From: Prochloron sp.
GTDB lineage: Bacteria > Cyanobacteriota > Cyanobacteriia > Cyanobacteriales > Prochloraceae
Direction of reading: 5' to 3'
NCBI GenBank assembly: GCA_965198675.1
Contig: OZ240666.1
Coordinates: 146,806-210,805 of the forward strand
DNA length: 64,000 nucleotides
In this document: one piece after another, positions 1 through 64,000 of the stretch
Layout of the letters: each line of letters starts with the position of its first letter
Numbering within the stretch: position 1 is the first letter of the stretch
The notes under the pieces: generated by a model
Seen by the model: only the letters and a program-made list of their open reading frames with translations
What the model was told of the DNA's origin: nothing
Database searches by the model: none
Made by a program: the position numbers and the translations under genes

Positions 1-993
1 TTAGCCTGTATTCTTATTAATCACACCACGAACCATTACTCTTGTTTGCAGTAAGGGCAAAAAGTTATCCTTGTTCAATCCTGATCTACCCTCAGTGCTG
101 CCGCGCAAGTAAAGCACTACATCTTGATTGTTTGAGTTATATTGATTATCTACTGCTGAGAGAACACAGGCATAAAAGCCGGCATTACCACCACCACCAT
201 AACTCCTGGTGTATGATAGGTTTCGATCTCGTTCTTCTTGAGTGAGTTGTGCAGTGAAATCTCCGCAATTATCTGGAACGCCATTATCAGGAGAAGCTAC
301 ATAATCAACTAAAACTGGTATGCCATTTCCAGGATTTTGAGGACGCCTATAACCTGTCGGAGTATTACCATCTTCATCATTTGGCCAATTGGCAAAGGTA
401 GTATTATCTTTTTCCGGATCTACATATCCAAGATTATTACGTAATTTATTAGAGTTAGCTGTTAAGTCTCTGTCCCGGAATTTCCGTAACTGATAGCGGT
501 GAATGCGCGATTCTCCTTCCCAAATATTATCGGTATTTGCCGTAGATTGGGCGTAGACAACTAATGTATAAGAACGACGTTCTATTTGCAAATCTTCACA
601 ATTCTTGTTCAAGCAATTTGGAATCGCCTGAGTATTGGTATAAGGAACTGATTCTCCTTTCCAGAAAGCTAGAATCGGGGTACTTCCGTTTGTGGACAAA
701 TTTTCTGGCAAATTGTCTGTTATAGCGGTCAACTCTGCACCATTATAGACGTAAACAGCTTTCCGCAACTCCTGAGCCATGTAGTTTAGAGCACGTTTCA
801 TTTCCTCCTGAGTTGAGGTGCGGGCTATTTCCCGTCGGTTAGCTTGAGTCAACTGGTTTGTCAGGGCTAGGAGGCTGGAAATGACAATAGTGCTCATTAC
901 CATGACAACTAAAAGCTCTACTAAGGTGAACCCAGCTTGAGGTTTTTCCTGTCGAAGCTTGGCGATTATTGTTTTTAGGAGTGCTAGAGTCAC
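1..993 (-). CDS. hpsC: Prepilin-type N-terminal methylation-domain pseudopilin, HpsC-like (hormogonium polysaccharide secretion)
   Basis: 330-aa ORF with stop at 1-3. The N-terminus QAGFTLVELLVVMVMSTIVISSLLAL is a type IV prepilin cleavage/methylation motif plus hydrophobic helix. It is the third gene in a minus-strand run behind an HpsA-like giant protein and another pseudopilin. Confidence 0.5.
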   Translation of the reverse strand: MTLALLKTIIAKLRQEKPQAGFTLVELLVVMVMSTIVISSLLALTNQLTQANRREIARTSTQEEMKRALNYMAQELRKAVYVYNGAELTAITDNLPENLSTNGSTPILAFWKGESVPYTNTQAIPNCLNKNCEDLQIERRSYTLVVYAQSTANTDNIWEGESRIHRYQLRKFRDRDLTANSNKLRNNLGYVDPEKDNTTFANWPNDEDGNTPTGYRRPQNPGNGIPVLVDYVASPDNGVPDNCGDFTAQLTQEERDRNLSYTRSYGGGGNAGFYACVLSAVDNQYNSNNQDVVLYLRGSTEGRSGLNKDNFLPLLQTRVMVRGVINKNTG

Positions 994-1034
994 AATTTTC
1001 CCTCTACTACTAATCTAATCTGGGTTATACTTCG

Positions 1035-1760
1035 TCATGAAGTAGGGCTAGAGCAACCTGTCCTGGTGGAACTCTCCAAATAATTTTCATAGCTCTTCAG
1101 GGAAACTGGCAAATCACTCCGACTTATTTCAGTATAAAGAACTGCTAGGGGGCGTGTTGTTCGGTCTTGGAATCCTCCGAGAAATAATGAAGCAGGCTCC
1201 GTTTCTCCTTTACTGTCTGCCAAGTTGCCTTCAGCTGCAATGGAATATACCCGCACCCCCATGCGGAAGATAGCTATTTCCTCCCCACTTAAACCTAAGC
1301 CAAAACACGCCCCTGCATCTCGGAAGGTTTGCACAATAAAGTCATCATCGTTCCCATCTCTATCTACATCTACTGTGAAAGCATCAGCAGTTGTGGTAGC
1401 CGAGGCTCTATCGGTTACCACACTTGTGGGCGCTGATGCATCTTGGACTTCCCCTGAGGTTAATTTTGGTGGTAATCGGGTGTCTTTATCTGCTACAGGC
1501 ACTCCCCGAATCATTCTAGCCTGAATCCGCTCTATTTCACTCTGTGCTAAATCCATGGCTTGTTCCACCTCCCTGGTATGGACGCGGCTGGCAGCAACCA
1601 GGAACAACATGGGGCTGACAATAGCAAGAACCGTGGTAATGATGACCATCGCTGCCAGTACTTCTAGGAGGCTGCCGCCCCGATTTTTTTGGGAGTCCAG
1701 CAGCTCAAGGAGCAGTCTTAAATTTTGACCTAGTCCTGTTTTAGTTGCCATTTTCATCAT
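1035..1760 (-). CDS. hpsB: Pseudopilin, HpsB-like
   Basis: The N-terminal RGGSLLEVLAAMVIITTVLAIVSPML resembles a prepilin leader plus hydrophobic helix. I place the start at MMKMATK (1760) because the 5' extension of the ORF track (to 1856) is translated from a dispersed repeat. Confidence 0.45.
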   Translation of the reverse strand: MMKMATKTGLGQNLRLLLELLDSQKNRGGSLLEVLAAMVIITTVLAIVSPMLFLVAASRVHTREVEQAMDLAQSEIERIQARMIRGVPVADKDTRLPPKLTSGEVQDASAPTSVVTDRASATTTADAFTVDVDRDGNDDDFIVQTFRDAGACFGLGLSGEEIAIFRMGVRVYSIAAEGNLADSKGETEPASLFLGGFQDRTTRPLAVLYTEISRSDLPVSLKSYENYLESSTRTGCSSPTS

Positions 1761-1877
1761 CGATAGATTTTTGTTAACAAATGCATTAATCAGTGAGCTT
1801 GTACCATGACAGTTGACCAAGCGTATGATGGGGGGGGGTGGGTGCAAATCTGCCACTGTGTGACAGCCTCCATTTCA

Positions 1878-4800
1878 TTACTTGCATAAATTCTTGTAGA
1901 TTGGAGCGTTATTTGGATCAGCAGCATTAGAATCCGCCGGTGGGACTCTGGCACAGAATAGGAGTTGATTGTAGGGATCGTTGGAGGGCATTTCGTGGTA
2001 GAACTCATTCCGAGGAGCACCATAGGAGATAAAACGGTCAGAAATTGGTGCTGGTGGTCGGTACTTGAGTGCTACATCGTAGCCCCATTTTCGGATGGGA
2101 GGGCCATAATACGCCCACTCCGTATGCGCATGAGGCTTCTGAATATTTGCTCTGGAAACATTCCAAGCATCACGATCATGAGGACCTGTAGCATAAATGC
2201 TGAATTTTATCTGCAAGAAAGATCCTTGAATATTTAAATCGATATTCCCCCAAGATTCAAGTACCCGAGTATGAATGACTAATCCTCCCATGGGTTGGTC
2301 AGGACGTTCAGGTGGGACACCGGTAATTAGAACTGCATTTACTTGAGTTTCGTTCTTTGGCCTATTTCTTATTTTTGTTCCCTTTAGGTTTCTATATGTA
2401 CTAAAAGGCTCAAATTGTGAAGAATAATATATATTCCCGTTGCGATCTAGCCGGATAGGGCTATGCCTGTTTAAATTCTCTTCTCTCATCAAATTAGAGA
2501 GCATATCAGCATAAGTAAATTTTTGTGTTAGTTCTGTTAGGACACTGTTCAAATAAGAAGGCTTTGAATTATTAACACCGGGACAATCACGATTATTATC
2601 GGCCAGACCATCTTCTATATAGCCGTCGCAGAAGTTCTGACTAAGAATTGTTATTGCGTCCCCTAAAATTTCTGTTGGTCGCCAAGTATCTTGATCATTC
2701 CTGGCAAAGTTAATGTTCAAATCATCATCATCACGGTCATAAAAATTGCTATAATCATTTCTTAGCTGAGTATTGAACTCCTCAATGAGAGTATTTATAG
2801 TTCCATCGGTACTATGTAAGTTAAAAGTTCCCTGAATGTAAACCGGGTTGTCGCTAATAAAGGACATTCCAGCAGTAACGTCTTGAGCCGTATTTAGGCT
2901 TTCGCCACGATATAGCACCCTCCCATTCTTGAGCCGGAAACCATAGGGACGGCGATCGGGGTCAGGATGAAAATCTACGGGCTTGGGGCTGAGGCCAGTA
3001 GTGAAATTTTGGGGTGGATCCTGAGGCTCAGTGCTTCTGGCATTCATTCTGCAATCCACATGGGTGGCAATTTGATTGGTAAATGTGCTGCAACCGTTAT
3101 TCTTTGGTCGGGCAATGCCATCTTCTCTCACTGCGTCTTCCCGGAAACCATAGACAATACCGCTGGAGGGAAGCAACCAGTCTTTGCCCGATGCTACTTG
3201 ATTTTGGCGCAGTAAATCTAAATTAATCTCCAGAGCGCGCACTAGCATTAATTCCCGCCCGTCGTAAAATGCTTTATCTTGGATAGCCAGGTACAGATCA
3301 TTCGCCACTGCACTCACTGCACTACCTTGGATTTTGCTTTTATTATTGGTTACCGCACTGTCATCCTGGCTGTCACTAGTGCTTATAGGCAGTTTCCAGT
3401 TATCTATGGGTCTGGGGGTGAGCGCAATATTAGCAAGGGTTACTGGTTGGTAGGTAATAGTCCCAGAGGGATTGACACTATTTATATAAGCATCCTTCAA
3501 ATATTCTTCCGCATTAGGATCAGCGACGAAGCCCTGGTTGTGCCCTGCTGTGGGAAATAGGTAGTAAAGAGCCGGATAATGTGGTTGGTTTAGATTGGAT
3601 GCCTCAGAGCAGAATGCTAAAGCTAGACCAATCTTACCCTCGCTTCTACTATAACTATTCTCATCCTCTAAGGGTAATGAAGCGAATAAATCTTTAAACT
3701 CTTCGGGATGACATGCTGTGCTGAATTTTCTCCCACTCATGGTTACGTTGCCATTATCATCATCCCAGTTTAAATCATCATCAGCTGCGTCGACGCGGTC
3801 CAAACGACCTTCAGCAAAACCTTGGGCGCGATCGCGAGCTATCAGGATTGCTTCCCTAATCTGCAGTGCTCTTTTTTCGCCATATTCTTTCCATGCAGTT
3901 TTCAAAGTTTCTGGTAACAACTTTTCTACCGCTTCTAGATACTGTTTTGTAGTGAATTGGCCGTAGTATTTTGCATCGCTCATGGATTTCTTAGCATTAT
4001 CTAAATCCGCAGCACGATTTACCAGCTTTATCGTCCCATCACTTGACAGCGCAATTTCTGGATTATCCGCTTCTGCCGTACCATCTACTAGTTGCCACAA
4101 ATGAGCACCCAGCTGCTGCATATTCGGTTCTGTTGTCCTGTCGGCGATACCACTTTCAAGGGTCGCAACCCTGCCAATTATCCCCTCCCTGTTTTCAATG
4201 TTATAAGCCAACATTCCCAGAGCAGCAGCTGCGGTATGAAGAGTACTCTTATCCGCAATACTCAGATCGCTATAGTTAGTGGAATTATCGTCCACTATCC
4301 GGCGCAGGTTGGAGAAGTCTCCCCACATGGTTAAGTAGGGGTAGGGATGAACCTTTGCCGCAGCACCAAAAGTTTCTTGGGTTGGGGGGAAAGCCCCGTT
4401 TGGATCCCCGGCGAAGTGAGCCAAGTTATTCAGTGCCTTACGCAAATCCATGCTGGTATAATCGTACCTGCGGGCAAAGGTAGTTTCATTTCCAGCAGGA
4501 GGCTCAAATTCCCAACCATTGGTTCCTTTACCAGTTAAAAAGTCCGTATCCACATTATCCCCTGGGGGAATATAGTCAATCTTATCAAAGGTGGTGCTGT
4601 TTCTCCAAGTTGAAAAAGTTCCCGGATGAGAAGTGGATGCTAGCACAGTTACAGGAAAATAACCATCGTTTCCCTCCTGATAGTGATACACTGCTGTAGC
4701 TTGCACTGCTGCCAAGTTATCCCTCAGGGTGCGCCGCTGGAGGTCTAAATTCTCCCCTGATTCATCTTTGTAGGGATAGAGAGGATCGTCATCTTTTATA

Positions 4801-6467
4801 TTAGCATTACCACTGCCACCCCAACCATTGGCGTTACCCAGCTCCAACCGTTGTCCAACGATTAATCGCAGTCCTTCAGCCCTGGCTCGCCGTTCCCAAT
4901 AACCATCTAAACCCACATTCACAAATCTCTCTCCAGGGGGATCGTCTGTGGTGAGAGTCTGTTTTAAGGTGTTGGAAATAAGATTGCCGTAGTTACTTCC
5001 GGATACGGCTATCTCGGAATTGTAATTTGCTTTGGGTCCCCAACGATTATCAGCCCTGTAAGTATCATCTACAAAACACGGGGGCCCTTGCTGAGTTCTA
5101 ACCCGCCCATTAAGACCATTCCAATCATCGTCTCGGACCTGGTTGGTACCACCATCTCCGTTGGAACCTAAGACTTGAAATTTATTGTTCGTTAAGAGCG
5201 CAACTGGGTCGAGAAGCAAATCATTGTAATTCTGATTACCATCGGCCACAGAATCTGTTTCTTGGTTCAGCACTATAATGTTTTCATTGGCATCATCGCT
5301 GGTCTTCTGGAGCGTATGGAATTTTGCTCCCAGTCTATTTTTTGTTAGTGCAATAATTTGACCTTGGTAGGAGATATACTCATTTCCCTGATCGTCTTTC
5401 TCCATCTTTTCTGTGATTGTAATTTGGGAAGCATCATCACTGAAAATGCAAGAACTAGGGGAACTGACTAGAAAAGATTGAAAGGAGGAGTCGCGTTCTT
5501 CTGGTCCTACCAGGATACTGCCTTCACTATGCAGAGAACCGTTAAATCTAAATACTGGAGCGGGTTCTATAAACATGTCATAGAAGGACCATGCTCCCCA
5601 CTTATTGCCCTTTTCTACCTGTCTGTCCTGATGGTATTCTAAAGTAGCTACAGCATTATCTTCTTTCACCACTACTGCATTTACTTGGAAGTTTTTTCTC
5701 TGTGAGCTACCGTTTATTGTATACCATCCCGTTTTAGTATTTAGCAATTCTAGGTCGCAATCTCCTGTTGGTGCCCCTTGAGCTGTATTTATACCTAGAG
5801 GACCGTTGCGATTAACCTGGGCATAGGCTTTATCCTCGTTATCGGAGTCCAATCTTATAGTACCATCTTCATTTTCAGCCCTCATCATAATGGAATAAAT
5901 GACGGTTTCGTTTTCATCATCTCCATCCCTATCCTGGTTGAAAGACCAAACGTTGTAGGTTTTGTAATTATTGCCGCTGTCATCTGTGGGTATTTCCAGG
6001 CGAGTTTCATCGGGTAATGTATAAGGATAATCTGTATTTGCCCTGATCCCTTTGGCACTATCATCTACATTCAGCATTAAGGCTTCCAACATATCTTCAG
6101 AAAACCCACCATTTGGTAATCGGCCATCTGACTCGAAGAGAAACTTAATCTTAGACTTAGCCCTTTCTATAGCTGGTGTAGCGGCGTTGTAGGTTGACTG
6201 AATTTCCCGCTCTCCAATCACCTGGCGAGTGCGCTGGGAGGTGCGAATTAGCATAGAGGAAATCACCAAACTCATCACCAACAACAACATCAAAGCTGTT
6301 GGTATGACAAAACCGGCGTTAGATGCTCTGAGTAAAGAGAAGCCATGGAAGGTACGAAGGAGCCATCGCATCAACCCGGATACTGGGGCGAGGATGTTTT
6401 TTCTACCCTTGCGAAATTTCTTGTTTCCTTTACGTCGTTCCATAGCTACTACACTCAACAAGTCCAT
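1878..6467 (-). CDS. hpsA: Very large (1529 aa) secreted/anchored protein, HpsA-like hormogonium polysaccharide protein
   Basis: Single uninterrupted 4.6-kb ORF with a basic N-terminus followed by one hydrophobic helix (GFVIPTALMLLLVMSLVISSML). It lies directly upstream of two pseudopilin genes, as in the hps locus of Nostoc. Confidence 0.55.
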   Translation of the reverse strand: MDLLSVVAMERRKGNKKFRKGRKNILAPVSGLMRWLLRTFHGFSLLRASNAGFVIPTALMLLLVMSLVISSMLIRTSQRTRQVIGEREIQSTYNAATPAIERAKSKIKFLFESDGRLPNGGFSEDMLEALMLNVDDSAKGIRANTDYPYTLPDETRLEIPTDDSGNNYKTYNVWSFNQDRDGDDENETVIYSIMMRAENEDGTIRLDSDNEDKAYAQVNRNGPLGINTAQGAPTGDCDLELLNTKTGWYTINGSSQRKNFQVNAVVVKEDNAVATLEYHQDRQVEKGNKWGAWSFYDMFIEPAPVFRFNGSLHSEGSILVGPEERDSSFQSFLVSSPSSCIFSDDASQITITEKMEKDDQGNEYISYQGQIIALTKNRLGAKFHTLQKTSDDANENIIVLNQETDSVADGNQNYNDLLLDPVALLTNNKFQVLGSNGDGGTNQVRDDDWNGLNGRVRTQQGPPCFVDDTYRADNRWGPKANYNSEIAVSGSNYGNLISNTLKQTLTTDDPPGERFVNVGLDGYWERRARAEGLRLIVGQRLELGNANGWGGSGNANIKDDDPLYPYKDESGENLDLQRRTLRDNLAAVQATAVYHYQEGNDGYFPVTVLASTSHPGTFSTWRNSTTFDKIDYIPPGDNVDTDFLTGKGTNGWEFEPPAGNETTFARRYDYTSMDLRKALNNLAHFAGDPNGAFPPTQETFGAAAKVHPYPYLTMWGDFSNLRRIVDDNSTNYSDLSIADKSTLHTAAAALGMLAYNIENREGIIGRVATLESGIADRTTEPNMQQLGAHLWQLVDGTAEADNPEIALSSDGTIKLVNRAADLDNAKKSMSDAKYYGQFTTKQYLEAVEKLLPETLKTAWKEYGEKRALQIREAILIARDRAQGFAEGRLDRVDAADDDLNWDDDNGNVTMSGRKFSTACHPEEFKDLFASLPLEDENSYSRSEGKIGLALAFCSEASNLNQPHYPALYYLFPTAGHNQGFVADPNAEEYLKDAYINSVNPSGTITYQPVTLANIALTPRPIDNWKLPISTSDSQDDSAVTNNKSKIQGSAVSAVANDLYLAIQDKAFYDGRELMLVRALEINLDLLRQNQVASGKDWLLPSSGIVYGFREDAVREDGIARPKNNGCSTFTNQIATHVDCRMNARSTEPQDPPQNFTTGLSPKPVDFHPDPDRRPYGFRLKNGRVLYRGESLNTAQDVTAGMSFISDNPVYIQGTFNLHSTDGTINTLIEEFNTQLRNDYSNFYDRDDDDLNINFARNDQDTWRPTEILGDAITILSQNFCDGYIEDGLADNNRDCPGVNNSKPSYLNSVLTELTQKFTYADMLSNLMREENLNRHSPIRLDRNGNIYYSSQFEPFSTYRNLKGTKIRNRPKNETQVNAVLITGVPPERPDQPMGGLVIHTRVLESWGNIDLNIQGSFLQIKFSIYATGPHDRDAWNVSRANIQKPHAHTEWAYYGPPIRKWGYDVALKYRPPAPISDRFISYGAPRNEFYHEMPSNDPYNQLLFCARVPPADSNAADPNNAPIYKNLCK

Positions 6468-6536
6468 TTCACCTATTCTACTAGGATAGCTCTTTTCCTA
6501 GTAAACTGCCATCTGTATTAATACCTATTTTTTAGC

Positions 6537-6773
6537 TTAATATTGATTCAAGTTGATACCAGCTGCTGCTGCCATAGCTTGTAAACCTTTTTTCTGACAG
6601 GTTTTAATCGCTTTAGTAGAAAGACGCAGTTTCACCCAGCGGTTGCCCTCTGCCCACCAAACTCGCTTCCACTGCAAATTCACCTGTTGCAATTTTTTCG
6701 TCCGGCGGTGAGAATGAGATATAGCATAGGCATTATTGGCCTTTTTCCCAGTGAGCTGACACTTACGAGACAT
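6537..6773 (-). CDS. rpmB: 50S ribosomal protein L28
   Basis: [34 protein letters not shown] is the canonical L28 N-terminus. 78 aa counted from the internal Met of ORF 6537..6833. Confidence 0.85.
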
Positions 6774-6929
6774 AGTTACTTCCTTATCTTTTAACGAGTA
6801 AATATTATAGCCTACAGAGTTACCCTCTCTCATCTTCCTCTGCGCCCTCTGCGCCTCTGTGGTTCATCTTGTACAAATGATTTAGACCCACTATAATAAG
6901 GAGAACCGTCATGAAACAATCACAAATAT

Positions 6930-9900
6930 ATGCCTCGCCGCCACGATCTACAGAAAATATTACTTCTCGGTTCCGGTCCCATTGTAATTGGCCAGGCCTG
7001 CGAATTTGACTACTCAGGAACCCAAGCCTGTAAAGCACTGCGCTCTGAAGGATACACTGTTGTCTTGGTCAACTCCAATCCTGCCTCCATTATGACGGAT
7101 CCCCAAATGGCAGATCGCACTTATATCGAACCCCTGACGGAGTCCATGGTAACCAAGGTAATTGCCAAGGAGCGTCCCCATGCTATTCTACCCACCATGG
7201 GGGGACAAACAGCCCTAAACTTAGCTGTAGCCCTCAGTAAAAATGGCGTCCTGGCTAAATATGAGGTAGAACTGATTGGCGCTCAACTGCCCGCTATTGA
7301 AAAGGCAGAAGATCGCCAATTATTCAAGGCAGCAATGGAACGCATTGGTGTGCCTGTCTGCCCTTCAGGTATTGCCAATAATTGGTCAGAAGCCCAAGCT
7401 ATCGCCGCAGAAATCGGTTCTTACCCCCTGATTATTCGCCCTGCTTTTACCCTGGGAGGTACTGGAGGAGGTATCGCCTATAATGAAGAAGAATATGAGA
7501 AATTGGTAGGCTTTGGTTTAGAAGCTAGCCCTGTAAACCAAATATTGGTGGAAAAATCTCTCCTGGGTTGGAAAGAATACGAATTAGAAGTAATGCGAGA
7601 CTTAGCAGATAATGTGGTGATTATTTGCTCCATCGAAAACATCGACCCGATGGGAGTCCATACAGGAGACTCCATGGTGGTTGCCCCTGCTCAAACCCTC
7701 ACAGATAAGGAATACCAGCGGTTGCGGGATTATTCCCAAAAAATTATCCGGGAAATTGGGGTGGAAACCGGGGGTTCTAATATCCAATTTGCCGTGAACC
7801 CGGTAAATGGGGAGGTGATCGTCATCGAAATGAACCCCCGAGTCTCCCGCTCTTCAGCCCTTGCTTCCAAAGCAACGGGTTTTCCCATCGCTAAATTTGC
7901 CTCCCTATTAGCAGTAGGATACACCCTGGATGAAATTACCAACGATATTACCCAGAAAACCCCTGCTTCCTTTGAACCCACCATTGACTATGTAGTCACC
8001 AAAATACCCCGGTTTGCTTTTGAGAAATTCCCCGGTGCCCAACCCCTCCTCACCACCCAAATGAAGTCAGTAGGGGAAGCCATGGCTATTGGGCGCACCT
8101 TCTGTGAATCTTTCCAAAAAGCTCTGCGCTCTTTAGAAATCGGTCGTTACGGTTTTGGCTGCGACAAAGAGGAAACCACTCTTTCCCAAAACCAAATCCT
8201 TTCTAACTTACGCATTCCCAACCCAGAGCGAATTTTTACCTTGCATCAAGCACTCAAATTGGGTATAACAGTAGAGGAAATTAACCAAATCACTGGGATC
8301 GATATCTGGTTCCTGGATAAAATGGCGGAACTGGTAACCACGGAGCACTTCCTAGAAAAGACTCTCTTAAAGAAAATAACCCCAGAAGACATGAGGTTTG
8401 TGAAGCAACAGGGGTTTAGCGATCCCCAAATCGCCTTTGCTACCAAAACCACGGAAGACACAGTACGCACCCACCGCAAGAATTTAGGGGTGGTTCCCGT
8501 TTATAAGCTAGTAGATACCTGCGCTGCGGAGTTTGAGGCATTTACTCCCTACTACTATTCTACCTACGAAACAGCTGAATCGGAAATAAAACCAACAAAC
8601 AAGAGCAAGGTGATGATTTTGGGAGGTGGTCCCAATCGCATCGGTCAGGGGATAGAATTTGACTACTGCTGCTGTCATGCCTCTTTTACCCTAACTGAGG
8701 TGGGATATGAGACCATTATGGTAAATTCCAATCCGGAGACCGTCTCCACTGACTATGATACCAGCGATCGCCTCTATTTTGAACCCCTGACTCAAGAAGA
8801 CGTGCTCAATATCATCGAAGCGGAAAACCCCACAGGGATTATCATTCAATTTGGTGGTCAAACCCCCCTCAAACTAGCAGCAGGACTGGAAAAATACCTA
8901 GCAAGTCCTGAGAATAGGAGCGGGGCGAAAATATGGGGAACCTCCCCCAATTCTATCGATATTGCCGAAGACCGGGAAAGGTTTGGTCAAATACTAGCCA
9001 AACTGAATATTCAGCAACCCGCCAACGGTATCGCCCGCAGCTACTCAGAATCCTTAGCTATTGCCCGTTCCATCGGCTATCCTGTAGTGGTGCGTCCTTC
9101 CTACGTTTTAGGAGGCAGAGCCATGGAAATCGTCTATTCCGATTCTGAACTCCAGCAATACATAATTTATGCGTTACTAATTGAAAAAAAACATCCTATT
9201 TTAATAGATAAGTTTTTGAAAAATGCCATTGAAGTAGATGTAGATGCCATTGCAGATAGTACTGGGAAATGTGTTATGGGTGGAATTATGGAACACATTG
9301 AGCAAGCAGGGATTCATTCAGGAGACTCAGCCTGCTCCATTCCCCATACATCCCTGAGTCCCTCCGTCTTAAAAACAATTGGTCAGTGGACAGAACAATT
9401 AGCTAGAGCATTGCAAGTGGTAGGATTAATGAATATCCAGTATGCAGTGCAGGGAGAAAAGGTCTATATTTTAGAGGCTAACCCCCGTGCTTCTCGAACC
9501 ATTCCCTACGTTTCCAAAGCCATTGGAGTTCCCTTAGCTAAATTAGCCTCTCGTATTATGGCAGGAGAAACCCTCGAATCCTTGAACATAACCACAGAAT
9601 CCAGGGTACAACATATAGCAGTAAAGGAAGCAGTATTACCCTTTGATAAGTTTCCCGGAGCAGACACCCTCTTGGGACCGGAAATGCGCTCTACAGGGGA
9701 AGTAATGGGTATAGATCTGGATTTTGGCAAGGCATTTGCTAAAGCAGAATTAGCAGCAGGGGTGCAACTAGCCACGGAGGGAACCGTGTTTGTTTCCATG
9801 AGCGATGGGGATAAAGAAGCAGCGGTACCGGTGGTGAAAGATTTAATGGATTTGGGTTTTAAAGTAGTAGCAACTTCCGGAACTCGTCGTCTCTTACAGT

Positions 9901-10190
9901 TTCATGGGATTAAAGATGTAGATTTGGTCTTAAAACTCCATGAAGGACGTCCCCACGTCATAGACTGGATTAAGAACAAGCAGATTCAATTTATTATCAA
10001 TACCCCCAGTGGGAAAGAATCTCAAGCAGACGGAAGGGCGATCCGTCGCACTGCTGTAGATTATAAGTTGCCTATTATCACCACCATCGCCGGAGCCAAA
10101 GCTACAGTAGCAGCCATTCGTTCTTTACAGTCTGGACCCTTAGAAGTAAGAGCACTACAAGACTATATAGCAGTGATCAGTAACCAGTGA
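6930..10190 (+). CDS. carB: Carbamoyl-phosphate synthase large subunit
   Basis: 1086 aa with duplicated ATP-grasp halves ([21 protein letters not shown] and [21 protein letters not shown]) and a C-terminal MGS-like domain. Confidence 0.95.
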
Positions 10191-10361
10191 CCAGTTACCA
10201 GTGTAGGGGTGAAAGGGGTTAAAAACTAACAATAGGTCGTGTTATAACATGAACAGGTTTTCAGATGACGTTACAATTGTGGCTGCTGTTTTGGGAGCAG
10301 TGATTATGCTTGTCAGTCTTGTCAGTTTAGTTACTTCTTTACTGTCATTGGTGAGCTAGAT

Positions 10362-10715
10362 ATGGATTGGTCCTTCCAGAATTTGTTTAACGCCGTCTCT
10401 GTTGGAGCAGGAGTAGTAGTGTTCGTTGTTTTAGTGGCTCGGAATGCTATTCAGAAACGTGACGCCAGACTTGAGAATATCCTCGCCAAAGTACTGGTTG
10501 CTAGTTCTTTTCCCACAGGAGTTGCTCTATTTCTTTGTGCGTTTAATCCAAGTCTGATTGCCCAGTTAATAGGACTCAACATCCACATTGCTTTGGCTGG
10601 GATGGCACTCCTCTATATTTCTGGAAGAACTCTCTTCAGGAGTGAAAGCTTCGAGGAGGACAAGGAGAAAGGAAAAGACAACTCCCATAACGATGCACCA
10701 CCAGATAAACGATAG
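10362..10715 (+). CDS. Small membrane protein, unknown function
   Basis: 117 aa with three hydrophobic segments and a charged tail. No recognisable family. Confidence 0.35.
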   Translation: MDWSFQNLFNAVSVGAGVVVFVVLVARNAIQKRDARLENILAKVLVASSFPTGVALFLCAFNPSLIAQLIGLNIHIALAGMALLYISGRTLFRSESFEEDKEKGKDNSHNDAPPDKR

Positions 10716-10900
10716 CTAACCTAAATGATTTGTGTAAATATACCGGGTTGGGAGAAGACAAAAGCAGAGGTTGTACGATGTCAGGGTCCGGCGCACACAA
10801 TGCGCCCCCACACCCCACACCCCCGCCAAGCAATTGCACATCGGTGCAACCCTAGGGAAGCCCCCGTGAAACTTACCGTTCTGCGAAGGAAAAAACAGCA

Positions 10901-11612
10901 ATGAATACGGACTACCTAAATTTCTGCCCTCGACTAAAAAAGATGATAGATACGGGAACCTCAGTTAACTCAAAGGGAGAAAAAATACAAATTGCGGGAA
11001 CCTCGATTTTAAACAACATTAGGATTATCCGAGAAATATTAAGAGAGTTTAAGCCAATCAGAACCCTTGAGATTGGATTGGCTCATGGCGCTTCTGCTTT
11101 AACTATACTTTCCACTCTTAGAGAAATATCGCCAAATGGGTTTCTTCACACTACCATTGATCCATGTCAGACAACAGTATGGGGTGGCAGCTCAATTCGA
11201 GTTATTAATGATGAAGGATATGTCGAAAATTTCCGCTTTTACGAGGATTATTCGGCTATTGTCTTAGCAAACCTAGTAAAAGAAAAGGAGAAATTTGATT
11301 TGGCCTATGTAGACGGTTCCCATCTTTATTGAAGATGTTTTTCTAGATTTCTACTACACATCCATTCTTCTAAATAAGGATGGCATTGTTTTATTTGATG
11401 ATTGCACGGATAGACATGTGGCAAAGGTAATTAAATTCAGCAACAAAAATTATTCTGATATTTGGGAACCTTTAAATATAAAACCCTTTGAAGCTCCGCA
11501 AAAATATTTTAAGAAAAAACTAGGTAATTTGTTAGGAATAAGACAATTGATTGGCTTTAAAAAAATTAGCGAACCACCAAGAGTATGGAATGTAAAATTT
11601 AGCAATTTTTGA
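10901..11612 (+). pseudogene. Class I SAM-dependent methyltransferase, frameshifted
   Basis: ORF 10901..11332 ends at ...AYVDGSHLY*. The protein continues in another frame (IFIEDVFLDFYYTSILLNKDGIVLFDDC...) into ORF 11418..11612. The start frames differ (mod 3 = 2 versus 0). Confidence 0.6.
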
Positions 11613-11629
11613 CCAGAACAAAACAGTTC

Positions 11630-11829
11630 GTAGGGTGGGCAAGGTAGACGAAAACTTATAATTCATGGTTGGGGAATTAATTGAAGACCTTGCCCACCAG
11701 CAAAGTGTATGGGACATTTTAATTATATCTTCATAGTACAGTCCAGTCCACGACGGTGGACTTCCTATATTAGCACGCAATTTATTAGCGTGCGGGATAG
11801 ATAGCCAGGTGAACAATGCTAATATTATA
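11630..11829 (+). repeat. Structured dispersed repeat, copy A (GTAGGGTGGGCAAGG head; hairpins GTCCAC..GTGGAC and GCACGC..GCGTGC)
   Basis: About 90 percent identical by eye to 13331..13492 in the same orientation. Its head is related to 45328..45370 and its tail to 39390..39425. Confidence 0.7.
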
Positions 11830-12133
11830 CTATGGATAACTTGTGTTTCACGGAGATATCTCGATTATGAGCTTCTGATTGCTGAGCAGAGAATAAGTCC
11901 CAGCGACGCTGTAGGTTCATCCAGAAATCAGGAGAAGTGCCGAAAAACTTGGCTAATTTCAACGCGGTGCTTGGTGTGATTCCTCGTAAACCTATGATTA
12001 ACTCGTTGACCTGTTCATCGGGAAGGTGGATAGCATCAGCAAGTTCTTCTCGGGTCAAATTCATCGGGTTCAGAAATTCATCCAGAAGCATTTCTCCTGG
12101 ATGAGTTGGTGCTCGGTGGGTTGGTACTCTCAT
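11825..12133 (-). CDS. higA: HigA-family antitoxin (HTH)
   Basis: MRVPTHRAPTHPGEMLLDEFLNPMNLTREELADAIHLP...ITPSTALKLAKFFGTSPDFWMNLQ is the typical HigA/VapI HTH antidote sequence. It lies immediately downstream of a HigB-like ORF. Confidence 0.75.
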   Translation of the reverse strand: MRVPTHRAPTHPGEMLLDEFLNPMNLTREELADAIHLPDEQVNELIIGLRGITPSTALKLAKFFGTSPDFWMNLQRRWDLFSAQQSEAHNRDISVKHKLSIV

Positions 12134-12150
12134 TTGCTATTTCCTCAGAG

Positions 12151-12412
12151 TCAGTGGTAATTTAGAATTTCAACCTCATCTGTTCCTCCGTCATTCCAGG
12201 TAAAACAGATGCGGTACTGATCATTTATCCGGATGCTGAACTGCCCAGCGCGGCGGAATGCGAAGTTCATCCAAGGACATGACAGAATCCAGTTGATCTA
12301 GCTTTCGAGCCGCCCGCCCCCACAGATAGGTCGGACATATCCTCCGTGCTGCTTTGGAATCTCTGCCGTTGAAGATATCTTCAGTCCCGGAGTTTTTGAA
12401 TGCTCGAATCAT
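12151..12412 (-). pseudogene. higB: HigB-family toxin (plasmid maintenance system killer), frameshifted
   Basis: The N-terminal part MIRAFKNSGTEDIFNGRDSKAARR...LRIPP stops at 12221. The conserved C-terminus AGQFSIRINDQYRICFTWNDGGTDEVEILNYH* is readable in another frame down to 12151. The segment that normally joins them (GNRLE.LKGDR-like) is missing. Confidence 0.7.
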
Positions 12413-12991
12413 GTTTTCATGATATCATGGAAGTCTTAGTGACGCACCCACAGCCATCCTTCGGGTAGGCAGTGGGCAACGAGCGTCGCCCTTCGGGCGA
12501 GGAGAACTTCATTCGAGGTACTCGGAACTTTCCCCCGACTGCGTTTTATAGTGAGGTATGCGTCCCGCCCCACTTTCAATTCATTGTATCGTAGTTTTGA
12601 AAATCCGTCAATGAATTTTGATATCCGGCGCGGCATCTCCCCTTGGGGGGAGTAGAGGGGGGTTCCTCACACGCCAAAACTCGCGCCCACCGAGTAGGCG
12701 CAAAGGGACGCAATTACACCCCGACTGCGGTATAGCACCGTCTCCTTCCCATCATAAAGGCGTACTTTGCGTCTTTGCGTGACCAAATCAAAGATTATGG
12801 CGTGCGGCTCCTGCCGCCTTAGCTAAAAGGTCTTGTTTGAAGCAGCGCGCCGCCTTGCTGTTCCGTTCCGGATTAATTTTGAGTCTAGTCACCAAGTTGA
12901 GAAAGAAATTGGCAAAGTCGTGATATAGTTTCAATTTCATTCGAGGGTAATTTTTTCGTGAGAGAATAGACGAATAACTAGATAAACTCCA

Positions 12992-13105
12992 TGCTAAGAA
13001 AAATTCGAGCATTGAAAGCCCAAATTGCCCTTTTAGGGTTTGTTTATTTACCTAAGCGGGGAAAAGGTAGTCATGAACGTTGCAGGATTAATGAGTCTAT
13101 ATAGC
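12992..13105 (+). pseudogene. Possible truncated HicA-like toxin
   Basis: 37-codon ORF MLRKIRALKAQIALLGFVYLPKRGKGSHERCRINESI*. The LLGF....GKGSH core resembles HicA but the protein is about half normal length. It overlaps the start of a HicB-like gene. Confidence 0.3.
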
Positions 13106-13309
13106 ATGATAGTTGAATGGTCAGATGAAGACCAGCTTTTTTTAGTTACTATACCAGAATTCTGCGATCGCGTTATTATGCCTTGTACTCATGGCCAAAC
13201 TCGCTCAGAAGCTATTCGTCATGGTGAGGAAGTCATCGCAATGTATTTGGAAGCTTGGCAGACAGAAGGAGAATCTATCCCTAAACCTAGCACATTCCAA
13301 GCTGCTTGA
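13091..13309 (+). CDS. HicB-family antitoxin (UPF0150-like)
   Basis: MSLYSMIVEWSDEDQLFLVTIPEF...CTHGQTRSEAIRHGEEVIAMYLEAWQTEGESIPKP matches the HicB N-terminal fold pattern. The start is uncertain (13073 or 13091). Confidence 0.6.
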   Translation: MSLYSMIVEWSDEDQLFLVTIPEFCDRVIMPCTHGQTRSEAIRHGEEVIAMYLEAWQTEGESIPKPSTFQAA

Positions 13310-13330
13310 TTGTGTTGTTGACTCTCCCCG

Positions 13331-13492
13331 CTTATCATATAATTCATGGTTGGGTAATTAATTGAATACCTTGCCCACCAGCAAAGTGTACGGGACATTT
13401 TAAGTACAGTCCACGACAGTGGACTTCCTATATTAGCACGCAATTTATTAGCGTGCGGGATAGATAGCCAGGTGGGCAATGCTAATATTATA
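13331..13492 (+). repeat. Structured dispersed repeat, copy B
   Basis: Direct repeat of 11655..11829 with small indels. Confidence 0.7.
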
Positions 13493-13500
13493 GTAAGAAT

Positions 13501-13830
13501 TTACTCTAGAGGACGCTCACTGGCAATGCGGATGGCGATCGCATTCAACAATTCGCTCAAAGTCTCTGTAGGTAAGTCTTTCACTTTATCGGCAACTTCG
13601 TCAATAGTGCCGTTAAGCTGCACCGCAAAACCGTTATTTATCATATTGGAACCTCCCACAATAATAGTCAGCCCGGGGGATTTCTCTATAAGATGTTGCG
13701 CTATCTGCAATCGATCATCTAAGGGGAGAGTATCGATACGCTTTTTCAATTCTTCAAGATTCATTAGATTAGAGGAAATAGGTACAGTAGTCAGATAAGC
13801 CAATTTATTGGTTGTGATAACTTCAGACAC
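13501..13830 (-). CDS. Hypothetical protein, downstream partner of an XRE regulator
   Basis: 109-aa ORF starting 9 nt downstream of the HTH gene stop codon on the same strand. No family recognised. Confidence 0.4.
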   Translation of the reverse strand: MSEVITTNKLAYLTTVPISSNLMNLEELKKRIDTLPLDDRLQIAQHLIEKSPGLTIIVGGSNMINNGFAVQLNGTIDEVADKVKDLPTETLSELLNAIAIRIASERPLE

Positions 13831-13839
13831 AATACTTAG

Positions 13840-14196
13840 CTAAACGACTGTTAACAAGTGTTTTATCTCATGAGTACTGTCCGTCTCATTAGGCAGTTGC
13901 GTCCTTTTTAAAGCATTCGCCACCATTTTAAGCAGAATTGCCATTTGTTGCGAGGAGAGTTCATATGGCAAAAAACCCCTAACTCCTAACAATTCACAAG
14001 CCCAAATTTCAATAAATCCGGGTCTCAACTGTTCCGCGATTTCTAGCAGACCGGCAAAATCTTCAATATTAGGACGTACCTTGCCATTGCGGATATCTGA
14101 GATGTTAGACCGGGATCGCCCTGTTGCTTTGGCCAGGATTGAGGGGCGCAAACCAACTTCGTCCATAACTTTCTTGAAACTGTCAGCAAAATCCAT
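13840..14196 (-). CDS. XRE-family helix-turn-helix protein
   Basis: LRPSILAKATGRSRSNISDIRNGKVRPNIEDF is a Cro/C1-type HTH. Confidence 0.65.
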   Translation of the reverse strand: MDFADSFKKVMDEVGLRPSILAKATGRSRSNISDIRNGKVRPNIEDFAGLLEIAEQLRPGFIEIWACELLGVRGFLPYELSSQQMAILLKMVANALKRTQLPNETDSTHEIKHLLTVV

Positions 14197-14210
14197 TTTT
14201 ATCAGAAAAG

Positions 14211-14259
14211 TTAGCTCAATGGGCTTATAATTATAGATGTAATTTAGCTATTGAGCTAA
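14211..14259. promoter_or_regulatory. Perfect 10-bp inverted repeat TTAGCTCAAT-N29-ATTGAGCTAA upstream of the XRE gene (candidate operator)
   Basis: The arms at 14211-14220 and 14250-14259 are exact reverse complements. They lie 15-63 nt upstream of the start at 14196 in an AT-rich region. Confidence 0.35.
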
Positions 14260-14408
14260 TTATATCACAATATTATCTCATTATGATACATCAGCATTAC
14301 GTCTAACGCTTTCTGCGGCAACCGCCAAAGCGTTTAGGACACCATATTTGAAAAGGAAATGGGATATAGGGAAAGAGAAATGTCCTAACCAGCCTGACGA
14401 CTGCTATA

Positions 14409-14673
14409 CTAGTATACTTCATCATGAGTACCAACCGTTTGCAGTAAAATAGCTTCAGTTCCCTTATGTTGTGCGAACTCAAAGATAATTCTTAAGTCGT
14501 ACCCTACGCTACAAGCCCAAGAACCTCCAAGCTCTCCTTTCAGCTAAAGCGGCAGGAGCCTCACAGAGTAATACCAAAGTTAGCTGCAAGTCTTGCGCTG
14601 CTCTAGGATTCTTCTTCACTAAACGCTTAGCTGCTCTGGCAAAAGCATTTGAGCGGATGAGGATACGTTTCAC
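14409..14673 (-). pseudogene. RelE/ParE (YafQ-like) toxin, frameshifted
   Basis: A GTG start overlaps the upstream stop (GTGA). The N-terminal part is VKRILIRSNAFARAAKRLVKKNPRAAQDLQLTLVLL. The C-terminal part LKGELGGSWACSVGYDLRIIFEFAQHKGTEAILLQTVGTHDEVY* is in another frame. Neither half is in the ORF track because both are shorter than 60 aa. Confidence 0.5.
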
Positions 14674-14915
14674 GACAGAATCTCTCCCATAAGTTCATCC
14701 ACTGATACTGGTGAGCATCGCCCCTCTGAAAAGTCTTGACGAGCTTCCCGAACCTCAGCAACTAATATTTGACGACTAAGTTGGGCTGTACGGCGATGCA
14801 AAATATTGAGCAAGGTTTCCTGCTCTTCTAAAGAGAGTTTATCAATCGCTTCTGTAGGATGCGTTACTCTTCTTAATTCTGTTTTGTTTCTACTACTAAC
14901 GATGGCTAACGCATC
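14670..14915 (-). pseudogene. Cognate antitoxin-like ORF with lost start
   Basis: The frame ...EAIDKLSLEEQETLLNILHRRTAQLSRQILVAEVREARQDFSEGRCSPVSVDELMGEILS* is open but has no ATG. Its 5' end is occupied by copies of the small GTAGGATGCGTTAGC repeat. Confidence 0.3.
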
Positions 14916-15004
14916 CTACGCTTCTCCAAAAAGCATTGTTGGCGTCATAAACTTAAATCCCTCCTATTACAATGTCTCTGGGGCATCCTGCTCATTGAGA
15001 GGTA

Positions 15005-15078
15005 TGGCTCAGGTCAGATTTGAACTGACGACCTTGGGCTTATGAGTCCCCTACTCTAACCAACTGAGCTACTGAGCC
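15005..15078 (-). tRNA. tRNA with CAU anticodon (elongator Met or Ile2)
   Basis: The reverse complement GGCTCAGTAGCTCAGTTGGTTAGAGTAGGGGACTCATAAGCCCAAGGTCGTCAGTTCAAATCTGACCTGAGCCA folds as a cloverleaf with a G1-C72 pair (not initiator-like). The anticodon stem has two non-Watson-Crick positions. Confidence 0.75.
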
Positions 15079-15202
15079 AATTGTTTTTGCCATTGATTCC
15101 ATGATACACAAAAAGAACCAAATGAGCAACAATTTTTTGAAATTAAATTTCAAGCCAAGACAGGGGGAGGGAGATCAACCCAAACCCCACCCCCGAACTG
15201 GA

Positions 15203-16552
15203 TTAACGACGCTTAGGTAAGAAAGCGATGGGATTTACCGCACCTCGTCCCTGGTGATGCAGCTCAAAATGGAGATGAGGACCGGTACTGTATCCCGTAC
15301 TGCCCATTTCCGAAATTTTTTGACCTTGCTGTACCTGTTGACCCTTGCTGACGAGAATCTTGCTATTGTGAGCATAGAGGGTCAGACTGCCATTGGGATG
15401 GCTTACTTTCACTAGGTTACCATAGCCGCCGTTATTCCAACCAGCACTAACCACTTCTCCGGGAGCAGCAGCGAAAATGGGCGTCCCAACAGGTGCAGCA
15501 ATATCAATACCTTTATGCATTCTTCCTCGACGGGGTCCGTAGCCAGAGGAGAGAACTCCCCGAGCTGGCCAATCAAAACCGTTAAATCGGGGAGGACTAT
15601 CGGGTAAATACTGTTCTGGAGAAGATAAGGGGGGCAGTTCCGGTGCTACTATTGCCCCTACAGGGAACTCCAAGTTGAGGTTGTAGGTTTCTACTTCCAC
15701 AGGATAAGTGGCCCAGGTTTCCGGTTCCAGGTTATCATTCTCCCTTGGTGCTTGAGCAACAGCGATCTGTTGGGAGGACTGCTGAGGCATTCTTTGGACA
15801 TCTGCCTTCAACTTTTCCACTGGTTCTGGTTCGGGCAAAAAATCCAGCTCCTGTTCTGCCGAGCTACTATCGGGAGTGGTTACCACGACAATCAATTCTT
15901 CTGGATCAGATTTTTGAGATGGTACTACAGGGAGGGTAATGCCTTCTATCAAACCTGTTTGAGAGGAATTGGTATTGGCAACTAAATGAGTACCAGGTAT
16001 TTTGAACTCTTGATCCACTTCAATCAAGTTGGGATCGGTGATCTTATTGGCTTGGATTAATTCTGCTAGAGAGACTCCATGACGGCGGGCAATGCTATTC
16101 AGGGTATCTCCTGGTTGGACGCGATAGACAGGATTCTGAGCAGGGGTTATGAGGATCGGTATTGCTGCGTAGTCTTGAATCTTTGAATCGGTTCTTGCTT
16201 CTGGGGCTAACTCATTAGCAGATTGTCCATTCCCTTTCAAGGAAGGAATTTTCAGGGTCTGTCCTGCTCTTATCTTGGTGCTGGGTTCAATGTTGTTGGC
16301 TATTGCGATGGCAGTTACGGACACTTCATATTGACGGGATACTGCCCAAAGGGTTTCCCCTCTCTTCACTTTGTGTTCTACTATAATGGTTTGGCCAACA
16401 GGATTCACTCTCTTGGTGAGCAATGGTGCTGTAGCCATTGCTGGCGATTGTTGGTTCAGGAGCAATATTCCGGCAGTTCCTATGGCCATGGTCAAGCTTA
16501 GGGCTATTTTTGCAGTTAGGGTTCTACCCATGGTTTCAGATTTCACAAACAA
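15203..16552 (-). CDS. LysM-domain M23 family metallopeptidase
   Basis: Signal-like N-terminus and two LysM repeats (HKVKRGETLWAVSRQY..., YRVQPGDTLNSIARRHGVS...). The C-terminal M23 motifs are HKGIDIAAPVGTPI and GSTGYSTGPHLHFE. The start may instead be 16546 or 16531. Confidence 0.85.
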   Translation of the reverse strand: MFVKSETMGRTLTAKIALSLTMAIGTAGILLLNQQSPAMATAPLLTKRVNPVGQTIIVEHKVKRGETLWAVSRQYEVSVTAIAIANNIEPSTKIRAGQTLKIPSLKGNGQSANELAPEARTDSKIQDYAAIPILITPAQNPVYRVQPGDTLNSIARRHGVSLAELIQANKITDPNLIEVDQEFKIPGTHLVANTNSSQTGLIEGITLPVVPSQKSDPEELIVVVTTPDSSSAEQELDFLPEPEPVEKLKADVQRMPQQSSQQIAVAQAPRENDNLEPETWATYPVEVETYNLNLEFPVGAIVAPELPPLSSPEQYLPDSPPRFNGFDWPARGVLSSGYGPRRGRMHKGIDIAAPVGTPIFAAAPGEVVSAGWNNGGYGNLVKVSHPNGSLTLYAHNSKILVSKGQQVQQGQKISEMGSTGYSTGPHLHFELHHQGRGAVNPIAFLPKRR

Positions 16553-16745
16553 CCTCCTAGCGTCTTAGTCTTGTTAGTAGCACAGTTTCTCTTTGGGGTA
16601 GTTGGCCACCGCCAAAGATGCATAGCTTAGATTATACTGGTTTTGACTAATTATGACAAATCTTTACATTTCCTTTTCTCTCTTCATGTCTTCTCTACTA
16701 GATTGATTGTGAAATTTCAAGCTTTTGTTACAAATCTTTAACTAA

Positions 16746-18122
16746 ATGCTCCTAACTATAACCACTACTCACCAACCAGCCACAGACTTAGGCTATTTGC
16801 TCCACAAGCACCCAGAGAGGTTTCAGTCCTTTGACCTCTCTTTTGGCAGGGCATTTGTTTTCTATCCAGAAGCAAGTCCTGAACGGTGTACTGCTGCTCT
16901 GATGCTAGACATGGACCCCATAAAGTTGGTCCGGAAGGAAGGGGCTACTATAGCACAATACGTCAATGACCGTCCCTATGTAGCTTCCTCTTTTCTGAGT
17001 GTGGCCATAGCCCAAGTTTTCAGTACTGCTTTAGCCGGACACTGTCATCATAAACCGGAACTGCCATCAACACCACTAAATTTAATCGCTAAACTGGCAG
17101 TATTACCCTGTAAGCAGGGGTCCGGTTTCCTTCGTCGTCTCTTTGAGCCATTAGGATACCAAATAACTGCAACGGGTCATCAAGAAGATGAAGCATTTCT
17201 CCAGTGGGGGAACAGTCCTTATTTTACCGTCCAACTGGAAGGATTGGTCACGTTACAGCAGTTACTAGAGCATCTTTATGTTCTGATTCCCGTTTTAGAT
17301 GCTCAAAAGCACTATTGGATCGGGGATGAGGAAGTGGAGAAATTGCTGCGTCGCGGGGAAAGTTGGTTGGGAAGTCATCCAGAACGGGAAAGGATCGCCC
17401 GTCGTTACCTCAAACAGCAAGGATATTTGGTGCGGAATGCTCTCACTCAGTTAACTGAGGAGACGATGGAAGAGGAAAAATTGGAACCCCCTCTCAGTCT
17501 CAACCAACAAAGACTGGAAACAGTTGTCGCTACTCTGAAGGAAGCAGGGGTTAGGAAAGTGCTGGACTTAGGTTGTGGGGAAGGGAAGCTGTTGCAGAAA
17601 CTGCTCCAAGAGGACAGTTTTACTAAGATAGTTGGGGTAGACGTATCTTGTCGCTGTTTGGAAATAGCTAAGAAACGTCTGAAACTAGACCGTTTACCAC
17701 CGTTACAGCAGGAACGGATTCAGTTATTACAGGGTTCCCTTACCTATGGTGATAAACGGTTCAAGGGTTACGATGGAGCAACGGTAGTGGAGGTGATAGA
17801 ACATTTAGATCCCTCACGACTCAGTGCCTTTGAAAAGGTTGTGTTTGCCCTTGCTCGACCAAAAACTATTGTTATTACTACCCCTAATCGGGAGTATAAT
17901 GTAAAATTGGAAAACTTACCTCGTAATTGTAACGGCGAGTCACAATCAGGGAAATTGCGTCATCCAGATCATCGTTTCGAGTGGACTCCCTCGGAGTTTC
18001 AAAGTTGGGCCAAATCTGTAGCTGAAAGGTTTGGCTATGAGGTGCAGTTTCAACCTATTGGGGAGTCTGACTCAGTTGTGGGGGCACCCACACAGATGGG
18101 GTTTTTCCTTTGTCAGGATTGA
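16746..18122 (+). CDS. hen1: 3'-terminal RNA ribose 2'-O-methyltransferase Hen1
   Basis: 458 aa. The N-terminal MLLTITTTHQPATDLGYLLHKHPERF is typical of bacterial Hen1. The C-terminal SAM methyltransferase carries VLDLGCGEGKLL and ATVVEVIEHLD. A Pnkp gene lies on the same strand downstream. Confidence 0.85.
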   Translation: MLLTITTTHQPATDLGYLLHKHPERFQSFDLSFGRAFVFYPEASPERCTAALMLDMDPIKLVRKEGATIAQYVNDRPYVASSFLSVAIAQVFSTALAGHCHHKPELPSTPLNLIAKLAVLPCKQGSGFLRRLFEPLGYQITATGHQEDEAFLQWGNSPYFTVQLEGLVTLQQLLEHLYVLIPVLDAQKHYWIGDEEVEKLLRRGESWLGSHPERERIARRYLKQQGYLVRNALTQLTEETMEEEKLEPPLSLNQQRLETVVATLKEAGVRKVLDLGCGEGKLLQKLLQEDSFTKIVGVDVSCRCLEIAKKRLKLDRLPPLQQERIQLLQGSLTYGDKRFKGYDGATVVEVIEHLDPSRLSAFEKVVFALARPKTIVITTPNREYNVKLENLPRNCNGESQSGKLRHPDHRFEWTPSEFQSWAKSVAERFGYEVQFQPIGESDSVVGAPTQMGFFLCQD

Positions 18123-18180
18123 AACACAATTTTGATTAAACTATTGTACAATGTAATCAGAGTAAGATTGAGGAGAGACG

Positions 18181-18498
18181 ATGGCAGTAAAACGTTGGAA
18201 CGATGAAATGCTCGATGGGTTAGCTACAAGCGTGACGGAGATGCGGGAGAGTATGACGGAGATGCGGGAGAGTATGACGGAGATGCGAGGCAGCATGACG
18301 GAGATGCGGGAGAGCATTTCGGAGGTAAGGGATAGTGTAGATGGTTTAAGAGTGACCGTTCAAGCATTGTTACAAGTAGCGGCTCAACATGAACGAGAAA
18401 TAGAGTTAACCAAACAGAGACAAGCAGAAAATGATGAGAGGTTTAATGTTTTGCTGGAAGAAGTACGCTATTTGATTCGAGGTCATCAGGGAGATTAG
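18181..18498 (+). CDS. Small coiled-coil protein, tandem paralog 1 (4 x TEMRES heptads)
   Basis: 105 aa with a GAGGAG Shine-Dalgarno sequence before the ATG. It is the first of four head-to-tail units. Confidence 0.5.
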   Translation: MAVKRWNDEMLDGLATSVTEMRESMTEMRESMTEMRGSMTEMRESISEVRDSVDGLRVTVQALLQVAAQHEREIELTKQRQAENDERFNVLLEEVRYLIRGHQGD

Positions 18499-18568
18499 AA
18501 AATCCAGGGTAATAGCAATGGGCACGAGGGTATTTACAAAGTAATCAGAGTAGGATTGAGGAGAGACA

Positions 18569-18823
18569 ATAGCAGTAAAACGTTGGAACGATGAAATGCT
18601 CGATGAGTTAGCTTCAAGCGTGACGGAGATGCGCGAGAGCATTACGGAGGTAAGGGATAGTGTAGATGGTTTAAGAGTGACCGCTCAAGCATTGTTACAA
18701 GTAGCGGCTCAACATGAACGAGAAATAGAGTTAACCAAACAGAGACAAGCAGAAAACGATGAGAGGTTTAATGTTTTGCTGGAAGAAGTACGCTATTTGA
18801 TTCGAGGTCATCAGGGAGATTAG
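18569..18823 (+). pseudogene. Small coiled-coil protein, tandem paralog 2 (start codon ATG to ATA)
   Basis: The unit is homologous to the others, but the position of the ATG reads ATA (18569-18571). The ORF track starts only at the internal Met (18596). Confidence 0.45.
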
Positions 18824-18893
18824 AAAATCCAGGGTAATAGCAATGGGCACGAGGGTATTTACAAAGTAATCAGAGTAGGATTGAGGAGAGACA

Positions 18894-19169
18894 ATGGCAG
18901 TAAAACGTTGGAACGATGAAATGCTCGATGAGTTAGCTTCAAGCGTGACGGAGATGCGCGAGAGCATTACGGAGATGCGGGAGAGCATTACGGAGGTAAG
19001 GGATAGTGTAGATGGTTTAAGAGTGACCGCTCAAGCATTGTTACAAGTAGCGGCTCAACATGAACGAGAAATAGAGTTAACCAAACAGAGACAAGCAGAA
19101 AATGATGAGAGGTTTAATGTTTTGCTGGAAGAAGTACGCTATTTGATTCGAGGTCATCAGGGAGATTAG
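18894..19169 (+). CDS. Small coiled-coil protein, tandem paralog 3 (2 heptads)
   Basis: 91 aa, near-identical to paralogs 2 and 4 except for one extra 21-nt repeat. Confidence 0.5.
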   Translation: MAVKRWNDEMLDELASSVTEMRESITEMRESITEVRDSVDGLRVTAQALLQVAAQHEREIELTKQRQAENDERFNVLLEEVRYLIRGHQGD

Positions 19170-19239
19170 AAAATCCAGGGTAATAGCAATGGGCACGAGG
19201 GTATTTACAAAGTAATCAGAGTAGGATTGAGGAGAGACA

Positions 19240-19494
19240 ATGGCAGTAAAACGTTGGAACGATGAAATGCTCGATGAGTTAGCTTCAAGCGTGACGGAGA
19301 TGCGCGAGAGCATTACGGAGGTAAGGGATAGTGTAGATGGTTTAAGAGTGACCGCTCAAGCATTGTTACAAGTAGCGGCTCAACATGAACGAGAAATAGA
19401 GTTAACCAAACAGAGACAAGCAGAAAACGATGAGAGGTTTAATGTTTTGCTGGAAGAAGTACGCTATTTGATTCAAGGTCATCAGGGAGATTAG
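19240..19494 (+). CDS. Small coiled-coil protein, tandem paralog 4 (1 heptad)
   Basis: 84 aa. The unit spacing to paralog 3 is 346 nt. Confidence 0.5.
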   Translation: MAVKRWNDEMLDELASSVTEMRESITEVRDSVDGLRVTAQALLQVAAQHEREIELTKQRQAENDERFNVLLEEVRYLIQGHQGD

Positions 19495-19575
19495 AAAATC
19501 CCACTCTGAAGTTGCATTATCCTCCTCAAAAGGATAATGTGAAATTATAAAATTTATCACCGTTGAGAAATAACT

Positions 19576-20808
19576 ATGGGCAAGCGCAAGGGCAAAACAA
19601 AAGGTAAGAAGAGGAGCAACCATTATGATTGTGCTCCCTATAGACAGGTTTTAAAGGACAATTTTATTCCCAAGCTCTTCCATGATATGGTTCCTCAAGT
19701 ACAGGAATGGTGCGAAGAGGTTGAAGGAAGATATCCAGATTTTGCTTTGGAGTTTAAGTTTAGTTATATGGTGTCTCGAAAAGCCAAACCAAAATCTAGG
19801 TTGAACCAGGACTGCTATACAATGGCATTTTGGCTCAAGCTGAAGCAACCTTTCCCTGATTTAATGGCATTAATAAATGAACACCGTGAGACTATTTTTG
19901 AAGCGATTCCTTTTTTGACCTATCTTGACTTGTATAGATATCACGGGGATGCCCATAGTTTGCCTTGGGACGATGTGAGCTGTTTTAGGGACTTACCAGT
20001 TTGGACTCCAAGTTACAAAGAAGAAGGTGCATGGTATGACTACGTGGATTATCCTGAGGAAGAAAATCCGATTCTAAGGATGTTTGAGCAATACCCCGTG
20101 TTTAATTTAGCAGATGCTTTGGCGGAATTTCGCAGTTCTGTTGAAGCAGGATTAATTGAGTCTTATAGCACTAGGATTGAAGAAAGAACTATGGGTAAGC
20201 GCAAGAAAAAAGGAAGGAAGCATGATTTTTATCTTCCCAGAACGTGGTTTTTTAAAGATAATGATATTCCCAATATATTATTGCATGACATGCTTCCTAA
20301 AGTCGAGCAATGGGAAGCAGAGGTTAACCGAAGATATCAATGTGATTTCGGGATTAAGTTTCGCTGTCTAGTGGAGGGTAAAAGACCGTTTCTGGATAAC
20401 TCCTATGACTATGAAATGGCATTTTGGCTGAAGCTGAGAAACCCTCTACCTTCTGATTTAATGGCATTAATGGATGACTACTGTGATATTATCTATGAAG
20501 AAATTCCCTTTTTGACCTATCTTGATATCTACAGATATGATAGCTACCCAGAGTGTTTGCCCTGGAAGAATGTGAGATGTTATGGGAATTTCCCAGATTA
20601 TGAGAAGTTGATTGAGGAGGAGGAATACTATGATTATGTGATTGATGAGGAGGAACCATGGAAAAACAAAAAACCATGGGAGGACTACTATAGTGAGGAA
20701 GATAATCCGATTCTAGTTTTGTTCGAGGAATACCCTGAATTTAATTTAGCAGATGCTTTGGCAGAATTTCGCAGTTCTGTTGAAGAAGAATTAATTGAGT
20801 CTTATTAA
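19576..20808 (+). CDS. Unknown protein made of two fused copies of a 205-aa module (basic MGKRKGK head, acidic tail)
   Basis: Residues 1-205 and 206-410 are paralogous. Both begin MGKRK.. and both end NLADALAEFRSSVE..LIESY. The second module starts at the internal ATG at 20191. Confidence 0.5.
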   Translation: MGKRKGKTKGKKRSNHYDCAPYRQVLKDNFIPKLFHDMVPQVQEWCEEVEGRYPDFALEFKFSYMVSRKAKPKSRLNQDCYTMAFWLKLKQPFPDLMALINEHRETIFEAIPFLTYLDLYRYHGDAHSLPWDDVSCFRDLPVWTPSYKEEGAWYDYVDYPEEENPILRMFEQYPVFNLADALAEFRSSVEAGLIESYSTRIEERTMGKRKKKGRKHDFYLPRTWFFKDNDIPNILLHDMLPKVEQWEAEVNRRYQCDFGIKFRCLVEGKRPFLDNSYDYEMAFWLKLRNPLPSDLMALMDDYCDIIYEEIPFLTYLDIYRYDSYPECLPWKNVRCYGNFPDYEKLIEEEEYYDYVIDEEEPWKNKKPWEDYYSEEDNPILVLFEEYPEFNLADALAEFRSSVEEELIESY

Positions 20809-20917
20809 GGCGACCCCGGCTTTGCCGGGATCCGCTACGGGGCGCGCCGGAAATTGCATTATCTTTCTGAAAAGGATAATGTACAATTATAACACTTATC
20901 ACCGTTGAGGAATAACT

Positions 20918-21544
20918 ATGGGCAAGCGCAGAGGTAAGAAAAAATGAGAAAAGTGGTTCAAGCGTCATGGTTGGGAATTTCCCAGGAATTGGTTTTTTAA
21001 GGACAATTTTATTCCCCCGATACTTTCAGAAATGCTTCCTCTAATCCAAAAATGGCGCGAAGAGGTTAACCGAAGATATCTATGTGATTTAGGGGTTAAG
21101 TTTCGCTGTCTAGTGGAGGGAAAAAGACAGTTTTTGGATAACTCCTATGAAATGGCATTTTGGCTGGAGCTGAGGGACCCTCCACTTTCTGATTTAGTGG
21201 AATTAATGAATGACTACTGTGATATCTATGACGCAATTCCCTTTTTGACCTATCTTGACTTGTACAGATATGATGACGACGCCGATTATTTGCCTTGGGA
21301 GAATGTGAGATGTTATGGGAACTTCCCAGAGTATGAGAAGTTGATTGAGGAGGAGGAAGACTATGATTATGTGATTGATGAGGAGGAACCACGGAACAAC
21401 AAAAAACCATGGGAGGAATACTATAGTGAGGAAGATAATCCGATTCTAGTTTTGTTCGAGGAATGCCCCGAGTTTAATTGGGCAGGTGCTTTGGCAGAAT
21501 TTCGCAGTTCTATGGAAGAAGAATTAATTGAGGTTGATGATTAA
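20918..21544 (+). pseudogene. Third copy of the 205-aa module, with in-frame TGA at codon 10
   Basis: It reads ATGGGCAAGCGCAGAGGTAAGAAAAAATGA and then continues in the same frame (EKWFKRHGWEFPRNWFFKDNFIPPILSEMLP...) into ORF 21032..21544. Its stop codon (21542-21544) directly abuts the pnkp ATG at 21545. Confidence 0.5.
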
Positions 21545-22214
21545 ATGGATATCAAAATTCCCGAACTCTCCCTTATTGTCCTCATTGGTGTTTCCGGTTC
21601 CGGTAAATCTACTTTTGCTCGAAAACACTTCCAACCCACGGAGGTTATTTCCTCAGATACTTGTCGAGGGTTGGTATCGGACGATGAAACGGACCAGTCC
21701 GCTACTAAAGATGCTTTTGAGGTTCTCCATTTTATCGCCGCCAAACGTTTAGCTGGGCGTCGTTTGACCGTAATAGACGCTACTAATGTGAAAGCAGAAG
21801 ACAGGAAACCGCTGTTAAAGTTGGCTAAGCAATACCACTTTTTTAGTGTGGCGATCGCCTTTAACTTACCACCAAAACTCTGTCAGGAACGGAACAAAAA
21901 CCGCTCCAACCGCCAGTTTAGTTCTCAGGTAGTCCACCGTCAGAGTCAATATTTGCGTCGGGGGTTAAATAAGCTGAAACGGGAAGGGTTCCGCTACCAT
22001 TATATCCTCTCTTCTGTAGAAGGAATAGATAAAGTTTCCATTCATCGTCAGCCACTTGGTCATAATTTACGTCAGGAACATGGTCCTTTTGATATTATCG
22101 GGGACATTCACGGTTGCTATGATGAACTGGAAACTCTACTGCAAAACCTAGGATACCAAATAACTGCTCATCCCGACCCAAGTTCTGGTTGGTATGGCCC
22201 AATATATCATCACC

Positions 22215-22567
22215 TTTTAGTTACCAGTGACCAGTAATCACGTACCATGGTAGCAGCTCAACCTTGGGTTTGAGGCCCCCACCTTTCAGTTACCAGTGAC
22301 CTTGTACCATGATAGTGACCAGTAATCACGTACCATGGTAGCAGCTCAACCTTGGGTTTGAGGCCCCCACCACTTATTTGGTGGCAAGCCACTTATTGGT
22401 GGAAGGTAACTGGTAACTGCCTGACTGCCCCGGTTGGCATGAGCAGGACTGGTAACTGGTAACTGGTCACTGCCTGACTGCCCCGGTTGGCATGAGCAGG
22501 ACTGGTAACTGGTAACTGGTCACTGGTAACTGGTAACTGGTCACTGGTAACTGGTCACTGTTTTACC
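22215..22567. mobile_element. 353-bp non-autonomous repeat insertion (MITE-like, STRR-rich) inside pnkp
   Basis: Deleting exactly 22215-22567 joins ...YHH to PEGRKAVFLGDLVDRGP in frame. The termini are inverted (GTTACCAGTGACC / GGTCACTGGTAAC). The inside holds two copies of an approximately 86-bp left unit, two copies of an approximately 62-bp right unit and CTGGTAA/CTGGTCA heptamer runs. Confidence 0.65.
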
Positions 22568-23323
22568 CAGAGGGGCGTAAAGCAGTCTTCTTGGGGGATT
22601 TAGTGGACAGGGGACCAAAAATCTTGGCTACCCTTAAGTTAGTGCGGAATATGGTGGAATTGGGCACTGCTTTGTGCGTTCCCGGGAACCATGATATCAA
22701 GTTGGTGCGGAAGCTGGAAGGCAGAAATGTGCAAGTTAAGCACGGTTTAGCCCAGACTTTAGCAGAGTTGGAACCCCTTTCAGAAGAGTTTAAGCAGTCT
22801 ATTGCTGCTTTCCTTGACGGTCTCGTCAGTCACTACGTCCTAGACCAGGGTAAATTAGTAGTAGCCCATGCAGGAATGAAAGAGTCCATGCAGGGTAGGG
22901 GTTCGGGACAAGTGCGCAGCTTTGCCCTCTATGGGGAAACAACTGGGGAAATTGACCAGTTTGGTTTACCAGTGCGCTATGAGTGGGCCAAAGAATATCG
23001 GGGTCAAGCTCTGGTTGTGTACGGTCATACCCCTGTTCCCGAACCAGAATGGCTCAATAATACCATCGATATCGATACGGGTTGCGTTTTTGGGGGGAAG
23101 TTGACTGCACTGCGCTATCCGGAAAAGGAACTGGTTTCTGTTGCTGCTGGGAAAACCTATTGTGAACCAGTGAAGCCTTTTTTACCTAATGTCGGCAGAA
23201 GGCTCACACCATAATCTTCGACCTGCTAAGGTCTGGCTATACCTTAGCAGGGGTGTGAGATGAATGACGACGCCGGGATTTATATGCTAGAATAAATCAA
23301 ATGGGCAGGCAATGGATAAGACC

Positions 23324-24572
23324 ATGTTGATCTACGAGATGAAACTGGAAGGAACTAAAGAACAGTACCCACCCCCCTTGCCCCCCTCCCGGGAGGGGGG
23401 TTGGGGGGTGGGTAGCTATTCGTACTGGGCGTTTTATTCGTAACAGTATCATCAGAGCGTGGATTGACAGAGAAGTGAAGAGTCGCAACTCAGCCTACAA
23501 ATATTGCAAGATTTTGGCAGATAATCCAGAGTTCCCTTGGGCAAAGCAGTTAAACTCGCAAGCAAGACAAGCCCACGCCGAAAGAACATGGGCTGCAATC
23601 GAGCGCTTCTTTTTAAACTGCAAGGCAAAAATTCAAGGAAAAAAGGGGTATCCAAAGTTTAAAAAGTATCAGGTCAGGGCGTCGGTGGAGTACAAAACTT
23701 CCGGTTGGAAACTGTCCGAAGATCGTAAGTATTTGACTTTTTCTGACAAGTTCCAAGCAGGTAAATTTAGACTTTGGGGTAGCCGTGACCTTCACTATTA
23801 TCAACTCAACCAGATTAAACGAGTGCGAGTAGTGAGGAGGCATGATGGCTATTACGCGCAATTTGTAATTAACCACTCCAGGAGGGAAACTAAGGAACTA
23901 TCCAACAAACAATCAGGGCTAGATGTTGGTTTAAACCATTTCTACACAGACTCCCATGGCGATACAGTCGATAATCCAAGGTTTTTAAGAAAAGGTGAAC
24001 GGCGTATTAAAAAGCTACAAAGACGTTTATCTCGAACTAAAAAGGGCAGTAGTAACCGCTCTAAAGCTAGGAATCGCTTAGGTAGAGCGCATCGATCGGT
24101 TTCCCGCAAACGTAACGATTGGGTATGTAAGTTGGCCCAGCGCGTCATACGGTCTAACGACTTAGTAGCGATTGAAAACCTAACAGTGCGTAATATGGTG
24201 AGAAACCACTGTTTAGCTAAATCTATTAACGATGCAGCTTGGTATAAATTCCGAGAATGGCTAGAGTATTTTGGGACCATTTATGGGGTGAAAGTGATTG
24301 CCATTGACCCCAAATATACTTCTCAAAACTGTTCTAATTGTGGGAAAAAGGTGACCAAAACATTGAGCACCAGAACTCACAATTGTCTTCATTGCGGTTA
24401 TATAGCTGATCGGGATGAGAACGCTGCCATCAATATCCTGTCTGCTGCATTGGAACAATTAAAAACTACCCTGGGGCACAGGGAAAGTAACGCCTCTGGA
24501 GAGACTCCCCTCTGCCTAGTAGTGGAAACACCGCTGAGTAAGGGAACTCGCAGAAAGAGGAAATCCTCATAG
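23324..24572 (+). pseudogene. tnpB: TnpB (IS605 OrfB) RNA-guided nuclease, N-terminus frameshifted by a 46-nt palindromic mini-insertion
   Basis: MLIYEMKLEGTKEQY (frame 2) is followed by 46 nt of C/G-run palindrome (23369-23414). The protein resumes as AIRTGRFIRNSIIRAWID... (frame 0). The C-terminal zinc finger and RuvC are present (CSNCGKKV...HNCLHCGYIADRDENAAINIL). Confidence 0.75.
23369..23414. repeat. C/G-run palindromic mini-element (CCCACCCCCC..CCCTCCCGGGAGGGGGG..GGGGGGTGGG)
   Basis: It is a near-perfect palindrome. Related copies lie at 58602-58643, about 59196-59245, about 12636-12665, about 31262-31310 and about 39222-39275. Confidence 0.7.
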
Positions 24573-26065
24573 CAATATGGGAATCCCCCGCTATACTGCG
24601 TAGCAGTTAGCGGCGGGAGGATGTCAATTACCACCCAACAGCAGTTGGACGATGTGTTAGAGTTGGAAGACTTGTTAGTTAAAAAGACCATTGAGACCAG
24701 ACTGGGACCCAGGGTAACTATTGGGGAAGAAAATGCTAGGACTGCCTTGGAAGTCATGAGTCGATTTGCAGTTAATCCCAAGTGGCTGATATATTTACCC
24801 TCAACCATGTCTCCCTCGGAAACTTCCAGTAAACCGGGTTTATTGGAATATCCCACAGAAGCTTTTGCTTATTATAGTCGTCTGGGTGTCTCTCAAGTAA
24901 TTTGCGAAGAAAAGCATATGGGTTCCCGGGGGATAGTTATAGTGTGTCGGCATGAAGAGGCAGCACAACGGCGATTTGGGGTAGTTGACGAAGGGATTGG
25001 CATTTGCTATAGTCGTACAGGAAGGCGTTTCTTTAAGAATCCAAAGCTGGAATAGGAAGTACTAACTCAATTACAAAGAGCACTTACAAGAGGGGGATTT
25101 TGGCAAGAGTTTGAGACGGACTGGATTTGTTTGGACTGCGAAATAATGCCTTGGTCTGTGAAAGCTGAGGAACTGATTCGAGAACAATATGCAGCAGTGG
25201 GGGTAGCTGCACGGGTTGCTCTGTCTTCTGCTGTTTCTTTGCTCCAACAAGGTGCGGTGCGGGGTTTAAATGTGGGGGAAATTTTAACTCGCTATCAGGA
25301 GAAGGAGCAATTAGCCCAACGATACGTACAAGCATACCGTCCTTATTGTTGGGAAGTGAATGGTATTAGGGACTTAAAGTTAGCTCCGTTCCACCTGTTA
25401 GCCACAGAAGGGGCAGTTTACGGGGATAGGGACCATCTCTGGCATCTGAATATATTAGGGCAAATCTGTCGTACTGACCCCTTGTTAATGACACCAACTG
25501 AGTATAAAGTAGTGGATACCAAAAATCCAGATTCGGAAGCAGAAGCAATTAAGTGGTGGAAGGAACTTACTGCTGCGGGGGGAGAAGGAATGGTAGTTAA
25601 ACCTTTGTCTTTTATAGCTAAAAGCAAACGGGGGTTAATGCAACCAGCATTGAAATGTCGCGGTCAGGAATATTTGCGGATTATCTATGGTTTGGAATAT
25701 ACTTTGTCAGAGAATTTGGAGCGATTGCGTCAGAGAGGGTTATCTAGGAAGCGGAGTCTAGCATTGAAAGAGTTTTGTTTGGGTATGGAAGCTTTGGAGC
25801 GATTTGTGGAACGGGAACCTTTGCGTCGGGTTCATGAATGTGTCTTTGCTATTCTCGCATTGGAGAGTGAACCTGTGGATCCTCGTTTGTAGGGTGGGCA
25901 TTGCCCACCAATAACCACCCGTACCCTCGTCTCCCCGCCCGCGAATGAATTGCGGACTACCTTATAAAACACCGAGCGGGTTGAATATTGAGTTGCGTTC
26001 AAACAGATAATTCTGTAATGGCGCAAGGTTTGCGCCCTCTTTAAACTATCCCACTGTAGCGACAA

Positions 26066-26914
26066 ATGACAAAAAAGAAAGCCGATATCAGCACGAAAAG
26101 ATTAATTAGTTTATCTCCAAATGAGTGGATACAATGGGTCATGCAAAGAACCGAATTTGAAGCGAAAGAGATTATTTCCTCTGAGTTTCAGTGGGTGAGT
26201 CGAGAAGGAGACGTTTTAGTTAAAGCATATAGTGACGATTTGGGGGAGTTTTTAATTCTCAATGAGTTACAATTGAGGTATACTAAAAAAGTACCTCGAC
26301 GCATGAGAGCGTATGCAGCTTTGGCGGAGGAAAAATATGAACTTCCCGTTTATCCAGTTTTGATTAATATACTGGAAGCGTCTTCAGAAACCATTACTAG
26401 TTCCTTCCAGAGTAATTTTGCTGGTTTGAGGGCGATCCAAGAGTATCGAGTAATAAACTTGTGGGAAGTAGACGTAGATATAGTCTTCCAGCGCAATTTA
26501 TCTACATTGCTGCCATTAGTGCCGATCCTGAAAGGAGGAGGGAAAGAAAAAGTCATCAAACGTGCTTTAAGAGAGTTACGAGTCCAAAAACAACCAGGTG
26601 AGCTAGAATCAATATTAGGGTTCTTTGCTACCTACGTTTTAGACACTAGTTTAGTTCGAGAAATTCTGAGGTTCGATATGGCAATTTTAGAACAATCCCC
26701 TTTGTATCGAGAGATAGTCTCCAAGAGCAAACAAGAAGGCATAGCGATCGGCGAACAGCGTGGTATTCAGCAAGTCGCTACTAATATGCTCCGCATGGGT
26801 ATATCAAGGGAGCAAGTCTCTGAGGCGACAGGAATCTCTGTTGAGCAAGTGGCTCGATTACTTGAGAAATCCTCAGTATCTGAGGGGCGCGCACCGCGTA
26901 GCGGATCTCTTTGA
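26066..26914 (+). CDS. Rpn-family recombination-promoting nuclease / putative transposase (PD-(D/E)XK with DUF4351-like tail), intact copy
   Basis: 282 aa. The MTKKKADISTKRLISLSP... head and the ...LEQSPLYREIV...GIQQVATNMLRMGISREQVSEATGISVEQVARLL tail are typical of the cyanobacterial Rpn/transposase_31-like family. Confidence 0.65.
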   Translation: MTKKKADISTKRLISLSPNEWIQWVMQRTEFEAKEIISSEFQWVSREGDVLVKAYSDDLGEFLILNELQLRYTKKVPRRMRAYAALAEEKYELPVYPVLINILEASSETITSSFQSNFAGLRAIQEYRVINLWEVDVDIVFQRNLSTLLPLVPILKGGGKEKVIKRALRELRVQKQPGELESILGFFATYVLDTSLVREILRFDMAILEQSPLYREIVSKSKQEGIAIGEQRGIQQVATNMLRMGISREQVSEATGISVEQVARLLEKSSVSEGRAPRSGSL

Positions 26915-26961
26915 GATCGCTCTGGTTAGAAACGGAGCGGTTAATCTCTATATCAAGGTTT

Positions 26962-27020
26962 GGACGGTGCGTTGCCATTGCGAAGCAAAGCGTAAGCAAC
27001 CGCCTTTGGCGTCCGCACCC
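26962..27020. repeat. Short copy of the composite GACGGTGCGTTGCCATTGCGAAGC...GGCGTCCGCACC mini-element
   Basis: It shares its ends and core with 57666-57771 and 59966-60091 but has single sub-repeats. It is duplicated at 27926-27984. Confidence 0.6.
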
Positions 27021-27265
27021 TACGCAGGAGGTCAACTTGCGTCGGGTTCATGAATGTGTGTTTGCTATTCTTGCATTGAAAAGCGAACCTGTGGATCCTC
27101 GTTTGTAGGGTGGGCATTGCCCACCAATAACCGCTCGCCCGCGAATGAATTGATTGCTCTCCTTATTAAACCCCTTCAGGATTTCATATTTAGTTGCGTT
27201 CAAACATAGAAGTAGGAGCGCCACCATCTTTGCGCCCTCTTTAAATTATCCCACTATACCGACAA

Positions 27266-27878
27266 ATGACCAAAAAGAAAGCCGATATCAGCACGAAACG
27301 ATTAATTAGTTTTGATTAATATACTGGAAGCGTCTTCAGAAACGATTGCTAGTTCCTTCCAGAGTAATTTTGCTGGTTTGAGGGTGATCCAAGAGTATCG
27401 AGTAATAAACTTGTGGGAAGTAGACGTAGATATAGTCTTCCAGCGCAATTTATCTACATTGCTACCATTAGTGCCGATCCTCAAAGGAGGAGGAGAAGAA
27501 CAAGTCATCAGACGTGCTTTAGGAGAGTTACGAGTTCAAAAACAACCAAGGGAGTTAGAATCAATATTAGGGTTCTTTGCTACCTACGTTTTAGACACTA
27601 GTTTAGTTCGAGAAATTCTGAGGTTCGATATGGCAATTTTAGAACAATCCCCTTTGTATCGAGAGATAGTCTCCAAGAGCGAAAAGCGAGGTATCGCGAT
27701 CGGCGAACAGCGAGGAGAAAAGCGAGGCATTCAACGAGTCGCTACTAATATGCTCCGCATGGGTATGACAAGGGAGCAAGTCTCTGAGGCGACAGGAATC
27801 TCTGTTGAGCAAGTTGCTCGATTACTTGAGAAATCCTCAGTATCTGAGGGGCGCGCACCGCGTAGCGGATCTCTTTGA
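27266..27878 (+). pseudogene. Rpn-family gene, copy 2, with internal out-of-frame deletion of about 250 bp
   Basis: It has the same first 16 codons as copy 1, then jumps from ...LIS to VLINILEAS at an AGTTT microhomology. The frame is lost (MTKKKADISTKRLISFD*). Confidence 0.65.
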
Positions 27879-28248
27879 GATCGCTCTGGTTAGAAACGGA
27901 GCCGTTAATCTCTATATCAAGGTTTGGACGGTGCGTTGCCATTGCGAAGCAAAGCGTAAGCAACCGCCTTTGGCGTCCGCACCCTACGCAGGAGGTCAAC
28001 TTGCGTCGGGTTCATGAATGTGTGTTTGCTATTCTTGCATTGGAGAGTGAACCTGTGGATCCTCGTTTGTAGGGTGGGCATTGCCCACCAAGCAACGCGC
28101 CCTTTATAAAACCCCGACCGGGTTTCAATTACTCCCCTCCTGGGGTTGAAACCCCAGGCTATTCCCTACTCTTCTCATGATTTTTTACCCCAACAGTGCC
28201 CCTACATTTTGCCGATCGTATCAATTCTCTTGTAGGCATCGCCCACCA

Positions 28249-28455
28249 ATGCTACTATCACCAGTACTCACCAACCAGCCACAGACTTAAGCTATTTGCT
28301 CCACAAGCACCCAGAGAGGTTTCAGTTCTTGCGAAGAAGAGAATAGGGATCCGGATACGGTGGAAGAGAAAAATTAGAACACCCTCTCAGTCTCAACGAA
28401 CAGCCGACGGTCAACAGTTGTCGCTACCCTCAAGGAAGCAGGGGTTAAGGAAGTG
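28249..28455 (+). pseudogene. hen1 relic (two fragments of a second hen1 copy)
   Basis: 28249-28330 aligns to hen1 16746-16830, including the ATG, with a 1-nt deletion. 28355-28455 aligns to hen1 about 17463-17570. The approximately 630 bp in between and the whole methyltransferase domain are missing. Confidence 0.7.
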
Positions 28456-29241
28456 CTAGACTTGATCTTGGTGACGTTCTGGATGACCGAACCATGATCT
28501 ATGGCGATCGTCATACATTTGATTCAAGACTTGTTCCACATCATTCATCGTTCCGTCAGCGTCAACCCATCCACCTTCTAGATCGGGGAAGTCAAGCCGA
28601 CAGTTTTCACACTTTTTACCATCGTAAAATTTGATTGGGCACCAAAATGATTCAACGTTGCGTAACATTTCGGCACCGAGGGAGTACACACCCGTCATCC
28701 AGTCACAGTAAAGACACCAAATCAGATCGTGTCCGACCAATCCTTCAAACTTGTGACGACTAACATTGACCCAATCACTGTGCTTGTATTTGGGAAACCC
28801 AAGTAACCAAATTAGCATTGGATAGACGAAAACCTCTGAGAACCGGAGCAGAAAAAATACGGGCACGATAATCGAGGTCACCCACAACGCCAAGTGATTA
28901 CGCCACCACCCAATGCGCTGGCTATGGAAACGGGCGATACGGGAGCCAGGTGCAACATTGCGGTTCAGGAACTCGTGGTAAAAAATCCATAACTGCATCG
29001 CCAAGACCTGGGCAAGAAGGCTTGCCACAATGCCCCCCCATCGCACAGTTAGACCACCTATCAACCAAGGAACCAATATTATAAAGGATAATAACCAGTC
29101 CAGCATCGGGGCTTTGGTACATGCATCGACAGCATCTTTTCCCCATGTCCCGAGCGATGGCATTGAGGTCAGCAGCAAGAACAGCAAAACCTCGAAGGTC
29201 AAGATGGCTAAAAAAACTGTTGTGTATACAATCATTATCAA
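28456..29241 (-). CDS. Polytopic membrane protein with Cys-rich C-terminal domain, unknown function
   Basis: 261 aa with about 6 hydrophobic helices, then WCLYCDW...FWCPIKFYDGKKCENCRLDF. No family recognised. Confidence 0.45.
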   Translation of the reverse strand: MIMIVYTTVFLAILTFEVLLFLLLTSMPSLGTWGKDAVDACTKAPMLDWLLSFIILVPWLIGGLTVRWGGIVASLLAQVLAMQLWIFYHEFLNRNVAPGSRIARFHSQRIGWWRNHLALWVTSIIVPVFFLLRFSEVFVYPMLIWLLGFPKYKHSDWVNVSRHKFEGLVGHDLIWCLYCDWMTGVYSLGAEMLRNVESFWCPIKFYDGKKCENCRLDFPDLEGGWVDADGTMNDVEQVLNQMYDDRHRSWFGHPERHQDQV

Positions 29242-29590
29242 ATTTATTCTGAATACGAGAACCCAGTTCTGACAGTTTCATTTCTCCCGCTCAATCCCGA
29301 TGGGCTTTGAGGCTGACATTACGATCATGGGAGGGCATATTTTTCTTACATGTTGGGGTTTTTAAATTCCACACTAATCCTAACCAAAGTAACTGATTAA
29401 ACATAGCGAAACTCCGAACCAAACTAAGTGAATCCTGACCACACGGCGAATAGAGCGACCAGATGGATAGCGACATCTATGATATGGAGATAGGTGATCG
29501 GTAATATACTCATGATTCTTTTTTTATTATAGCAACAGTCATCATCGTTAGGACACGATGTCCCGCCGGTCTGGCGCAGGTTGTGCGCCC

Positions 29591-30721
29591 CTACTTAGTC
29601 ATCAAATATTGTCCGTTGCCAATATACGTACCGTCCCAGATAGCAAAATTGCGCGAGAACCACAGCAAATACAGCCGCCAGATCCTACGAAACTTAGCAT
29701 AGTCACAACCATAATCTAATGTACTGATCTCTGCTTGATATTTGTCAAAGTTATTCAACCAGCTCGCAAATGTTCGAGAATAATTCATTCCATTTATATA
29801 CCACCGTTTAATGGTTTTTAAATCTTGGTTATGGGCAGGAATAGCATCATAATTCCACAAACGACCATGGGAAAAAATATATTTATGTGTAAAAACGCTA
29901 GATATATTATTTGTAGCACAAATTGTCATAATATGCGTAGAAACATAACCATCATCCTTTAAGAAAGATGTTAATTTTGAGAATGACTTAGTTAAATTAC
30001 CAATATGCTCAAAAACACCCAATGAGAAAATTACGTCAAATTTTTGGTCGAATTCTATATCATTAAAATCCTGCTCGTATAACATAAATCGAGGCGAGCT
30101 GAGGTAACTTTCCTGATCCTGAATTCTCCTGCGGATGTACTTGCATTGCTCCCCGCTTAAATTTAAGCCTGTAAACTCGATATTTGGAAATTTGGAGAGA
30201 ATGTAATTTGCCACACAACCTCAACCACAACCAATTTCTAGAATGCGATCGCCGTCTTTGATACCCACTTTCTCAATCATATCATCGATCATTTGGGTTT
30301 GAGCCTGTTCAAGGTTAAGCGCCCCTTTTTCCCAAAGACCAACAGTATATTTAGGATAAATGAGTGGTCCGTCACCTAACATCAGACTAAACATCTTTTG
30401 AGGAAGGTTGTACTGAATTTTCATTAACTCATGAGATCCCTCGGCAAGATGCTCCGTTTCCTCTAGTACCCATTCATAAGGGACAAACAACGAAGGTAAA
30501 AACTTGATCAATATAGGCATACAGGTATCCATAATATCTTGCAAGACAAAATTAGGTATTTCTACACCATTGATATAGACTTCTACAATTGCCAGTTGTA
30601 ATGCATTAAACCCCTCAATCAATCCTCGGCTTAATTGAAAGCCAAGTGGGCTTTTATGTGTTAGATCACCGACCAGTGGTATATGTTTATCAAAATCCTG
30701 TAGCATAGATATAAAAGCCAT
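29591..30721 (-). pseudogene. Cyclopropane-fatty-acyl-phospholipid synthase-family SAM methyltransferase with in-frame TGA
   Basis: ORFs 30221..30721 and 29591..30214 are in the same frame. The junction reads RILEIGCG-TGA-GCVANY, so the stop (30221-30223) replaces the Trp of the GCGWG SAM-binding motif. Confidence 0.7.
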
Positions 30722-30895
30722 CAGTTACACTCTAATTTTTTTCATTCATCTTGTCAAAATTTAGCTTCCTAATGGGACTTAAACAAAATTTAAGCCCAAA
30801 CATCGTTTAAGTCCCGCTAGTCCGCTATTCTTTTCTCAGTTCTGAACAGTATTTGGGGTAACGCCAACAGCGTAACGCACCAACAGCAGTTGAGG

Positions 30896-31171
30896 TTAGC
30901 CTCCAGCAACTGCTGGTACAATGCTAACTTCATCCCCATCTTTTAATGCTGTTTCCTTCCCTTGAAGAAAGCGAATGTCCTCTTCATTAACATAGAAATT
31001 AACAAAGCGACGCAGTTGACCTTTTTCATCGCACAACCGAGATTTTATCCCGGGAAAATCACTTTCTAAGGTTGAAACTAATTGTTCAATGCTAGCAACT
31101 TCGGAGCATTGCACAGTTGCTTCTTTGGTGAATTTTTGCAGGGTACTTGGAACTAAAACTTTGACAGCCAT
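30896..31171 (-). CDS. MoaD/ThiS-family ubiquitin-like sulfur-carrier protein
   Basis: 91 aa ending ...[14 protein letters not shown] with a C-terminal Gly-Gly. Confidence 0.75.
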
Positions 31172-31310
31172 TTTGTTCTTGATTATAGGTTTTTGATTGT
31201 GGTATGGGCGGAGTGAACAAGGGTGGGCGCAAGCCTTGCGCCCCTACACACACTGCCTTTCCTTTCTCCCCCCTTGATAAGGGGGGTGCCCGATAGGGCG
31301 GGGGGATCTA

Positions 31311-32615
31311 TTACACTGAAACTTGTTGCCACTCCAACCGTTCGAGAGTGCGAGACCGTTCTAATGCTCGCTCGAAACTATCCAGTTTCGGTTCAATGGT
31401 TAGGGGTTCGCCGATATAACCTTGCACTGCTTCCGTAGTCTTCAGTCCGTTACCAGTAATATAAGCCACTGTGGTCTCCTCCGGGTCTATTTTACCAGCT
31501 TCCACTAACTTCTTCAACACAGCAATAGTGGTGCCCCCAGCAGTTTCGGTGAAAATACCCTCTGTTTCTGCTAACAGTTGAATCCCCTCTACAATTTCTT
31601 TATCTGTAGCACTTTCCAGTTCTCCTTGGGTTTTGCTGGCAATGTCCAAAGCATAAATACCGTCCGCAGGGTTGCCGATGGCAATGGATTTAGCGATAGT
31701 ATTGGGCTTTACTGGAGTGACAAAGTCCCTTCCTTCCTTAAAAGCAGTGGCGATGGGAGAACACCCTTCCGCTTGAGCACCGCTGAAACGCACTGGTTTA
31801 TCTTCTACTAAGCCTACTTTGACAAACTCTTGGAAACCCTTATAAATCTTGGTGTAGAGAGAACCAGACGCTAAGGGGGCAACGATATGGTCTGGCAGTT
31901 GCCATCCTAATTGTTCCGCTACTTCAAAGGCAAGGGTTTTAGAACCTTCTGAGTAATAGGGACGGAGGTTGATATTCACAAATCCCCAACCGTAGGTATT
32001 GCCTACTTCTGAGCAGAGACGGTTAACTTGGTCATAGTTACCTTTAACAGCCATGACTGTGGGATTATAAATGAGAGTACCCAGGATTTTGCCAGCTTCC
32101 AAGTCTGCGGGAATGAAAACATAGCAGTCCATACCAGCACGAGCGGCGATCGCTGCGGTAGAGTTAGCTAAATTCCCCGTACTAGCGCAGGAAACAGTAG
32201 CGAAACCCAACTCCCGGGCGCGGGTAAGGGCTACTGACACCACTCTATCCTTGAAGCTGAGGGTGGGCATGTTGACGGCATCGTTTTTAATATAGAGGTT
32301 CTTCAGACCCAAGCGACGGGCTAAACGATGGGATTTAAGTAAGGGAGTCATCCCCGTTCCCACGTCAATGGGGTTTTCACTGGTAACAGGGAGAAAATGG
32401 CGATAGCGCCAAATGGAGTTTGGTCCTGCTTCAATGGTAGCGCGACTGACTAGGTTGCGGATGGTATCATAGTCATAGGCTACTTCTAGGGGAGCAAAGG
32501 TTTCCTCGCAAATATGAATTGCTTTCAGAGGGTACTCGGTGCCCCCTTCTTTGGAAACCAGTTTGGTGAAAGTGGGAGCGATAGATGGTGTTTTGGTTAT
32601 AGTCGCCTGGGTCAT
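31311..32615 (-). CDS. thrC: Threonine synthase
   Basis: 434 aa with the PLP-lysine motif PTLSFKDRVVSVAL and a fold-type II PLP enzyme layout. Confidence 0.9.
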   Translation of the reverse strand: MTQATITKTPSIAPTFTKLVSKEGGTEYPLKAIHICEETFAPLEVAYDYDTIRNLVSRATIEAGPNSIWRYRHFLPVTSENPIDVGTGMTPLLKSHRLARRLGLKNLYIKNDAVNMPTLSFKDRVVSVALTRARELGFATVSCASTGNLANSTAAIAARAGMDCYVFIPADLEAGKILGTLIYNPTVMAVKGNYDQVNRLCSEVGNTYGWGFVNINLRPYYSEGSKTLAFEVAEQLGWQLPDHIVAPLASGSLYTKIYKGFQEFVKVGLVEDKPVRFSGAQAEGCSPIATAFKEGRDFVTPVKPNTIAKSIAIGNPADGIYALDIASKTQGELESATDKEIVEGIQLLAETEGIFTETAGGTTIAVLKKLVEAGKIDPEETTVAYITGNGLKTTEAVQGYIGEPLTIEPKLDSFERALERSRTLERLEWQQVSV

Positions 32616-32690
32616 AGTGAGTCTTTCCTCATGGAACCGTCAACATAATTTCCAATACTAACACAGCAAATGAAGAAAATGCTCAAGAAA

Positions 32691-33806
32691 TTAAATCCGG
32701 TTTAGAGTAATATTTTGATAATAGTGAGTCAAAATCTGGTAATAATTGTAACCGGACTGAGCGAGGTAGTGGGCACCCCATTGACTGAGTCCCACACCGT
32801 GACCGAAACCCCTTCCCTGGACTATAAAACCTTGTCCTGTGGGAGAAATAGTGAACAGGGTGCTGCGCAAACCGAGGTATCTGCGAATTTCACTACCGCT
32901 AAATCTTTTCGCCCCCCGATCCCCTCTGACCATCATTGTTACCACTCTCCCTTGAGGAGTCTTCCTTTCTATGGTCATGGAGTGGATCGCTCCTACCCCA
33001 GGAAGACGACTATTTAGTTCAGAAGTGGAAAAGGTTTTGCTCCATTGATATACTGGTGCTCTGTGGTCGTAATCCCACACTCCCCGCAAATAGGGTAGAC
33101 TATGATTCCAAATATTCTCCACATTTTCTGTGTGTCCCCCAGAAGAAGAATGAAAGACAGCCAGGATAACCTTCCCGTTGTAAGTCATTACTTCTCCGGC
33201 GGTTTCATTCACTGCTTGTAGGGTGCTAGAATATTCGCTATCTAAACCCTTGTAAACTTGGCTGGCAGTAGTGTTGTCCAAGTCGTACAATGAACTAGAA
33301 CTGCGAGACTGTTGATAGAGGGCATAGGATCGGGCAGCCACAGCCTGAGCTTTTAAAGCTTCTAGGGGCCAACTAGAGGGAGTTTCAGCCCCCACAACGC
33401 TGTAGAGATACTCTTCTAAATCGATATGGTTAATAACTGTAATCCCATTTCCATCTAACAGGAGTTGTACCCTTCCTCGATACCAGCGCTCCTCAATCCA
33501 AACATATCCGTCTGAACTGGGTTCCAGCCAAATTTGGGGATAATGCCACTGGGAGATAGATATGTTATTATAACTCTTACGGACGTTAAAAGCAGTCAGT
33601 TCGGAGATTTCTCCCAGTTGTCTACCAGCCCTATCTTTCACTACCCCTGGAGTGGAAGTTCCAATTGCCAACTGTTGGATATTCTTTTTGATGGCTACTC
33701 GCACTTCTAGAGCCTCCCCAGGTGCTATCAAGGCGATCCAGAATATTAAAGATAGCCACCAGGGAATTAAACTGGTTCTAGATGTCATTATGGTGTACTT
33801 CCTCAC
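32691..33806 (-). CDS. SpoIID/LytB domain protein
   Basis: EEYLYSVVGAEMP-like EEYLYSVVGAETPSSWPLEALKAQAVAARSYAL, then VFHSSSGGHTEN and GFGHGVGLSQWGA motifs. Signal-like N-terminus. Confidence 0.8.
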   Translation of the reverse strand: MRKYTIMTSRTSLIPWWLSLIFWIALIAPGEALEVRVAIKKNIQQLAIGTSTPGVVKDRAGRQLGEISELTAFNVRKSYNNISISQWHYPQIWLEPSSDGYVWIEERWYRGRVQLLLDGNGITVINHIDLEEYLYSVVGAETPSSWPLEALKAQAVAARSYALYQQSRSSSSLYDLDNTTASQVYKGLDSEYSSTLQAVNETAGEVMTYNGKVILAVFHSSSGGHTENVENIWNHSLPYLRGVWDYDHRAPVYQWSKTFSTSELNSRLPGVGAIHSMTIERKTPQGRVVTMMVRGDRGAKRFSGSEIRRYLGLRSTLFTISPTGQGFIVQGRGFGHGVGLSQWGAHYLAQSGYNYYQILTHYYQNITLNRI

Positions 33807-33978
33807 AATTTGTGCTTATATTAGTTTATAATAAAGTCGTGAGTTAATCTAATAAGGTTCCCACACCACCAATATTTTCCTGTTGGCAACGCACCGTCCA
33901 AACCTTAGGGGCGGGGTCTTCTCGCCCATCCACCGTTACAGCTGCTATAATGTGTATTTAGTTCTCTTTAAAATATTT

Positions 33979-35511
33979 ATGTTAAGGTTTAAATCTGAAT
34001 TAGACCTGTACCTGCGATCGCGCTTTACTCTCATTGTGGTAGTAACCCCAGAAGAAGAGAGAGTACTGCAAGTAATAACAAGTGTATGCCAACAAAGTAA
34101 TCGTACTTGTCTTACCTGGGATGTAGCTGATGGTTTTCAATCTCTCACGGAAAGGCGAGGTTCTGTACCCACAGCGCGGGATCCCCTGACTGCTTTAGAA
34201 CAGATTGATAAATCTGATAATGATACTTTATTTGTCCTGAAGGATTTTCACGACTGTTGGACCAATCCTCAATGCAAACGGAAACTCCGCAGTGTGGCTC
34301 AACGACTCAAGTATAGCAAAAAGTCCATAGTGGTGACAACCCCTTTGAGTAAAATTCCCGAAGAGTTAAAAGATGAAGTAGTGGTAATAGAGTTTCCTCT
34401 CCCTCAAGGGGCTGAGTTAGAAGCAGTACTGAACAAGTTAGGAAAAACACCGGGGGTGAAGTTTAACCTCACCACCTTGGGACGAGAAAAACTGGTACAA
34501 TCTGCTTTAGGTTTGACTGCATCCCAAGGACAACGGGTATTTGCTAAGGCGATCGTGAGTAACGGAGTTTTAGATGATCGAGATATAGACTTGGTCATGG
34601 AGGAGAAAAAGCAAATTATTCGAGAGAGTCGAGCGTTGGAGTTTTACACTCAACAAGAAACCCCCGATCATGTAGGAGGTTTGGGAGTATTAAAAGAGTG
34701 GTTGCGGTTGCGAGAAAGAGCATTTAGTCAAGAAGCTTCCGCTTATGGACTTCCCGCACCAAAAGGGATGGCTCTTATTGGTATTCCTGGTACAGGGAAG
34801 AGTTTAACTGCTAAAATGATAGGTGGTTTGTGGCGTTTACCCTTGTTGCGTTTGGATCTGGGAGCATTATTTGGTAGTTTAGTAGGAGAGTCTGAGGAGC
34901 GAGCGAGACAAGCGTTGGGGTTAGCAGAAACTGTAGCACCTTGTGTCTTGTGGATTGATGAAATGGAAAAAGGTTTTGCTTCTGGGGGTTTGGACGGTGG
35001 TACAAGTCAGCGAGTTTTTGCTACCATTCTGACTTGGATGCAAGAAAAGACTGTTCCCTGTTTTGTGGTAGCCACAGCCAATAATATTGACAGTTTACCT
35101 CCAGAACTGCTGCGCAAAGGACGGTTTGATGAGATTTTCTTTCTGGATTTGCCTACTATAGCAGAGCGAGAGGAGATTTTTACTGTTCATTTACACAAGC
35201 GGAATCGATTGTCTGAAGACTATAACATTAAGAGGTTAGCTTCTGAGTCTGAGGGTTATGTGGGAGCAGAAATTGAACAGGCTATTATTGAGGCTATGTA
35301 TGAGGGTTTCAATCAGAATCGGGAGTTTACTACAGAGGATATTTCCCATGGACTGAAACGTCAAGTACCCCTATCCGTATCTCAAAAGGAGAAGATTGAA
35401 GCTTTACGGAATTGGTTACGGGAAGGAAGGGCACAGTCTGCTTCTTTTGCACAAGTTCAGGAAGCAGAGGAACGGTTTGTACCTATCCAATTGGATCTCT
35501 CCAAATCGTAG
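33979..35511 (+). CDS. AAA+ ATPase, Ycf46-like
   Basis: The N-terminal [30 protein letters not shown]...FVLKDFH pattern is that of Ycf46. The C-terminal AAA module has Walker [13 protein letters not shown] and Walker [12 protein letters not shown]. The 5' extension of the ORF track (33883) is translated from a repeat. Confidence 0.7.
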
Positions 35512-35651
35512 GGTGGGCATTGCCCACCGCACCGCCCGAACCGCTAGTAGGGGCTGGGTTTTCCCGCCCGCATCGCCCACCAAATCCTTACGTAGCATCG
35601 CCCACCAAATCCGTCACCCGTCACCCCGAACCCAATCAAAGCCTAAAGAAC

Positions 35652-36970
35652 ATGACCAAAGAACTGCACAAAGAGAACTTTAATAGGAATCAGATAGCTC
35701 AGTTAGTTAAAATGACGGAGGAGGAATGGAGGGAAACTCTCCGGTCTTTGTGTGACAACGGTGAGTTTGATAAAATGTGGCAGTTAGCTCAAAAAGTACC
35801 TCCTGTCTGGAGTAGGGAGCTATTACAAGAGTTGGGTAAAGTAAAATGGTCTCCCTCCTGGGAAGGGGAAAGAGAAGTTTTTCAGAAGTTGTTGTCTTTA
35901 GCAGAGAATTGTGTTGAGGAAGTACCGCTGGGGGGACTGGTAAGCTGTAAGAAGGTATTGAGAGGACATTCCAATTGGGTCAGCTGTTTAGCTATCAGCC
36001 CGGATGGTAAGATTCTTGCTAGTGGTGGGAGTGGGGACGATACCGTGCGATTGTGGGGATTACCAGATGGTAAGCACTTGTGTACTCTTGAAGGACATTC
36101 CAAATCGGTCTGGAGTTTAGCAATCAGCCCGGATGGTAAGATTCTAGCTAGTGGGAGTAGGGACAAAACCGTGCGATTGTGGGGATTACCAGATGGTAAG
36201 CACTTGCGCACTCTGAAAGGACATTCCAGAAATGTCCGTAGTTTAGCCTTCAGCCCGGATGGTAAGATTCTTGCTAGTGGGAGTGAGGACAAAATCGTGC
36301 GGTTGTGGCGATTACCAGATGGTAAGCACTTGCGCACTAAAGGACATTCCCATTGGGTCTATAGTTTAGCTATCAGCCCCGATGGTAAGATTCTCGCTAG
36401 TGGGTGTGGGGACAAAACCGTGCTGTTGTGGCGATTACCAGATGGCAAGCACTTGCGCACTCTTAAAGGACATTTCGATTTGGTCTATAGTTTAGCTATC
36501 AGCCAGGATGGTAAGATTCTAGCTAGTGGGAGTAAGGACAAAACCGTGCTGTCGGGATTACCAGATGGTAAGCACTTGTGTACTCTTGAAGGACATTCCT
36601 CTACGGTCGAATGTTTAGCTATCAGCCCGGATGGGAAGATTCTAGCTAGTGGGAGTGAAGACGAAACCGTGCGGTTGTGGGGATTACCAGATGGTAAGCA
36701 CTTGTGTACTCTTAAAGGACATTCCGGTTACGTCTATAGTTTAGCCATCAGCCCCGATGGTAAGATTCTCGCTAGTGCGAGTAAGGACAAAACCGTGCGG
36801 TTGTAGACATCAGAGTTACCTCGTGTCACTGCTTTACCCCTAGAGCAACTGACTCCAGAAGATATAAAGTGGGTGGAGGGAGCATTGGAAAATAAAAATA
36901 TTACAGAAGATGAGCGTCATTGGTTAGAATTTACCTTAGAATTAATACGGTGGGAGCAACGATTCGATTC
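35652..36970 (+). pseudogene. WD40-repeat protein, paralog 1 (premature TAG, small in-frame deletions, 3' end truncated)
   Basis: It has the same 110-aa N-terminal domain as 37812..39215. The repeats read GHS..V.SLAISPDGKILASGS.DKTVRLWGLPDGKHL. A TAG at 36804-36806 replaces the Trp of VRLW. Homology continues (TSELPRVTALPLEQLTPEDIKWV...) until it is cut by an inverted Rpn fragment at about 36970. Confidence 0.7.
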
Positions 36971-37615
36971 ACTTGCTCAACAGAGAGTCCCGTCGCCTCA
37001 GAGACTTGCTCCCTTGATATACCTATGCGGAGCATATTAGTAGCGACTTGCTGAATACCTCGCTGTTCGCCTCGCTTTTCGCTATTTTCGACTATCTGCC
37101 GATACAAAGGGGATTGTTCTAAAATTGCCATATCACACCTCAGAATTTCTTGAACTAAACTAGTGTCTAAAAAGTAGGTTGCGAAGAACCCTAATATTGA
37201 TTCTAACTCTTGGGGTTGTTGTTGAAGTCGTAATTCTCCTAAAGCACGTCTGATGACTTTTTCTTCCCCTCTTCCTTTCATAATGGGTACTAATGGCAGC
37301 AATGTGGATAAGTTGCGCTGGAAGACTATATCTACGTCTACTTCCCACAGGTTTATTACTCGATACTCTTGGATCGCTTTTAAACCAGCAAAATTACTCT
37401 GGAAAGAATTAGCAATGGTTTCTGAAGACGCTTCCAGTATATTAATCAACACTGGATAAACGGGAAGTTCATATTTTTCCTCTGCTAACCCTGCATATGC
37501 TCTCATGCGTCGAGCAGCAGATTGAGCATTGGTATAACTATTAACTACTAACTGGTAACTGGTAACTGGTAACTGGTAACTGGTAATTGCTTTTCGTGCT
37601 GAGATCGGCTTTCTT
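36931..37615 (-). pseudogene. Rpn-family gene, copy 3 (N-terminal region replaced by heptamer run, C-terminus fused to WD40 sequence)
   Basis: MTKKKADLSTKS (from 37615) is followed by (CAGTTAC)n instead of about 80 codons. The family sequence then runs from MRAYAGLAEEKYELPVYPVLINIL. The tail diverges at VEQVNRIVAPTVLILR*. Confidence 0.6.
37549..37587. repeat. STRR-like heptamer run (CTGGTAA)n
   Basis: ACTAACTGGTAACTGGTAACTGGTAACTGGTAACTGGTAA. The same heptamer occurs at 10178-10202, 22405-22560, 40222-40254, 54766-54800 and 63262-63292. Confidence 0.85.
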
Positions 37616-37811
37616 TTTTGTCATTGGATGTTTGAGGAAAGATATGAGATAATTTTAACCGTAGATAGATACAAATGTTCCTGGCAATAAATAACTAAGT
37701 TCTTCTAAAATATTTAGAAATTATCTTATAGCAGTGCGTAAAAAGGCAATCTTTTCCCACACCCCCGCGCAGCGCTATACAATTAGTACAAACAGCATAT
37801 TGCCAAAGAAC

Positions 37812-39215
37812 ATGACCAAAGAACTGCACAAAGAGAACTTTAATCGGAATCAGATAGAGCGATTGGTAAAAATGACGGAGGAGGAATGGAGGGAAACTCT
37901 CCTATCTTTGTGTGATAACTGTGAGTTTGATAAAATGTGGCAGTTAGCTCAAAAAGCACCTCCTGTCTGGAGTAGGGAGCTATTACAAGAGTTGGGTCAA
38001 GTAAAATGGTCTCCCTCCTGGGAAGGGGAAAGAGAGGTTTTTCAGAAGTTGCTGTGGTTAGCAGAGAATTGTGTTGAAGAAGTGCCTAAGTTGGGCGGTT
38101 TAGTAAGCTGTCAGAAGGTATTGAAAGGGCATTCCAATAGTGTCTCTAGTTTAGCAATCAGCCCCGATGTTAAGATTTTTGCTACTAGTGGTAGGAATTT
38201 GGACTCCACCGTGCGATTGTGGGGATTACCAGATGGTCAGCATTTGCGCACTCTGAGAGGATATTCCGTTTCCGCCTATAGTTTAGCAATCAGCCCGGAT
38301 GGTAAGATTTTAGCTAGTGGGAATTATAACGATACCGTGCGGTTGTGGCGATTACCAGATGGTCAGCGCTTGCGCACTCTTAAAGGACATTCCGATACGG
38401 TCACTATTTTAGCAATCAGCCCGGATAGTAAGATTCTTGCTAGTGGGGGAGGTGTTGACAAAACCGTGCGGTTGTGGCGATTACCAGATGGTAAGCACTT
38501 GCGCACTCTTAAAGGACATTCCTATGGGGTCAATTTTTTAGCCTTCAGCCCGGATGGTAAGATTCTTGCTAGTGGGGGGGAAAATATCGTGCGATTGTGG
38601 CAATTACCAGATGGTAAGCACTTGTGCACTCTTACAGAACATTCCCATTTGGTCTATAGTTTAGCTATCAGCCCCGATGGTAAGATTCTTGCTAGTGGGA
38701 GTAGGGACAAAACCGTGCGGTTGTGGCGATTACCAGATGGTAAGCACTTGCGCACTCTTAAAGGACATTCCTATGGGGTCAGTAGTTTAGCCTTCAGCCC
38801 GGATGGTAAAATTCTAGCTAGTGGGGGTGGGGACAGAACCGTGCGGTTATGGGGATTACCAGATGGAAAGCACTTGTGTACTCTTAAAGGACATTCCGAT
38901 TCTGTCTGGAGTTTAGCAATCAGCCCCGATGGGAAGATTCTTGTCAGCGGGAGTCGTCAGAACGGAACCCTGCGATTATGGACATCAGAGTTACCTCGTG
39001 TCACTGCTTTACCCCTAGAGCAACTGACTCCAGAAGATATAAAGTGGGTGCAGGGAGCATTAGAAAACAAAAACATTACGGAAGATGAGCGTCATTGGTT
39101 AGAATTCATCTTAGAATTAATACGGTGGGAGCAACGATTCGATATTGAAATTGAGATTGATGATCCAGAATCCAGAGAAAATCCGGTCGAGTTTGATATT
39201 GAAATAGAAGGATAA
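37812..39215 (+). CDS. WD40-repeat protein, paralog 2 (intact)
   Basis: It starts MTKELHKENFNRNQIERLVKMTEEEWRETL. It has about 8 WD40 blades and a C-terminal acidic extension (RFDIEIEIDDPESRENPVEFDIEIEG). Confidence 0.75.
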   Translation: MTKELHKENFNRNQIERLVKMTEEEWRETLLSLCDNCEFDKMWQLAQKAPPVWSRELLQELGQVKWSPSWEGEREVFQKLLWLAENCVEEVPKLGGLVSCQKVLKGHSNSVSSLAISPDVKIFATSGRNLDSTVRLWGLPDGQHLRTLRGYSVSAYSLAISPDGKILASGNYNDTVRLWRLPDGQRLRTLKGHSDTVTILAISPDSKILASGGGVDKTVRLWRLPDGKHLRTLKGHSYGVNFLAFSPDGKILASGGENIVRLWQLPDGKHLCTLTEHSHLVYSLAISPDGKILASGSRDKTVRLWRLPDGKHLRTLKGHSYGVSSLAFSPDGKILASGGGDRTVRLWGLPDGKHLCTLKGHSDSVWSLAISPDGKILVSGSRQNGTLRLWTSELPRVTALPLEQLTPEDIKWVQGALENKNITEDERHWLEFILELIRWEQRFDIEIEIDDPESRENPVEFDIEIEG

Positions 39216-39509
39216 TCGGATCCCCCCCAGCCCACCAAAATATCGGGGGGTGCCCTTAGGGCGGGGGGATTTTACGTGAATAAGACGATGGGATGATAGG
39301 ATAAGGGCGGCGTTTCACGATCGCCAGCAAATCTCCTCCCCCATTCTCGCTGGATCGCCCTATAAATCTTGTAGTCCTGAAAGGACTTTTCTTGTTAGCA
39401 CGCAATTTATTCCCGTGCGGGTCTTAAATAAACCCTGTTAGGGTTCCCATTGTTGGGTTTCGTGCCTCAACCCAACCTACATAGAATTAGCTAAATAAAG
39501 ATAAAAGTC

Positions 39510-40220
39510 ATGTCCAACTGGTTCAAACAACTACTACAAAAACTCTCCGGTGAGAATGACAAGGTGCTCACCCTAGAAAGAGACTTGCAAAACCTACGCT
39601 TAGAAAACCAAGAACTAAATCATCTCAAACAAGAACTAGAACGTCAGCGCAGTGGTGAAACCAATCGTACCACAGAAGCTGTCCAAACCGAAATAGAACA
39701 GCTTTTCACCGATATTTCCTCCCCTATTACCCAACTTCTGACTCAAACTTACTTATTAGAAGAAGAAGACAAACCAGTGCAAACCAAAGATGTCCTTGCT
39801 GTTGTTAAACGTCTGCTCCACACTTTAGAAGATAAGGGCTTAATGATAACAGGAAAAGTGGGAGAAACGGTTCCTTTTGAACCAAACTACCACCAACCTC
39901 TGAGTGCTAATGCTTCCCTCACACCAGGTTCATCAGTTATTGTTAGACTTGTGGGCATCTCCTATCAGGGTAAAGTAATTAAGAAAGCAGGAGTTGAAGC
40001 AGCACAGCGCTATCAAAAATTTACATATAAAAGTTACCCTACTTCACTTAGTTTATGTCTTGAATACATTTTGTTGGGGGCGATCCGGCGGGTACGCCGG
40101 ATCTGCGCTATCGCGCAGACCGCCAAACTTAGGTTGGTGGGCGATGCTACAAGTATAATAGGTTTAATGATTAACCGCAGATGGCTCCAGATTTTTGTGG
40201 TAGGATTAACTGATAACTAA
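39510..40220 (+). CDS. GrpE-like nucleotide-exchange factor (coiled-coil N-terminus, GrpE beta-domain), with repeat-derived C-terminal extension
   Basis: The coiled coil reads LERDLQNLRLENQELNHLKQELERQ. The GrpE-like C-terminal pattern is GLMITGKVGETVPFEPNYHQPLSANASLTPGSSVIVRLVGISYQGKVIKKAGV. The last approximately 65 codons run through HIP1-like and STRR repeats. Confidence 0.55.
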   Translation: MSNWFKQLLQKLSGENDKVLTLERDLQNLRLENQELNHLKQELERQRSGETNRTTEAVQTEIEQLFTDISSPITQLLTQTYLLEEEDKPVQTKDVLAVVKRLLHTLEDKGLMITGKVGETVPFEPNYHQPLSANASLTPGSSVIVRLVGISYQGKVIKKAGVEAAQRYQKFTYKSYPTSLSLCLEYILLGAIRRVRRICAIAQTAKLRLVGDATSIIGLMINRRWLQIFVVGLTDN

Positions 40221-40271
40221 TAACTGGTAACTGGTAACTGGTAACTGGTAACTGAAAGAAGGAGTTAAAAT

Positions 40272-41861
40272 ATGCCCGGACGTTTAGGGGTTGACTTTGG
40301 TACTTCCAATACAGTAATTGCTCTCTGGGATGAAGTGAGACAGGAAGGTTTACCTTGCCATATTCCTGACTACGGCTATCTCTATGGACAGAGTCATGAG
40401 AGAATCTCTGTTATCCCTTCCCTAATTAACTATCCAGCAGAGGGAAAACAGTGGTTAGGAAATCAAGTAATACAGCAAAACCTCCAAAAAAGTAATAACA
40501 CTTTTCGCTGCATGAAACGTTATATTAGCAACCGCTCCCCCGTCAAACGACCACTTCATGGACAGCAAATTTCCCACTTTGACGCTGGGAAAGACTTCCT
40601 CACCGGGGTATTACTCCTGGCAGCCGAAGCCAACAACATTAATAATGAAGAAGTAGCCTTTACCGTTCCAGTAGAAGCCTTTGAACACTATGAAAATTGG
40701 CTCGCCGAAGTGACTAAAGACGCCGAAATGCCTCGTTTCCGCTTGCTTGACGAACCCTCAGCCGCAGCTTTAGGCTATGGGGCACAAATCCAACCAGGAG
40801 ACGTTTATCTCATCTTCGACTTCGGCGGTGGTACCCTAGACGTAGCAGTAGTTTTAATAGAGAAAGAGAACCTTTCAGCTAATCGCTGCTGTCGGGTTTT
40901 GGGAAAAGCAGGAGCCGATATAGGAGGTGCTAAGATAGATCAATGGTTGTTTCAGGAAGTATTGCGCCAAACAGGAAGAAATGACACCGACGAAGAAGTG
41001 GCACAACTGAGTGGAGCATTATTGGTAGAATGTGAACAAGCGAAAATAAGTCTTTCCGAAAAAAAACGTGCTTATATTACCCTGATAAACCCCCAAACCG
41101 GTGCAGTCCTATCAGCAGAATTTACTCGCAGTGAGTTTGAAGACATTCTCGACGCTCAGGAAGCTTTGAGCAAAATTCACCGCACCATTCGCCGTGCCTT
41201 AAATACTGCCAGAGAGCGAGGCTACACTGAAGATAATATCAAATCTGTGCTCATGGTGGGAGGTAGTAGTAAAATTCCTGTGGTACAAAAAACCCTAAGA
41301 CGTATCTTTGGTAAAGAGCGAGTCATGCTAGATCGCCCCCTAGACGCAGTAGCCCGGGGTGCAGCAGCTTTTGTAGCTGGAGTAGATTTCTACGACCACA
41401 TTCAACATGATTATGCCATTCGCTACTTCAATCGTCAAGCAGGAAAGCGAGACTATCCCACTTTAGTCAAGGGAGGTACTCCCTATCCTACCTCAGAACC
41501 ATTAGCCAGTTTAACCATCAAAGCTGCTCACGACAAACAAACTCACCTGGGACTTTCTATCTTTGAAATGAGCACTAGACATGAAAATAGTCCTAATACT
41601 GGGGTAGAATTAGTATTTGACCCCTCTGGTGCAGCTCGTCTTAATGACCTCACTCCCTCAGAAGAGGAAGAGCGTAATTATTTTTGGCTCAATGAAAAAA
41701 ATCCCACCTTCTTGACTGCTAAACCAGAACCCAAGAAAGGGGAAAAGTGTTTTCAAGTCCAATTTTCTCTGAACGGTAACAAGCAACTTTTAATTACAGC
41801 CCGGGATTTGAGAACCGGAAAAGTGACCCATCGAGACTATCCAGTGGTAAAATTAACTTAG
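40272..41861 (+). CDS. Hsp70-family protein (non-canonical, 529 aa)
   Basis: Actin-like ATPase motifs GVDFGTSNTVIALWD, LDEPSAAALGYG, IFDFGGGTLDVAVV and VLMVGGSSKIPVV. It has a short non-DnaK C-terminal domain. The Shine-Dalgarno sequence is GAAGGAG. Confidence 0.8.
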   Translation: MPGRLGVDFGTSNTVIALWDEVRQEGLPCHIPDYGYLYGQSHERISVIPSLINYPAEGKQWLGNQVIQQNLQKSNNTFRCMKRYISNRSPVKRPLHGQQISHFDAGKDFLTGVLLLAAEANNINNEEVAFTVPVEAFEHYENWLAEVTKDAEMPRFRLLDEPSAAALGYGAQIQPGDVYLIFDFGGGTLDVAVVLIEKENLSANRCCRVLGKAGADIGGAKIDQWLFQEVLRQTGRNDTDEEVAQLSGALLVECEQAKISLSEKKRAYITLINPQTGAVLSAEFTRSEFEDILDAQEALSKIHRTIRRALNTARERGYTEDNIKSVLMVGGSSKIPVVQKTLRRIFGKERVMLDRPLDAVARGAAAFVAGVDFYDHIQHDYAIRYFNRQAGKRDYPTLVKGGTPYPTSEPLASLTIKAAHDKQTHLGLSIFEMSTRHENSPNTGVELVFDPSGAARLNDLTPSEEEERNYFWLNEKNPTFLTAKPEPKKGEKCFQVQFSLNGNKQLLITARDLRTGKVTHRDYPVVKLT

Positions 41862-41877
41862 GGAGTAGAGGAGAGAA

Positions 41878-42261
41878 ATGTCTCATTTTACAACGATTAA
41901 AACCAAGATAGTAGAAAAAGAATATTTGCAGCAGGCATTGACAGATTTAGGTTATACTTATGAAGAGGGTAACGTCCAGGTGCGGGGTTATCAAGGTAAT
42001 CGTACCGAAGTAGAAGTCAAAATAACTACCAATAGTCCTGGGTACGATATTGGTTTGCGCAAAACAGGAGACTCCTATGAAGTAATCGCTGATTGGTGGG
42101 GAATAAAAAACATGACCTCCCAAAAATTTATCCAACCTTTAAACCAGCGCTATGCTTATCATGCAGCCAAAGCAAAACTAGAAGCACAAGGCTTTTCTTT
42201 AGTAAGCGAACAACAAGAAGAAGGAGAGAAAATTCATTTAGTATTGCGCCGAATGGTTTAA
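41878..42261 (+). CDS. DUF1257 (Ycf35-family) protein
   Basis: MSHFTTIKTKIVEKEYLQQALTDLGYTYEEG...ADWWGI is the characteristic DUF1257 sequence. It starts 16 nt after the Hsp70-like stop. Confidence 0.7.
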   Translation: MSHFTTIKTKIVEKEYLQQALTDLGYTYEEGNVQVRGYQGNRTEVEVKITTNSPGYDIGLRKTGDSYEVIADWWGIKNMTSQKFIQPLNQRYAYHAAKAKLEAQGFSLVSEQQEEGEKIHLVLRRMV

Positions 42262-42322
42262 AATCTCTCTCCACCTCTCTGTGCCTCTGCGCCTCTGCGT
42301 GAAACCCAAAAATAAATTTAAA

Positions 42323-42529
42323 ATGGAACTACAAGAAATCGATGTATTTGTGGAAAAAGACGGTAAAGTCCGCCTTGAAGTGCGGGGAGTCAAAGGAACA
42401 TCTTGCTTAGATTTAACTCAAGACTTAGAAGCTATCTTAGGAGGGGAAATTGCAGCAAGGGAAATGACTCCAGAAGCTGAGGAAACAGCAGCAGTAATCC
42501 CCGTACAGTTAACCAGTTACCAGGGTTAA
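42323..42529 (+). CDS. DUF2997-like small protein
   Basis: MELQEIDVFVEKDGKVRLEVRGVKGTSCLDLTQDLEAILGGEI matches the DUF2997 pattern as I remember it. This family usually sits next to DUF1257. Confidence 0.6.
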   Translation: MELQEIDVFVEKDGKVRLEVRGVKGTSCLDLTQDLEAILGGEIAAREMTPEAEETAAVIPVQLTSYQG

Positions 42530-43005
42530 AACCGATAATTGCGCTCCCCTACCCAAAGACTAACGGGGACTGCATTTCCTTTACTATCCACCTTCACTTC
42601 TACCACAAATTGCCGTTCTTCCTTTTGTATCTCCCTGATCTGGGCATTAATCTCCTTACGCTTATTTTCTGGCATATAATAGGTTTCCAGCCCATAGTCA
42701 ATCCAGTCAGCACCCCCGGCTGAAGCACGGTTGCTCTCATGCCTCCAGCTTCAGGTAGCTGACCAGCCGTAGGATGCGTTACGCCATAGCTGTCAGCTTT
42801 AAACACTTCTCCAGACGTGTGCTAACGCATCCTACTTAACTGACTACGTTTTCCTTCGTCACGACACCTTCAGGTGCTTTCCAGCCTGTCGCTCTGTCGC
42901 TAATCATTAAACAGCCTTAGTAGGGGTAAAGCAGTGTGGTTGGCCCAACAAGCTTAGAAAACATTGGCAAGGAACACATTACACATCTGTAGACGAGACG
43001 CAACC

Positions 43006-43921
43006 ATGTCTAACTACGTTTTGGTAATTGATACCCATAAAAAGCCGTTAAATCCCTGCACACCAGGGATGGCCCGCTCTCTCCTGAAAGCGGGTAAAGC
43101 AGCGGTCTTCAGACGGTATCCCTTTACCATCATCCTCAAGAAAGCGGTTTGGGATACTCCAGAACCCTGCCAACTCAAGTTGGACCCTGGCTCCAAAACG
43201 ACTGGGATTACCATCTTGCAAGGGAATCAAGTCATCTGGGGGGCAGAATTGACCCATCGGGGGCAACAAATCAAAATGGAAGCTCACAGAGACACAGAGG
43301 CGCAGAGGGATCAGTCATATCTCTTTGCAGCTATAACGCTTGTTTATACGTTCTCCGTGCCTCCGCGCCTCTGCGCGAAACGATTCGGGAAAGCCTGACC
43401 TACTAGCCAAAATCAAGCGACAAGCCAAAGCCCCTCTGAAGGATGTGGCAGCAGTTAATACCACCCGTTGGAGGTTATTAAACGCCCTTAAGCAAACGGG
43501 CCTAACTGTTACCACAGGCACGGGAGGACAGACCAAATTTAACCGTTCCCAACAGGGGGTGGCTAAAGCTCACTGGCTGGATGCAGCTTGTGTTGGGAAG
43601 ATATTAACTCTGGAGTTTTGCACTTCCAAACCATTACTGATTAAAGCAACGGGGCACAGGTGCAGGCAAATGTGTGGCACCGATAAGTATGGCTTCCCAA
43701 AACGACATCGTTCACGGATGCAAGTTCACAAAGGCTTCAGAACAGGAGACATGGTTAAAGCGGTTGTTACGGCTGGCAAGAAAATAGGCACCTATGTGGG
43801 ACGGGTTCTATGTCGTGCATCCGGCAGTTTTGATATTGCCACTCAAAGTGGCAGAGTGACGGGTATTAGCCACAAGTATTGCCAGCCAATTCACAAAAAG
43901 GATGGATACGCCTATGCATGA
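43006..43921 (+). pseudogene. iscB: IscB-like (RRXRR/PLMP-domain) OMEGA nuclease relic with internal deletion
   Basis: N-terminal part: MSNYVLVIDTHKKPLNPCTPGMARSLLKAGKAAVFRRYPFTIILK (PLMP domain), LKLDPGSKTTGITIL (RuvC-I), AELTHRGQQIK. C-terminal part in another frame: LLAKIKRQAKAPLKDVAAVNTTRWRLL...KAHWLDAACVG (RuvC-III) plus GFRTGDMV...GRVLCRASGSFDI...KKDGYAYA. The bridge helix, RuvC-II and HNH are replaced by 118 bp of repeat (43276-43393). Confidence 0.7.
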
Positions 43922-43928
43922 CAGATTG

Positions 43929-43970
43929 ACGGCGCCCGGCATTGATTAATGGCGGGCGCCGTTCGTTTTT
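43929..43970 (+). terminator. Rho-independent terminator after the IscB relic
   Basis: A 10-bp GC-rich stem ACGGCGCCCG / CGGGCGCCGT with a 14-nt loop, followed by TCGTTTTT. Confidence 0.6.
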
Positions 43971-44201
43971 CCTCCCCGCTCGCGCATAGGCGTTGCTCTC
44001 CAAACGTATCGGATATTTTCGTGAGAATTGTACTCTCCCTGCAAATTACCGGCAATCCTGACTGGTGAATTGTGGATTCATAGAAACCAGCAGCAATACT
44101 ACCTTTAATTCTCTCGACCAAACCTGCCAATTAGCTGCCACAAAGGTAATTACTGCCAAACCCACTAAAATCATGATAAATAGGAATCTCTTAACAAGAA
44201 A

Positions 44202-45317
44202 ATGTTTGATTGTATTATTATCGGTTCCGGACCCGCTGGGGGTAGCGCTGCTTATCACTTAGCCAAACGAGGACGTTCCGTGTTAATCTTAGAAAAAGCC
44301 TCCTTACCCCGTTATAAACCCTGTGGGGGTGGAGTATCTCCCCTGGTTCAATCCTGGTTTGACTTTGACTTTACTCCCGCTATTTCTTGCAAAACCACCA
44401 CTAATTGCTATACTTGGAATAAGTCAGACCAGGTAGAAGTAACAATTGAGAATCAAGAGCCAATTTGGATGGTACGACGGGATATATTTGACTACTTTTT
44501 AGTTAAGCAAGCCCTAAAACAAGGAGCAGAACTGCGAGAGAATACCAAAGCGACGGCGATTGCCTTTCAGGGAGATAGTTGGGAAGTAATCACCACCTCA
44601 GAACCAGTCACAGGGCGCTACTTAATTGCAGCCGATGGAGCTAAAGGTATCATGGCTAAATTATTGGGCTTCAAAAAGCGCAAAACTCGTCTCGCAGGTG
44701 CTCTGGAAGTAGAAGTCCCCATACCCAAACAAGAAGATCGTCGAGTTTATTTTGAATTTGGCATGGTAAAAGGAGGCTATATCTGGAACTTTCCCAAAGC
44801 AGACGGCTATTCCATCGGTGTGGGTACCTTTCGGGGTGCCCAAAGACAAGACTTTAAAGGCATTTTGACAGAGTATAGCAAGATGTTTGACGTGGATATT
44901 AACACGGGTAAACACTGTGGTCATCCTGTCTCTCTTTGGGACGGCAATCAAAGGCTCCATACCGAACATGCCCTGTTAGCAGGGGAAGCTGCTTCCGTGG
45001 TGGATCCCTTTACCGCTGAGGGCATTCGTCCTTCTATTTTTAGCGGTATGAAAGCAGCAGAAGCAATAGATATGGCGATAGCAGGGGATATTAATGCCCT
45101 GACAGGATATACTGAAACCATGAGCCAAGAATGGGGTAGTGAAATGATATGGGCAAAGCGTCTTGCCCAGTTATTTTACCGCTTTCCCCGAGTGGGTTAT
45201 GAAATGGGAGTGAAACGTCCTTCTGCTACTACAACCATGGCCAAAATTTTAGCTGGTAAATTGCGTTACTCTGATGTTGCTCATAGGGGTATTCAACGTT
45301 TCACACAAAGACACTGA
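44202..45317 (+). CDS. Geranylgeranyl reductase-family FAD-dependent oxidoreductase
   Basis: MFDCIIIGSGPAGGSAAYHLAKRGRSVLILEK is a dinucleotide-binding motif. LIAADGAKG and GEAASVVDPFTAEGI motifs are also present. Confidence 0.75.
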   Translation: MFDCIIIGSGPAGGSAAYHLAKRGRSVLILEKASLPRYKPCGGGVSPLVQSWFDFDFTPAISCKTTTNCYTWNKSDQVEVTIENQEPIWMVRRDIFDYFLVKQALKQGAELRENTKATAIAFQGDSWEVITTSEPVTGRYLIAADGAKGIMAKLLGFKKRKTRLAGALEVEVPIPKQEDRRVYFEFGMVKGGYIWNFPKADGYSIGVGTFRGAQRQDFKGILTEYSKMFDVDINTGKHCGHPVSLWDGNQRLHTEHALLAGEAASVVDPFTAEGIRPSIFSGMKAAEAIDMAIAGDINALTGYTETMSQEWGSEMIWAKRLAQLFYRFPRVGYEMGVKRPSATTTMAKILAGKLRYSDVAHRGIQRFTQRH

Positions 45318-45327
45318 GACGCCGCAA

Positions 45328-45488
45328 GGTAGGGTGGGCAAGGTAGTAAAAAATTCATAATTCAGCCCACCAGCCCATAATCTGGTATAGTTTACCATGA
45401 CAGCTTATTCAGCTTTCTGGTTTAGTGGGCAATCAGAAATTTACTCTCATTATAGGGGACCAAACGTTTTCCAAATTGCCCACCCTAC
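45328..45488. repeat. Approximately 160-bp MITE-like element bounded by GTAGGGTGGGCAA / TTGCCCACCCTAC inverted repeats
   Basis: The terminal 13-nt arms are exact reverse complements. The head resembles 11630-11675. Confidence 0.6.
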
Positions 45489-45491
45489 GAA

Positions 45492-45938
45492 CTACTTTTC
45501 TCTCCTCTCTGGGTCTCTGGGGTTTATTTCACGAATAAATTCTAAAGGCAAACCATCCCTATCGGCAATAAATGCCACCTCATAAACCCTATCCCCTATC
45601 ATTTGTTGTCGCGGTTCTAATAATACTTGCAACGGTGACGATTCTTTAGCAAAACTAACTTTCAACTCATGTAACCAACTGGGTAAATCTTCAGTAACAT
45701 CGGTCAAATCAAAAGAAAGATGATAATAACCCACATAATGCTGGTCTCCAAAAGCATCCGGGGCTGGTTTTGGTGACCGTATTTCCATCAACTCAATCCT
45801 ACCCCCCAAACCCTCCAACCAGCAAGCGAGGGTATAACCAGTACTAAAGCGCTCTTTTACAGTAAATCCCAACCTTTCATAGAAGGCGATCGCCCGATGA
45901 ATATTAGCGGTGCGAATAGCAGCGTGGTGCATAATCAT
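45492..45938 (-). CDS. VOC (glyoxalase/bleomycin-resistance/dioxygenase) family protein
   Basis: HHAAIRTANIHRAIAFYERLGFTV...YYHLSFD is a typical VOC beta-alpha-beta-beta-beta module. Confidence 0.7.
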   Translation of the reverse strand: MIMHHAAIRTANIHRAIAFYERLGFTVKERFSTGYTLACWLEGLGGRIELMEIRSPKPAPDAFGDQHYVGYYHLSFDLTDVTEDLPSWLHELKVSFAKESSPLQVLLEPRQQMIGDRVYEVAFIADRDGLPLEFIREINPRDPERREK

Positions 45939-46441
45939 TCAAATAAACGATAATAAGTACAGTGTTGCGGCGTCCCCTTTTCTCTTTCCAAATGGAAGTT
46001 AATTACTTCCCAGCAAGGATCCTCTGGGGGTTCGGCACTAAATTCTACCGGTACGCCGTACAACTGGAGATTTTTGCTATTTGGATCTTCTTTCCAAGAA
46101 GAGTTTCCTTCCAAACAAGTACTGACCAACTTCCGATAGCGATAGGCAATAATTATCTTAGTGGCTCGATAGCCTTCAGTATAGAGCTGATCTAAGGCTT
46201 CGTGAATTTCAAAGCGAATTCCATCAGGGTGGGTATACTGTCGATACCATTTATCCTGCCAGAGACGCCAGTGTCTTTGAGACTGGAGATGAATTAGTTC
46301 TCCCATTTGGGGATCCGCTTCAAAAGCACCGTGACGAGGACACAAATAGCTATCTGTCAGGGTCAAAGCAGCAATTCTTTGGTGACAGTGAGGACAGTGA
46401 ATCTCCGGACCAAATATAGGGTATTGTAGAGCTAGATTCAT
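45935..46441 (-). CDS. Conserved hypothetical protein with N-terminal zinc-ribbon (CPHC...CPRHG)
   Basis: MNLALQYPIFGPEIHCPHCHQRIAALTLTDSYLCPRHGAF. There is a 4-nt ATGA-type overlap with the downstream VOC gene. Confidence 0.5.
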   Translation of the reverse strand: MNLALQYPIFGPEIHCPHCHQRIAALTLTDSYLCPRHGAFEADPQMGELIHLQSQRHWRLWQDKWYRQYTHPDGIRFEIHEALDQLYTEGYRATKIIIAYRYRKLVSTCLEGNSSWKEDPNSKNLQLYGVPVEFSAEPPEDPCWEVINFHLEREKGTPQHCTYYRLFE

Positions 46442-46478
46442 CTTTAACTTACCGTGAGCCAGCAATTCTATTATAGAT

Positions 46479-47006
46479 ATGGTAACTTCACCAACTAAAT
46501 ATTGGCAGCCTCCCGATTGCTCTCAAGCTGCTTTTATAGCTCCTAATGCAGTGGTTATGGGTCATGTCACCCTCAGCCCAGGGGTGAGTGTGTGGTACGG
46601 TGCTGTGGTGCGGGGAGATATAGAACGGATTGAAATTGGTGCTAGCACTAATATCCAAGATGGATCAATTTTGCACGGGGATCCCGGTGTGCCTACTATT
46701 TTAGAAGATTTCGTTACCGTCGGCCATCGCGCTGTGATTCATTCTGCTTATGTTGAAAGGGGTTGTTTAATCGGCATTGGGGCAGTAGTCTTGAATGGAG
46801 TGCGGGTAGGTGCTGGTAGTATTATCGGTGCTGGGAGTGTTGTTACCAAAGACGTGGCCCCAAAATCCCTAGTGGTGGGGGTACCCGGTAAATCACTGCG
46901 AGAAATTAGCGACTCGGAAGTAGTAGAATTAATCGAACACGCTGAACGTTATCAAAAGTTAGCTCTCGTCCATGCTGGAAAAAGCACCGATTTAGGCTTT
47001 TCCTAA
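46479..47006 (+). CDS. Gamma-class carbonic anhydrase-family (hexapeptide repeat) protein
   Basis: Left-handed beta-helix hexapeptide repeats with His residues, e.g. IQDGSILHGDPG and VTVGHRAVIHSA. Confidence 0.75.
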   Translation: MVTSPTKYWQPPDCSQAAFIAPNAVVMGHVTLSPGVSVWYGAVVRGDIERIEIGASTNIQDGSILHGDPGVPTILEDFVTVGHRAVIHSAYVERGCLIGIGAVVLNGVRVGAGSIIGAGSVVTKDVAPKSLVVGVPGKSLREISDSEVVELIEHAERYQKLALVHAGKSTDLGFS

Positions 47007-47007
47007 C

Positions 47008-47661
47008 TCATGATACACTAAGACACTGTTGACAAATTGCTTGCAAAACCTGTAATAATTCAAGAGCATGTTCACGACGTATAAGATTTAATTCCGGTAA
47101 AAGTTGATAGATAGGAGGATTACCTTGTTGCAGATAAACAAATTGATAATTTTTACCATTGGTTGCTAGTCCCCAAACTGAGTCTTGATGTTCTAAACTA
47201 GAATAAGCATAGGTAAGTAACTGGGGCAAACCTTCTAAAGCATCAACTCGACTTCTTTTAGATTCAATTAACAGTACCCACAAAGGAGTGTTTTTCCTAT
47301 TGGCTTCTATTCTGTTAACCGCTAGAATATCCATTCTACCCCTGATAATGGTGTCTTTATCTTCAATGTTAATGGGGACAATGCCTTCTTCTAAAGAAAT
47401 TCTTATATGGGGATGATAAAAACCAGCTAACCACATTAAAGGAGATAAGATAAGAAATTTTACTTCTCCTTCTAACAAATTACCTTCTTCGTAATATACT
47501 TCAAAATTATGACGTATTTGCTCTAAGTCTTGTTCCTCTCTTGAATTTAAAGATTCCAGAGCAAGTAAAGAATTAAAAGAGTTATTAAATTGCCTTTTTA
47601 ATTGGAGAAGACCATGAACATCTTTTAAAACGAGATTACTAGTATCTAATTTAGTCGTCAT
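47008..47661 (-). CDS. Restriction-endonuclease-like (PD-(D/E)XK, HsdR-N-like) protein
   Basis: GRMDILAV...VLLIESKRS fits a D...E-x-K nuclease core. The overall layout resembles the type I restriction enzyme R N-terminal domain family. Confidence 0.45.
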   Translation of the reverse strand: MTTKLDTSNLVLKDVHGLLQLKRQFNNSFNSLLALESLNSREEQDLEQIRHNFEVYYEEGNLLEGEVKFLILSPLMWLAGFYHPHIRISLEEGIVPINIEDKDTIIRGRMDILAVNRIEANRKNTPLWVLLIESKRSRVDALEGLPQLLTYAYSSLEHQDSVWGLATNGKNYQFVYLQQGNPPIYQLLPELNLIRREHALELLQVLQAICQQCLSVS

Positions 47662-47718
47662 TGATTTCCTAACTCCTTCCTTTTCTTATAGTATACCTCG
47701 GGTGATAGGGGGAAACAA

Positions 47719-47880
47719 TGCTAGGGTGCTAGGGTGCTAGGGTGCTAGGGTGCTAGGGTGCTAGGGTGATAGGGGGAATATTTGTCGGTAGCGCGCGTGG
47801 CGCACTCGCTCTGGACCAATCTCCTCATCTCCTCATCTCCTCATCTCCTCATCTCCCAATCTCCCAATCTCCCAATCTCC
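47719..47880. repeat. Two octamer tandem arrays: (TGCTAGGG)x6 and (ATCTCCTC)x4-(ATCTCCCA)x3
   Basis: Both are read directly. The first array (47719-47766) is flanked by the direct repeat GGTGATAGGGGGA. The second lies at 47818-47880. Confidence 0.9.
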
Positions 47881-47938
47881 CTCAGGGTGTGTTAAGATTG
47901 GTTAAGTACTTTAATAAATCCAAAGAGGAGAAACAGAG

Positions 47939-48055
47939 ATGGACTTGCGGCTCCTAATAGTTATTCTACCCCTGGCGATCGCTTTGGGTTGGGTCTTTTA
48001 TAATATCGGCTCCGCTGCATTACAGCAAGGGCAAGATTTTCTCAACAAGGAATAA
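47939..48055 (+). CDS. psbY: Photosystem II protein Y
   Basis: 38-aa ORF MDLRLLIVILPLAIALGWVFYNIGSAALQQGQDFLNKE with a GAGGAG Shine-Dalgarno sequence. It has the PsbY pattern of a single helix, GW..FNIG and a basic/polar tail. It is not in the ORF track because it is too short. Confidence 0.6.
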   Translation: MDLRLLIVILPLAIALGWVFYNIGSAALQQGQDFLNKE

Positions 48056-48247
48056 CTCAGAATAGAAACCACTAACACTAGCTCTCTTATGGCGATCCGG
48101 GGGTAAACCCCCGGATCTGCTACCGCAGATCGCCCCACCGCGCAGTACCGTGCAGGGAGCGATCGCTTTTTAGTCACAGTGGCAAAATTACCCTAGACAT
48201 TGTATCGCTAGTTATATACAATAGGTGTAATCAACATTAATTTTTTC

Positions 48248-48940
48248 ATGAACAAAAAAGCGATATTAGGTTCAATATTTTTAATCGCTGGTTTGACTCA
48301 GCCAGTGCTAGCACAAGAAATCAACAGCGAAGAAGACTTTTGGACATGGTGCGGCCCCCAAGCTTACTACTACAATGCTCAACACCCTGATTGCGATGAA
48401 CTGCGACAAATTTGGGCACCGGAAACAAGAGAAAACCCAGTAGTGCGTCCAAGAGAAGAACATCGCTTTGTAGAAGAAACTCCAACACGAAGAAATTATG
48501 GAACCGTCATTTACCCCGCTCGCTTTGTGGCGGGGCTTGGAAGAATCAGCTTCTAACTAAGAGTTGAAGCTGAATTTGTGCCCATCACTGGAATTGGAGA
48601 GGTTCCATCATCGGATTTGCAAGGAACCTACACCTTTTTTGGCCTTATTGTCGCTCCTGTATTGAGATTTCCTCTTTCACAGTCATTGAGAACTGCATTG
48701 TTCATCTCACCGGGAGTGGGTTTTGGATCGGTGAAAGTAGATTTGGACAACAGTGATTTATTCGCTGAGGATACCAGCTTTGTTTTTCAAGTCAAAGCTG
48801 GATTTGAGGTAGAAATGTTAAAGAATTGGTTCATACTCTTACAAGGTCGATACCTGAATACTTCGGCTGGGGATACATTTATAGGTAACGAAAATATTGA
48901 GGTTTGGTCTCCAGAGCTGGGAATAAGATTTTGGTTTTAG
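48248..48940 (+). pseudogene. Outer-membrane beta-barrel protein with in-frame TAA
   Basis: Signal peptide MNKKAILGSIFLIAGLTQPVLAQE. ORFs 48248..48556 and 48578..48940 share a frame and are separated by a TAA at 48554-48556. The C-terminus ...PELGIRFWF is a beta-barrel signature. Confidence 0.6.
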
Positions 48941-49014
48941 CTTATCATAGCTCATATCTTCCTCCCTCTGCGCCCTCTGCGTCTCTGCGGTTAAATAAAA
49001 AAATACACTCTACC

Positions 49015-50895
49015 ATGAAAACAACATCCTTTGGTTCCTGGAAATCCCCCATTACTTCAGACTCTATTGTTGCTAGTACCATTGGACTACCGGCAGTTAC
49101 CCTAGATGGAGAAGATATTTATTGGTTAGAAACACGACCTAATGAAGGGGGAAGAAATGTGCTAGTAAAACACACTCCAGATGGTAAAGTAACAGATGTT
49201 ACACCCCCAGATTTTAATGTGCGGACGAAGGTCCACGAATATGGAGGCGGTGCTTTTCTGGTAGTGGAGGGTACAGTTTATTTCTCTAATTTCGCCGACG
49301 GACGTATCTATCGTCAAACCCCCAATACCCCACCCCAACCCCTGACAAAAGAAAATAAGCTGCGCTACGCTGATTTTATCCTGGACTGGAAGAGAAATCG
49401 CCTAATTTGCGTCTGCGAAGACCATAGGGAGCAACAGTCGGAACCGGAAAATACTTTAATAGGGGTAGATCTGTCCAACGGTACAGTGCAAGTTTTGGTT
49501 TCTGGGAGTGATTTTTACTCTTCTCCTCGTCTCAGTCCCGATGGAAATAGGTTAGCATGGTTGAGTTGGAACCATCCTCATATGCCTTGGGATAGTAGTG
49601 AACTGTGGTTGAGTCATATTAATGAAGATGGCACTCTTTCAGAGGAAGAACTGGTAGCTGGAGGTCCAACCGAGTCTGTTGGGGAACCCAAATGGTCCCC
49701 AGATGGAATATTATATTTCTCCAGCGATCGCCTTGGTTGGTGGCACCTCTATCGCCGCACCAACTCAGGTAAAGTAGAATCTTTATCTACCATAGAGGGG
49801 GAGTTTGCCTATCCTCATTGGGTATTTGGCATTTCTACTTATGGTTTTGCCTCTTCTGACCAGATCCTTTGTACTTATACTCAGAATGGTAGCTGGCATT
49901 TGGCTAGTTTGAATCTTAATAGTAAAGAATTACAACCTTTAGACTGTCCTTATACCAATATTTGGTGCCTTCAGGTTCGAGAAGGGGAGATTGTATTTAT
50001 TGGGGGTTCACCCACAGAAACCACAGGGGTAGTGAGTTGGAACCTGTCGTCAAAAGAAAGGAAGATACTGAAGAGAGCTAGTACCTTGAAGATTGAGGAG
50101 GGATATCTTTCCGTTCCAGAGGCGATCGCCTTTCCTACAGAGGAAGGTAAAACTGCCTATGGTTGGTATTATCCCCCGAAAAACAAAGATTACCTTGCAC
50201 CTACCGACTCCTTACCCCCAATGGTGGTGAAAAGCCATGGTGGACCCACTGCGGCGGCTTCTAGCAGCTTTAATTTAAAGATTCAATATTGGACCAGTCG
50301 GGGCTTTGCTTTCTTAGATGTAAATTATGGCGGTAGTACTGGCTATGGTAGAGAGTACCGGGAAAGGTTGGCGGGCAAATGGGGTATTGTGGACGTAGAT
50401 GATTGTGTCAATGGAGCCAAATACTTGGTAGAACAGGGAAAAGTGGATGGGAAAAAATTGGCTATTACCGGGAGTAGTGCTGGGGGTTATACCACTCTGG
50501 CAGCCCTAACTTTCCGGGATGTTTTTCAAGCAGGAGCCAGTTATTATGGCATTAGTGATTTAGAAGCCTTAGTGAGAGATACCCACAAATTCGAGTCTCG
50601 TTATCTGGATAAACTAATTGGTCCCTACCCAGAAATGCAACCATTATATCAAGAGCGCTCCCCTATTCATTTTACCCACCACCTTTCTTGTCCCATTATC
50701 TTCTTCCAAGGACTGGAAGACAAGGTTGTACCCCCTCCTCAAGCAGAAATGATGGTAAAAGCGCTGCAAGAGAAGGGATTGAATGTGGTTTATGTCCCTT
50801 TTCCGGGAGAGCAGCACGGTTTCCGTCGCGGGGAGAACATCAAAAAAGCCATCGAAGCAGAACTTAACTTTTATCACCAAATCTTCTCCCTCTAA
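49015..50895 (+). CDS. S9-family serine peptidase (prolyl oligopeptidase/dipeptidyl aminopeptidase type)
   Basis: Beta-propeller N-terminal half. Alpha/beta hydrolase with nucleophile ITGSSAGGYT, then ...GLEDKVVPP...PGEQHGF. The start is at MKTTSFGSWKSP; the upstream ORF extension is repeat-derived. Confidence 0.85.
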   Translation: MKTTSFGSWKSPITSDSIVASTIGLPAVTLDGEDIYWLETRPNEGGRNVLVKHTPDGKVTDVTPPDFNVRTKVHEYGGGAFLVVEGTVYFSNFADGRIYRQTPNTPPQPLTKENKLRYADFILDWKRNRLICVCEDHREQQSEPENTLIGVDLSNGTVQVLVSGSDFYSSPRLSPDGNRLAWLSWNHPHMPWDSSELWLSHINEDGTLSEEELVAGGPTESVGEPKWSPDGILYFSSDRLGWWHLYRRTNSGKVESLSTIEGEFAYPHWVFGISTYGFASSDQILCTYTQNGSWHLASLNLNSKELQPLDCPYTNIWCLQVREGEIVFIGGSPTETTGVVSWNLSSKERKILKRASTLKIEEGYLSVPEAIAFPTEEGKTAYGWYYPPKNKDYLAPTDSLPPMVVKSHGGPTAAASSSFNLKIQYWTSRGFAFLDVNYGGSTGYGREYRERLAGKWGIVDVDDCVNGAKYLVEQGKVDGKKLAITGSSAGGYTTLAALTFRDVFQAGASYYGISDLEALVRDTHKFESRYLDKLIGPYPEMQPLYQERSPIHFTHHLSCPIIFFQGLEDKVVPPPQAEMMVKALQEKGLNVVYVPFPGEQHGFRRGENIKKAIEAELNFYHQIFSL

Positions 50896-50938
50896 CCTTT
50901 GCGTCTTTGCGCCTTTGCGCGAAACATCATTCTAGGCC

Positions 50939-51430
50939 CTAAAGTTTCTGGATGACATTTTCGTAGCGCTGACCAATCTTTTCCCAAGTATATTCTGTCT
51001 CCACCAGAGTGCGACCATTGGTGGAAAGTTTTTCCCGCAGTTTTGGTTCGGCAAACAATCTACCAATAGCATAGACATATTCGGACAGTGTATTCGCTCT
51101 CATGGCTCGCAAAGGCACATTTGCTCTATCTACCTTCAATCCTAGCAAAGCGCGCTCGCGTAGCGGAGCCTTGCTCTCGCTTCCTACCACCGGAACTCCC
51201 GCAGCCATTGCTTCCAAGGTCTTATTTTGCAAGCCAAATCCCCGCCTAGTGGGTACAACACACACCGTTGCCCAGTGTAGGTATTCTGTCATAGATTTTA
51301 CCTCCCCTGTGACCTTAATGTTGGGGAATTCTACCAACTCTAACACTTCCGGAACTGGACAAGCACCCACTATTTCTAACCTTGCTTCCGGATAGCGATG
51401 GAGAATTTCCGGAAATATCTCCAGACTCAA
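50939..51430 (-). pseudogene. Family-1 glycosyltransferase, C-terminal fragment only
   Basis: It has the GT1 C-terminal domain pattern (VPTRRGFGLQNKTLEAMAAGVPVVGS). The N-terminal half is absent, and a dispersed repeat (51429-51478) sits at the truncation point. Confidence 0.6.
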
Positions 51431-51522
51431 TCAGTGATCTTGTACCATGACAGTTGACCAGGAGTATGATGGGGGGTTGAACCCATCAATAATTAGTTGT
51501 AGGGCGCGCCCTACGTAAGATA

Positions 51523-52716
51523 TTAGTTTTGCACAAATAAATCCATGCTTGACTTTTTTAAGAATAAATAATAAAGTTCTCCTTTATCATGAATCACTCC
51601 AGCGCGATCGCCCGCAGTAGGTCCGGTTCCGATAAAAATATCCACTCGCCCCGGTCCTTTAATGGCACCGCCCGTATCCTGATCTAACACATAACGACTA
51701 ACAAAACGGGTTTCAATTCCTCCTCGTTGGTTATAATAAGGAATGCGGGTCCTAATTAAGGCTAGAGCACCGGGAGGCATCAAGGGATAATCGGTGGCAA
51801 TGGAACGCTCTGCCGTTACAGGTACGCCGAGGTTGCCTACGGGATAGGGGTTTTCAGTTTCCTGGAAGAAAATAAACCGATTATTGAGAGGCAAATATTT
51901 GTCCAGTAATTTCGGATAGGTATGAAAACATTCCACCATCACGGGTAAACTCAATTCACCTATTTCGGTACACACTTTATCTTTAATCATTTGGCGACCG
52001 ATACTCGTGTAGGGATAGTCTGTATTGCCATTATACTTTACGCCCATGATCCTGCCGTCGGGAAAACGGAGTCGGGCAGAACCCTGAATTTCGACTAAAT
52101 ATGCCTCAAAGCGATCCCGCAGCCAAACCAGTTCGTTCCCTGCTAAGGGACTTTGTTCCCCCAAACCATTGACCCCTTGTAACTGTGCCCGAGTGGGGTG
52201 AGGTTTGGGGAAGGTGCTATCTAAGTTTGCTGGTCGACGATAGAGAGGATAGCGGTACTCTGCTGTTGGTACTGAACTAGCTTCGTAGATAGGCTCGAAA
52301 TAACCGGTAAAAATCACCTCTCCCTGATTATTGCCCACAGACTTATAAAAGACAAACTCCCGTTCTACTGCTGCTTGAAATGCTTCTGCTGAAGGGGAGG
52401 AAATCAGCAACTCCCGGAAGCGGTGCAGAGAGAGCACAATGCGTTCCCGGGTGATTCCGGTTACTGGATAATTTTCATAATCTCTTACTGCTTTGGGGGT
52501 ATTTAGATAAGTTAGACTGTGGTCGATTGATTTTATGAGGTTCTCTCGATCCCCAACAGTACCGTACATTTGCCACAACTGTTCGTCTACCCCAAGGGAA
52601 TTATTTCTGGGCTGAACCTGCCGCAGGGGTACCTCAACACCATAGAGCAAGCTGGGGTTAAGGAGAGTGAGACCTAAACTCAAGGAAATTAAAGCGATTG
52701 TTTTTTTCATTGGCAA
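51523..52716 (-). CDS. mltA: Membrane-bound lytic murein transglycosylase A
   Basis: FTGYFEPIYEAS..., EIQGSARLRFPDG..., SIATDYPLMPPGALALI, LDQDTGGAIKGPGRVDIFIGTG (3D domain). Lipoprotein-like signal. Confidence 0.85.
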   Translation of the reverse strand: MPMKKTIALISLSLGLTLLNPSLLYGVEVPLRQVQPRNNSLGVDEQLWQMYGTVGDRENLIKSIDHSLTYLNTPKAVRDYENYPVTGITRERIVLSLHRFRELLISSPSAEAFQAAVEREFVFYKSVGNNQGEVIFTGYFEPIYEASSVPTAEYRYPLYRRPANLDSTFPKPHPTRAQLQGVNGLGEQSPLAGNELVWLRDRFEAYLVEIQGSARLRFPDGRIMGVKYNGNTDYPYTSIGRQMIKDKVCTEIGELSLPVMVECFHTYPKLLDKYLPLNNRFIFFQETENPYPVGNLGVPVTAERSIATDYPLMPPGALALIRTRIPYYNQRGGIETRFVSRYVLDQDTGGAIKGPGRVDIFIGTGPTAGDRAGVIHDKGELYYLFLKKSSMDLFVQN

Positions 52717-52753
52717 ATGTGTGTCCTTCAGCCTTCAGTTGACGTCAGAGAAG

Positions 52754-53023
52754 TTAGTAACGTTCCACGCTGCCAAAAAATACTGGTTCTACCCGAATTG
52801 CCATTACACTTGCTGGACGCACTACCATATACTCCCCCTGGATATTTTGAATGGGCACGGTAATAAAGTTGTTGGATTCGAACTTAGGCAACAGTTCCCC
52901 ACTGTACCATTTCTGAAATTCTTGCACGGTGGTAAAACGCACTTCTTCCTTGTGACCGCTGGAAAGAAAAAGATGGTCTGCGAACTCGTCTGGTTTTCTT
53001 CGCTCTGCTTTTCTTGTTGGCAT
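52754..53023 (-). CDS. Hypothetical 89-aa protein
   Basis: The ORF lies 29 nt downstream of the TIR-like gene on the same strand. No family recognised. Confidence 0.4.
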   Translation of the reverse strand: MPTRKAERRKPDEFADHLFLSSGHKEEVRFTTVQEFQKWYSGELLPKFESNNFITVPIQNIQGEYMVVRPASVMAIRVEPVFFGSVERY

Positions 53024-53052
53024 ATAACACTCTGATTTTCTGGCTTTAGGGA

Positions 53053-53823
53053 CTATACAAACAAATTAAACCGCTTGAGTAGAGTTTCCATTACTGGCTG
53101 TATGGTTTGAGCTAATTCGGAACTAGCTTGAAATTTTAGCTGCTGTGAGGGGGGTAAGTCAAAGGGTAATTGTCCCGTTAAGTCTGGACGTGACCTTTCC
53201 AGGAGCAAAATTTGTCCTGGATCTTTGGTCGAGACAGCATAGCCTATTTCGACGCAAACAGTAGGATCCAGAAGTAACTGAGGCTGATCTTTTCCCGGTA
53301 GCTGAGCTATGGGGGTACTGTCAGCGATGAAGAGCAGACTTTTGCGGATTTTGCGCAGTCCGGTCTTGTTCAGACGCATTGGTGCGTCCGTGGGACGTAC
53401 AGATAGTTCCAGGGTGAGAGGGAGGCGAGATTTTTCGTTCAGGTTGTCGATGATTTGGGTGAGGGTTTCGGTTAAAGATTCTGAACCTGTGGCATATTCT
53501 CTTTGATAGCTAAAGAAGATAGTTGGGGAACCGGTGGCTACAGGATTCTGTTTGCTAAAATAGACTTCCTGAGAGATTAAATCGATATTAGCGATGGTAT
53601 AACCACCGCTTCCTTCAATGTAAAACTCAACTTTTTCTCCTTCTAGATAACGTCGGAACCAGACAGACTGTTGTACCTCCAAGCTATCGTCTAAGAAGTC
53701 AGCTCTTAAACCTGATTTGAGCAAGCTATTGCGGTTCAAACGCAAATCGTGAGGTCGTTTTATGATTGGCTCAATGGGTTCATAATGTTCTTGATACCAA
53801 GCTTTGAGTGGGATAATGGCCAT
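53053..53823 (-). CDS. Protein with unknown N-domain and possible TIR-like / nucleotide-binding C-domain
   Basis: From residue 100 it reads PTIFFSYQREY...(helix)...RKSLLFIADSTPI...PTVCVEIGYAVSTKDPGQILLL...LPFDL. This resembles the FxSY / hydrophobic-strand-D / NV.fElGyA layout of TIR-like (COG4271/MTH538-type) domains. Recognition by eye only. Confidence 0.3.
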   Translation of the reverse strand: MAIIPLKAWYQEHYEPIEPIIKRPHDLRLNRNSLLKSGLRADFLDDSLEVQQSVWFRRYLEGEKVEFYIEGSGGYTIANIDLISQEVYFSKQNPVATGSPTIFFSYQREYATGSESLTETLTQIIDNLNEKSRLPLTLELSVRPTDAPMRLNKTGLRKIRKSLLFIADSTPIAQLPGKDQPQLLLDPTVCVEIGYAVSTKDPGQILLLERSRPDLTGQLPFDLPPSQQLKFQASSELAQTIQPVMETLLKRFNLFV

Positions 53824-54429
53824 AAGGCAATTAGCAGTTAGAAGTTAACAGTTTATATTTATCTACTCATTATAACTCAAGAAGTAAAACAAATCAAATT
53901 AAATTTGATTTAGAGTTTTAAAGGGTTGTTGTAACACAATAATTATTTTGGACTAGTTAATAATAATAAATCAAAATTATTGGCTCTCTATTGGCATCTA
54001 TTAAAACCTATAGCAGTGAGCGAGTCAAGTATTTACAAACTTCTTAAAACAAACATTTACTCAAACTACGGTGGCGTTGCATCTCTATTCTGTAACTGTT
54101 CTCCAAGGTGCACTCTTCACATATAAAGTGCGATCGCTATAGGTCTTATGGGAGAGTTGGAGATAGCGCGAAGCGCTATAAATCACACTTCATACCAAGT
54201 TTCGGCATAATAGTAGCAATCTCGAAGACTAGAGCGAAGCGGTACGCTCTGGAACAAGTTTTCCTAAATCAAATATATAGCGCTACGCGCGGGTGTAGGG
54301 TGTGGGGTGGCGCCACCCGTGTGGGGAAGATAAAAGCCTTATAGAACAATACTTTTAGGAGTTGTTCTTCATCTAGACTTGTCGCAATCCCCCGTTGCTG
54401 TGCTATATCATTCCGATGCAACCGGAATT

Positions 54430-54732
54430 GATATTACGGGTTCAAGAACAACCAGGAGAGCTAGAATCAATGTTAGGGTTCTTTGCTACCTACGTCTTAG
54501 ACACTAAGTAGGTAAGCAAATTCTGAGGTTAGATATGGCAATCCTAGAACAATCCCCTTTGTATCGAGAGATAGTCGAGAATAGCGAAAAGCGAGGCATC
54601 GCGCTCGGCATTCAGCGAGTTGCATTAAATATGCTCCGTATGGGCATGGCAAGGTCGCAAGTCTCTGAGGCGACAGGACTCTCTGTTGAGCAAGTGGCTC
54701 GATTACTTGAGAAATCTTCGGTATCTGAGTAA
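54430..54732 (+). pseudogene. Rpn-family gene, copy 4 (3' fragment)
   Basis: QPGELESMLGFFATYVLDTK-stop, then MAILEQSPLYREIVENSEKRGIALGIQRVALNMLRMGMARSQVSEATGLSVEQVARLLEKSSVSE. It is homologous to the last third of 26066..26914. Confidence 0.6.
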
Positions 54733-54802
54733 GCGATCGCTCTTTTTGGTCACTTTCAAGGTACGTGGTAACTGGTAACTAATTACTGGTAACTGTTTGA
54801 AA

Positions 54803-54875
54803 TACCCCCAAGGGAATTCGAATCCCTGTCGCCTCCGTGAAAGGGAGGTGTCCTAGGCCTCTAGACGATGGGGGC
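54803..54875 (-). tRNA. tRNA-Glu (UUC)
   Basis: The reverse complement GCCCCCATCGTCTAGAGGCCTAGGACACCTCCCTTTCACGGAGGCGACAGGGATTCGAATTCCCTTGGGGGTA folds as a clean cloverleaf. Confidence 0.9.
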
Positions 54876-55265
54876 TTGTTTTTTGAACCTTTATAAATAT
54901 AACTAATATTTTTTCCAGTGTCAACCCCTTTTTGGAAAAATATTCAAAAAAATTTTTTTTCCCTACCCTGACCCACTCACCGAGTCTCAGGAACCACCGT
55001 GTCGCAACTGTTGTAAACGCTCCTTGGCTTCTGGAGTAAGGGAATTAAAAAGAAAACGACCCGGAGATTTTTTGTTGGGTCGTTTTTTGCGCTTCAGTCG
55101 AGTAGTTGCCATGTCCACCTCTCTTGCCAGTCTTTGAGCAGACATGGATTCCGCTCCATATCCCAAGACAGTTAGCTGCTGGGCCCGATCTGAAGTTGCC
55201 ACAATCAGTCGAGAATACTGGGGATACCCCTGGTGCTGACGTCGAGCGCAAACTTTTTCGGTATA

Positions 55266-56167
55266 GAACCCATTTGAGATCTCTGTTGTGGAGTAAAATA
55301 GGGAAAAAATGCCGTACTCAAGTAGTTTGACAGACGGGGAGTGGAAAATAATAGAACCTCTGTTGCCCAAAAAGAAACAGACAAGACCACCAAAATGGAG
55401 TAAAAGGCAGATTTTAGATGGTATCTTGTACCAATTAAAGAATGGTTGTAATTGGTGTGACTTACCCAAAGACTTGCCCCCCTATTCCACAGTATTTTGG
55501 TACTACAAACAGTGGCGATCGCTTGGGGTAATCGAAGCAATCAGAGATATCTTGCATAGTAGAGTCCGTCAGCAAGTTAAAAAAAAAGGGCAATGGACAA
55601 CCCTAATCATCATTGACTCCCAAGCGGTAAAAAATACCTGTAACGCCAGTGTAAAGTCGAAAGGGTTTTGTTTTTACAAGTCTACCAATGGTCTTAAAAG
55701 ACATCTAGCAGTAGATACTTTGGGCTTTCCTTTTTTTAGTCATTGCACCAAAGCATCGGTATCTGACGATGTGGGTTTGATTGAAATGTTATCGAAAAAC
55801 ATAGATTATTTCAAGTCTAAACCAGTCAACATCCCCAAGATTACCATTTTGCTTGACCATGGATATCACCCAGAAAAACTGACCCAGGAATTACATAAAA
55901 TTTATCCGGCGATTATGACTAAGATTAGATTTAAGGTCTCCCGTAAACCATCAAAAGCTCAAAAGAAAAAGAAAGGAAAAACCGGTTTTGTGCCAGTAAA
56001 AGCGCGGTGGGTGATTGAAAGAACTAATTCGTGGATGGAAAGATGCAAGAGTTTGGTCAAAAACTTTGAAAGGACTCTTGAGCAGGCTAATACCAAGATT
56101 AGTCTATGTTTTGTCCGACTGATGCTTAAAAGGCTAGCCACTACTTAAAAAGATCTCAAATGGGTTC
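55266..56167 (+). mobile_element. IS5-family insertion sequence (902 bp) with 17-bp perfect terminal inverted repeats and 4-bp TATA target duplication
   Basis: Left IR GAACCCATTTGAGATCT (55266-55282), right IR AGATCTCAAATGGGTTC (56151-56167). The element is flanked by TATA at 55262-55265 and 56168-56171. Confidence 0.85.
55309..56148 (+). CDS. IS5-family DDE transposase
   Basis: MPYSSSLTDGEWKIIEPLLPKKK...RQILDGILYQLKNGCNWCDLPKDLPPYSTVFWYYKQW is the DUF4096-type N-terminus. It is followed by the DDE domain (IIIDSQAVKN..., LDHGY..., RWVIERTNSW). Confidence 0.85.
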   Translation: MPYSSSLTDGEWKIIEPLLPKKKQTRPPKWSKRQILDGILYQLKNGCNWCDLPKDLPPYSTVFWYYKQWRSLGVIEAIRDILHSRVRQQVKKKGQWTTLIIIDSQAVKNTCNASVKSKGFCFYKSTNGLKRHLAVDTLGFPFFSHCTKASVSDDVGLIEMLSKNIDYFKSKPVNIPKITILLDHGYHPEKLTQELHKIYPAIMTKIRFKVSRKPSKAQKKKKGKTGFVPVKARWVIERTNSWMERCKSLVKNFERTLEQANTKISLCFVRLMLKRLATT

Positions 56168-56480
56168 TATAGGTATCTGCTGTCTGGGCAAAAGCCGTAT
56201 AATACACAGACAAATCCCGGGTATGACTTTCGCTATGGGCCGGAGTATTCTGATAATGGGCGTCAAAAACGATTTCCGTCTTATAGCCCACAATAGCAGT
56301 GTAATTAATTAAAACTTCTACCAACTCTCCTCTAGCTGAGGAAAGCCCATCATTATCCCTGGTCTTTTTCAGAGACGACCAAGTACCGATGACGTTATAA
56401 CCGTCAACGAGTAGGAGTACTGGGTCTGATTTGGAGGACATTTTTGCTGGTGGGAGGTTGGTTGGATAGTTCTTAAGAAT

Positions 56481-57185
56481 TTACTCATTATTATACTCTG
56501 CGTAATTTGTACGGAGTACAATCTCCAGCAGTCTTTCTCTGAGATGTTGTGGTTCTCCTCGATCTACAACCTTCCCACCGTCCAGCAAAAAAGCACCATC
56601 GCAATAGTTCAACTCTTCTAAGCGGTGGGTAACCCAGAGGGCAGTTAAGCCGCGACTTTTAACTAACCGTTGTACCTGTGCCACTAGCTCTAACTGAGCA
56701 TCGGGATCCAGGAGAGCCGTGGGTTCGTCTAGGAGTAAGGTCTCGCAGCGACGAGCGATGGCTCCCGCGATGGCAATCCGTTGCTTTTGCCCCCCGCTGA
56801 GAGCGTAAATGGGCCTTCTGGCCAAATCCAGAAGATTCACTGCTTCCAGCGAGGAGGCCACTCGCTCTCTTACTTTAGCTAAAGACAGCTTTTCTGCCAC
56901 CAGTCCAAAAGCCACGTCTGCCCCTACTGTGGGCATTACTAGCTGGCGATCGGGATTTTGAAAGACAAAACCTACTGGCTGGGTAATTTCAATTTGCCCT
57001 CCACAGGAGGGCAATAGTCCTGCTAGCAACCGCAGTAATGTAGATTTGCCGCTGCCATTATTCCCCAAGAGCATCCAAAATTCTCCCTTAGGTACTTCCA
57101 GAGAGCAGGATTTTAACAAGGGCTTTTCTGGACTCCAGCTAAAGTCTAAATCTTGCACTCTAATGGCACTGGCTGATGAATTCAT
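56481..57185 (-). CDS. ABC transporter ATP-binding protein (energy-coupling-factor/CbiO-like)
   Basis: Walker A GNNGSGKSTLL, signature LSGGQKQRIAIAGA, Walker B LLLDEPTALLD. Confidence 0.75.
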   Translation of the reverse strand: MNSSASAIRVQDLDFSWSPEKPLLKSCSLEVPKGEFWMLLGNNGSGKSTLLRLLAGLLPSCGGQIEITQPVGFVFQNPDRQLVMPTVGADVAFGLVAEKLSLAKVRERVASSLEAVNLLDLARRPIYALSGGQKQRIAIAGAIARRCETLLLDEPTALLDPDAQLELVAQVQRLVKSRGLTALWVTHRLEELNYCDGAFLLDGGKVVDRGEPQHLRERLLEIVLRTNYAEYNNE

Positions 57186-57418
57186 TCCTTTTCAGCTGCC
57201 GTAAAGAAACCCGGGGCCTTCCCAGAGGCTGTGGTGCTAGATTTCTGGGACACTATTACAGCGCAGACATGTTCTGACAGGACAGCTATTTGTTTATCCG
57301 GCTGCTTTTCGCAGGTCAATTCCAGCATTTGCTTGGTACGGGATCCCATTGCTTTCACAATTTCCCGGTATAGCTTAAGGGCATCCTCTTTTTCTTTCCG
57401 TTGCACCGAGAGGGTCAT
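57182..57418 (-). CDS. Hypothetical small protein, co-transcribed with the ABC ATPase
   Basis: MTLSVQRKEKEDALKLYREIVKAM... It overlaps the downstream gene by 4 nt. The TTG start at 57439 in the ORF track abuts the intron 3' end, so I prefer the ATG at 57418. Confidence 0.4.
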   Translation of the reverse strand: MTLSVQRKEKEDALKLYREIVKAMGSRTKQMLELTCEKQPDKQIAVLSEHVCAVIVSQKSSTTASGKAPGFFTAAEKE

Positions 57419-57512
57419 CGGTGTGTTCTTCACAGTCAAGTCGGGTAAGGTTCAGGAATCACTTCCCTCCCCTCCCCTAAGAACCGGACGTGACAGTTTC
57501 CTATCATCCGGC

Positions 57513-59462
57513 TCAAGCCTCACCCCGACAGTTGCCTGTCGGCCCTACTTGCTTGGATTTCTTGGAGTGTACCTGTTTATGACACGGGACGCTAACGCAG
57601 TTGCTTACGCAATTGTGTATGTGCATAAGGTTGTCAGTGTCGTCTGACCCCCCTTTCGCTACAGGCCGACACCGCGTTGGCCATTGCGAAGCTTTGCGAA
57701 GCAACCGCCTTTGGCGTCCCGCCTTTGGCGTCCCGCCTTTGGCGTCCCGCCCAAGGCGGGAGCGGTGTCGGTGTGGTGGGTTTCGATTTCTGAACCGCAG
57801 ATAATTGCTACGCAATTGTCTTTTCTGCCAGTATTCCTTCAATTCTGGATCGTCTGGGGAGTTAGTCCCCGTTACTTTGACATGTCTTATAAGAGGTTCC
57901 GATGTTATTTCGTATAGGTCGTGAGTTATCCCTCGGCCTTTACGGTCAGTTCCCTCATAGAAGAATTGCCATTCCTTTTTGCGACCTCCCTTTCGGGTGA
58001 TGATTCGGAAATATTTGTTCTTGACCCACTTTTTACTTTTGTTAGGGTGCCGTCTCTTTGCCCAACGCCAAAGGTACCACCATAGTCGGTAGCTAATGTG
58101 ACTAAAGGTTTCTTTGCTGCATACCCCTTTGTAGTAATTAGCAAAACCTCTGAGAAGCGGTTCTAGTTTTCGGGTAACTTGCTCTGGGGTTCTTGTCTTC
58201 ATGCTGTCGATGGTTTCACCGAGCTTCTTGCAGAATTCCACTACCTTTGACTTTTGAGGCTTGATGAGAAGTTTGTCCCTGGGGATTCCGTCTTCACCTT
58301 TAACCTTATACTGCCTCAGGTTAAACCCTAGGAAATCGAACCCGTCACTGATGTGGACTATCCTTGTCTTCTCCTCACTGAGATTGAGACCTATTTCTGA
58401 CAACCATTGATTTATCTGGATTTTCAATGCCTCCAAGGATTCCTTATCCTTTGCAGTGACGACAAAGTCGTCTGCATACCTGATGACGCCTACCTTTGGG
58501 TTGCATTTCTTGATGAATTTCTCTAATCCGTGGAGTCCGACATTGGCCAACAGCGGACTAATTACGCCACCCTGGGTCGTACCTGTTTTGGTCGGGTTGT
58601 ACCCACCCCTACCCCCTCCCAGGAGGGGGACTTTGGGGGTGGGTTCGACGAATCCAGCTTTTAACCATCCTCTGATTGAAGGGATGTACCCCATTCTGGT
58701 CAGGATAGATTCATGATCAATATTGTCAAAGAAGCCTTCAATATCAGCGTCCAGAACCCACTTATCGTATTTGCGCATCTGCCCGGTTTTGGTTTTGTGG
58801 TCGCCTCTTAGCCTTATGAAGCATTGTGCTATGGCGTCGTGGCAACTCCGTCCCGGTCTGAAACCATAGGAGTTGGCCTCAAATTCAGCTTCCCATTGGG
58901 GTTCCAGTGCATTTTTAACTATTGCCTGAGCGACTCTATCCCTCACGGGACGCCAAGGGCGGGACGCCAAGGGCGGGACGCCAAGGGCGGTTGCTTCGCA
59001 AAGCTTCGCAAAGCTTCGCAAAGGGATTCCGAGGGGCCGACAGGCAACTGTCGGCTTGCCGTTTGCCTTTGGAATATATATCCGTCTGGCGGGTGCTGCT
59101 GTTGGCATTTTCCATAGAGAGGCAAGTTTCACACGCTGTTCTGGGGTATTTATGACCTCCTTATCTATCCCCGATGTTTGCTTTCCGGTATAACCCCCCC
59201 CCTTAATCCCGGGGGGGAGATGACAAGGGGGGTAAGGGGGGATTTTCCGCTGTGTGATTTGTCTGATGCTCAGGAGTAGATTCGAGCGGCACCTTTTCAT
59301 TAGTTTCTGCAATCGCAGTACTTGCTTATGCAGTCCAAGCTTTTGAGCACGAAAGATTCGATTTCTTAGATTCCTGACGATTTTCCTGGTTTGACGCCAT
59401 TTGACATCGCCCCATTCAGATAATTGTCCCTCCGGTCCATTTTCCAGAATCGCTTCTGTCAT
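57513..59462 (-). CDS. Group II intron reverse transcriptase/maturase with HNH-like tail
   Basis: RT motifs are present (RRIYIPKANGK, GFRPGRSCHDA, VLDADIEGFFDNIDH, TTQGGVISPLLANV, IRYADDFVVTA). There is a maturase X region and a C-terminal GGSDDTDNLMHIH..CHKQVH. The ORF is open over 649 aa despite four repeat insertions. Confidence 0.8.
   Translation of the reverse strand: MTEAILENGPEGQLSEWGDVKWRQTRKIVRNLRNRIFRAQKLGLHKQVLRLQKLMKRCRSNLLLSIRQITQRKIPPYPPCHLPPGIKGGGYTGKQTSGIDKEVINTPEQRVKLASLWKMPTAAPARRIYIPKANGKPTVACRPLGIPLRSFAKLCEATALGVPPLASRPWRPVRDRVAQAIVKNALEPQWEAEFEANSYGFRPGRSCHDAIAQCFIRLRGDHKTKTGQMRKYDKWVLDADIEGFFDNIDHESILTRMGYIPSIRGWLKAGFVEPTPKVPLLGGGRGGYNPTKTGTTQGGVISPLLANVGLHGLEKFIKKCNPKVGVIRYADDFVVTAKDKESLEALKIQINQWLSEIGLNLSEEKTRIVHISDGFDFLGFNLRQYKVKGEDGIPRDKLLIKPQKSKVVEFCKKLGETIDSMKTRTPEQVTRKLEPLLRGFANYYKGVCSKETFSHISYRLWWYLWRWAKRRHPNKSKKWVKNKYFRIITRKGGRKKEWQFFYEGTDRKGRGITHDLYEITSEPLIRHVKVTGTNSPDDPELKEYWQKRQLRSNYLRFRNRNPPHRHRSRLGRDAKGGTPKAGRQRRLLRKASQWPTRCRPVAKGGSDDTDNLMHIHNCVSNCVSVPCHKQVHSKKSKQVGPTGNCRGEA
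57666..57771. repeat. Composite mini-element: CCGACACCGC...GCGGTGTCGG inverted ends enclosing GCGAAGCTTTGC-type and 14-nt GCCTTTGGCGTCCC tandem sub-repeats
   Basis: 106 bp with three 14-nt units. It lies inside the RT ORF. Confidence 0.8.
58602..58643. repeat. C/G-run palindromic mini-element, 42-nt in-frame copy inside the RT ORF
   Basis: CCCACCCCTACCCCCTCCCAGGAGGGGGACTTTGGGGGTGGG. It is homologous to 23369-23414. Confidence 0.7.
58947..59024. repeat. (GGGACGCCAAGGGC)x3 plus (TTCGCAAAGC)x3 array, inverted orientation, inside the RT ORF
   Basis: Read directly. It is followed by the palindrome GCCGACAGGCAACTGTCGGC (59035-59054), also present at about 57524-57543. Confidence 0.8.
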
Positions 59463-59965
59463 CTAACTTTTCCTTTGGTTGGGTTTCTATTTCGTCGTCT
59501 CGTTCGTATGAGACCCAAGTGAAGTCTGCTATTCCTTTCGGTCAAGGGCAAATTTTGAACCCTTATCCCCTTCATTACAAAGAGGCGTTCGCTTTCTCAC
59601 TCATCCTTTACCCTCCAGAGGGTTCTGCCGCCGTTACCTTTGGCTTACTGAGAGTATCGACCTGACTCTCAGACTCTGTAGGGCTTATCCTGTTGTATCG
59701 CTTAGTTTTCTTTTAGCTGGTTAGGATGGTTCCTTTCCCCCGGGAGAGCTTCATTTCCACATCTAGTTGAAAAGACAGCATCTAGATTCGTCTCCTTGCC
59801 TTTTTGGCTACGGCGTATCAGAGATAATTTCGCCGTTCGTTCCTTACGAGGTTTAAACGGAAGGTTCGGTTTTGTTCGGTATTTACTACCTGGATTCCTC
59901 CGATTTCCTTTGAGTTTCGAGAAGCTTCTCCCTTTTCTCTCGGTATTCGGGCGGGTTATCCAACC

Positions 59966-60091
59966 CCGACACCGCGTTGGCCATTGCGAAGCTTTGCGTA
60001 AGCTTTGCGTAAGCTTTGCGCAAGCTTTGCGTAAGCAACCGCCCTTGGCATCCCGCCCTTGGCGTCCCGCCCTTGGCGTCCGCGGTGTCGG
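59966..60091. repeat. Composite mini-element, long copy (4 x 12-nt AAGCTTTGCGTA units, 3 x 14-nt units) in the intron ribozyme region
   Basis: It has the same inverted ends as 57666-57771 but different sub-repeat copy numbers. Confidence 0.8.
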
Positions 60092-60519
60092 CCCTTTTAC
60101 TTCGCTTTCGCTCATCCTTCCAACTATTTCCCTCTTGCTCCTGGCACTTAATCTCTAGTGTTTCGGTTACTTTCGGGGCCTGCATTCCAGCTGTTTCGTT
60201 ACCTACTTGGCTGTGACCGGACTCATGGAGTCTTTTCCGTGAGGGTTAGGGGTGGAAATCCCTAAGAGGCTCGGTGCCTCATACTAAGCGACCAGTTCAG
60301 GCCGCACGTCAATGGTAAACATCAAGACATTATTGCAATAGTACAATCTCTATTATAGCCCGTGTTTGTTGGTGGTGGGTGGTTCCCATGACTCATGACC
60401 CACTACCCATTACCCAATTTTTGAACCACAGATGATTGCGAAGCAAAGCGCAAGCAAAGCTTCGCAATCATCTGCGTGTATCTGCGGTTACAATTTTTAT
60501 ATTTTCTTAAGATTTGGGG

Positions 60520-60549
60520 TTGCCAAAGTCTAAAGGTTTCCTTTAATAT
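60520..60549 (+). promoter_or_regulatory. Candidate sigma-70-type promoter upstream of psbD (TTGCCA-N18-TAATAT)
   Basis: The -35-like TTGCCA is at 60520-60525 and the -10-like TAATAT at 60544-60549, about 125 nt upstream of the ATG. This is a sequence resemblance only. Confidence 0.25.
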
Positions 60550-60675
60550 AAAATAAGTTAAGAAACGTAACGATTTTTCACATTTCCTCTACTCTTCTGC
60601 TTAATCCCAGGAGATCCGCGATGAGCGAGAGAAATTTCAATCCTTGTCCTCATATCATATTCAGAGATTTGCGTC

Positions 60676-61734
60676 ATGACAGCTGTAATATCTCGCGCCC
60701 CAGCTCAGAGAGGATGGTTTGACGTCCTCGACGACTGGCTCAAGCGCGATCGCTTTGTATTTGTTGGTTGGTCCGGTATTCTGCTCTTCCCCTGCGCTTA
60801 TTTAGCGCTCGGGGGTTGGCTCACGGGCACAACTTTCGTCACTTCTTGGTACACCCACGGTCTCGCCTCCTCCTACCTAGAAGGGGCGAACTTCTTAACC
60901 GTAGCGGTTTCCAGCCCTGCGGACGTCATGGGACATTCCCTTCTCTTCCTCTGGGGACCAGAAGCCCAGTGGGACTTCACCCGCTGGTGCCAAATTGGCG
61001 GTCTCTGGAGCTTCGTTGCTCTCCACGGTGCCTTCGGTTTAATCGGTTTCATGCTGCGACAGTTTGAAATCGCCCGTCTGGTAGGAATTCGCCCCTATAA
61101 CGCCATCGCCTTCAGCGGTCCTATTGCGGTATTTGTGAGCGTTTTCCTCATGTATCCTTTGGGACAGTCCAGCTGGTTTTTTGCTCCCAGTTTCGGTGTA
61201 GCAGGGATTTTCCGCTTTATCCTCTTCTTACAAGGATTCCACAACTGGACCCTGAACCCCTTCCACATGATGGGAGTAGCAGGTATTCTGGGAGGTGCCC
61301 TGTTGTGCGCAATCCACGGAGCGACGGTAGAAAATACCTTGTTCCAAGACGGAGAAGACGCTAATACCTTCCGCGCTTTCACCCCCACCCAAGCTGAAGA
61401 AACCTATTCCATGGTGACAGCGAACCGTTTTTGGTCCCAAATCTTCGGCATTGCCTTCTCCAACAAGCGTTGGCTCCACTTCTTCATGCTGTTCGTCCCT
61501 GTGACTGGCTTATGGATGAGTTCTGTAGGTATTGTGGGTTTAGCTTTGAACCTGCGGGCTTACGACTTTGTCTCCCAAGAACTGCGGGCTGCTGAAGACC
61601 CCGAGTTTGAGACCTTCTACACTAAAAACATTCTGTTGAACGAAGGTTTGCGGGCTTGGATGTCTAGCCAAGATCAGCCTCACGAGAACTTTGTCTTCCC
61701 TGAAGAAGTTCTACCTCGTGGTAATGCTCTCTAA
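60676..61734 (+). CDS. psbD: Photosystem II D2 protein
   Basis: 352 aa, near-identical to canonical D2 ([30 protein letters not shown]...[12 protein letters not shown]). No overlapping psbC follows, so this is a monocistronic psbD copy. Confidence 0.97.
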
Positions 61735-61798
61735 AAGTTTGCGGGTGTTGGATGAGTAATAATCATCCTCCCTATTACAGTTTTTTATACTCTGCTTT

Positions 61799-61826
61799 AG
61801 CCCCTACTTCAGGGGCTTATTTTTGC
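61799..61826 (+). terminator. Rho-independent terminator after psbD
   Basis: Stem AGCCCCT / AGGGGCT with loop ACTTC, followed by TATTTTTGC. Confidence 0.6.
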
Positions 61827-61972
61827 TTGATTATGTATTAATCTAGTTGAATAACAAGGTAAATGCGCTATATCATTTTATATCAATCAACATGTCTCCA
61901 CTGATCTACGAAATATTGGGACTTGATAATTTTACTGAAGCTGGGGCAAAACAAACACCGTAGGATCTCCAG

Positions 61973-62332
61973 ATGATTGAACTGATTCGTCAGGGACTTT
62001 CCCCATCTACTGCTTCCAGAGTAGCAGAGTATTCTGGACTATCCAAGGAGCAACTTTTGGGGTTGCTGGGAAGTCAAGAGAATACTCTATCTAAGGGTTC
62101 CGAAGAAAACAAACTGCTTGATTCCATCTCCTCAGATCGACTTTACCGCGTTGCTCGAACTGTTGCTCTTGCTATGGAAGCATTCGAGGATGGGAATAAA
62201 GCAAGACGGTGGCTTCATAAACCTAATCGCGCTTTAGGAGGAGGAGCACCCTTAGAACAGTTGGACACTGATGCGGGGATAGAACAAGTCCTGACATTAT
62301 TTAATCGCATCGAGTACGGAGTTTACAGTTGA
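61973..62332 (+). CDS. DUF2384 (Xre/MbcA/ParS-type) antitoxin
   Basis: SDRLYRVARTVALAMEAFEDGNKARRWLHKPNRALGGGAPLEQLDTDAGIEQVLTLFNRIEYGVYS is the characteristic DUF2384 C-terminal toxin-binding domain. Confidence 0.7.
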   Translation: MIELIRQGLSPSTASRVAEYSGLSKEQLLGLLGSQENTLSKGSEENKLLDSISSDRLYRVARTVALAMEAFEDGNKARRWLHKPNRALGGGAPLEQLDTDAGIEQVLTLFNRIEYGVYS

Positions 62333-62506
62333 TCATCTCCCTATGGCGAATATCCAAACTCCGAAATTATACATCAGAAAAGCAACTATTTGTTAAATTC
62401 ATTGCATCCTGACTTTTCTAAGATAATCATCCATCCTCCAGAACCTTTCACCCTGGAGCCTCGAATGTGGATAATAATATCACATCCGGTAACTAGACTA
62501 AAATAT

Positions 62507-62899
62507 ATGAGGAAAAGACTCTTACTCACCTTGTTATCTCTGCTGATAGTAACGCCTCTCGGCTTTTATCTCAAATTCTATCCAGGTTTAGGTCGGGAGT
62601 GGGTTAATAATTATTCAGCTGGGATATTATACGAGATTTTCTGGTGTTTGTTTTTCTTTTTGGTTATACCCAGGAAAAAAGCAGTTATTACTATTCCCCT
62701 GTGGGTTTTCGGTATCACCTGCTTATTGGAAATCCTGCAACTGGTGAAAACGCCAATTTTGAACCTAATGCGGTCTAATTTTATAGGTAAATTGCTCTTG
62801 GGAACTACTTTTTCTTGGTGGGATTTTCCCCATTATTTAGTCGGTTGTCTCATTGGTTGGTTATGGCTGAGACAAATTTGGCTCATGTCCAGAGAGTGA
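62507..62899 (+). CDS. DUF2809-like membrane protein
   Basis: MRKRLLLTLLSLLIVTPLGFYLKFY...YSAGILYEIFW...CLLEILQL...LLGTTFSWWDFPHYLVGCLIGW. Four helices and the F.W.D motif as I recall for DUF2809. Confidence 0.5.
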   Translation: MRKRLLLTLLSLLIVTPLGFYLKFYPGLGREWVNNYSAGILYEIFWCLFFFLVIPRKKAVITIPLWVFGITCLLEILQLVKTPILNLMRSNFIGKLLLGTTFSWWDFPHYLVGCLIGWLWLRQIWLMSRE

Positions 62900-63300
62900 T
62901 TTTAAGAGTTTCACGCAGCGGTGCGGTGCGTTCTTCTGGAATCTGATTCGGGCTTATTGCGCACCAAGCGGGTTTGGCCAACACCGAAGGTGCCGCCAAA
63001 GGCATCCCTTAGCAGGGGCACAGAGGGCGCAGAGAGGGTGCTATAGGCGAAGCAGGTGCGGACATTTGAGCTTTGGTGACGAGGTCTCGTCTTCTAGGGA
63101 GCATCAATTAAGCTATTGTAACCCCATAGGTTTATGCTCTGACCAAGGAAAAATACTAATTTTCTCATTCGCCCACTTGTTGACATAAAGAAAGCGCCTG
63201 TAGTGGGCAAGTGCTTCAGTTCATTTCAGTTTTGTCAGTCAACCAGCCAACAGACCACAGATCTGGTAACTGGTCACTGGTAACTGCTAACTGAATTAAA

Positions 63301-63373
<73 letters not shown>

Positions 63374-63665
63374 AAGCTTTTTCTCAAGCTCTTATTACTG
63401 TAACACCATAGTTTTGGATTTGTCAAGGGGAAAATCAAAATTAATTGAAAAAATTTTTGTCTTTGACAAATAGTTGCTATAGTGGTATAATAACCAACGA
63501 AGTGTATACCATAGGATTGATGAAAGCTGGCAAAAATTGGAAGGAGGCGGTAGGAAAAATATAGCGATCGCCTAAGATAGCGATCCCAGAGACGAACGGA
63601 AAAGAGAGGCTTATCGTTATCGGTGATAAGCGAGCTGCAGGCACAACAAAGGCTCGGAGGTAATT

Positions 63666-64000
63666 TTAATTGATTTCGTCCGGGTGTACTCCCATTTCTA
63701 GTAAACGCTGGGCTAACTTTTCAGCGCGTTGGCGTTCAGTTTCGGCCTGTTGGCGTTCGGTTTCAGCCCGTTGGCGTTCGGTTTCAGCCCGTTGGTGTTC
63801 GGTTTCAGCCCGTTGGCGTTCGGTTTCGGCCTGTTGTTCCAGGGTTTTGATTTTGGGACGCCAAGGGCGGGACGCCAAGGGCGGGACGCCAAGGGCGGGA
63901 CGCCAAGGGCGGTTGCTTACGCAAAGCTTGCGCTTTGCTTCGCAATTGTTCTTCTTTAATTAATTCCTCCACCAACGGCGGATCCAGTAGTTCTTTGACC
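63666..64000 (-). CDS. Partial gene (5' end outside window) ending in an (AETERQR)x5 heptad array; interrupted by a 14-nt-repeat mini-element
   Basis: The C-terminus is ...KIKTLEQQAETERQRAETEHQRAETERQRAETERQQAETERQRAEKLAQRLLEMGVHPDEIN*. Upstream sequence (VKELLDPPLVEELIKEEQ...) is separated from it by (GGGACGCCAAGGGC)x4 at 63855-63910. Confidence 0.4.

Follow-up and report, generated by a model that had tools for sequence, protein, structure and literature searches.

The stretch of DNA analysed here (64 kb in length, hereafter the window) carries 20 eroded loci, whereas 41 protein genes and 3 mobile-element genes are intact. Of its bases, 22% belong to remnants, and about one third of the window genes are truly broken. 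Each lesion was re-read by three-frame translation, and for most of them profile coordinates or ortholog alignments gave further confirmation. All 15 lesions listed in the initial annotation were found at their places. The assay added four more: in hicA, in a RelE-partner antitoxin, in a GDYXXLXY gene relic and a possible stop-loss. The claimed diversity of lesions was also observed: they include frameshifts, deletions, insertions of IS elements and of small repeats, and each of the three stop codons. Erosion has mostly struck accessory genes, namely toxins of toxin-antitoxin pairs, mobile elements, RNA-repair genes and methyltransferases. These classes are mostly of kinds that decay in free-living bacteria too.

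The sequence identifies the window as probably part of the chromosome of a cyanobacterium related to Prochloron, within the ‘Candidatus Paraprochloron’ clade of sponge associates. ThrC displayed 98% identity to ‘Prochloron sp. SP5CPC1’/Ca. Paraprochloron, within one 90%-identity cluster; its next-best matches were Chroococcales/Pleurocapsales-type taxa at ≤90% identity, and CarB reached only 74-75% identity to Nostocales. The organism is not a member of the Nostocales, the group with which it had been compared earlier. The GC content of the window is 44-45%, and that of the clade is 44.5% (PMC9298193). The analysis covered this one 64-kb region, which had been flagged for its lesions, in three lineages. 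Syntenic DNA of two sister lineages, with 80-99.7% nucleotide identity to the window, was used to polarise most lesions. One lineage is represented by sponge-metagenome contigs of SP5CPC1/Ca. Paraprochloron (SP5 type), including L081-L083, three contigs from different samples or assemblies; the other by G2, a 4.72-Mb ENA contig. The syntenic relatives of known origin, to which G2 does not belong, all came from metagenomes of marine sponges (PMC7313196).

At the toxin-antitoxin loci, the higB toxin pseudogene (12154-12424, minus strand) was found to lack about 10 codons and to carry a frameshift. One frame aligns with HigB-like positions 3-50 of 91 and the other with 61-85, and the structure is identical in G2; higA (11825-12133) is intact. 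The hicA toxin remnant (12991-13104, plus strand), absent from the first list, carries a 121-bp window-specific deletion at 13081; hicB is intact. The RelE/YafQ-like toxin pseudogene (14412-14694, minus strand) is split over two frames by a frameshift and a stop common to G2, the C-terminal half weakly matching YafQ_toxin positions 48-86 of 88. Its partner antitoxin (14670-14948, minus strand) is broken after codon 10 by a window-specific 63-bp insertion, which starts at 14854, has inverted-repeat ends and carries a stop. Downstream of an intact Xre/MbcA/ParS antitoxin (61973-62332), putative RES toxin remnants common to G2 were detected (62305-62476, plus strand). A remnant does lie where a RES stub had been annotated; its assignment is tentative, the best PDB match being the C-terminus of a RES protein with an E value of 0.43.

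The Pnkp/Hen1 RNA-repair island contains an intact hen1 (16746-18122, plus strand; 458 aa) and a dead pnkp, the reverse of the state in G2, where pnkp is intact and hen1 has lost its N-terminal 995 bp. The third module of about 205 aa (20918-21544, plus strand) has a nonsense TGA at 20945-20947, a site occupied by Arg in the intact 209-aa homolog P0363 (82% identity). This module family comprises 3 clusters only among 1.84 billion representatives; module 3 is truncated in G2, and SP5 modules carry in-frame stops. The pnkp pseudogene (21545-25892, plus strand), whose orthologs are intact at 858 aa, holds the three lesions previously reported, all window-specific: a heptamer-repeat/MITE-like insertion of 353 bp (22212-22564), a 1.44-kb tnpB element (23187-24623) and a CAG>TAG change (25053-25055). 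The disruption of tnpB itself (23324-24572, plus strand) was confirmed; the break, described before as a frameshift, is a 45-nt GC-rich inverted repeat (23368-23412) after codon 15, and NCBIfam guided_TnpB was matched at positions 52-388 of 389 only.

Downstream of pnkp lies a block of two Rpn-like units (25912-28000, plus strand), absent from SP5 and present in G2, both flanked by a direct repeat of about 95 nt of the pnkp 3' end. In agreement with the earlier reading, three of the four Rpn-like copies are deleted or truncated. Copy 1 (26066-26914, plus strand) is full length, with a TIGR01784 match (E 1e-10) below the curated cut-off; copy 2 (27154-27878, plus strand) is internally deleted, copy 3 (36934-37620, minus strand) is N-terminally deleted and accompanied by a heptamer array, and copy 4 (54434-54732, plus strand) is a C-terminal stub. 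The hen1 relic (28236-28494, plus strand), common to SP5, joins Hen1_L positions 4-29 of 242 to hen1 codons ~238-275 and occupies what we take to be the usual place of hen1 after pnkp. In the comparator L081, an apparent split of hen1 was traced to a scaffold gap of 10 N and rejected as an artefact.

Three further genes were interrupted by small changes. The SAM methyltransferase pseudogene (10901-11609, plus strand) contains a window-specific extra A at 11328, which interrupts a TTTTT run (TTT-A-TT); the Pfam Methyltransf_24 match (1-80 of 105) stops at the break, and the G2 ortholog is intact (236 aa). The CMAS-family methyltransferase pseudogene (29594-30721, minus strand) displayed a window-specific TGG>TGA change at 30221-30223, a single G>A at 30221 relative to L081-L083. 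In WD40 gene 1 (35631-37037, plus strand), the 3' end of which is replaced by an Rpn-like copy, the TGG>TAG stop at 36804-36806 was verified; the motif is RLW|TSE rather than the WD dipeptide initially annotated.

The GDYXXLXY gene relic (42526-42705, minus strand), missing from the first list, retains the C-terminal 59 aa and abuts an IscB element (42706-43918, plus strand) with a full-length HEARO/omega RNA (42706-42982). The internal deletion reported for the IscB ORF (43006-43918) was evidenced by matches to RRXRR 1-92 of 174 and guided_IscB 245-314 of 314, the middle being missing. The outer-membrane beta-barrel pseudogene (48248-48937, plus strand) does contain the annotated TAA at 48554-48556; it is not a clean point mutation, as it lies within a stretch of some 60 nt affected by scrambling and deletion. 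No genome compared has a working copy of this gene, and the lesions responsible are of at least three kinds: two independent SP5 assemblies have a +1 T, L082 and G2 carry deletions at the 5' end, and the window has the deletion with TAA. The GT4 glycosyltransferase stub (50942-51430, minus strand), common to G2, consists of the C-terminal domain only. The NYN/YacP gene (54990-56441, minus strand) is split into halves matching NYN_YacP 1-82 and 71-165 of 166 by a window-specific IS5-family element (55267-56167; 901 bp) with 17-bp perfect inverted repeats, a TATA target duplication and an intact transposase gene (55309-56148, plus strand).

Comparison with the relatives separated two sets of lesions. 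The methyltransferase +1 A, the three pnkp lesions, the CMAS and WD40 stops, the IS5 insertion in NYN and the hicA deletion are specific to the window, the relatives being intact. The same split structure in relatives, which the initial annotation had regarded as speaking against erosion, was found for higB, relE, the glycosyltransferase stub, the RES stub and the hen1 relic. Since these structures are shared, they are older inherited pseudogenes rather than functional split genes. Besides the lesions in hen1 and module 3, G2 has frameshifts of its own in an AAA ATPase and a WD40 gene, and its hpsA is split into 995 + 450 aa. In SP5, a 6.9-kb deletion truncates the AAA ATPase and an Hsp70-like gene. 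Erosion that is independent between lineages was thereby observed directly.

The claim that small repeats are active was supported by comparison with the sister genome, which lacks the 45-, 63-, 175- and 353-bp insertions of the window and differs in the copy numbers of 14-nt arrays. The mobile load of the window consists of an intact IS5, a group II intron and one dead copy each of TnpB and IscB, and the contribution of small palindromic and heptamer repeats equals that of IS elements.

As proposed before, housekeeping genes stand intact beside the pseudogenes, and they are still under purifying selection. This was normal for psbD, thrC, thiS and rpmB, with pN/pS values of 0.01 for psbD and 0.05-0.08 for thrC. 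For carB the value was 0.17, roughly double the 0.07-0.11 of ten free-living cyanobacterial pairs with similar pS, which points to a mild general relaxation. In what is left of pnkp and CMAS, both pseudogenes specific to the window, pN/pS is still 0.1-0.5, which suggests that their inactivation is recent. The glycosyltransferase stub showed 0 synonymous and 6 nonsynonymous differences, and older stubs look neutral. The substitution spectrum of the lineage was ordinary (GC>AT 50, AT>GC 44; transitions 71, transversions 41), giving no support to the suggested transition bias. The nonsense set is uninformative on this point, because TGG>TGA, TGG>TAG and CAG>TAG arise only via GC>AT transitions. 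No strong AT drift was seen in GC content or mutation spectrum.

An error-prone assembly had been named as the alternative, the frameshifts and stops being consensus errors of long-read or metagenome assembly. The genome is indeed apparently a metagenome-derived single contig, and one split gene of a comparator, hen1 in L081, did prove to be an artefact. However, only four indels of ≤3 bp were counted against independent assemblies in 26.7 kb aligned; a single one falls in coding sequence, an A within a T-run that is not a change in homopolymer length. Most lesions are structural, such as the IS5 with its target duplication and inverted repeats, the 1.4-kb and 353-bp insertions and deletions of 121 bp to ~1 kb. 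Moreover, five are shared base for base with an independent assembly, and nonsense substitutions are atypical of such errors, making this explanation extremely improbable. It could also be argued that the consensus is chimeric, stitched from haplotypes with unfixed polymorphism, so that no single cell holds all lesions. The window diverges from G2 in a strongly mosaic manner, with a pS of 0.004-0.02 for some genes and of 0.15-0.18 for carB/hpsA, and SP5-type contigs of different sponge individuals vary in the outer-membrane gene and the CMAS 3' end. Recombination explains the mosaicism equally well, though, and the three separate pnkp lesions suggest a single allele that died long ago rather than a mixture. 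Several lesions are common to separately assembled genomes and hence fixed at least at lineage level. We regard a chimera as very unlikely.

Large cyanobacterial genomes carry decayed toxin-antitoxin modules, IS remnants and defence genes, and the pattern might reflect ordinary turnover of such an accessory ‘junkyard’ region, with no symbiosis-linked or genome-wide relaxation indicated. Toxins of toxin-antitoxin systems, mobile elements, RNA repair genes and lineage-restricted orphans account for most eroded loci, core genes are strongly constrained, and the mutation spectrum is unremarkable. The coding density of the sponge cyanobiont LD05 is likewise unremarkable (82.4%), described as similar to free-living relatives in a paper that, like the one on SP5CPC1, reports no pseudogene analysis (PMC9298193, PMC7313196). 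Ordinary turnover nevertheless seems rather unlikely, given that remnants occupy 20 of ~64 loci, that non-mobile genes are lost as well (NYN/YacP and the outer-membrane protein here, hpsA and the AAA ATPase in relatives), that the same genes were hit independently in three lineages at pS ~0.02-0.15, that carB has the doubled pN/pS and that the relatives of known origin all come from sponges.

The best explanation, which we consider likely, is real, ongoing, lineage-specific erosion by in-situ loss of accessory genes in a genome of the sponge-associated Paraprochloron clade. Observed directly were the lesions, the polarity that comparison with relatives gives them, the independent decay of the lineages and the accuracy of the assemblies. 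Selection would have lapsed on toxin-antitoxin toxins, the Pnkp/Hen1 island, several methyltransferases, the outer-membrane protein, the WD40 protein, the glycosyltransferase, the NYN nuclease and old mobile elements. Mutations of ordinary kinds would then pile up unpurged: GC>AT nonsense substitutions, 1-bp indels, repeat-mediated deletions, and insertions of IS5, of TnpB and of small palindromic or heptamer repeats. As the clade is known from sponge hosts only, relaxed selection under host association, as initially proposed, is the natural reading; the cause may be weaker or relaxed selection tied to a host-restricted lifestyle, and the pattern may reach beyond this 64-kb region. Gene decay in host-associated bacteria is a familiar phenomenon, of which the window would be a new case.

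As in bacterial Pnkp/Hen1 RNA repair systems, the kinase-phosphatase-ligase Pnkp and the Hen1_L plus methyltransferase architecture are recognisable. In contrast to them, Pnkp is dead here, the hen1 directly downstream is a relic, and a second, intact hen1 lies 3.4 kb upstream of pnkp with clade-restricted orphan genes between. Obligate cyanobionts rich in pseudogenes, such as ‘Nostoc azollae’ 0708, resemble the window in having many pseudogenes with diverse lesions beside intact housekeeping genes, and active insertion elements; the order is a different one, and the window holds no sign of AT drift, nitrogen fixation or vertical transmission. Ca. Paraprochloron terpiosi LD05 and SP5CPC1 are of the same clade (ThrC 98%, syntenic DNA 85-99%, GC ~44.5%) and also have group II intron reverse transcriptases, with 50 RT genes reported for LD05; the genome here is apparently a single contig of ~4.74 Mb, unlike that of LD05 (3.84 Mb) (PMC9298193). 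Recently host-restricted bacteria in which IS elements have expanded and pseudogenes have built up (Sodalis, Shigella and Mycobacterium leprae; the Lo et al. 2016 model cited in PMC9298193) likewise show lineage-specific in-situ inactivation of accessory genes. They share IS, nonsense and frameshift causes, a retained core and the same genes hit independently in sister lineages; the window differs by its modest IS load.

Lesions in the window were re-read by three-frame and stop-to-stop translation, and then against profile libraries and orthologous DNA. Exact matches to the window's CarB, PsbD, RpmB (with two start sites) and ABC ATPase, and to P0121, were looked for and none was found; comparators were found via homolog searches and ThiS. 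They comprised five SP5CPC1-type sponge-metagenome contigs (L081-L085, hereafter SP5), covering window 15.5-50.1 kb at 85-99% identity, and a 4,718,108-bp ENA contig of a sister genome (ERZ22157276 ctg13830c, hereafter G2), which was sampled three times (L086-L088) and matched nearly the whole window at 80-99.7% identity. The comparison covered about 64 kb of this genome, with some 60 kb from each relative. All 15 lesions listed in the initial annotation were present, at or adjoining the positions assigned to them. In total, 20 eroded loci were recognized (15 non-mobile and 5 mobile-element pseudogenes). Gene erosion as a phenomenon had been correctly described. The lesions include nonsense mutations, 1-bp indels, deletions, IS insertions and small-repeat insertions. 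They stand beside 41 intact protein genes, 3 tRNA genes, 3 intact mobile-element genes and a full-length HEARO RNA. Remnants occupy 22% of the bases, and intact mobile-element genes together with the HEARO RNA a further 6%. Intact coding sequence makes up 57% of the window. For annotation, this means that the functional gene content of these genomes is overstated by ORF-based coding density.

For several genes the fragments fell on adjoining parts of one family model. This was the case for the NYN gene (NYN_YacP 1-82 and 71-165 of 166), pnkp (PNKP_ligase 1-100 and 105-377 of 377), the CMAS gene (CMAS 9-72 and 85-263 of 273) and higB (HigB-like 3-50 and 61-85 of 91). The IscB pieces matched RRXRR 1-92 of 174 and guided_IscB 245-314 of 314, the hen1 relic matched Hen1_L 4-29 of 242, and of the GT4 glycosyltransferase the C-terminal domain alone remains. 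The RES stub was the weakest item of the list; its top PDB match was the C-terminus of a RES protein (E 0.43), and it lies downstream of an intact Xre/MbcA/ParS antitoxin. Searched alone against Pfam and NCBIfam, the RES stub, relE fragment A and methyltransferase fragment B were each unrecognized. The Rpn-like proteins gave no Pfam match and, in NCBIfam, only TIGR01784 below its cut-off.

The lesions are derived, as orthologs are intact in close relatives and sister lineages were hit by different lesions. Several of them are specific to the window. An extra A was found at 11328 in the methyltransferase gene, which is intact in G2 (236 aa). The pnkp gene, kept as an 858-aa gene in both relatives, carries a 353-bp repeat insertion, a 1.44-kb tnpB element and a CAG to TAG change at 25053; a second copy of the 353-bp insertion was absent from the window and the compared loci. 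In the CMAS gene one G to A change converted TGG to TGA, the reference being L081-L083, three SP5-type contigs that stem from separate samples or assemblies. The stop in WD40 gene 1 (TGG to TAG; TGG kept in G2) replaces the W of 'RLW|TSE', and not a residue of a WD dipeptide as first read. The NYN gene, intact in G2 (182 aa), is interrupted by an IS5 element of 901 bp, which has perfect inverted repeats of 17 bp and has produced a TATA target duplication. Both this element and the tnpB element in pnkp are missing from the relatives and count as recently active. Module 3, one of three ~205-aa modules, reads TGA at a codon that specifies Arg in P0363, an intact homolog of 209 aa. The TAA of the outer-membrane protein gene is present, but it sits in a scrambled, deleted segment and is not a clean point change. 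Further lesions were detected beyond the earlier list: hicA ends at residue 31 owing to a 121-bp deletion, the RelE-partner antitoxin gene has gained a stop through a 63-bp insertion whose ends are inverted repeats, and a 59-aa GDYXXLXY relic adjoins the IscB element. A GrpE-like gene (window 39510-40220) encodes 236 aa here vs 169 aa in G2; the G2 stop codon corresponds to Lys in the window, and the ORF runs 67 codons further into repeat sequence. This extension may be a stop-loss.

In the toxin-antitoxin modules (window 11825-14948 and 61973-62476), all four toxins (HigB, HicA, RelE-like and RES) are broken. Of the four antitoxins, HigA, HicB and Xre have stayed intact, and the partner of the RelE-like toxin is interrupted. 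None of the four type II modules (HigBA, HicAB, RelE-type and Xre-RES) retains an intact toxin beside an intact antitoxin.

Other lesions are older. The higB and relE lesions, the glycosyltransferase and RES stubs, the Rpn-like block after pnkp and the hen1 relic are shared without indels and are identical in an independent assembly, indicating that these are inherited pseudogenes. The relatives also show decay of their own. In G2, hen1 lacks its first 995 bp and module 3 lacks 155 bp, the AAA ATPase gene and a WD40 gene each carry a frameshift, and IscB is split into ORFs of 55 and 353 aa. In SP5, a 6.9-kb deletion joins a truncated AAA ATPase with the end of an Hsp70-like gene, the modules contain in-frame stops, and CMAS has a 164-bp deletion in one assembly. 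The outer-membrane gene is dead in every genome compared: two independent SP5 assemblies have +1 T, L082 and G2 have lost 5' sequence, and the window has a deletion plus TAA. It was also observed that hpsA (hormogonium polysaccharide biosynthesis), an intact 1529-aa ORF at window 1878-6467 (NCBIfam E 9e-165), is split in G2 (995 + 450 aa; L086 5222-9515), and that the adjoining pilin-like genes have pN/pS of 0.7-0.9.

The RNA-repair genes were lost in a complementary fashion: in the window pnkp is dead and hen1 intact (16746-18122; Hen1_L 1-241 of 242 plus the methyltransferase domain), and in G2 hen1 is dead and pnkp intact. The kinase, phosphatase and ligase domains of Pnkp are still recognisable in the window, where the single ORF is broken by two insertions and one stop. 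The layout of this island is unusual (window 16746-25892; also in L086, L087 and L081). Intact hen1 is followed by four tandem ORFs, the three ~205-aa modules, pnkp and, directly after it, the hen1 relic. The tandem ORFs, which recur with a period of 325-346 bp and have 21-bp TEMRESI repeats inside them, encode coiled-coil proteins of ~75-105 aa. Modules 1 and 2 form a single fused ORF of 410 aa. The modules belong to a family that is almost confined to the clade, and only 3 of its clusters occur among 1.84 billion representatives. No match to it was found in Pfam or NCBIfam, and an AlphaFold2 model from a 3-sequence alignment was uninformative (mean pLDDT 42.6). A ~95-nt direct repeat, consisting of the pnkp 3' end and the hairpin GGGTGGGCATTGCCCACC, occurs in three copies at window 25821-28101 and flanks each Rpn-like unit; SP5, without an Rpn gene at the site after pnkp, has one copy. 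These repeats look like a long target duplication or recombinational integration at the hairpin. The third Rpn-like copy lies between two paralogous WD40 genes, whose 3' ends form 188-nt repeats.

An Rfam search of the window returned the HEARO RNA, the 3' end of a group II intron and tRNAs. The HEARO (IscB omega) RNA is full length (42706-42982, 108 bits), adjoins an IscB ORF without its middle, and starts at the exact truncation point of the host GDYXXLXY gene. STRR-like heptamer arrays (ACTGGTA/ACTGGTC), a repeat type described mainly for heterocystous cyanobacteria yet present in this Prochloron relative, were located at 10171-10203, 22501-22560, 37549-37586, 40207-40254 and 63143-63291, and one of these arrays belongs to the 353-bp insertion disrupting pnkp. 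In and around the group II intron there are tandem repeats with units of 14 nt (GGGACGCCAAGGGC) and of 10-11 nt (GCTTCGCAAA-type) (57705-57758, 58946-59023, 59984-60081 and 63855-63912), some of them within the reverse-transcriptase ORF. Their copy number differs between the window and G2 by indels of 28, 48 and 39 bp, and the reverse-transcriptase ORF measures 649 aa in the window and 579 aa in G2. Four window-specific small insertions of differing sequence have inverted-repeat ends: 12544-12718 (175 bp), 14854-14916 (63 bp), 23368-23412 (45 bp) and about 48090-48125 (about 34 bp). Two of the four interrupt ORFs. Other small inverted-repeat insertions are found in the relatives, at other sites.

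The initial annotation had likened this genome to symbiotic Nostocales, a placement that fails. In homolog searches ThrC matched 'Prochloron sp. SP5CPC1'/Candidatus Paraprochloron at 98% identity; next came Gomphosphaeria, Microcystis, Chroococcus and Pleurocapsa at 88-90%, with similar taxa also at 90% or less. CarB is only 74-75% identical to Nostocales (Komarekiella, Calothrix). For CarB, nothing closer than 79% was found among the matches listed for GTDB representatives. The GC content of the window is 44-45%; the published genome of Candidatus Paraprochloron terpiosi LD05, from the sponge Terpios hoshinota, has 3.84 Mb and 44.5% GC (PMC9298193), and SP5CPC1 comes from the sponge Lamellodysidea herbacea (PMC7313196). 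All relatives of known origin come from sponge metagenomes (PMC7313196, PMC9298193). Based on these matches, the GC content and the published clade genomes, the organism is a Paraprochloron-like cyanobacterium, and its genome is a third, apparently larger one of this sponge-associated clade.

Selection on the intact genes was evaluated against the relatives. The pN/pS values were 0.01 for psbD, 0.05-0.08 for thrC, 0-0.07 for thiS, and 0.17 for both rpmB and carB. The pieces of pnkp and CMAS, both window-specific pseudogenes, still have pN/pS of 0.1-0.5, which indicates that inactivation is recent relative to the measured divergence. Old stubs have the look of neutral sequence, the glycosyltransferase showing 0 synonymous and 6 nonsynonymous differences. 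As a pseudogene detector, pN/pS fails for recent lesions, because most divergence is older than inactivation. The window-derived substitutions showed an ordinary spectrum (GC>AT 50, AT>GC 44; 71 transitions, 41 transversions). The test for a transition bias that had been proposed as a check proved uninformative, given this spectrum and since these nonsense codons arise by GC>AT transitions only. Divergence between the window and G2 is strongly mosaic, with pS of 0.004-0.04 across 10.8-35 kb and 51-54 kb and of 0.15-0.18 in carB, rpmB, hpsA and psbD, a pattern suggestive of inter-lineage recombination or of a mixed consensus.

The best reading, as judged from the window, is that accessory genes are being lost in situ in this cyanobacterium of a sponge-associated clade, and that the loss is real, ongoing and lineage-specific. 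Its drivers would be ordinary mutation, IS elements and small repeats of unusually high activity. Stop-codon recoding does not account for the nonsense lesions, which use all three stop codons; TGA, TAG and TAA each occur both as lesions and as normal gene ends, and its earlier rejection is upheld. An error-prone assembly had also been offered as an alternative. Over 26.7 kb aligned to independent assemblies, about 420 substitutions were counted but just four indels no longer than 3 bp. A single one of the four lies inside coding sequence, and it consists of an extra A within a run of Ts instead of a homopolymer-length difference. One apparent lesion, a hen1 'split' in the SP5 contig L081, was discarded as a 10-N scaffold gap. 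According to the main surviving rival, the window is simply an accessory region in decay, and selection across the genome as a whole is normal. On this point, the carB value is about twice the 0.07-0.11 of ten free-living cyanobacterial carB pairs of similar pS, which hints, for one gene, at mildly reduced efficacy of selection; psbD and thrC, sampled in the same single region, have the low values given above.

The lesions in the three genomes would mark functions dispensable in the sponge, namely RNA repair, the toxins of toxin-antitoxin modules, an outer-membrane protein and surface polysaccharide genes of the hpsA type. Numerous pseudogenes of mixed lesion type, derived lesions and recently active mobile elements within genes are features that the window shares with early or intermediate genome erosion in host-restricted symbionts. 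The accumulation of pseudogenes in bacteria that live with hosts is a well-known, textbook phenomenon. No description of it in Paraprochloron sponge cyanobionts was found in the literature consulted, and as far as that literature shows the present case is new for the clade. A coding-density argument has placed the clade's move to host restriction as old and largely complete (PMC9298193); in three sister genomes, dated lesions that are specific to a lineage suggest continuing erosion. More tentatively, the ~4.7-Mb genomes of the window organism and G2 might represent a less-reduced, now-eroding stage of the Paraprochloron symbiosis in comparison with the 3.84-Mb LD05, with gene loss in hospite converging in part. 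The outer-membrane protein, Pnkp/Hen1 RNA repair and the WD40 protein would then have been lost by each lineage independently, sometimes in a complementary way, as with pnkp in the window and hen1 in G2, and the breakage of all four toxin-antitoxin toxins in the window would fit the same pattern. If this is true, the clade would constitute a natural replicated experiment on the order of gene loss as a cyanobacterium turns host-restricted.

Follow-up and report, generated by a model that had tools for sequence, protein, structure and literature searches.

The Pnkp–Hen1 cassette of Clostridium thermocellum and Anabaena variabilis has been studied by the Shuman and Huang laboratories, and ligation by Pnkp has been found to require the N-terminal domain of Hen1, the two proteins forming a (Pnkp)2(Hen1)2 complex (PMC3675462). 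The biological role of the bacterial enzymes has so far been inferred mainly from in-vitro work. In filamentous heterocyst-forming cyanobacteria, to which the original prediction looked for relatives, a four-gene variant was observed in the present analysis (L002 Scytonematopsis, L041 Nostoc sp. T09), in which hen1 is followed by genes for an AAA_33 kinase and a Thg1-like protein and then by pnkp. A third system is that of Capnocytophaga gingivalis, whose Hen1 shares only about 20% identity with classical Hen1 proteins and has separate Pnkp1 and Rnl genes as partners (PMC4411300).

The genes described here belong to the same equivalog families as the C. thermocellum and A. variabilis cassette (TIGR04074 and TIGR04075), and were found in a stretch of DNA of 64,000 nucleotides, which was analysed as a whole and is called the window below. 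The organism is a Prochloron-like symbiotic cyanobacterium, and we consider it very likely that the genes represent a Hen1–Pnkp RNA-repair cassette whose order is the native one and which is being lost by strain-specific decay. The closest relatives of the locus are contigs from Lamellodysidea sponge metagenomes, with “Prochloron sp. SP5CPC1” as a named source, and not the Nostocales to which the original prediction pointed; relatives in which both hen1 and pnkp are intact, in the same order, are 93–99% identical to the window locus. The features are presented in Table 1, in which the boundaries of the pnkp lesions were set by comparison with the intact orthologue of the close relative L082.

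Table 1. Features of the hen1–pnkp region, in window positions.
Feature	Position	Strand	Evidence
hen1, intact 458-aa ORF	16746..18122	+	TIGR04074, PF12623, alignment to 4DQZ and 3JWH
Four tandem copies (105, 75, 91, 84 aa) of small coiled-coil ORF	18181..19494	+	Tandem repeat, period 325, 3.7 copies, 94% matches
410-aa ORF, two fused copies of ~200-aa orphan-family module	19576..20808	+	Comparison with L082
Third orphan-module copy, 170 aa, extra compared with relatives	21032..21544	+	TAA stop directly abuts pnkp ATG 21545
pnkp fragment 1, kinase domain and start of phosphatase domain (profile 1–211)	21545..22213	+	TIGR04075 330 bits, AAA_33; 100% tblastn match to reconstruction
353-bp MITE-like insertion in phosphatase domain	22214..22566	.	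Comparison with intact orthologue L082; absent in all relatives
pnkp fragment 2, rest of phosphatase domain (profile 228–427)	22567..23185	+	TIGR04075 371 bits, Metallophos
IS200/IS605-type element, tnpB only, 1,442 bp, in phosphatase–ligase linker	23186..24627	+	NF040570 258.9 bits, PF01385 OrfB_IS605, PF07282, junctions
pnkp fragment 3, ligase domain start including EEKHMGS adenylylation motif (profile 432–571)	24628..25052	+	TIGR04075 210 bits, PNKP_ligase 168 bits
In-frame TAG nonsense codon in ligase domain	25053..25055	+	CAG (Gln) in relatives L082 and L096
pnkp fragment 4, rest of ligase domain and native stop	25056..25892	+	TIGR04075 393 bits, PNKP_ligase 382 bits; ORF 25131–25892 = profile 599–851
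Inserted block, 2,089 bp, two tandem units each with Rpn-like gene	25912..28000	+	Comparison with relatives; TIGR01784
Third pnkp 3'-end copy: last 23 codons, stop 28070–28072, palindrome	28001..28091	+	Runs on into original downstream flank
hen1 relic: ATG, 4-nt deletion, codons 4–29, then codons ~233–275	28249..28463	+	Nucleotide match to hen1

As originally predicted, hen1 is intact, and its product is a full-length match to bacterial Hen1 (674.2 bits against TIGR04074 over residues 2–454, with a cutoff of 340). Profiles and structure alignment predict an N-terminal Pnkp-ligase-activating domain and a C-terminal 2'-O-methyltransferase. Residues 1–236 match Hen1_L (PF12623, 364.6 bits), the domain binding the ligase domain of Pnkp, and the protein can be aligned end to end with solved structures, residues 1–228 with 4DQZ and the methyltransferase with 3JWH. 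The SAM motif and the E..EH / H metal ligands are retained, as LDLGCG, EVIEHLD and KLRH.DHRFEW align with 3JWH. Compared with the SP5CPC1-type strains, the gene carries two in-frame changes in length, an 18-bp deletion in a linker and a 24-bp insertion (RNCNGESQ) immediately ahead of GKLRHPDHRFEW; the eight inserted residues stand directly before KLRH and adjoin the metal-binding RH.DH motif. The dN/dS of hen1 is 0.29, and derived changes at conserved sites are not in excess (4 for the window lineage versus 7 for the L082 lineage).

The gene for the partner, pnkp (21545–25892), is co-oriented with hen1 and separated from it by 3,422 bp. Both the 3.4-kb distance and the three lesions that had been predicted (a 353-bp repeat, an IS605/tnpB element and a TAG codon) were found, the latter leaving four fragments. 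Each fragment matches its own piece of TIGR04075, and the single-polypeptide cutoff of 750 bits is not reached. All three catalytic domains (AAA_33, Metallophos and PNKP_ligase) are recognisable across the fragments, and the reconstructed protein is 94% identical to the intact 858-aa orthologue. The lesions are of three different types, each missing from the relatives, and as far as can be told from its sequence pnkp is dead in the window genome, with three independent lesions. The reconstructed protein also has changes unique to the window at sites at least 96% conserved among 111 homologues (W172G, N173H, P499S and V607I).

The 353-bp insert shifts the frame of pnkp, has inverted termini made of the heptamer ACTGGTA/C and carries internal duplications of 58 and 53 nt; we take it to resemble the cyanobacterial heptamer-repeat (STRR-type) MITE-like elements. 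Related heptamer arrays are present elsewhere in the window. The second insertion is like other tnpB-only IS200/IS605 elements in that its TnpB matches both the OrfB_IS605 and the zinc-ribbon (PF07282, Cas12f1-like TNB) domains, it is placed 3' of TTAC without target duplication (CCTTTTTTAC / element / TTACC), and hairpins are found near both ends (cctgctaagg...ccttagcagg on the left); the site lacks 24 bp of target that the relative still has. It differs from them in that tnpA is missing, no ORF for this Y1 transposase being found within 23186–24627, and in that a GC-rich palindrome, some 46 nt long and located at approximately 23368–23413, shifts the frame of tnpB (ATG 23324, stop 24572), with the first ~17 codons out of frame. 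The element is probably immobile by now.

According to the explanation that we favour, the native layout consists of hen1, lineage-specific small ORFs and pnkp, the last of which has been struck in the window strain by the MITE-like insertion, by the tnpB-only element with its 24-bp target loss, and by a CAG>TAG change. RNA healing and sealing would be abolished in this strain, since the three catalytic parts are spread over different fragments, and within the ligase the adenylylation motif has become separated from the rest of the domain. Because pnkp is fragmented, the (Pnkp)2(Hen1)2 complex, which heals, methylates and seals broken RNA, is likewise predicted to be lost. The low dN/dS values (0.17–0.29; for pnkp 0.17–0.18 against L082 and 0.25, with a pS of 0.034, against L096) suggest that the gene inactivations are recent.

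The closest genome (L096, 4.72 Mb), whose flanks are 98–99.7% identical to the window, has the same four coiled-coil ORFs, 410-aa fusion and Rpn block, and its pnkp is intact. Its hen1 has suffered a 995-bp deletion (window positions 16706–17700) that takes the start and codons 1–318 and leaves a 17-nt filler with no Ns. With pnkp broken in the window and hen1 deleted in L096, the partners were therefore lost independently in sister strains. Since the sister strain does without it, the intact hen1 of the window is most likely a leftover that has not decayed yet, and not a repurposed enzyme. As far as its neighbourhood goes, the description of hen1 as an orphan holds, with an intact ORF and a non-functional adjacent partner. 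It should be noted that the in-frame hen1 indels and the lack of excess derived changes also fit continued selection on hen1, which speaks against a leftover.

The deletion of two thirds of hen1 in the closest sister strain, from which it follows that the gene is dispensable in the lineage, also makes us doubt that hen1 is kept in the window for a Pnkp-independent role, in which it would act as a stand-alone 2'-O-methyltransferase on RNA 3' ends. Such a role would agree with the intact ORF and the preservation of the frame by both indels, with the retained SAM and metal-binding motifs, and with a dN/dS of 0.29 and a number of derived changes at conserved sites that is lower than in strains whose pnkp is intact. 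The methyltransferase domain is moreover autonomous in vitro (PMC3675462), and in four related loci (L015, L035, L037 and L039), where the flanks on both sides extend for 5 kb or more, hen1 is present and pnkp is not. The 8-aa insertion, however, adjoins the metal-binding motif, and as the death of pnkp is recent, hen1 should still be intact by chance alone. There is a small chance that the sister strains are natural reciprocal knockouts (hen1+/pnkp– in the window, hen1–/pnkp+ in L096, both genes intact in the SP5CPC1-type strains) in which the window Hen1 may act alone as an RNA 3'-end 2'-O-methyltransferase. If this is true, its stand-alone activity would show that bacterial Hen1 also has a role apart from Pnkp.

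It is improbable that repair still works through another functional pnkp, or through Pnkp1 and Rnl, encoded elsewhere in the genome and pairing with hen1. The window Hen1 belongs to the classical type associated with Pnkp (TIGR04074, Hen1_L), although Pnkp1–Rnl–Hen1 systems with hen1 far from its partners do exist (PMC4411300). The window covers 64 kb of a 4.74-Mb contig, but the 120 best Pnkp homologues (at least 64% identity) are all located outside this contig of 4,740,233 bp, a weak argument insofar as more distant copies would fall outside these 120.

The original prediction also held that the ancestral order was pnkp then hen1; in the model that goes with it, the hen1 after pnkp has decayed and the intact one before it is a relocated duplicate. 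We consider this very improbable. In a gene-order survey of 80 related loci, hen1 comes first in 67 (46 with a gap of at most 150 bp and 21 with gaps of 183–8161 bp). The order that the relocation presupposes was found in four, all of them gammaproteobacterial MAGs. Hen1 is upstream in every cyanobacterial locus where pnkp was found and in the nearest homologues outside the lineage (by 11 bp for P0124, the nearest Pnkp), and the intact hen1 is therefore in its native place; a relocation would call for one reversal of gene order more than in other cyanobacteria. The flanks of the upstream hen1, a LysM peptidase on the left and the coiled-coil ORF on the right, are likewise kept in every relative whose contig covers hen1, and the contigs reaching far enough upstream (L082/L085 and L084) have LysM(–)/hen1/coiled-coil ORF/186 aa/167 aa before pnkp.

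Translocation was rejected as the source of the 3.4-kb gap, which measures 1,655 bp in the relatives and contains lineage-specific ORFs that have been tandemly duplicated in the window (six ORFs of two unrelated families, versus three in close relatives). The coiled-coil ORF is present once in L082 and twice in L084, and its family is widespread in cyanobacteria and not hen1-specific (702 homologues). The orphan module, with a basic MGKRKKKG N-terminus and an acidic C-terminus, has just 3 representatives among 1.84 billion proteins. The L082 counterpart of the 410-aa ORF consists of two ORFs of 186 and 167 aa split by a TGA, which is TGG in the window, and the module stop abuts the pnkp start in L082 as well. 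This amplification between hen1 and pnkp was not part of the original prediction. The region is prone to tandem duplication, with four copies of the coiled-coil ORF, three of the orphan module and two of the Rpn-like unit.

The relocated duplicate is also suggested by the hen1 fragment, which lies just downstream of one copy of the pnkp 3' end and starts exactly at its own ATG. This gutted copy is real: its positions 28254–28330 and 28353–28463 are 94.8% and 84.8% identical to hen1 16755–16831 and 17459–17569, respectively; about 0.6 kb is missing from its interior, and its 3' part is cut off at the junction with the minus-strand ORF 28456–29241. The 177 bp previously given as its distance from pnkp count only from the stop of the third 3'-end copy; the true stop (25892) is 2.36 kb away because of the inserted Rpn-like block. 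Among the relatives, the relic follows an intact 858-aa pnkp on four different contigs (L082/L085, L084, L086 and L087) and is therefore older than the pnkp decay, which contradicts the view that duplication or rearrangement of the locus left an orphan. Judging by this comparison, it is an older partial duplicate common to the SP5CPC1-type strains and is unconnected with the decay of pnkp. The homology to hen1 begins no more than 2 nt from the ATG. None of the simple models of duplication predicts such a start, and the breakpoint poses the same problem whether the upstream or the downstream copy is regarded as the original.

The Rpn-like block, which was absent from the original prediction, comes after the palindrome GGTGGGCATTGCCCACC and is common to the window and L096, where pnkp is intact, but is not found in the SP5CPC1-type relatives. 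The 91-bp pnkp 3' end is triplicated (25821–25911, 27037–27127 and 28001–28091), the first Rpn-like unit ending in the second copy, and the flank downstream of the third is 98.6–99.5% identical to the relatives. One Rpn-like gene is full length (26066–26914) and the other 5'-truncated (27312–27878). The match to TIGR01784 reaches 41.7 bits (cutoff 52.1), and the L096 copies match PF27070 HTH_Rpn_C (weakly for the 261-aa copy). Further strain-specific damage nearby includes a TGG>TGA change in a CMAS-like methyltransferase and a 6.9-kb insertion.

That one or more of the pnkp lesions are assembly or sequencing artefacts is hardly credible. The single C>T change could be an error, but the IS element stands at a canonical TTAC target, with hairpins close to its two ends, and shows internal decay of its own. 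The termini of the MITE-like insert are structured, and heptamer arrays related to it are found at other places in the window. The lesions, of three types, are accompanied by window-unique substitutions at conserved sites.

This lineage has strains in three states (both genes intact, hen1 only, pnkp only), which suggests that the Hen1–Pnkp system is dispensable in this symbiotic niche. The natural strain set is material for asking whether Hen1 or Pnkp acts alone, and the locus is a reminder that a fragment found next to a broken gene may have nothing to do with the breakage. The window resembles the C. thermocellum and A. variabilis cassette in its co-oriented genes with hen1 upstream and in the alignment of both Hen1 halves with solved structures. 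It differs from that cassette in the pseudogenised pnkp in four fragments, the hen1 relic downstream, the 3.4-kb gap with six small ORFs of two unrelated families, and the 8-aa insertion adjoining the metal-binding motif of Hen1. The four-gene variant also has hen1 upstream of pnkp, with ~1.5 kb of co-oriented genes in between; these are RNA-repair-related (a kinase and a Thg1-like 3'-5' polymerase), and the intervening genes of the window, for a generic coiled-coil protein and an orphan family, have no homology to them. As in C. gingivalis, Hen1 has no classical Pnkp gene adjacent to it, but the window protein is a classical Hen1 with a partner that is just broken. The two-enzyme cluster is an already known one, and the window case is an ordinary mobile-element-driven pseudogenisation, not a rearranged operon.

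The product of hen1 scores 674 bits against TIGR04074, the Hen1 equivalog model (cutoff 340), and 365 bits against Pfam Hen1_L, and its full length aligns with the structures 4DQZ (Hen1 N-terminal domain) and 3JWH (Anabaena Hen1 methyltransferase) taken together. The 458-aa ORF is intact, as originally predicted, and its alignment to the solved structures shows the SAM- and metal-binding motifs to be present. The pnkp gene (21545-25892) matches TIGR04075 in four collinear pieces (profile positions 1-211, 228-427, 432-571 and 599-851), each of which alone scores below the cutoff of 750 bits. Reading of the junctions and comparison with an intact orthologue located the same three lesions that had been listed from the sequence, a 353-bp insertion, an IS200/IS605-family element and a TAG codon, three mutually unrelated mutational events which destroy the reading frame in this strain. 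The 353-bp insertion is MITE-like, since it has inverted heptamer termini (ACTGGTA/C) and internal duplications of 58 and 53 nt. The IS200/IS605 element carries hairpins close to each end and lacks tnpA, and 24 bp of target kept in the relatives are absent at its insertion site. The GC-rich palindrome found in its tnpB is present as a single copy within the window. When metagenomes were scanned with the C-terminal fragment of Pnkp, all of the matches were distant relatives (52-64% identity) and did not independently confirm the lesions.

Features of the hen1-pnkp region and its surroundings (window coordinates)
Feature	Position	Size or copies	Remarks
hen1	16746-18122	single 458-aa ORF	ORF map and family scans
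Coiled-coil ORFs	18181-19494	four tandem copies	TEMRE(S/G)M heptad repeats
Orphan module	19576-21544	~200 aa	Lys/Arg-rich N-terminus (MGKRKKKGRK), acidic C-terminus
Insertion in pnkp	22214-22566	353 bp	frame-shifting
IS200/IS605-family element in pnkp	23186-24627	1,442 bp	3' of TTAC
GC-rich palindrome CCCCCCTTGCCCCCCTCCCGGGAGGGGGGTTGGGGGG	23368-23413	~46 nt	inserted in tnpB N-terminus, shifts tnpB frame
Nonsense codon TAG in pnkp	25053-25055		CAG in relatives
pnkp 3' end, triplicated	25821-25911, 27037-27127, 28001-28091	91 bp each	
Palindrome GGTGGGCATTGCCCACC	25894-25910, 27110-27126, 28074-28090, 35511-35527		directly 3' of stop codons
Inserted block after pnkp	25912-28000	2,089 bp	two Rpn-like genes
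TGG>TGA in CMAS-like SAM methyltransferase	30221-30223		gene 29591-30721 (-), GCGWG motif
Strain-specific insertion	34742-41651	6.9 kb	absent from L084 and L086

Ligation requires binding of the Pnkp ligase domain to the Hen1 N-terminal domain, and the kinase and phosphatase modules are required for end healing (PMC3675462). Because the adenylylation motif of the ligase is here separated from the remainder of its domain, the RNA healing-and-sealing pathway would appear to have been lost in this strain. None of the best 120 Pnkp matches lies on the 4,740,233-bp contig of the window; remoter copies would fall outside those 120.

The opposite situation is found in a sister genome (L096, a 4,718,108-bp contig, ERZ22157276 ctg13830c), which was reached by a search with the coiled-coil ORF. 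Its flanks are 98-99.7% identical to those of the window, and both loci have four coiled-coil ORFs, a 410-aa fused module and the Rpn-like block. Its pnkp is intact (858 aa), without the MITE-like insertion or the IS element and with CAG where the window has TAG, which also means that the Rpn-like block is itself no lesion of the pnkp coding sequence. Its hen1 has no counterpart of window positions 16706-17700, a deletion which takes the last 40 nt upstream of the gene, the start codon and codons 1-318, and whose junction consists of a 17-nt filler with zero Ns. The 165-aa remnant matched no Pfam family; it shares an 8-aa insertion with the window Hen1, to which it aligns without gaps. The two sister strains have therefore each had a different one of the obligate partners inactivated, by independent events. 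Two further stretches of L096 differ: about 180 bp between the last module and the pnkp ATG (12467-12650), and 1.65 kb (17222-18872) encoding a 293-aa coiled-coil/membrane ORF, which substitutes for the third pnkp 3' copy, the hen1 relic, the 261-aa gene and the CMAS-like gene.

Since the sister strain lost hen1, the intact gene of the window is most likely a remnant which has escaped damage so far. That Hen1 would act as a stand-alone methyltransferase in this strain is improbable. Derived changes at conserved Hen1 sites number 4 in the window lineage and 7 in the lineage of L082, a relative with intact pnkp, so that there is no excess in the window, and the two indels relative to the SP5CPC1-type strains are each in-frame. 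Pairwise dN/dS against L082 is 0.29 for hen1 and 0.17-0.18 for pnkp, and 0.25 for pnkp against L096 (pS 0.034). These low values indicate that both genes were under purifying selection through most of the divergence and that the inactivations are probably recent; long-standing relaxed selection across the clade is disfavoured by them. When amino-acid changes of Pnkp were polarised against 111 homologues, W172G, N173H, P499S, V607I and the nonsense codon were unique to the window (sites at least 96% conserved), and G226R, G565S and R860C were unique to L096 (sites at least 95% conserved).

The original prediction held that the ancestral order was pnkp then hen1, and that duplication or rearrangement had left an orphan Hen1. 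A Hen1 scan of species-representative genomes gave 80 loci, all at most 62% identical, in which pnkp was then sought. In 67 loci hen1 precedes pnkp on the same strand, with a gap of at most 150 bp in 46 of them and of 183-8161 bp in the other 21, while pnkp precedes hen1 in four, every one a gammaproteobacterial MAG. No pnkp was found in the available flanks of 9 of the 80 loci. L015, L035, L037 and L039 (Planctomycetota, Chamaesiphon) have hen1 of the classical type and no pnkp, with flanks of 5 kb or more on either side. The filamentous Scytonematopsis (L002) and Nostoc sp. T09 (L041) have the order hen1, AAA_33 kinase, Thg1-like protein, pnkp, which looks like a four-gene variant of the RNA-repair cassette; the two middle genes, the second of the 3'-5' polymerase family, are found at 5685-6954 and 11485-12688, respectively. 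The nearest outside Pnkp (70% identity) has hen1 11 bp upstream. Based on the locus counts (67 against 4), the filamentous loci and this last case, the normal arrangement is hen1 upstream of pnkp, with intervening genes in some loci. The two ORFs have been published as adjacent and co-oriented (PMC3675462).

Closer relatives were obtained by a protein search with the window Hen1, which gave a 90%-identical cluster on contigs of Lamellodysidea sponge metagenomes. For one Pnkp encoded there the source gives the name "Prochloron sp. SP5CPC1", a MAG described in PMC7313196; on these grounds the organism is a Prochloron relative, and the Nostocales affiliation assumed previously was rejected, as was an assignment of the relatives to Hormoscilla based on the BioProject. 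Along L082/L085 the genes are, in this order, a LysM peptidase (-), hen1, a single coiled-coil ORF, two ORFs (186 and 167 aa), pnkp, intact at 858 aa, a minus-strand gene of 257 aa, a CMAS-like methyltransferase and ThiS. L084 has the same gene order, but two coiled-coil ORFs; an apparent split of its hen1 is a 10-N scaffold gap and not a pseudogene. The contigs of L086 and L087 begin inside the block and show its downstream part, with pnkp likewise intact. As the flanks of hen1 are conserved on both sides in the relatives whose contigs cover it, the intact gene occupies its native position, and with the counts from the 80 loci this argues against the proposed ancestral order. L082/L085, L084, L086 and L087 all carry the hen1 relic about 180 bp past the intact pnkp stop. 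The relic is therefore older than the split between these strains and has no connection with the decay of pnkp, so that a duplication or rearrangement producing an orphan is not retained.

The relic itself is real, with its ATG at 28249, and consists of segments 94.8% (28254-28330 against hen1 16755-16831) and 84.8% identical (28353-28463 against 17459-17569) to hen1. Its reported distance of 177 bp from the pnkp stop holds only for the third copy of the pnkp 3' end, which the inserted block separates from the real stop at 25892. Homology to hen1 starts at most 2 nt from the ATG, directly downstream of the dispersed repeat GGCATCGCCCACCAA. This breakpoint is equally puzzling with either copy as the original, and thus gives no preference for the earlier model. 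A pair of GGCAT(T/C)GCCCACCAA motifs around the 157-bp spacer before the relic was considered as a target-site duplication and rejected, the motif being a dispersed repeat with further copies at 35516-35608 and 40134 and a palindromic form after a stop at 35509. The palindrome GGTGGGCATTGCCCACC, a relative of GGCATCGCCCACCAA, follows this stop as well as that of pnkp and is also found at the Rpn block junction; the two genes, pnkp and an AAA ATPase, are unrelated. Half-site variants (GCATCGCCCACCAA) occur at rearrangement junctions. It is plausible that the relic arose by repeat-mediated recombination in a region that readily undergoes tandem duplication. Rpn-like copies are scattered in the window (25912-28000, 36964-37625 and 54434-54729). 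The two units at the pnkp site, both flanked by one and the same target-derived direct repeat of 91 bp, differ by about 6%, more than the between-strain divergence in that part of the locus. An Rfam scan of 16000-29500 gave no match at or near the gathering score.

The small ORFs between hen1 and pnkp span 1,655 bp in the relatives, and the 3.4-kb spacing of the window reflects tandem duplication, which brought the coiled-coil ORF (repeat period 325) to four copies and the orphan module to three. Members of the coiled-coil family occur widely among cyanobacteria. Aphanizomenon, Dolichospermum, Microcystis and Nostoc are genera in which such homologues are common, and the lengths of the homologues commonly step by multiples of 7 aa (84, 91, 98, 105, 112, 119). 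Searches of Pfam and NCBIfam gave only generic coiled-coil noise for this family and zero matches for the orphan module, for which the AlphaFold model (mean pLDDT 42) was unusable. Among 1.84 billion proteins the module family is represented by only three, the most distant of which (52% identity, L094 10001-10603) lies in an unrelated genomic context, next to HemolysinCabind genes and with no hen1 or pnkp nearby. Neither family seems to be an accessory dedicated to RNA repair. Stops between tandem module copies vary by strain.

Further damage particular to this strain is found nearby. The CMAS-like methyltransferase is intact (376 aa) in 99%-identical relatives, and all six codon differences from L084 alter the protein (five replacements and the nonsense codon). 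The 6.9-kb strain-specific insertion contains two WD40-repeat ORFs, heptamer arrays, copies of the GCATCGCCCACCAA motif and a partial Rpn-like copy (36931-37506, -). Between 15200 and 34700, identity to the SP5CPC1-type strains (L082 and L084) changes from about 93% in LysM and hen1 to 85-89% in the modules and the 5' end of pnkp, 95-96% in the remaining pnkp, 98.6-99.5% across 28001-31248 and 90-93.5% past 31311; this mosaic suggests that recombination between strains may have taken place.

The components at this locus are Hen1 and Pnkp of the classical kind. Four departures from the textbook cassette are seen: the pseudogene state of pnkp, the small lineage-specific ORFs separating the two genes, the hen1 relic on the downstream side and the Rpn-like block that follows pnkp as an insertion. 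The locus is a decayed representative of a known system and the phenomenon is ordinary pseudogenisation, with the neat detail that sister strains have lost opposite partners.

Follow-up and report, generated by a model that had tools for sequence, protein, structure and literature searches.

A tandem array of small coiled-coil genes differing by whole heptads in a Prochloron sp. genome

Results

Organization of the array

The window, that is the whole stretch of DNA analysed here, comprises 64,000 nucleotides of the genome of a Prochloron sp., a cyanobacterium of sponge-symbiont type. At positions 18181-19494 it harbours a four-copy tandem array of a small gene, located between hen1 and a group of module ORFs, all on the plus strand. 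This arrangement had been predicted from the bare sequence, and all its elements were recovered at the expected positions. Features of the locus are the following:

16746..18122, plus strand: hen1, intact; Pfam Hen1_L (E=2.2e-109) and methyltransferase domains; left neighbour of the array
18155..18542, plus strand: unit 1 (388 nt); ribosome-binding site (RBS) 18170-18175; ORF 18181-18498, 105 aa; long A-type (G13, V39) with four TEMR(E/G)S heptads
18229..18324, plus strand: 21-nt tract of copy 1; 4.6 copies with 85% matches according to Tandem Repeats Finder
18543..18867, plus strand: unit 2 (325 nt); RBS present; ATA at 18569-18571; B-type, one heptad
18868..19213, plus strand: unit 3 (346 nt); ORF 18894-19169, 91 aa; B-type, two heptads, 21-nt tract at 18948-18995
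19214..19494, plus strand: unit 4; ORF 19240-19494, 84 aa; B-type, one heptad
19576..21544, plus strand: three module ORF copies of about 200 aa, two of them fused in 19576-20808 and the third at 21032-21544
21545..25892, plus strand: pnkp, broken in the window, with kinase, phosphatase and ligase parts separated

Unit starts were set by the anchor AATCAGAGTA[AG]GATTGAGGAGAGAC, which occurs at 18155, 18543, 18868 and 19214. Start-to-start distances thus reproduce the predicted unit lengths of 388, 325 and 346 nt, and they differ by 63 and 21 nt, multiples of a 21-nt repeat. The repeat is present 4, 1, 2 and 1 times in copies 1-4, as originally counted; in addition to these TEMR(E/G)S heptads, each copy contains one degenerate heptad, [ST]EVRDS, and variable regions of the four copies span 38, 17, 24 and 17 residues. 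Tandem Repeats Finder independently reports a 325-nt period (3.7 copies, 94% matches, score 2175) at 18292-19501, as well as the 21-nt tracts of copy 1 and copy 3, the latter with 2.3 copies. The first two 21-nt units of the copy 1 tract differ only in their first base. Copies are nearly identical over a 300-nt block that occurs four times with 94-98% identity (75% for the fourth copy, where the block overruns the end of the array). Given its length and identity, the repeat cannot have originated by chance.

Each copy is preceded by a GAGGAG RBS (18170-75, 18558-63, 18883-88 and 19229-34), located 5 nt from the start. In copy 2 the start codon reads ATA in place of ATG, the result of a G-to-A point change, the sister strain described below having ATG at the equivalent position. 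Its frame, preceded by an in-frame TGA at 18557-18559, is otherwise open up to a stop codon at 18821-18823. The next in-frame ATG, at 18596, would yield a protein of 75 aa devoid of invariant residues R5, W6 and D8. Judged by its sequence, copy 2 is probably silenced. In copy 4, a position that is almost invariant across the family is changed (R79Q).

A scan for promoters and terminators revealed none specific to individual units within the array, counts not exceeding those in shuffled sequences. A weak promoter-like site lies at 18119-18147, ahead of copy 1. No Rfam match was obtained in or near the array, and a non-coding RNA was rejected on this basis. Minus-strand ORFs of 78-85 aa extend across unit junctions (18406-18642, 18731-18988 and 19077-19313); they were rejected as genes, being open in just 17 of 81 loci, and are regarded as a side effect of the way coiled-coil codons are patterned.

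Neighbouring genes

Product of hen1 is the RNA 3'-end 2'-O-methyltransferase of the Pnkp-Hen1 RNA repair pair. In the window, pnkp consists of a kinase part (21545-22213), a 350-nt repeat-rich insert, a phosphatase part (22564-23184), an IS605-type TnpB element (ORF 23475-24572) and a ligase part (24627-25889) that is itself interrupted between 25055 and 25131. The pnkp ATG follows immediately on the stop codon of the third module ORF. Remnants of a canonical pnkp-hen1 junction are found downstream of the array region (28001-28464), suggesting that the present hen1-array-pnkp order is secondary. Homologue search with the module protein returned a single sister-strain paralogue, and its 90%-identity cluster has members from the clade of the window only. 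The module is thus an orphan of this clade and offers no functional lead.

Comparison with related strains

Sister assembly L001 has the same four-unit layout, with flanks 98-99% identical to the window. Its array proteins measure 105, 112, 91 and 84 aa, possess 4, 5, 2 and 1 heptads and all start with ATG; its pnkp is intact (858 aa) and its hen1 truncated. Over the conserved coding flanks, which comprise 15 codons at the start and 52 at the end, window copy 1 matches sister copy 2 exactly, but not sister copy 1; window copy 3 and sister copy 3 are identical. Window copy 2 belongs to the unit-4 type: like window copy 4 and sister copy 4, it combines a single heptad with the shared synonymous AAC marker. 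Unit 2 of the sister therefore differs from unit 2 of the window. Two positions that are invariant in the family are substituted in sister copy 1 (T38I and E62K).

More distant relatives possess fewer units. L082, with flanks 4-8% different from the window, has two (112 and 91 aa), and both the long A-type (G13, V39) and the short B-type (E13, A39) are kept there. L003 has a single intact unit (112 aa), while its pnkp and hen1 are remnants. Since the sister differs in heptad numbers and in unit 2, and the relatives have two units or one, turnover of units and change in heptad number are real and recent. The original prediction of recent amplification or conversion combined with intragenic repeat-number change is thereby borne out. 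Units of one genome have been homogenised at synonymous sites, and most differences among units are nonsynonymous.

Two independent multi-megabase contigs each contain four units that can be told apart by unit-specific SNPs, which speaks indirectly against an assembly artefact. The array interrupts short-read assemblies; in L083 and L084, two other assemblies of a relative's locus, contigs end inside it.

A cyanobacterial family of heptad-repeat proteins

Homologue search retrieved 564 proteins at E<=1e-3, essentially all of them cyanobacterial, whose lengths step by 7 aa (84, 91, 98, 105, 112, 119 and so on). Among 1.84 billion proteins the family has 138 representatives, nearly all shorter than 200 aa and without added domains. 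Members are small and acidic, and share an N-terminal motif M..RW.D.M[LVI]D.L[AST] and C-terminal motifs DG[LI]R...QALLQ and RF[ND]..LEEVR. All four window copies carry these motifs, those of copy 2 in frame behind ATA. In array proteins the conserved ends read M..RW.DEMLD.LAS and DGLRVT.QALLQVAAQ ... RQAE.D.RFN.LLEEVRYL.RG; between them lie V/I-T-E-M/L-R-E-S heptads encoded by near-identical 21-nt repeats. A 14-sequence alignment contains 38 invariant columns. Differences from 25 distant homologues are distributed over codon positions as 309:197:743, which indicates that the coding sequence is under purifying selection.

Searches of Pfam, NCBIfam, PHROGs and PADLOC yielded only sub-threshold coiled-coil noise: the best Pfam score was 20.5 bits against a cut-off of 30.1, and all matches were generic coiled-coil segments. 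Membership in Pfam DUF4763, FlaC_arch, ZapB and SlyX, in NCBIfam and PHROGs families and in PADLOC LmuB and ZorA was rejected, since scores were below curated cut-offs. Profile search of PDB sequences gave nothing better than a designed coiled coil (E=5e-4). Literature searches on Paraprochloron, Hen1/Pnkp with coiled coil, cyanobacterial heptad repeats and the peptide motifs returned no description of the family. Origin from a mobile element was rejected, as tblastn against 50,697 phage records and 72,556 plasmid records gave no match. As far as these searches reach, the family appears to be uncharacterised and confined to cyanobacteria: none of them turned up a curated family, a solved structure or a paper on it.

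Predicted structure

AlphaFold2 predicts a single helix both for the 84-aa copy (residues 2-83, pLDDT 92.7) and for the 105-aa copy (residues 2-104, pLDDT 90.4). One heptad register suits all copies: a/d positions are 67-73% hydrophobic, compared with 23-28% elsewhere. Continuous a/d heptads on an unbroken predicted helix correspond to the canonical coiled-coil pattern, and the models point to a coiled-coil rod of roughly 12-15 nm. Array proteins would be expected to form homo-oligomers, a monomer helix from AlphaFold2 saying little about assembly; beta-branched a and Leu/Met d residues lead us to guess at a parallel dimer. Net charge is -8. No signal peptide, N-terminal hydrophobic segment or membrane helix was detected, so the protein is probably cytoplasmic, unless it is exported by a non-classical route.

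Length variation across the family

A repeat-region length of 10+7n residues was observed for 71 of the 78 genomic genes and for 113 of the 119 proteins. Several of the exceptions occur in Nostoc and have a 4-residue NLRE insertion (7+4 = 11 residues). The C-terminal part is 52 aa long in most genes; the next largest group has 59 aa, and the others are longer and scattered, with clusters near 70 and 73-75 aa. An adjacent pair of 21-nt units at least 90% identical is present in 26 of 51 genes with at least three heptad units (degenerate last unit included), and 76% of same-residue positions in adjacent heptads share an identical codon. Among 13 allele groups whose flanks are at least 95% identical, 11 comprise more than one heptad number, a count that is inflated because the database collapses alleles more than 90% identical.

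Variation in heptad number is family-wide and includes single-copy genes of free-living cyanobacteria. Multi-copy sets of differing lengths were found in other lineages (L031, L045, L065, L077, L035 and L010); taxa with such sets are Crocosphaera, Snowella, Xenococcaceae, Pseudanabaenales and Dolichospermum. Lineage-specific tails common to co-resident copies suggest that duplications in these other lineages were independent, the conserved motifs themselves being too conserved for nearest-neighbour comparison.

Gene neighbourhood across genomes

Across 81 loci, tblastn with Hen1, Pnkp, the module protein and LysM-M23 revealed no conserved neighbour, nor did all-vs-all clustering of neighbouring ORFs reveal a conserved partner. 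The 140 flanking ORFs compared with Pfam match 175 different families. The commonest neighbours, MtnA/IF-2B (8 loci) and DXS (4 loci), owe their frequency to synteny within Nostoc. Linkage to hen1 and pnkp was seen in the Paraprochloron-type clade only. There, hen1, the array, the module ORFs and pnkp follow one another in this order on the same strand, separated by short gaps, in the window, L001, L082 and partly in L085. In about 74 loci from other cyanobacteria, no hen1 or pnkp lies within 10 kb, and the family does not consistently co-occur with the two genes across genomes.

Discussion

Origin and possible role of the array

We consider it probable, at roughly 0.65, that the array is a lineage-specific amplification (one, two, then four units) of a cyanobacteria-wide family of helical coiled-coil rods whose length changes heptad by heptad. 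Slippage or unequal exchange among 21-nt repeats would add or remove whole heptads, each shifting rod length by about 1 nm. Reading frame and coiled-coil phase would both be kept, so such changes would be tolerated and accumulate quickly. At the level of the approximately 325-nt units, unequal crossing-over and gene conversion may alter copy number and homogenise copies. The array would thus supply rods of 84, 91 and 105 aa, and redundant copies may be beginning to decay, as suggested by the ATA of copy 2 and R79Q of copy 4. Purely from its anatomy, the rod is best understood as a length-adjustable spacer or adaptor whose conserved ends would bind partners. Location between hen1 and pnkp would be a clade-specific accident of position, not a functional dependence.

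A stronger version of the spacer idea is that the family as a whole is a genetically tunable spacer: end motifs would dock two partners, heptads would set the distance in steps of about 1 nm, sets of long and short rods within one genome would have evolved repeatedly in cyanobacteria, length diversity itself would be selected and the slippage-prone 21-nt repeats would do the tuning. With regard to this version, A-type genes have 4-5 heptads and B-type genes 1-2, and both types are kept across species despite gene conversion. We regard it as rather unlikely in this full form.

That the copies are functionless by-products of recombination, on their way to being lost from an eroding symbiont genome, is unlikely. 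Lost start codon of copy 2 and substitutions at invariant or nearly invariant positions in window copy 4 and sister copy 1 would fit such debris, as would the mostly nonsynonymous unit differences, the decay of adjoining hen1 and pnkp and the presence of insertion elements. Nevertheless, three of the four copies still have an unbroken reading frame, an RBS and every invariant residue. Retention of both types in L082, homogenisation of synonymous sites within each genome and strong purifying selection on the family as a whole likewise argue against it.

According to the original prediction, the array has the look of a contingency, fast-evolving locus. The fast-evolving part holds: heptad number and unit composition vary between strains whose flanks are just 1-2% apart (4, 1, 2, 1 against 4, 5, 2, 1), adjacent 21-nt units are near-perfect copies, length varies across the family among alleles whose flanks are nearly identical, and the array breaks short-read assemblies. 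A contingency locus in the strict sense, with repeats and units selected as a hypermutable device that provides heritable, reversible variation against host or phage challenge, is a distinctly unlikely reading. The repeat is a multiple of 3, so every variant stays in frame and there is no on/off switch of expression; the only copy likely to be silenced lost its ATG through a point mutation and not through a change in repeat number. The product, predicted to be an acidic amphipathic helix, has neither signal peptide nor membrane segment, which does not suggest a surface or secreted protein, and phage and defence-system libraries give coiled-coil noise only. Moreover, the same variability is seen in single-copy genes of free-living taxa, and one to five repeats of 21 nt are expected to be much less prone to slippage than tracts of short units such as those in classical contingency genes.

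It is very unlikely that the coiled coils, together with module proteins, scaffold or regulate a Hen1-Pnkp repair complex as accessory subunits: tight same-strand packing of hen1, array, module and pnkp recurs in four related genomes and the last module ORF directly adjoins the pnkp start codon, but neither gene lies within 10 kb of about 74 other loci, L003 keeps an intact 112-aa copy beside pnkp and hen1 remnants, array ORFs are still open where pnkp is broken (window) or hen1 truncated (sister), the charge of -8 makes direct RNA binding unlikely and the junction remnants suggest a secondary gene order.

Comparison with known systems

Coiled-coil genes are well known to amplify in tandem and to vary in their in-frame repeats, and the array itself is no surprise. 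What it adds is the family: cyanobacteria-specific and conserved, found described in no curated library or paper, with invariant ends, a rod free to change by whole heptads and repeated occurrence as multi-copy sets of differing lengths. If the rod is a spacer or ruler, the family would provide a small natural model, amenable to genetics, in which to study how cells read coiled-coil length. If it is not, the array would still be a clean case of concerted evolution with birth-and-death turnover of copies, set in a symbiont genome with decaying RNA-repair neighbours.

Classical contingency loci of Haemophilus and Neisseria, with their tetra- and pentanucleotide tracts, resemble the array in that an in-gene repeat changes between close strains. 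Their units are not multiples of 3, expression is switched on and off and products are at the surface, whereas the 21-nt unit is always in frame and alters protein length only.

Closer in architecture are streptococcal M and M-like genes (mrp-emm-enn cluster), likewise tandem paralogous coiled-coil genes with in-frame repeats and size variants among strains. In M-type genes, the number of in-frame intragenic repeats changes by recombination, which generates size variants between strains. M proteins are, however, large virulence factors with a signal peptide, anchored in the cell wall and under immune selection. Array proteins are of 84-105 aa and come from an unrelated family; they lack an export signal and any known antigenic role.

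ZapB and SlyX (about 80 aa) are similar to array proteins in size, single-helix architecture and probable cytoplasmic location. Profile matches to them (E=0.08 and E=0.05, respectively) are far below curated cut-offs and are due to coiled-coil composition; both families lack the RW.DEMLD and RFN.LLEEVRYL end motifs as well as variation in heptad number.

Braun's lipoprotein Lpp is, like the array protein, a small all-helical coiled coil. Its heptad length sets a distance, and added heptads (Lpp+14, Lpp+21) keep its function and change that distance. Lpp is an exported, lipid-anchored trimer whose length variants were engineered, whereas the array protein is probably cytoplasmic and varies in length naturally; by analogy with Lpp, the array may supply rulers of different lengths.

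Anatomy of the array

The array spans positions 18155-19504 and comprises four head-to-tail units, whose starts, anchored on common upstream sequence, lie at 18155, 18543, 18868 and 19214. Unit spacings are thus 388, 325 and 346 nt, with differences of 63 and 21 nt. In Tandem Repeats Finder the array shows a period of 325 nt (3.7 copies, 94% matches, score 2175), with additional 21-nt arrays at 18229-18324 and 18948-18995, and a repeat search found a 300-nt block four times. The units carry the following coiled-coil genes:

18181-18498, + strand: copy 1, ORF of 105 aa, 4 TEMR(E/G)S heptads
18569-18823, + strand: copy 2, 84 codons in frame, ATA at 18569-71 for ATG, 1 heptad
18894-19169, + strand: copy 3, ORF of 91 aa, 2 TEMR(E/G)S heptads
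19240-19494, + strand: copy 4, ORF of 84 aa, 1 TEMR(E/G)S heptad

GAGGAG lies 5 nt upstream of each of the four starts. In copy 2, an in-frame TGA is found four codons 5' of ATA; translation from the following in-frame ATG (18596) would yield a 75-aa product devoid of three invariant residues. On the same (+) strand, hen1 precedes the array and the repeated module ORFs follow it. The original prediction, which specified the unit lengths, 21-nt repeats present 4, 1, 2 and 1 times, unit differences in multiples of 21 nt, a separate GAGGAG for each copy, ATG mutated to ATA and the position between hen1 and module genes, is confirmed in all particulars.

Protein family and predicted structure

A search with the 84-aa product retrieves 564 homologues (E<=1e-3). 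Practically all come from cyanobacteria, and almost every one is annotated only as hypothetical or bears a spurious coiled-coil name; in length they form a 7-residue ladder (84, 91, 98, 105, 112, 119 and up). When 1.84 billion representative proteins were searched exhaustively with a profile, only 138 cluster representatives were recovered, nearly all below 200 aa and without added domain. No model of Pfam, NCBIfam, PHROG or PADLOC matched the array proteins at threshold, no related solved structure was found, phage and plasmid records contained no homologue, and the family's peptide motifs had no match in searchable literature. Differences from 25 distant homologues are distributed over codon positions as 309:197:743; the array genes are therefore genuinely protein-coding.

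AlphaFold2 predicts a single unbroken helix for both the 84-aa copy (residues 2-83, pLDDT 92.7) and the 105-aa copy (residues 2-104, pLDDT 90.4). A single heptad register fits all copies between roughly residue 11 and the C-terminal motif, with hydrophobic residues at 67-73% of a/d positions versus 23-28% elsewhere, and the net charge is -8. The protein is inferred to oligomerise. Since one repeat unit corresponds to precisely one heptad, V/I(a)-T-E-M(d)-R-E-S, change in repeat number alters the rod by about 1 nm and leaves reading frame and coiled-coil phase intact.

In four remote members (P0239, P0223, P0191, P0270), only the N-terminal motif QRWTD.MLD and the C-terminal motif RQAE.DQRFN.LLEE.RYLIR are retained; between them lie unrelated coiled coils built from repeated units of 13-14 residues. 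This pattern suggests that it is the two ends which carry the function.

Length variation

The distance from the N-terminal motif to DGLR equals 10+7n residues in 71 of 78 genomic genes and 113 of 119 database proteins. Several exceptions, from Nostoc, contain a 4-residue NLRE insertion producing an 11-residue unit. The C-terminal part usually measures 52 aa; the second-largest group of genes has 59 aa, and longer ones are scattered, with clusters near 70 and 73-75 aa. Steps of 7 and 18 residues are consistent with coiled-coil periodicities.

Among the 51 genes with at least three heptad units (degenerate last unit counted), 26 contain an adjacent 21-nt pair at least 90% identical, and in 76% of cases where adjacent heptads have the same residue at a position, the codon is identical too. 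Such similarity indicates ongoing heptad expansion and contraction. More than one heptad number occurs within 11 of 13 allele groups with flanks at least 95% identical, a count inflated by the database's 90% clustering.

Turnover and homogenisation of copies

The window's nearest relatives belong to the sponge-symbiont group named Candidatus Paraprochloron terpiosi.

Coiled-coil arrays of close relatives (flank identity to window; units; products)
Window: reference; 4 units; 105, (84 behind ATA), 91, 84 aa
Sister strain L001 (4.72-Mb contig): 98-99%; 4 units; 105, 112, 91, 84 aa
L082 (SP5CPC1-type): about 92-96%; 2 units; 112, 91 aa
L003 (LD05): about 89-96%; 1 unit; 112 aa

Over the first 15 and last 52 codons, the conserved coding flanks, window copy 1 is identical to sister copy 2 and not to sister copy 1; its heptads number one fewer than in sister copy 2. 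The two copies 3 are also identical over these flanks, and window copy 2 is of unit-4 type, with one heptad and a synonymous AAC marker. Two strains that diverge by 1-2% outside the array are therefore separated by a minimum of two unit-level events plus one heptad change, which bears out the proposed recent amplification or conversion with intragenic repeat-number change. Two further assemblies of the SP5CPC1 locus terminate within the array, an effect expected of a real repeat on short-read assemblies.

Paralogues within one genome share synonymous sites (no synonymous difference between window copies 1 and 3), whereas L082 orthologues show 4-6 synonymous differences from window copies, which indicates gene conversion. 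Two replacement differences persist despite homogenisation. G13/V39 marks long, A-type copies (4-5 heptads) and E13/A39 short, B-type ones (1-2 heptads) in window, sister and L082, a hint, from small numbers, that both forms are retained. Redundant copies show decay as well: window copy 2 has ATA for ATG, window copy 4 carries R79Q, and sister copy 1 has T38I and E62K, both at invariant positions.

Tandem or near-tandem sets were also found in other lineages.

Multi-copy sets elsewhere (locus; lineage; products)
L031; Crocosphaera; 98, 116, 106 aa
L045; uncultured cyanobacterium; 77, 84 aa
L065; Xenococcaceae; 86, 114 aa
L077; Snowella; 119, 112 aa
L035; Pseudanabaenales; 105, 77, 88+ aa
L010; Dolichospermum; 91, 98 aa

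Within each of these six, lineage-specific tails are shared and rod lengths differ, which may reflect selection in favour of varied lengths or no more than two mutational processes that act often.

Neighbouring genes and mobile elements

The order hen1 - array - module - pnkp recurs within the clade, as would fit clade-specific co-option of the array into RNA repair. However, neither hen1 nor pnkp lies within 10 kb at about 74 loci of other cyanobacteria, and the coiled-coil ORFs are intact in window, sister and L003 despite broken pnkp, truncated hen1 and remnants of both, respectively. We therefore treat the linkage as positional, not as functional dependence, and consider co-option improbable. 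The 140 flanking ORFs (175 Pfam families) include no conserved neighbour of any kind.

The Pnkp-Hen1 pair itself decays in opposite ways. In the window, hen1 is intact, but pnkp (21545-25892) is divided at three places: by a 350-nt insert, by a TnpB element of IS605 type and by an interruption at 25055-25131. In the sister (8302-8799, 12305-14881), pnkp is an intact 858-aa gene and hen1 is reduced to its C-terminal 165 aa. Downstream of window pnkp, remnants of a canonical pnkp-then-hen1 junction occur (27037-27099, 28001-28063, 28254-28464): the last 21 pnkp codons are repeated twice more, followed by hen1 fragments (aa 4-27, 243-275), with Rpn-like ORFs (26066-26914, 27312-27878) between the remnants. 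That hen1 now precedes pnkp thus looks like a secondary state.

Module ORFs (19576-20808, 21032-21544) comprise three copies of a unit of about 200 aa, two fused as a 410-aa ORF. They are very acidic, yet start with a basic stretch, MGKRKGKTKGKKR, and have no homologue outside the window's clade and no family match. The pnkp ATG follows directly on the last module stop codon, an arrangement suggestive of translational coupling.

The insertion in pnkp (22214-22564) is repeat-rich and MITE-like, with ACTGGTA/ACTGGTC heptanucleotide runs, 53- and 58-nt direct repeats and 29-nt inverted arms (22219-22247, 22503-22531). Rfam detects two further signs of mobile-element load: a HEARO RNA (42706-42982, + strand, 108 bits), which is linked to an element of IS605/HNH type, and the catalytic domain of a group II intron (57440-57516, - strand, 62 bits). 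Window 28001-31248 is 99% identical to L082 7465-10712, with surrounding genes just 92-96% identical; this stretch may represent recent exchange or an unusually constrained segment.

Evolutionary interpretation

On the best-supported reading, the array would have arisen by clade-specific amplification of a gene from a cyanobacterial family not described before, whose products would be coiled-coil rods that vary in length and keep conserved ends; its copies probably undergo concerted evolution with birth and death. The protein may serve as a spacer or adaptor. The suggested likeness to contingency loci holds in part: evolution is rapid, by unit turnover and heptad slippage, but the array lacks features that define such loci, namely a frame or expression switch and, probably, an exposed product.

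Follow-up and report, generated by a model that had tools for sequence, protein, structure and literature searches.

A probable dead copy of an IscB/omega-RNA insertion sequence in a Prochloron genome, with an internal deletion and an inserted repeat

The window, that is, the whole stretch of 64,000 nucleotides of Prochloron sp. DNA that was analysed, was found to be syntenic with the genome of Ca. Paraprochloron terpiosi LD05 (CP073341, locus L005) at a nucleotide identity of ~91-98%. According to PMC9298193, Ca. Paraprochloron terpiosi is a cyanobacterium that lives in symbiosis with the sponge Terpios hoshinota. At the locus considered here, the remains of two host genes enclose an RNA gene and two separated halves of an iscB gene, together with the following repeats, hairpins and element ends (window positions and strand).

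42526-42675, minus strand: remnant of a host gene with a GDYXXLXY domain, C-terminal 49 codons (Pfam PF14345, E 4e-06)
42690-42705, plus strand: 16-nt flank of the omega RNA, the putative source of its guide, adjoining the HEARO start at 42706
42706-42982, plus strand: omega RNA, Rfam HEARO RF02033 (108.4 bits, E 8e-23; gathering score 83)
42769-42835, no strand assigned: inverted-repeat hairpin of 67 bp with 13-bp arms GTAGGATGCGTTA/TAACGCATCCTAC, which replaces a short hairpin of the omega RNA
43006-43278, plus strand: IscB codons 1-91, PLMP domain and RuvC-I, with the ATG at 43006 (PF14239 and NF040563 matches)
43279-43378, no strand assigned: MITE-like repeat of 100 bp with inverted CTCTGCG-type heptamer blocks, not present in the sister copy
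43379-43384, plus strand: AACGAT, IscB codons 91-92, moved to the right-hand side of the repeat (by comparison with the sister copy)
43385-43921, plus strand: IscB codons 246-423 and stop, RuvC-III and C-terminal domain (NF040563 profile positions 247-314, E 3e-20)
43929-43970, plus strand: hairpin ACGGCGCCCG...CGGGCGCCGT followed by a T-run, terminator-like (z = -4.25)
43971-44020, plus strand: iscB-distal end of the element, with a second subterminal hairpin that lacks its 3' arm in the window and the sister copy alike
44021-44024, plus strand: GTGA, candidate transposon-adjacent motif and target site, directly outside the element in the window and in the relatives L001 and L008
44046-44258, minus strand: fragment of a host DUF2157 gene (Pfam PF09925, E 4e-09)

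The two IscB halves lie in ORFs of different frames (42964-43398 and 43340-43921), which agreed with the frame change that an earlier note on this DNA had claimed. The N-terminal half matched the Pfam profile RRXRR (PF14239; E 1.7e-29, profile positions 1-87 of 174) and the NCBIfam profile NF040563, 'RNA-guided endonuclease IscB' (profile positions 1-89 of 314, E 4.5e-30), and these matches confirmed the PLMP and RuvC-I start that had been placed at 43006-43275. The catalytic Asp60 of RuvC-I was located at 43183-43185, within the motif LDPGS. In the C-terminal half, the RuvC-III motif AHWLDAA provides His308 (43571-43573) and Asp311 (43580-43582). This half was present as had been proposed, but comparison with the sister copy revealed that IscB resumes at 43385 and not at 43394. 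By its place in the protein, the C-terminal domain presumably corresponds to the TAM-interacting domain of OgeuIscB. Among solved structures, a search with the sequence of the C-terminal half gave nothing at E 0.01; this half is identified by the NCBIfam profile and by intact relatives. NF040563 profile positions 90-246 had no counterpart in the window, and a Pfam match to HNH was absent from both halves. The NF040563 scores of the two halves were 104.9 and 72.6 bits, under the equivalog cut-off of 175, compared with 394 bits for the fragment of the sister copy and 474 bits for L001. Both halves match the IscB profile, so the reading of the locus as an IscB relic does not fail for want of a profile match and was supported. 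The terminator that had been claimed after the gene corresponds to the hairpin and T-run at 43929-43970; relatives have a shorter hairpin at the same place.

The best match of the C-terminal half, P0001, was found on a 71-kb metagenome contig (locus L001), where the ORF begins with MSNYALVID... and stays open for 423 codons. This intact protein matched solved IscB structures, including OgeuIscB 7xht and 7utn (E ~1e-31), and its residues 7-163 matched the IsrB structure 8dmb. The N-terminal half in the window was 90% identical to the L001 IscB, and the C-terminal half was 84% identical to the C-terminus of the same 423-aa protein. A third copy, L008, is a pseudogene itself and has unrelated flanks. 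The closest copy was found through P0123 (55 aa), which falls in the same 90% cluster as the window N-terminal ORF and belongs to locus L010 on a 4,718,108-bp ENA contig of a sister strain. In L010 the element occupies the identical site and, outside two patches, differs from the window copy by 6 substitutions over ~1130 shared nt, with a difference of 1 nt across the N-terminal half; L010 was used as the reference for the sequence before the damage. The sister ORF comprises 423 codons, carries PF01844 and shows RRSRR at 100, AQELVK at 153, VEHIVP at 208 and AHWLDAA at 307. We take AQELVK to contain the RuvC-II Glu, VEHIVP to be HNH and AHWLDAA to be RuvC-III, the catalytic roles being assigned by positional match to OgeuIscB and from published work. 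The sister copy has a nonsense change of its own, CAA to TAA at codon 56 (Q56*; window position 43171). We also considered whether the low divergence of the element relative to its flanks between the two strains was a sign of homing or transfer; no conclusion was drawn, as other nearby host segments (45800-46900) were equally similar.

Upon alignment with the sister copy, L010:4277-4735 was found to be missing from the window. These 459 bp are exactly codons 93-245, so that the deletion by itself is in frame. Across this region the sister reads ATCAAAAACGAT/TTGGAG...CTTCCTA/TCGGGAAAGCC, and the junction in the window, ACGAT/TCGGG, lies between 43384 and 43385 (slashes mark the breakpoints). 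The 100-bp repeat interrupts an A-run at codons 90-91 and is separated from the deletion junction on its right by 6 nt; its insertion accounts for the frame change between the two halves. The earlier note had described a filler of 118 bp, made of inverted CTCTGCG-type repeats, that had replaced the catalytic middle of the protein. The blocks are real and the repeat does lie at the break, but the gap measures 106 bp (the 100-bp repeat plus AACGAT), and what had been read as a replacement is an in-frame deletion accompanied by a separate insertion. The absence of the RRxRR bridge helix, of RuvC-II with its catalytic Glu and of HNH was correctly described, and in the sister all of these motifs fall within the deleted codons 93-245. 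The same note had suggested reconstructing the deleted segment from intact paralogs in the genome; the sister copy supplies the sequence of these codons before the damage.

Intergenic copies of the 100-bp repeat that were identical at 100/100 positions were found in two assemblies of Ca. Paraprochloron terpiosi (L003:2623-2722 and L004:366-465), and a 97% identical copy was found in L002 at a site orthologous to that in L004; none of the three was near an IscB gene. A search of a species-representative genome collection with the repeat pattern matched Ca. Paraprochloron MAGs only. In the window, CTCTGCG-type blocks gave 7 matches against 0.14 expected and also formed short tandem runs elsewhere. 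We found no consistent target-site duplication in the flanks that were compared. The filler was also considered as a stable hairpin, and this was rejected: its fold was no better than that of shuffled sequences (z = -0.77) and the inverted heptamer blocks were imperfect. On its sequence, the filler fits better with a dispersed repeat that carries heptamer blocks in inverted orientation. It is short and non-coding and has near-identical copies at unrelated sites, as a MITE does.

Directly upstream of the IscB ORF and on the same strand, the HEARO model was matched over its complete length (model positions 1-211), and this was the sole HEARO match within the 64-kb window. Meers et al. (preprint 10.1101/2023.03.14.532601) equated the HEARO RNA with the IscB omega RNA, and reported that the guide of this RNA comes from the flank beside the scaffold; at the present locus, the guide would correspond to the 16 nt at 42690-42705. 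Remains of an omega RNA had been suspected at 42840-43005. RNA was indeed found there, but the full-length HEARO match starts at 42706, 134 nt farther upstream. The HEARO score was 108.4 bits in the window, compared with 142.2 bits for the sister copy and 152 bits for L001. The inverted repeat that had been reported at 42770-42835 was found at 42769-42835, inside the omega RNA, where the HEARO model expects a 12-nt hairpin tip; it was missing from the sister strain, L001 and L008. In comparison with L010, the TCAGTCCTTCTCC half of the sister's hairpin was swapped for the 67-bp inverted repeat plus TTAACT, and a few bases 3' of this hairpin patch were also altered (CTAGG to CCTTCG). The changed patch reaches ~42865, and 3-4 pairs of the long-range helix UUUUCUAGG/CUUAGAAAA are lost to it. 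In particular, cmscan of the window omega RNA showed a 71-nt insert and mispaired positions relative to the sister, and the patch cost 34 bits of HEARO score. In the window as a whole, the arm GTAGGATGCGTTA gave 4 matches against 0.07 expected. A second such element was found at 14854-14919, where the same 13-bp arms enclose a loop of equal size but unrelated sequence; a metagenome scan for the exact 13-bp arms revealed just two further loci. The omega-RNA parts were 91-95% identical to those of relatives, compared with 80-85% for the coding parts. As judged by the covariance model, the omega RNA appears to be whole in extent but damaged, and it is probably weakened.

The element was inserted within the GDYXXLXY-domain gene, which overlaps the DUF2157 gene. 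The host remnant on the left was 95% identical to LD05 (L005:5145-5405), and alignment to L005 and to L007, a second sample, revealed that ~150 bp of the LD05 host sequence is gone between the element and the DUF2157 fragment. In both L005 and L007 the site is empty and reads ...CCCATAGTTAATCCA/GCGA/GAATTGTACTC..., and the host homology to L005 breaks exactly at 42705/42706 and picks up again at 44023. An alignment of the window, L001 and L008 copies, whose flanks are unrelated, showed a common start, GTCAGCACC (window 42706), and in 3/3 copies a common distal end, ...ATTT(T/A)CGT (window 44020), followed by GTGA. Because of the breakpoints in host homology and the ends common to the three copies, the element was delimited as 42706-44020. 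Having the same ends despite unrelated flanks, and an empty site in relatives, it behaves as a discrete mobile unit; no tnpA was found inside it. GTGA (TCAC on the other strand, beside the left end) may be the transposon-adjacent motif, as suggested by the three copies, although the empty sites read GCGA. In the IS200/IS605 convention, the omega-RNA side is the right end of the transposon (Meers et al., preprint).

The L001 element is inserted within a TnpB gene, and its final stretch of 35 nt reads SKRISHLRDAGW in the TnpB frame. The idea that the last 35 nt of the element were a carried fragment of a TnpB gene was rejected: L008 has the same sequence up to ...CGTGA in spite of its unrelated flank, so this stretch belongs to the IscB element. 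The iscB-distal end of L001 and of L008 forms a second subterminal hairpin, CCCTGCTCTAAAGAGACAGGG, referred to below as hairpin B. Its general form is CCC(T/C)GCTCTAAAGAGAC(A/G)GGG in L001, L008 and L009, the last of which is another IscB element of the sister genome and has CCCCGCTCTAAAGAGACGGGG, a compensatory change of one pair. The window reads CCCCGCTCGCGCATAGGCGTTGCTC, and the window and sister copies retain the 5' arm alone. We assume, by analogy with IS200/IS605 ends, that hairpin B is the TnpA recognition structure; if so, the element would already have been immobile before the two strains split. The window element is probably immobile, a view that depends on one degenerate hairpin with an assumed role.

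We consider it very likely that window 42706-44020 on the plus strand is a single IscB/omega-RNA insertion sequence of the non-autonomous, IS200/IS605 type, and that it is now a dead copy; none of the observations contradicts this identification. The locus descends from an IscB/omega-RNA element, yet it fails to qualify as one on the catalytic features of the family. The N-terminal ORF terminates 39 codons into repeat-derived sequence, and the C-terminal part is in another frame and has no bridge helix, RuvC-II Glu or HNH; read from its ORFs, the window copy therefore cannot be expected to encode a nuclease. Against L001 (dS 0.8-1.1), dN/dS was 0.046 in the N-terminal and 0.082 in the C-terminal half, and no stop codons were found within either half. 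The low values and the open halves point to long constraint and recent inactivation: the gene would have been under strong purifying selection over most of its history, and the damage would be recent. In the two strains, which differ by 0.5% in the element, it was inactivated separately, the window copy by the deletion and the repeat and the sister copy by the nonsense codon.

In the history that we propose, the element would have inserted into the GDYXXLXY/DUF2157 host gene pair in the common ancestor of the source genome and the sister strain, and decay would have begun after the insertion. The lesion common to both strains is the loss of one subterminal hairpin at the iscB-distal end. The 459-bp deletion, the 100-bp MITE-like insertion and the 67-bp hairpin patch in the omega RNA are specific to the window copy, and the nonsense change at codon 56 represents an independent inactivation in the sister. 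In the intact ancestor, the flank at 42690-42705 would have served as a guide that, together with a GTGA-type motif, led to cutting of the empty allele and so favoured retention of the element. In published IscB biology, such a cut promotes re-copying of the element, which is moved by a TnpA transposase provided in trans. Cutting of the element-free allele by IscB, with the guide and a short motif at the far element end, was described by Meers et al. (preprint).

One ORF on the source contig is not explained by a simple insertion and deletion in place. P0122, an ORF of 137 aa, has an identical 38-aa tail derived from the repeat and the ACGAT/TCGGG junction, whereas its N-terminus differs at 6/90 residues, with S49 and A69 as in L001; the window and sister instead have W49 and T69. 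Because the sister has no lesions at the locus, shared descent does not explain this tail, and gene conversion between paralogs may be the simplest idea. We accordingly weighed the reading that the window-specific lesions were copied in by gene conversion from older, damaged paralogous IscB elements, which we hold to be possible but on the whole doubtful. It would account for P0122, where the same repeat-plus-junction tail follows a diverged N-terminus with ancestral-like S49 and A69, and it suits the change in the omega RNA, which is a replacement patch rather than a clean insertion. However, P0122 diverges just past the junction, which leaves little homology for conversion on that side. The 4,740,233-bp source contig contains other IscB fragments, P0060 (66% identity) and P0131 (an internal-deletion derivative), and these bear on the reading that the protein is dead but the locus still donates an omega RNA, which would be transcribed and then loaded in trans onto an intact paralogous IscB encoded at another genomic site. 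Such a role would be consistent with a HEARO match that is still over the gathering score across the full model, with the better conservation of the omega-RNA parts than of the coding parts, and with PATEs, protein-less derivatives that are thought to act through the omega RNAs they encode (Meers et al., preprint). It appears unlikely, as the patch has cost the RNA a conserved hairpin and the correct pairing of part of the long-range helix and lowers the score relative to the sister, and the modest identity of P0060 makes cross-loading uncertain.

A naturally short IscB relative without HNH (IsrB-like, or a 'mini-IscB') with a function of its own is extremely improbable. The deletion alone is exactly in frame, and among ~240 database homologs we found 8 in-frame internal-deletion derivatives of IscB; nevertheless, all 8 differ in their breakpoints, the 100-bp repeat puts the window halves in different frames, and two features that IsrB retains, the bridge helix and the RuvC-II Glu, are gone. 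A full-length gene of 99.5% identity is present at the same locus in the sister, complete with its RRXRR and HNH middle, and it is this copy that excludes a naturally short family at this locus. A broader idea, which we regard as very unlikely, is that this IscB clade has a common hot spot for internal deletions at about codons 92-104, the first codons of the bridge helix, and that such deletions repeatedly give in-frame fusions of PLMP/RuvC-I to the C-terminal domain, with lesions that may spread between paralogs by gene conversion. If some of these fusions were kept by selection, they could be nuclease-dead proteins that bind omega RNA, the IscB counterpart of TnpB-derived repressors. For the window itself, we favour the reading as a dead copy of a single IscB/omega-RNA insertion sequence.

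To place this dead IscB/omega-RNA copy among known systems, we compared it with several types of element. Like other IscB/omega-RNA (OMEGA) elements, it has an omega RNA upstream on the same strand, an N-terminus with PLMP and RuvC-I, a RuvC-III and C-terminal domain, discrete ends and an empty site in relatives, and it has no internal tnpA. In contrast to these elements, its bridge helix, RuvC-II and HNH are deleted, its ORF is split, its omega RNA is patched and one subterminal hairpin is lost. IsrB is a natural HNH-less relative of IscB that has a single continuous ORF and keeps the bridge helix and RuvC-II. The nickase IsrB (PDB 8dmb) resembles the window copy in the absence of HNH and in having the same N-terminal PLMP/RuvC-I region, whereas in the window copy both the bridge helix and RuvC-II are missing, the remains are in two frames and the immediate ancestor had an HNH. 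The PATEs of Meers et al. (preprint) are similar to the window copy in being non-autonomous and in having lost the nuclease coding sequence while keeping the omega-RNA end; it differs in that ~800 bp of coding remnant are left and one end hairpin is degenerate. The window copy resembles an early or intermediate stage of decay toward a protein-less PATE, and not a streamlined mobile derivative. Its two small repeats, the 100-bp repeat and the 67-bp hairpin, are comparable to cyanobacterial MITEs and small repeats, being short, non-coding sequences with inverted repeats at unrelated sites, although the family of the 67-bp hairpin conserves the 13-bp arms only and no clear target-site duplication was found.

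IscB is an RNA-guided nuclease, and IscB elements are the ancestors of Cas9. The earlier note had counted two decayed ancestors of CRISPR effectors in the window, this IscB element and a TnpB element. The IscB element is indeed decayed, but the TnpB ORF (23475-24572) spans 365 aa, contains both Pfam TnpB domains and is not obviously decayed. The locus belongs to a known family, of which it is an ordinary member that was inactivated recently, and it reveals no new mechanism or type of system. The fate of IscB elements in genomes, whether they persist or die, is under active study, and the locus offers a natural before-and-after pair in which the same insertion has taken two routes to inactivation within ~0.5% divergence. 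It yields exact element ends, a candidate target motif and a dated sequence of decay, and its value lies in the three states that can be set side by side, namely the empty site, the full-length copy with a nonsense codon and the deleted, repeat-invaded copy.

Among the approximately 240 IscB homologs listed, none was a full-length IscB, and the longest comprised 303 residues. An intact IscB ORF of 423 codons was found in a metagenome locus (L001:3512-4783), where the deposited gene call begins at the internal Met164. It looks as if either the IscB gene calls of this clade are systematically truncated or the majority of copies are broken. The same metagenome locus revealed one OMEGA element nested in another, as a TnpB gene hosts the intact IscB element (L001:2444-5263).

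Eight of these homologs were in-frame internal-deletion derivatives, as follows:

In-frame internal-deletion IscB derivatives: P0050, P0106, P0131, P0136, P0194, P0202, P0216 and P0239

The left breakpoints were located at residues 99-104 in five of the eight proteins and at residue 92 in the window copy, and the right breakpoints were spread over residues 241 to 408. These breakpoints may mark a hot spot for deletions where the bridge helix begins.

On the 4.74-Mb source contig, another ORF (P0122) contained a repeat-plus-junction tail identical to that of the window copy, attached to a diverged IscB N-terminal region, a combination that hints at gene conversion between paralogous IscB elements. 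Upon comparison of window 42600-44200 with the same element at the same site in the sister strain, we found that the element and its immediate flanks differed by approximately 0.5%, and that the host DNA on either side differed by 3-6% per 200 nt. This low divergence may simply reflect a recombination mosaic, because other nearby segments (45800-46900) were as alike between the two strains as the element region. A further IscB element was present in the sister genome (L009:2745-6100), with a HEARO score of 120 bits and a frameshifted N-terminal ORF of 204 residues; the region from the IscB N-terminus to the distal end of that element is occupied by a resolvase gene and a TnpB-like gene, which form an IS607-type pair.

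The TnpB gene of the window had been described in the earlier note as decayed; the following ORF, in which both domains were full, is not obviously so:

Window 23475-24572, + strand: TnpB ORF of 365 residues, with an OrfB_IS605 domain (E 2e-26) and a Cas12f1-like TNB domain (E 8e-24)

The resemblance to another TnpB begins approximately 60 nt before the GTG start codon, which leaves doubt about the extreme N-terminus alone. A group II intron catalytic domain match was also observed at window 57440-57516 on the - strand (62 bits vs. a gathering score of 40).

Further repeats in the window were as follows:

Window 6837-6861, 42276-42303 and 48963-48989: CTCTGCG-type heptamers repeated in short tandem stretches, all between genes
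Window 35963-36804 and 38147-38954: a pair of arrays in which a 126-bp unit is tandemly repeated

The heptamer motif also makes up the arms of the 100-bp repeat. The hairpin with 13-bp arms (GTAGGATGCGTTA...TAACGCATCCTAC) had a second copy at window 14854-14919, whose loop is equal in size but unrelated; this copy is bordered on either side by GCTTCT, and a tRNA gene (15005-15078) lies approximately 85 nt away. The syntenic place in Ca. Paraprochloron terpiosi LD05 contained far fewer 126-bp units than the window arrays. The unit equals 42 codons, a length that would be compatible with a gene for a repeat protein such as WD40.
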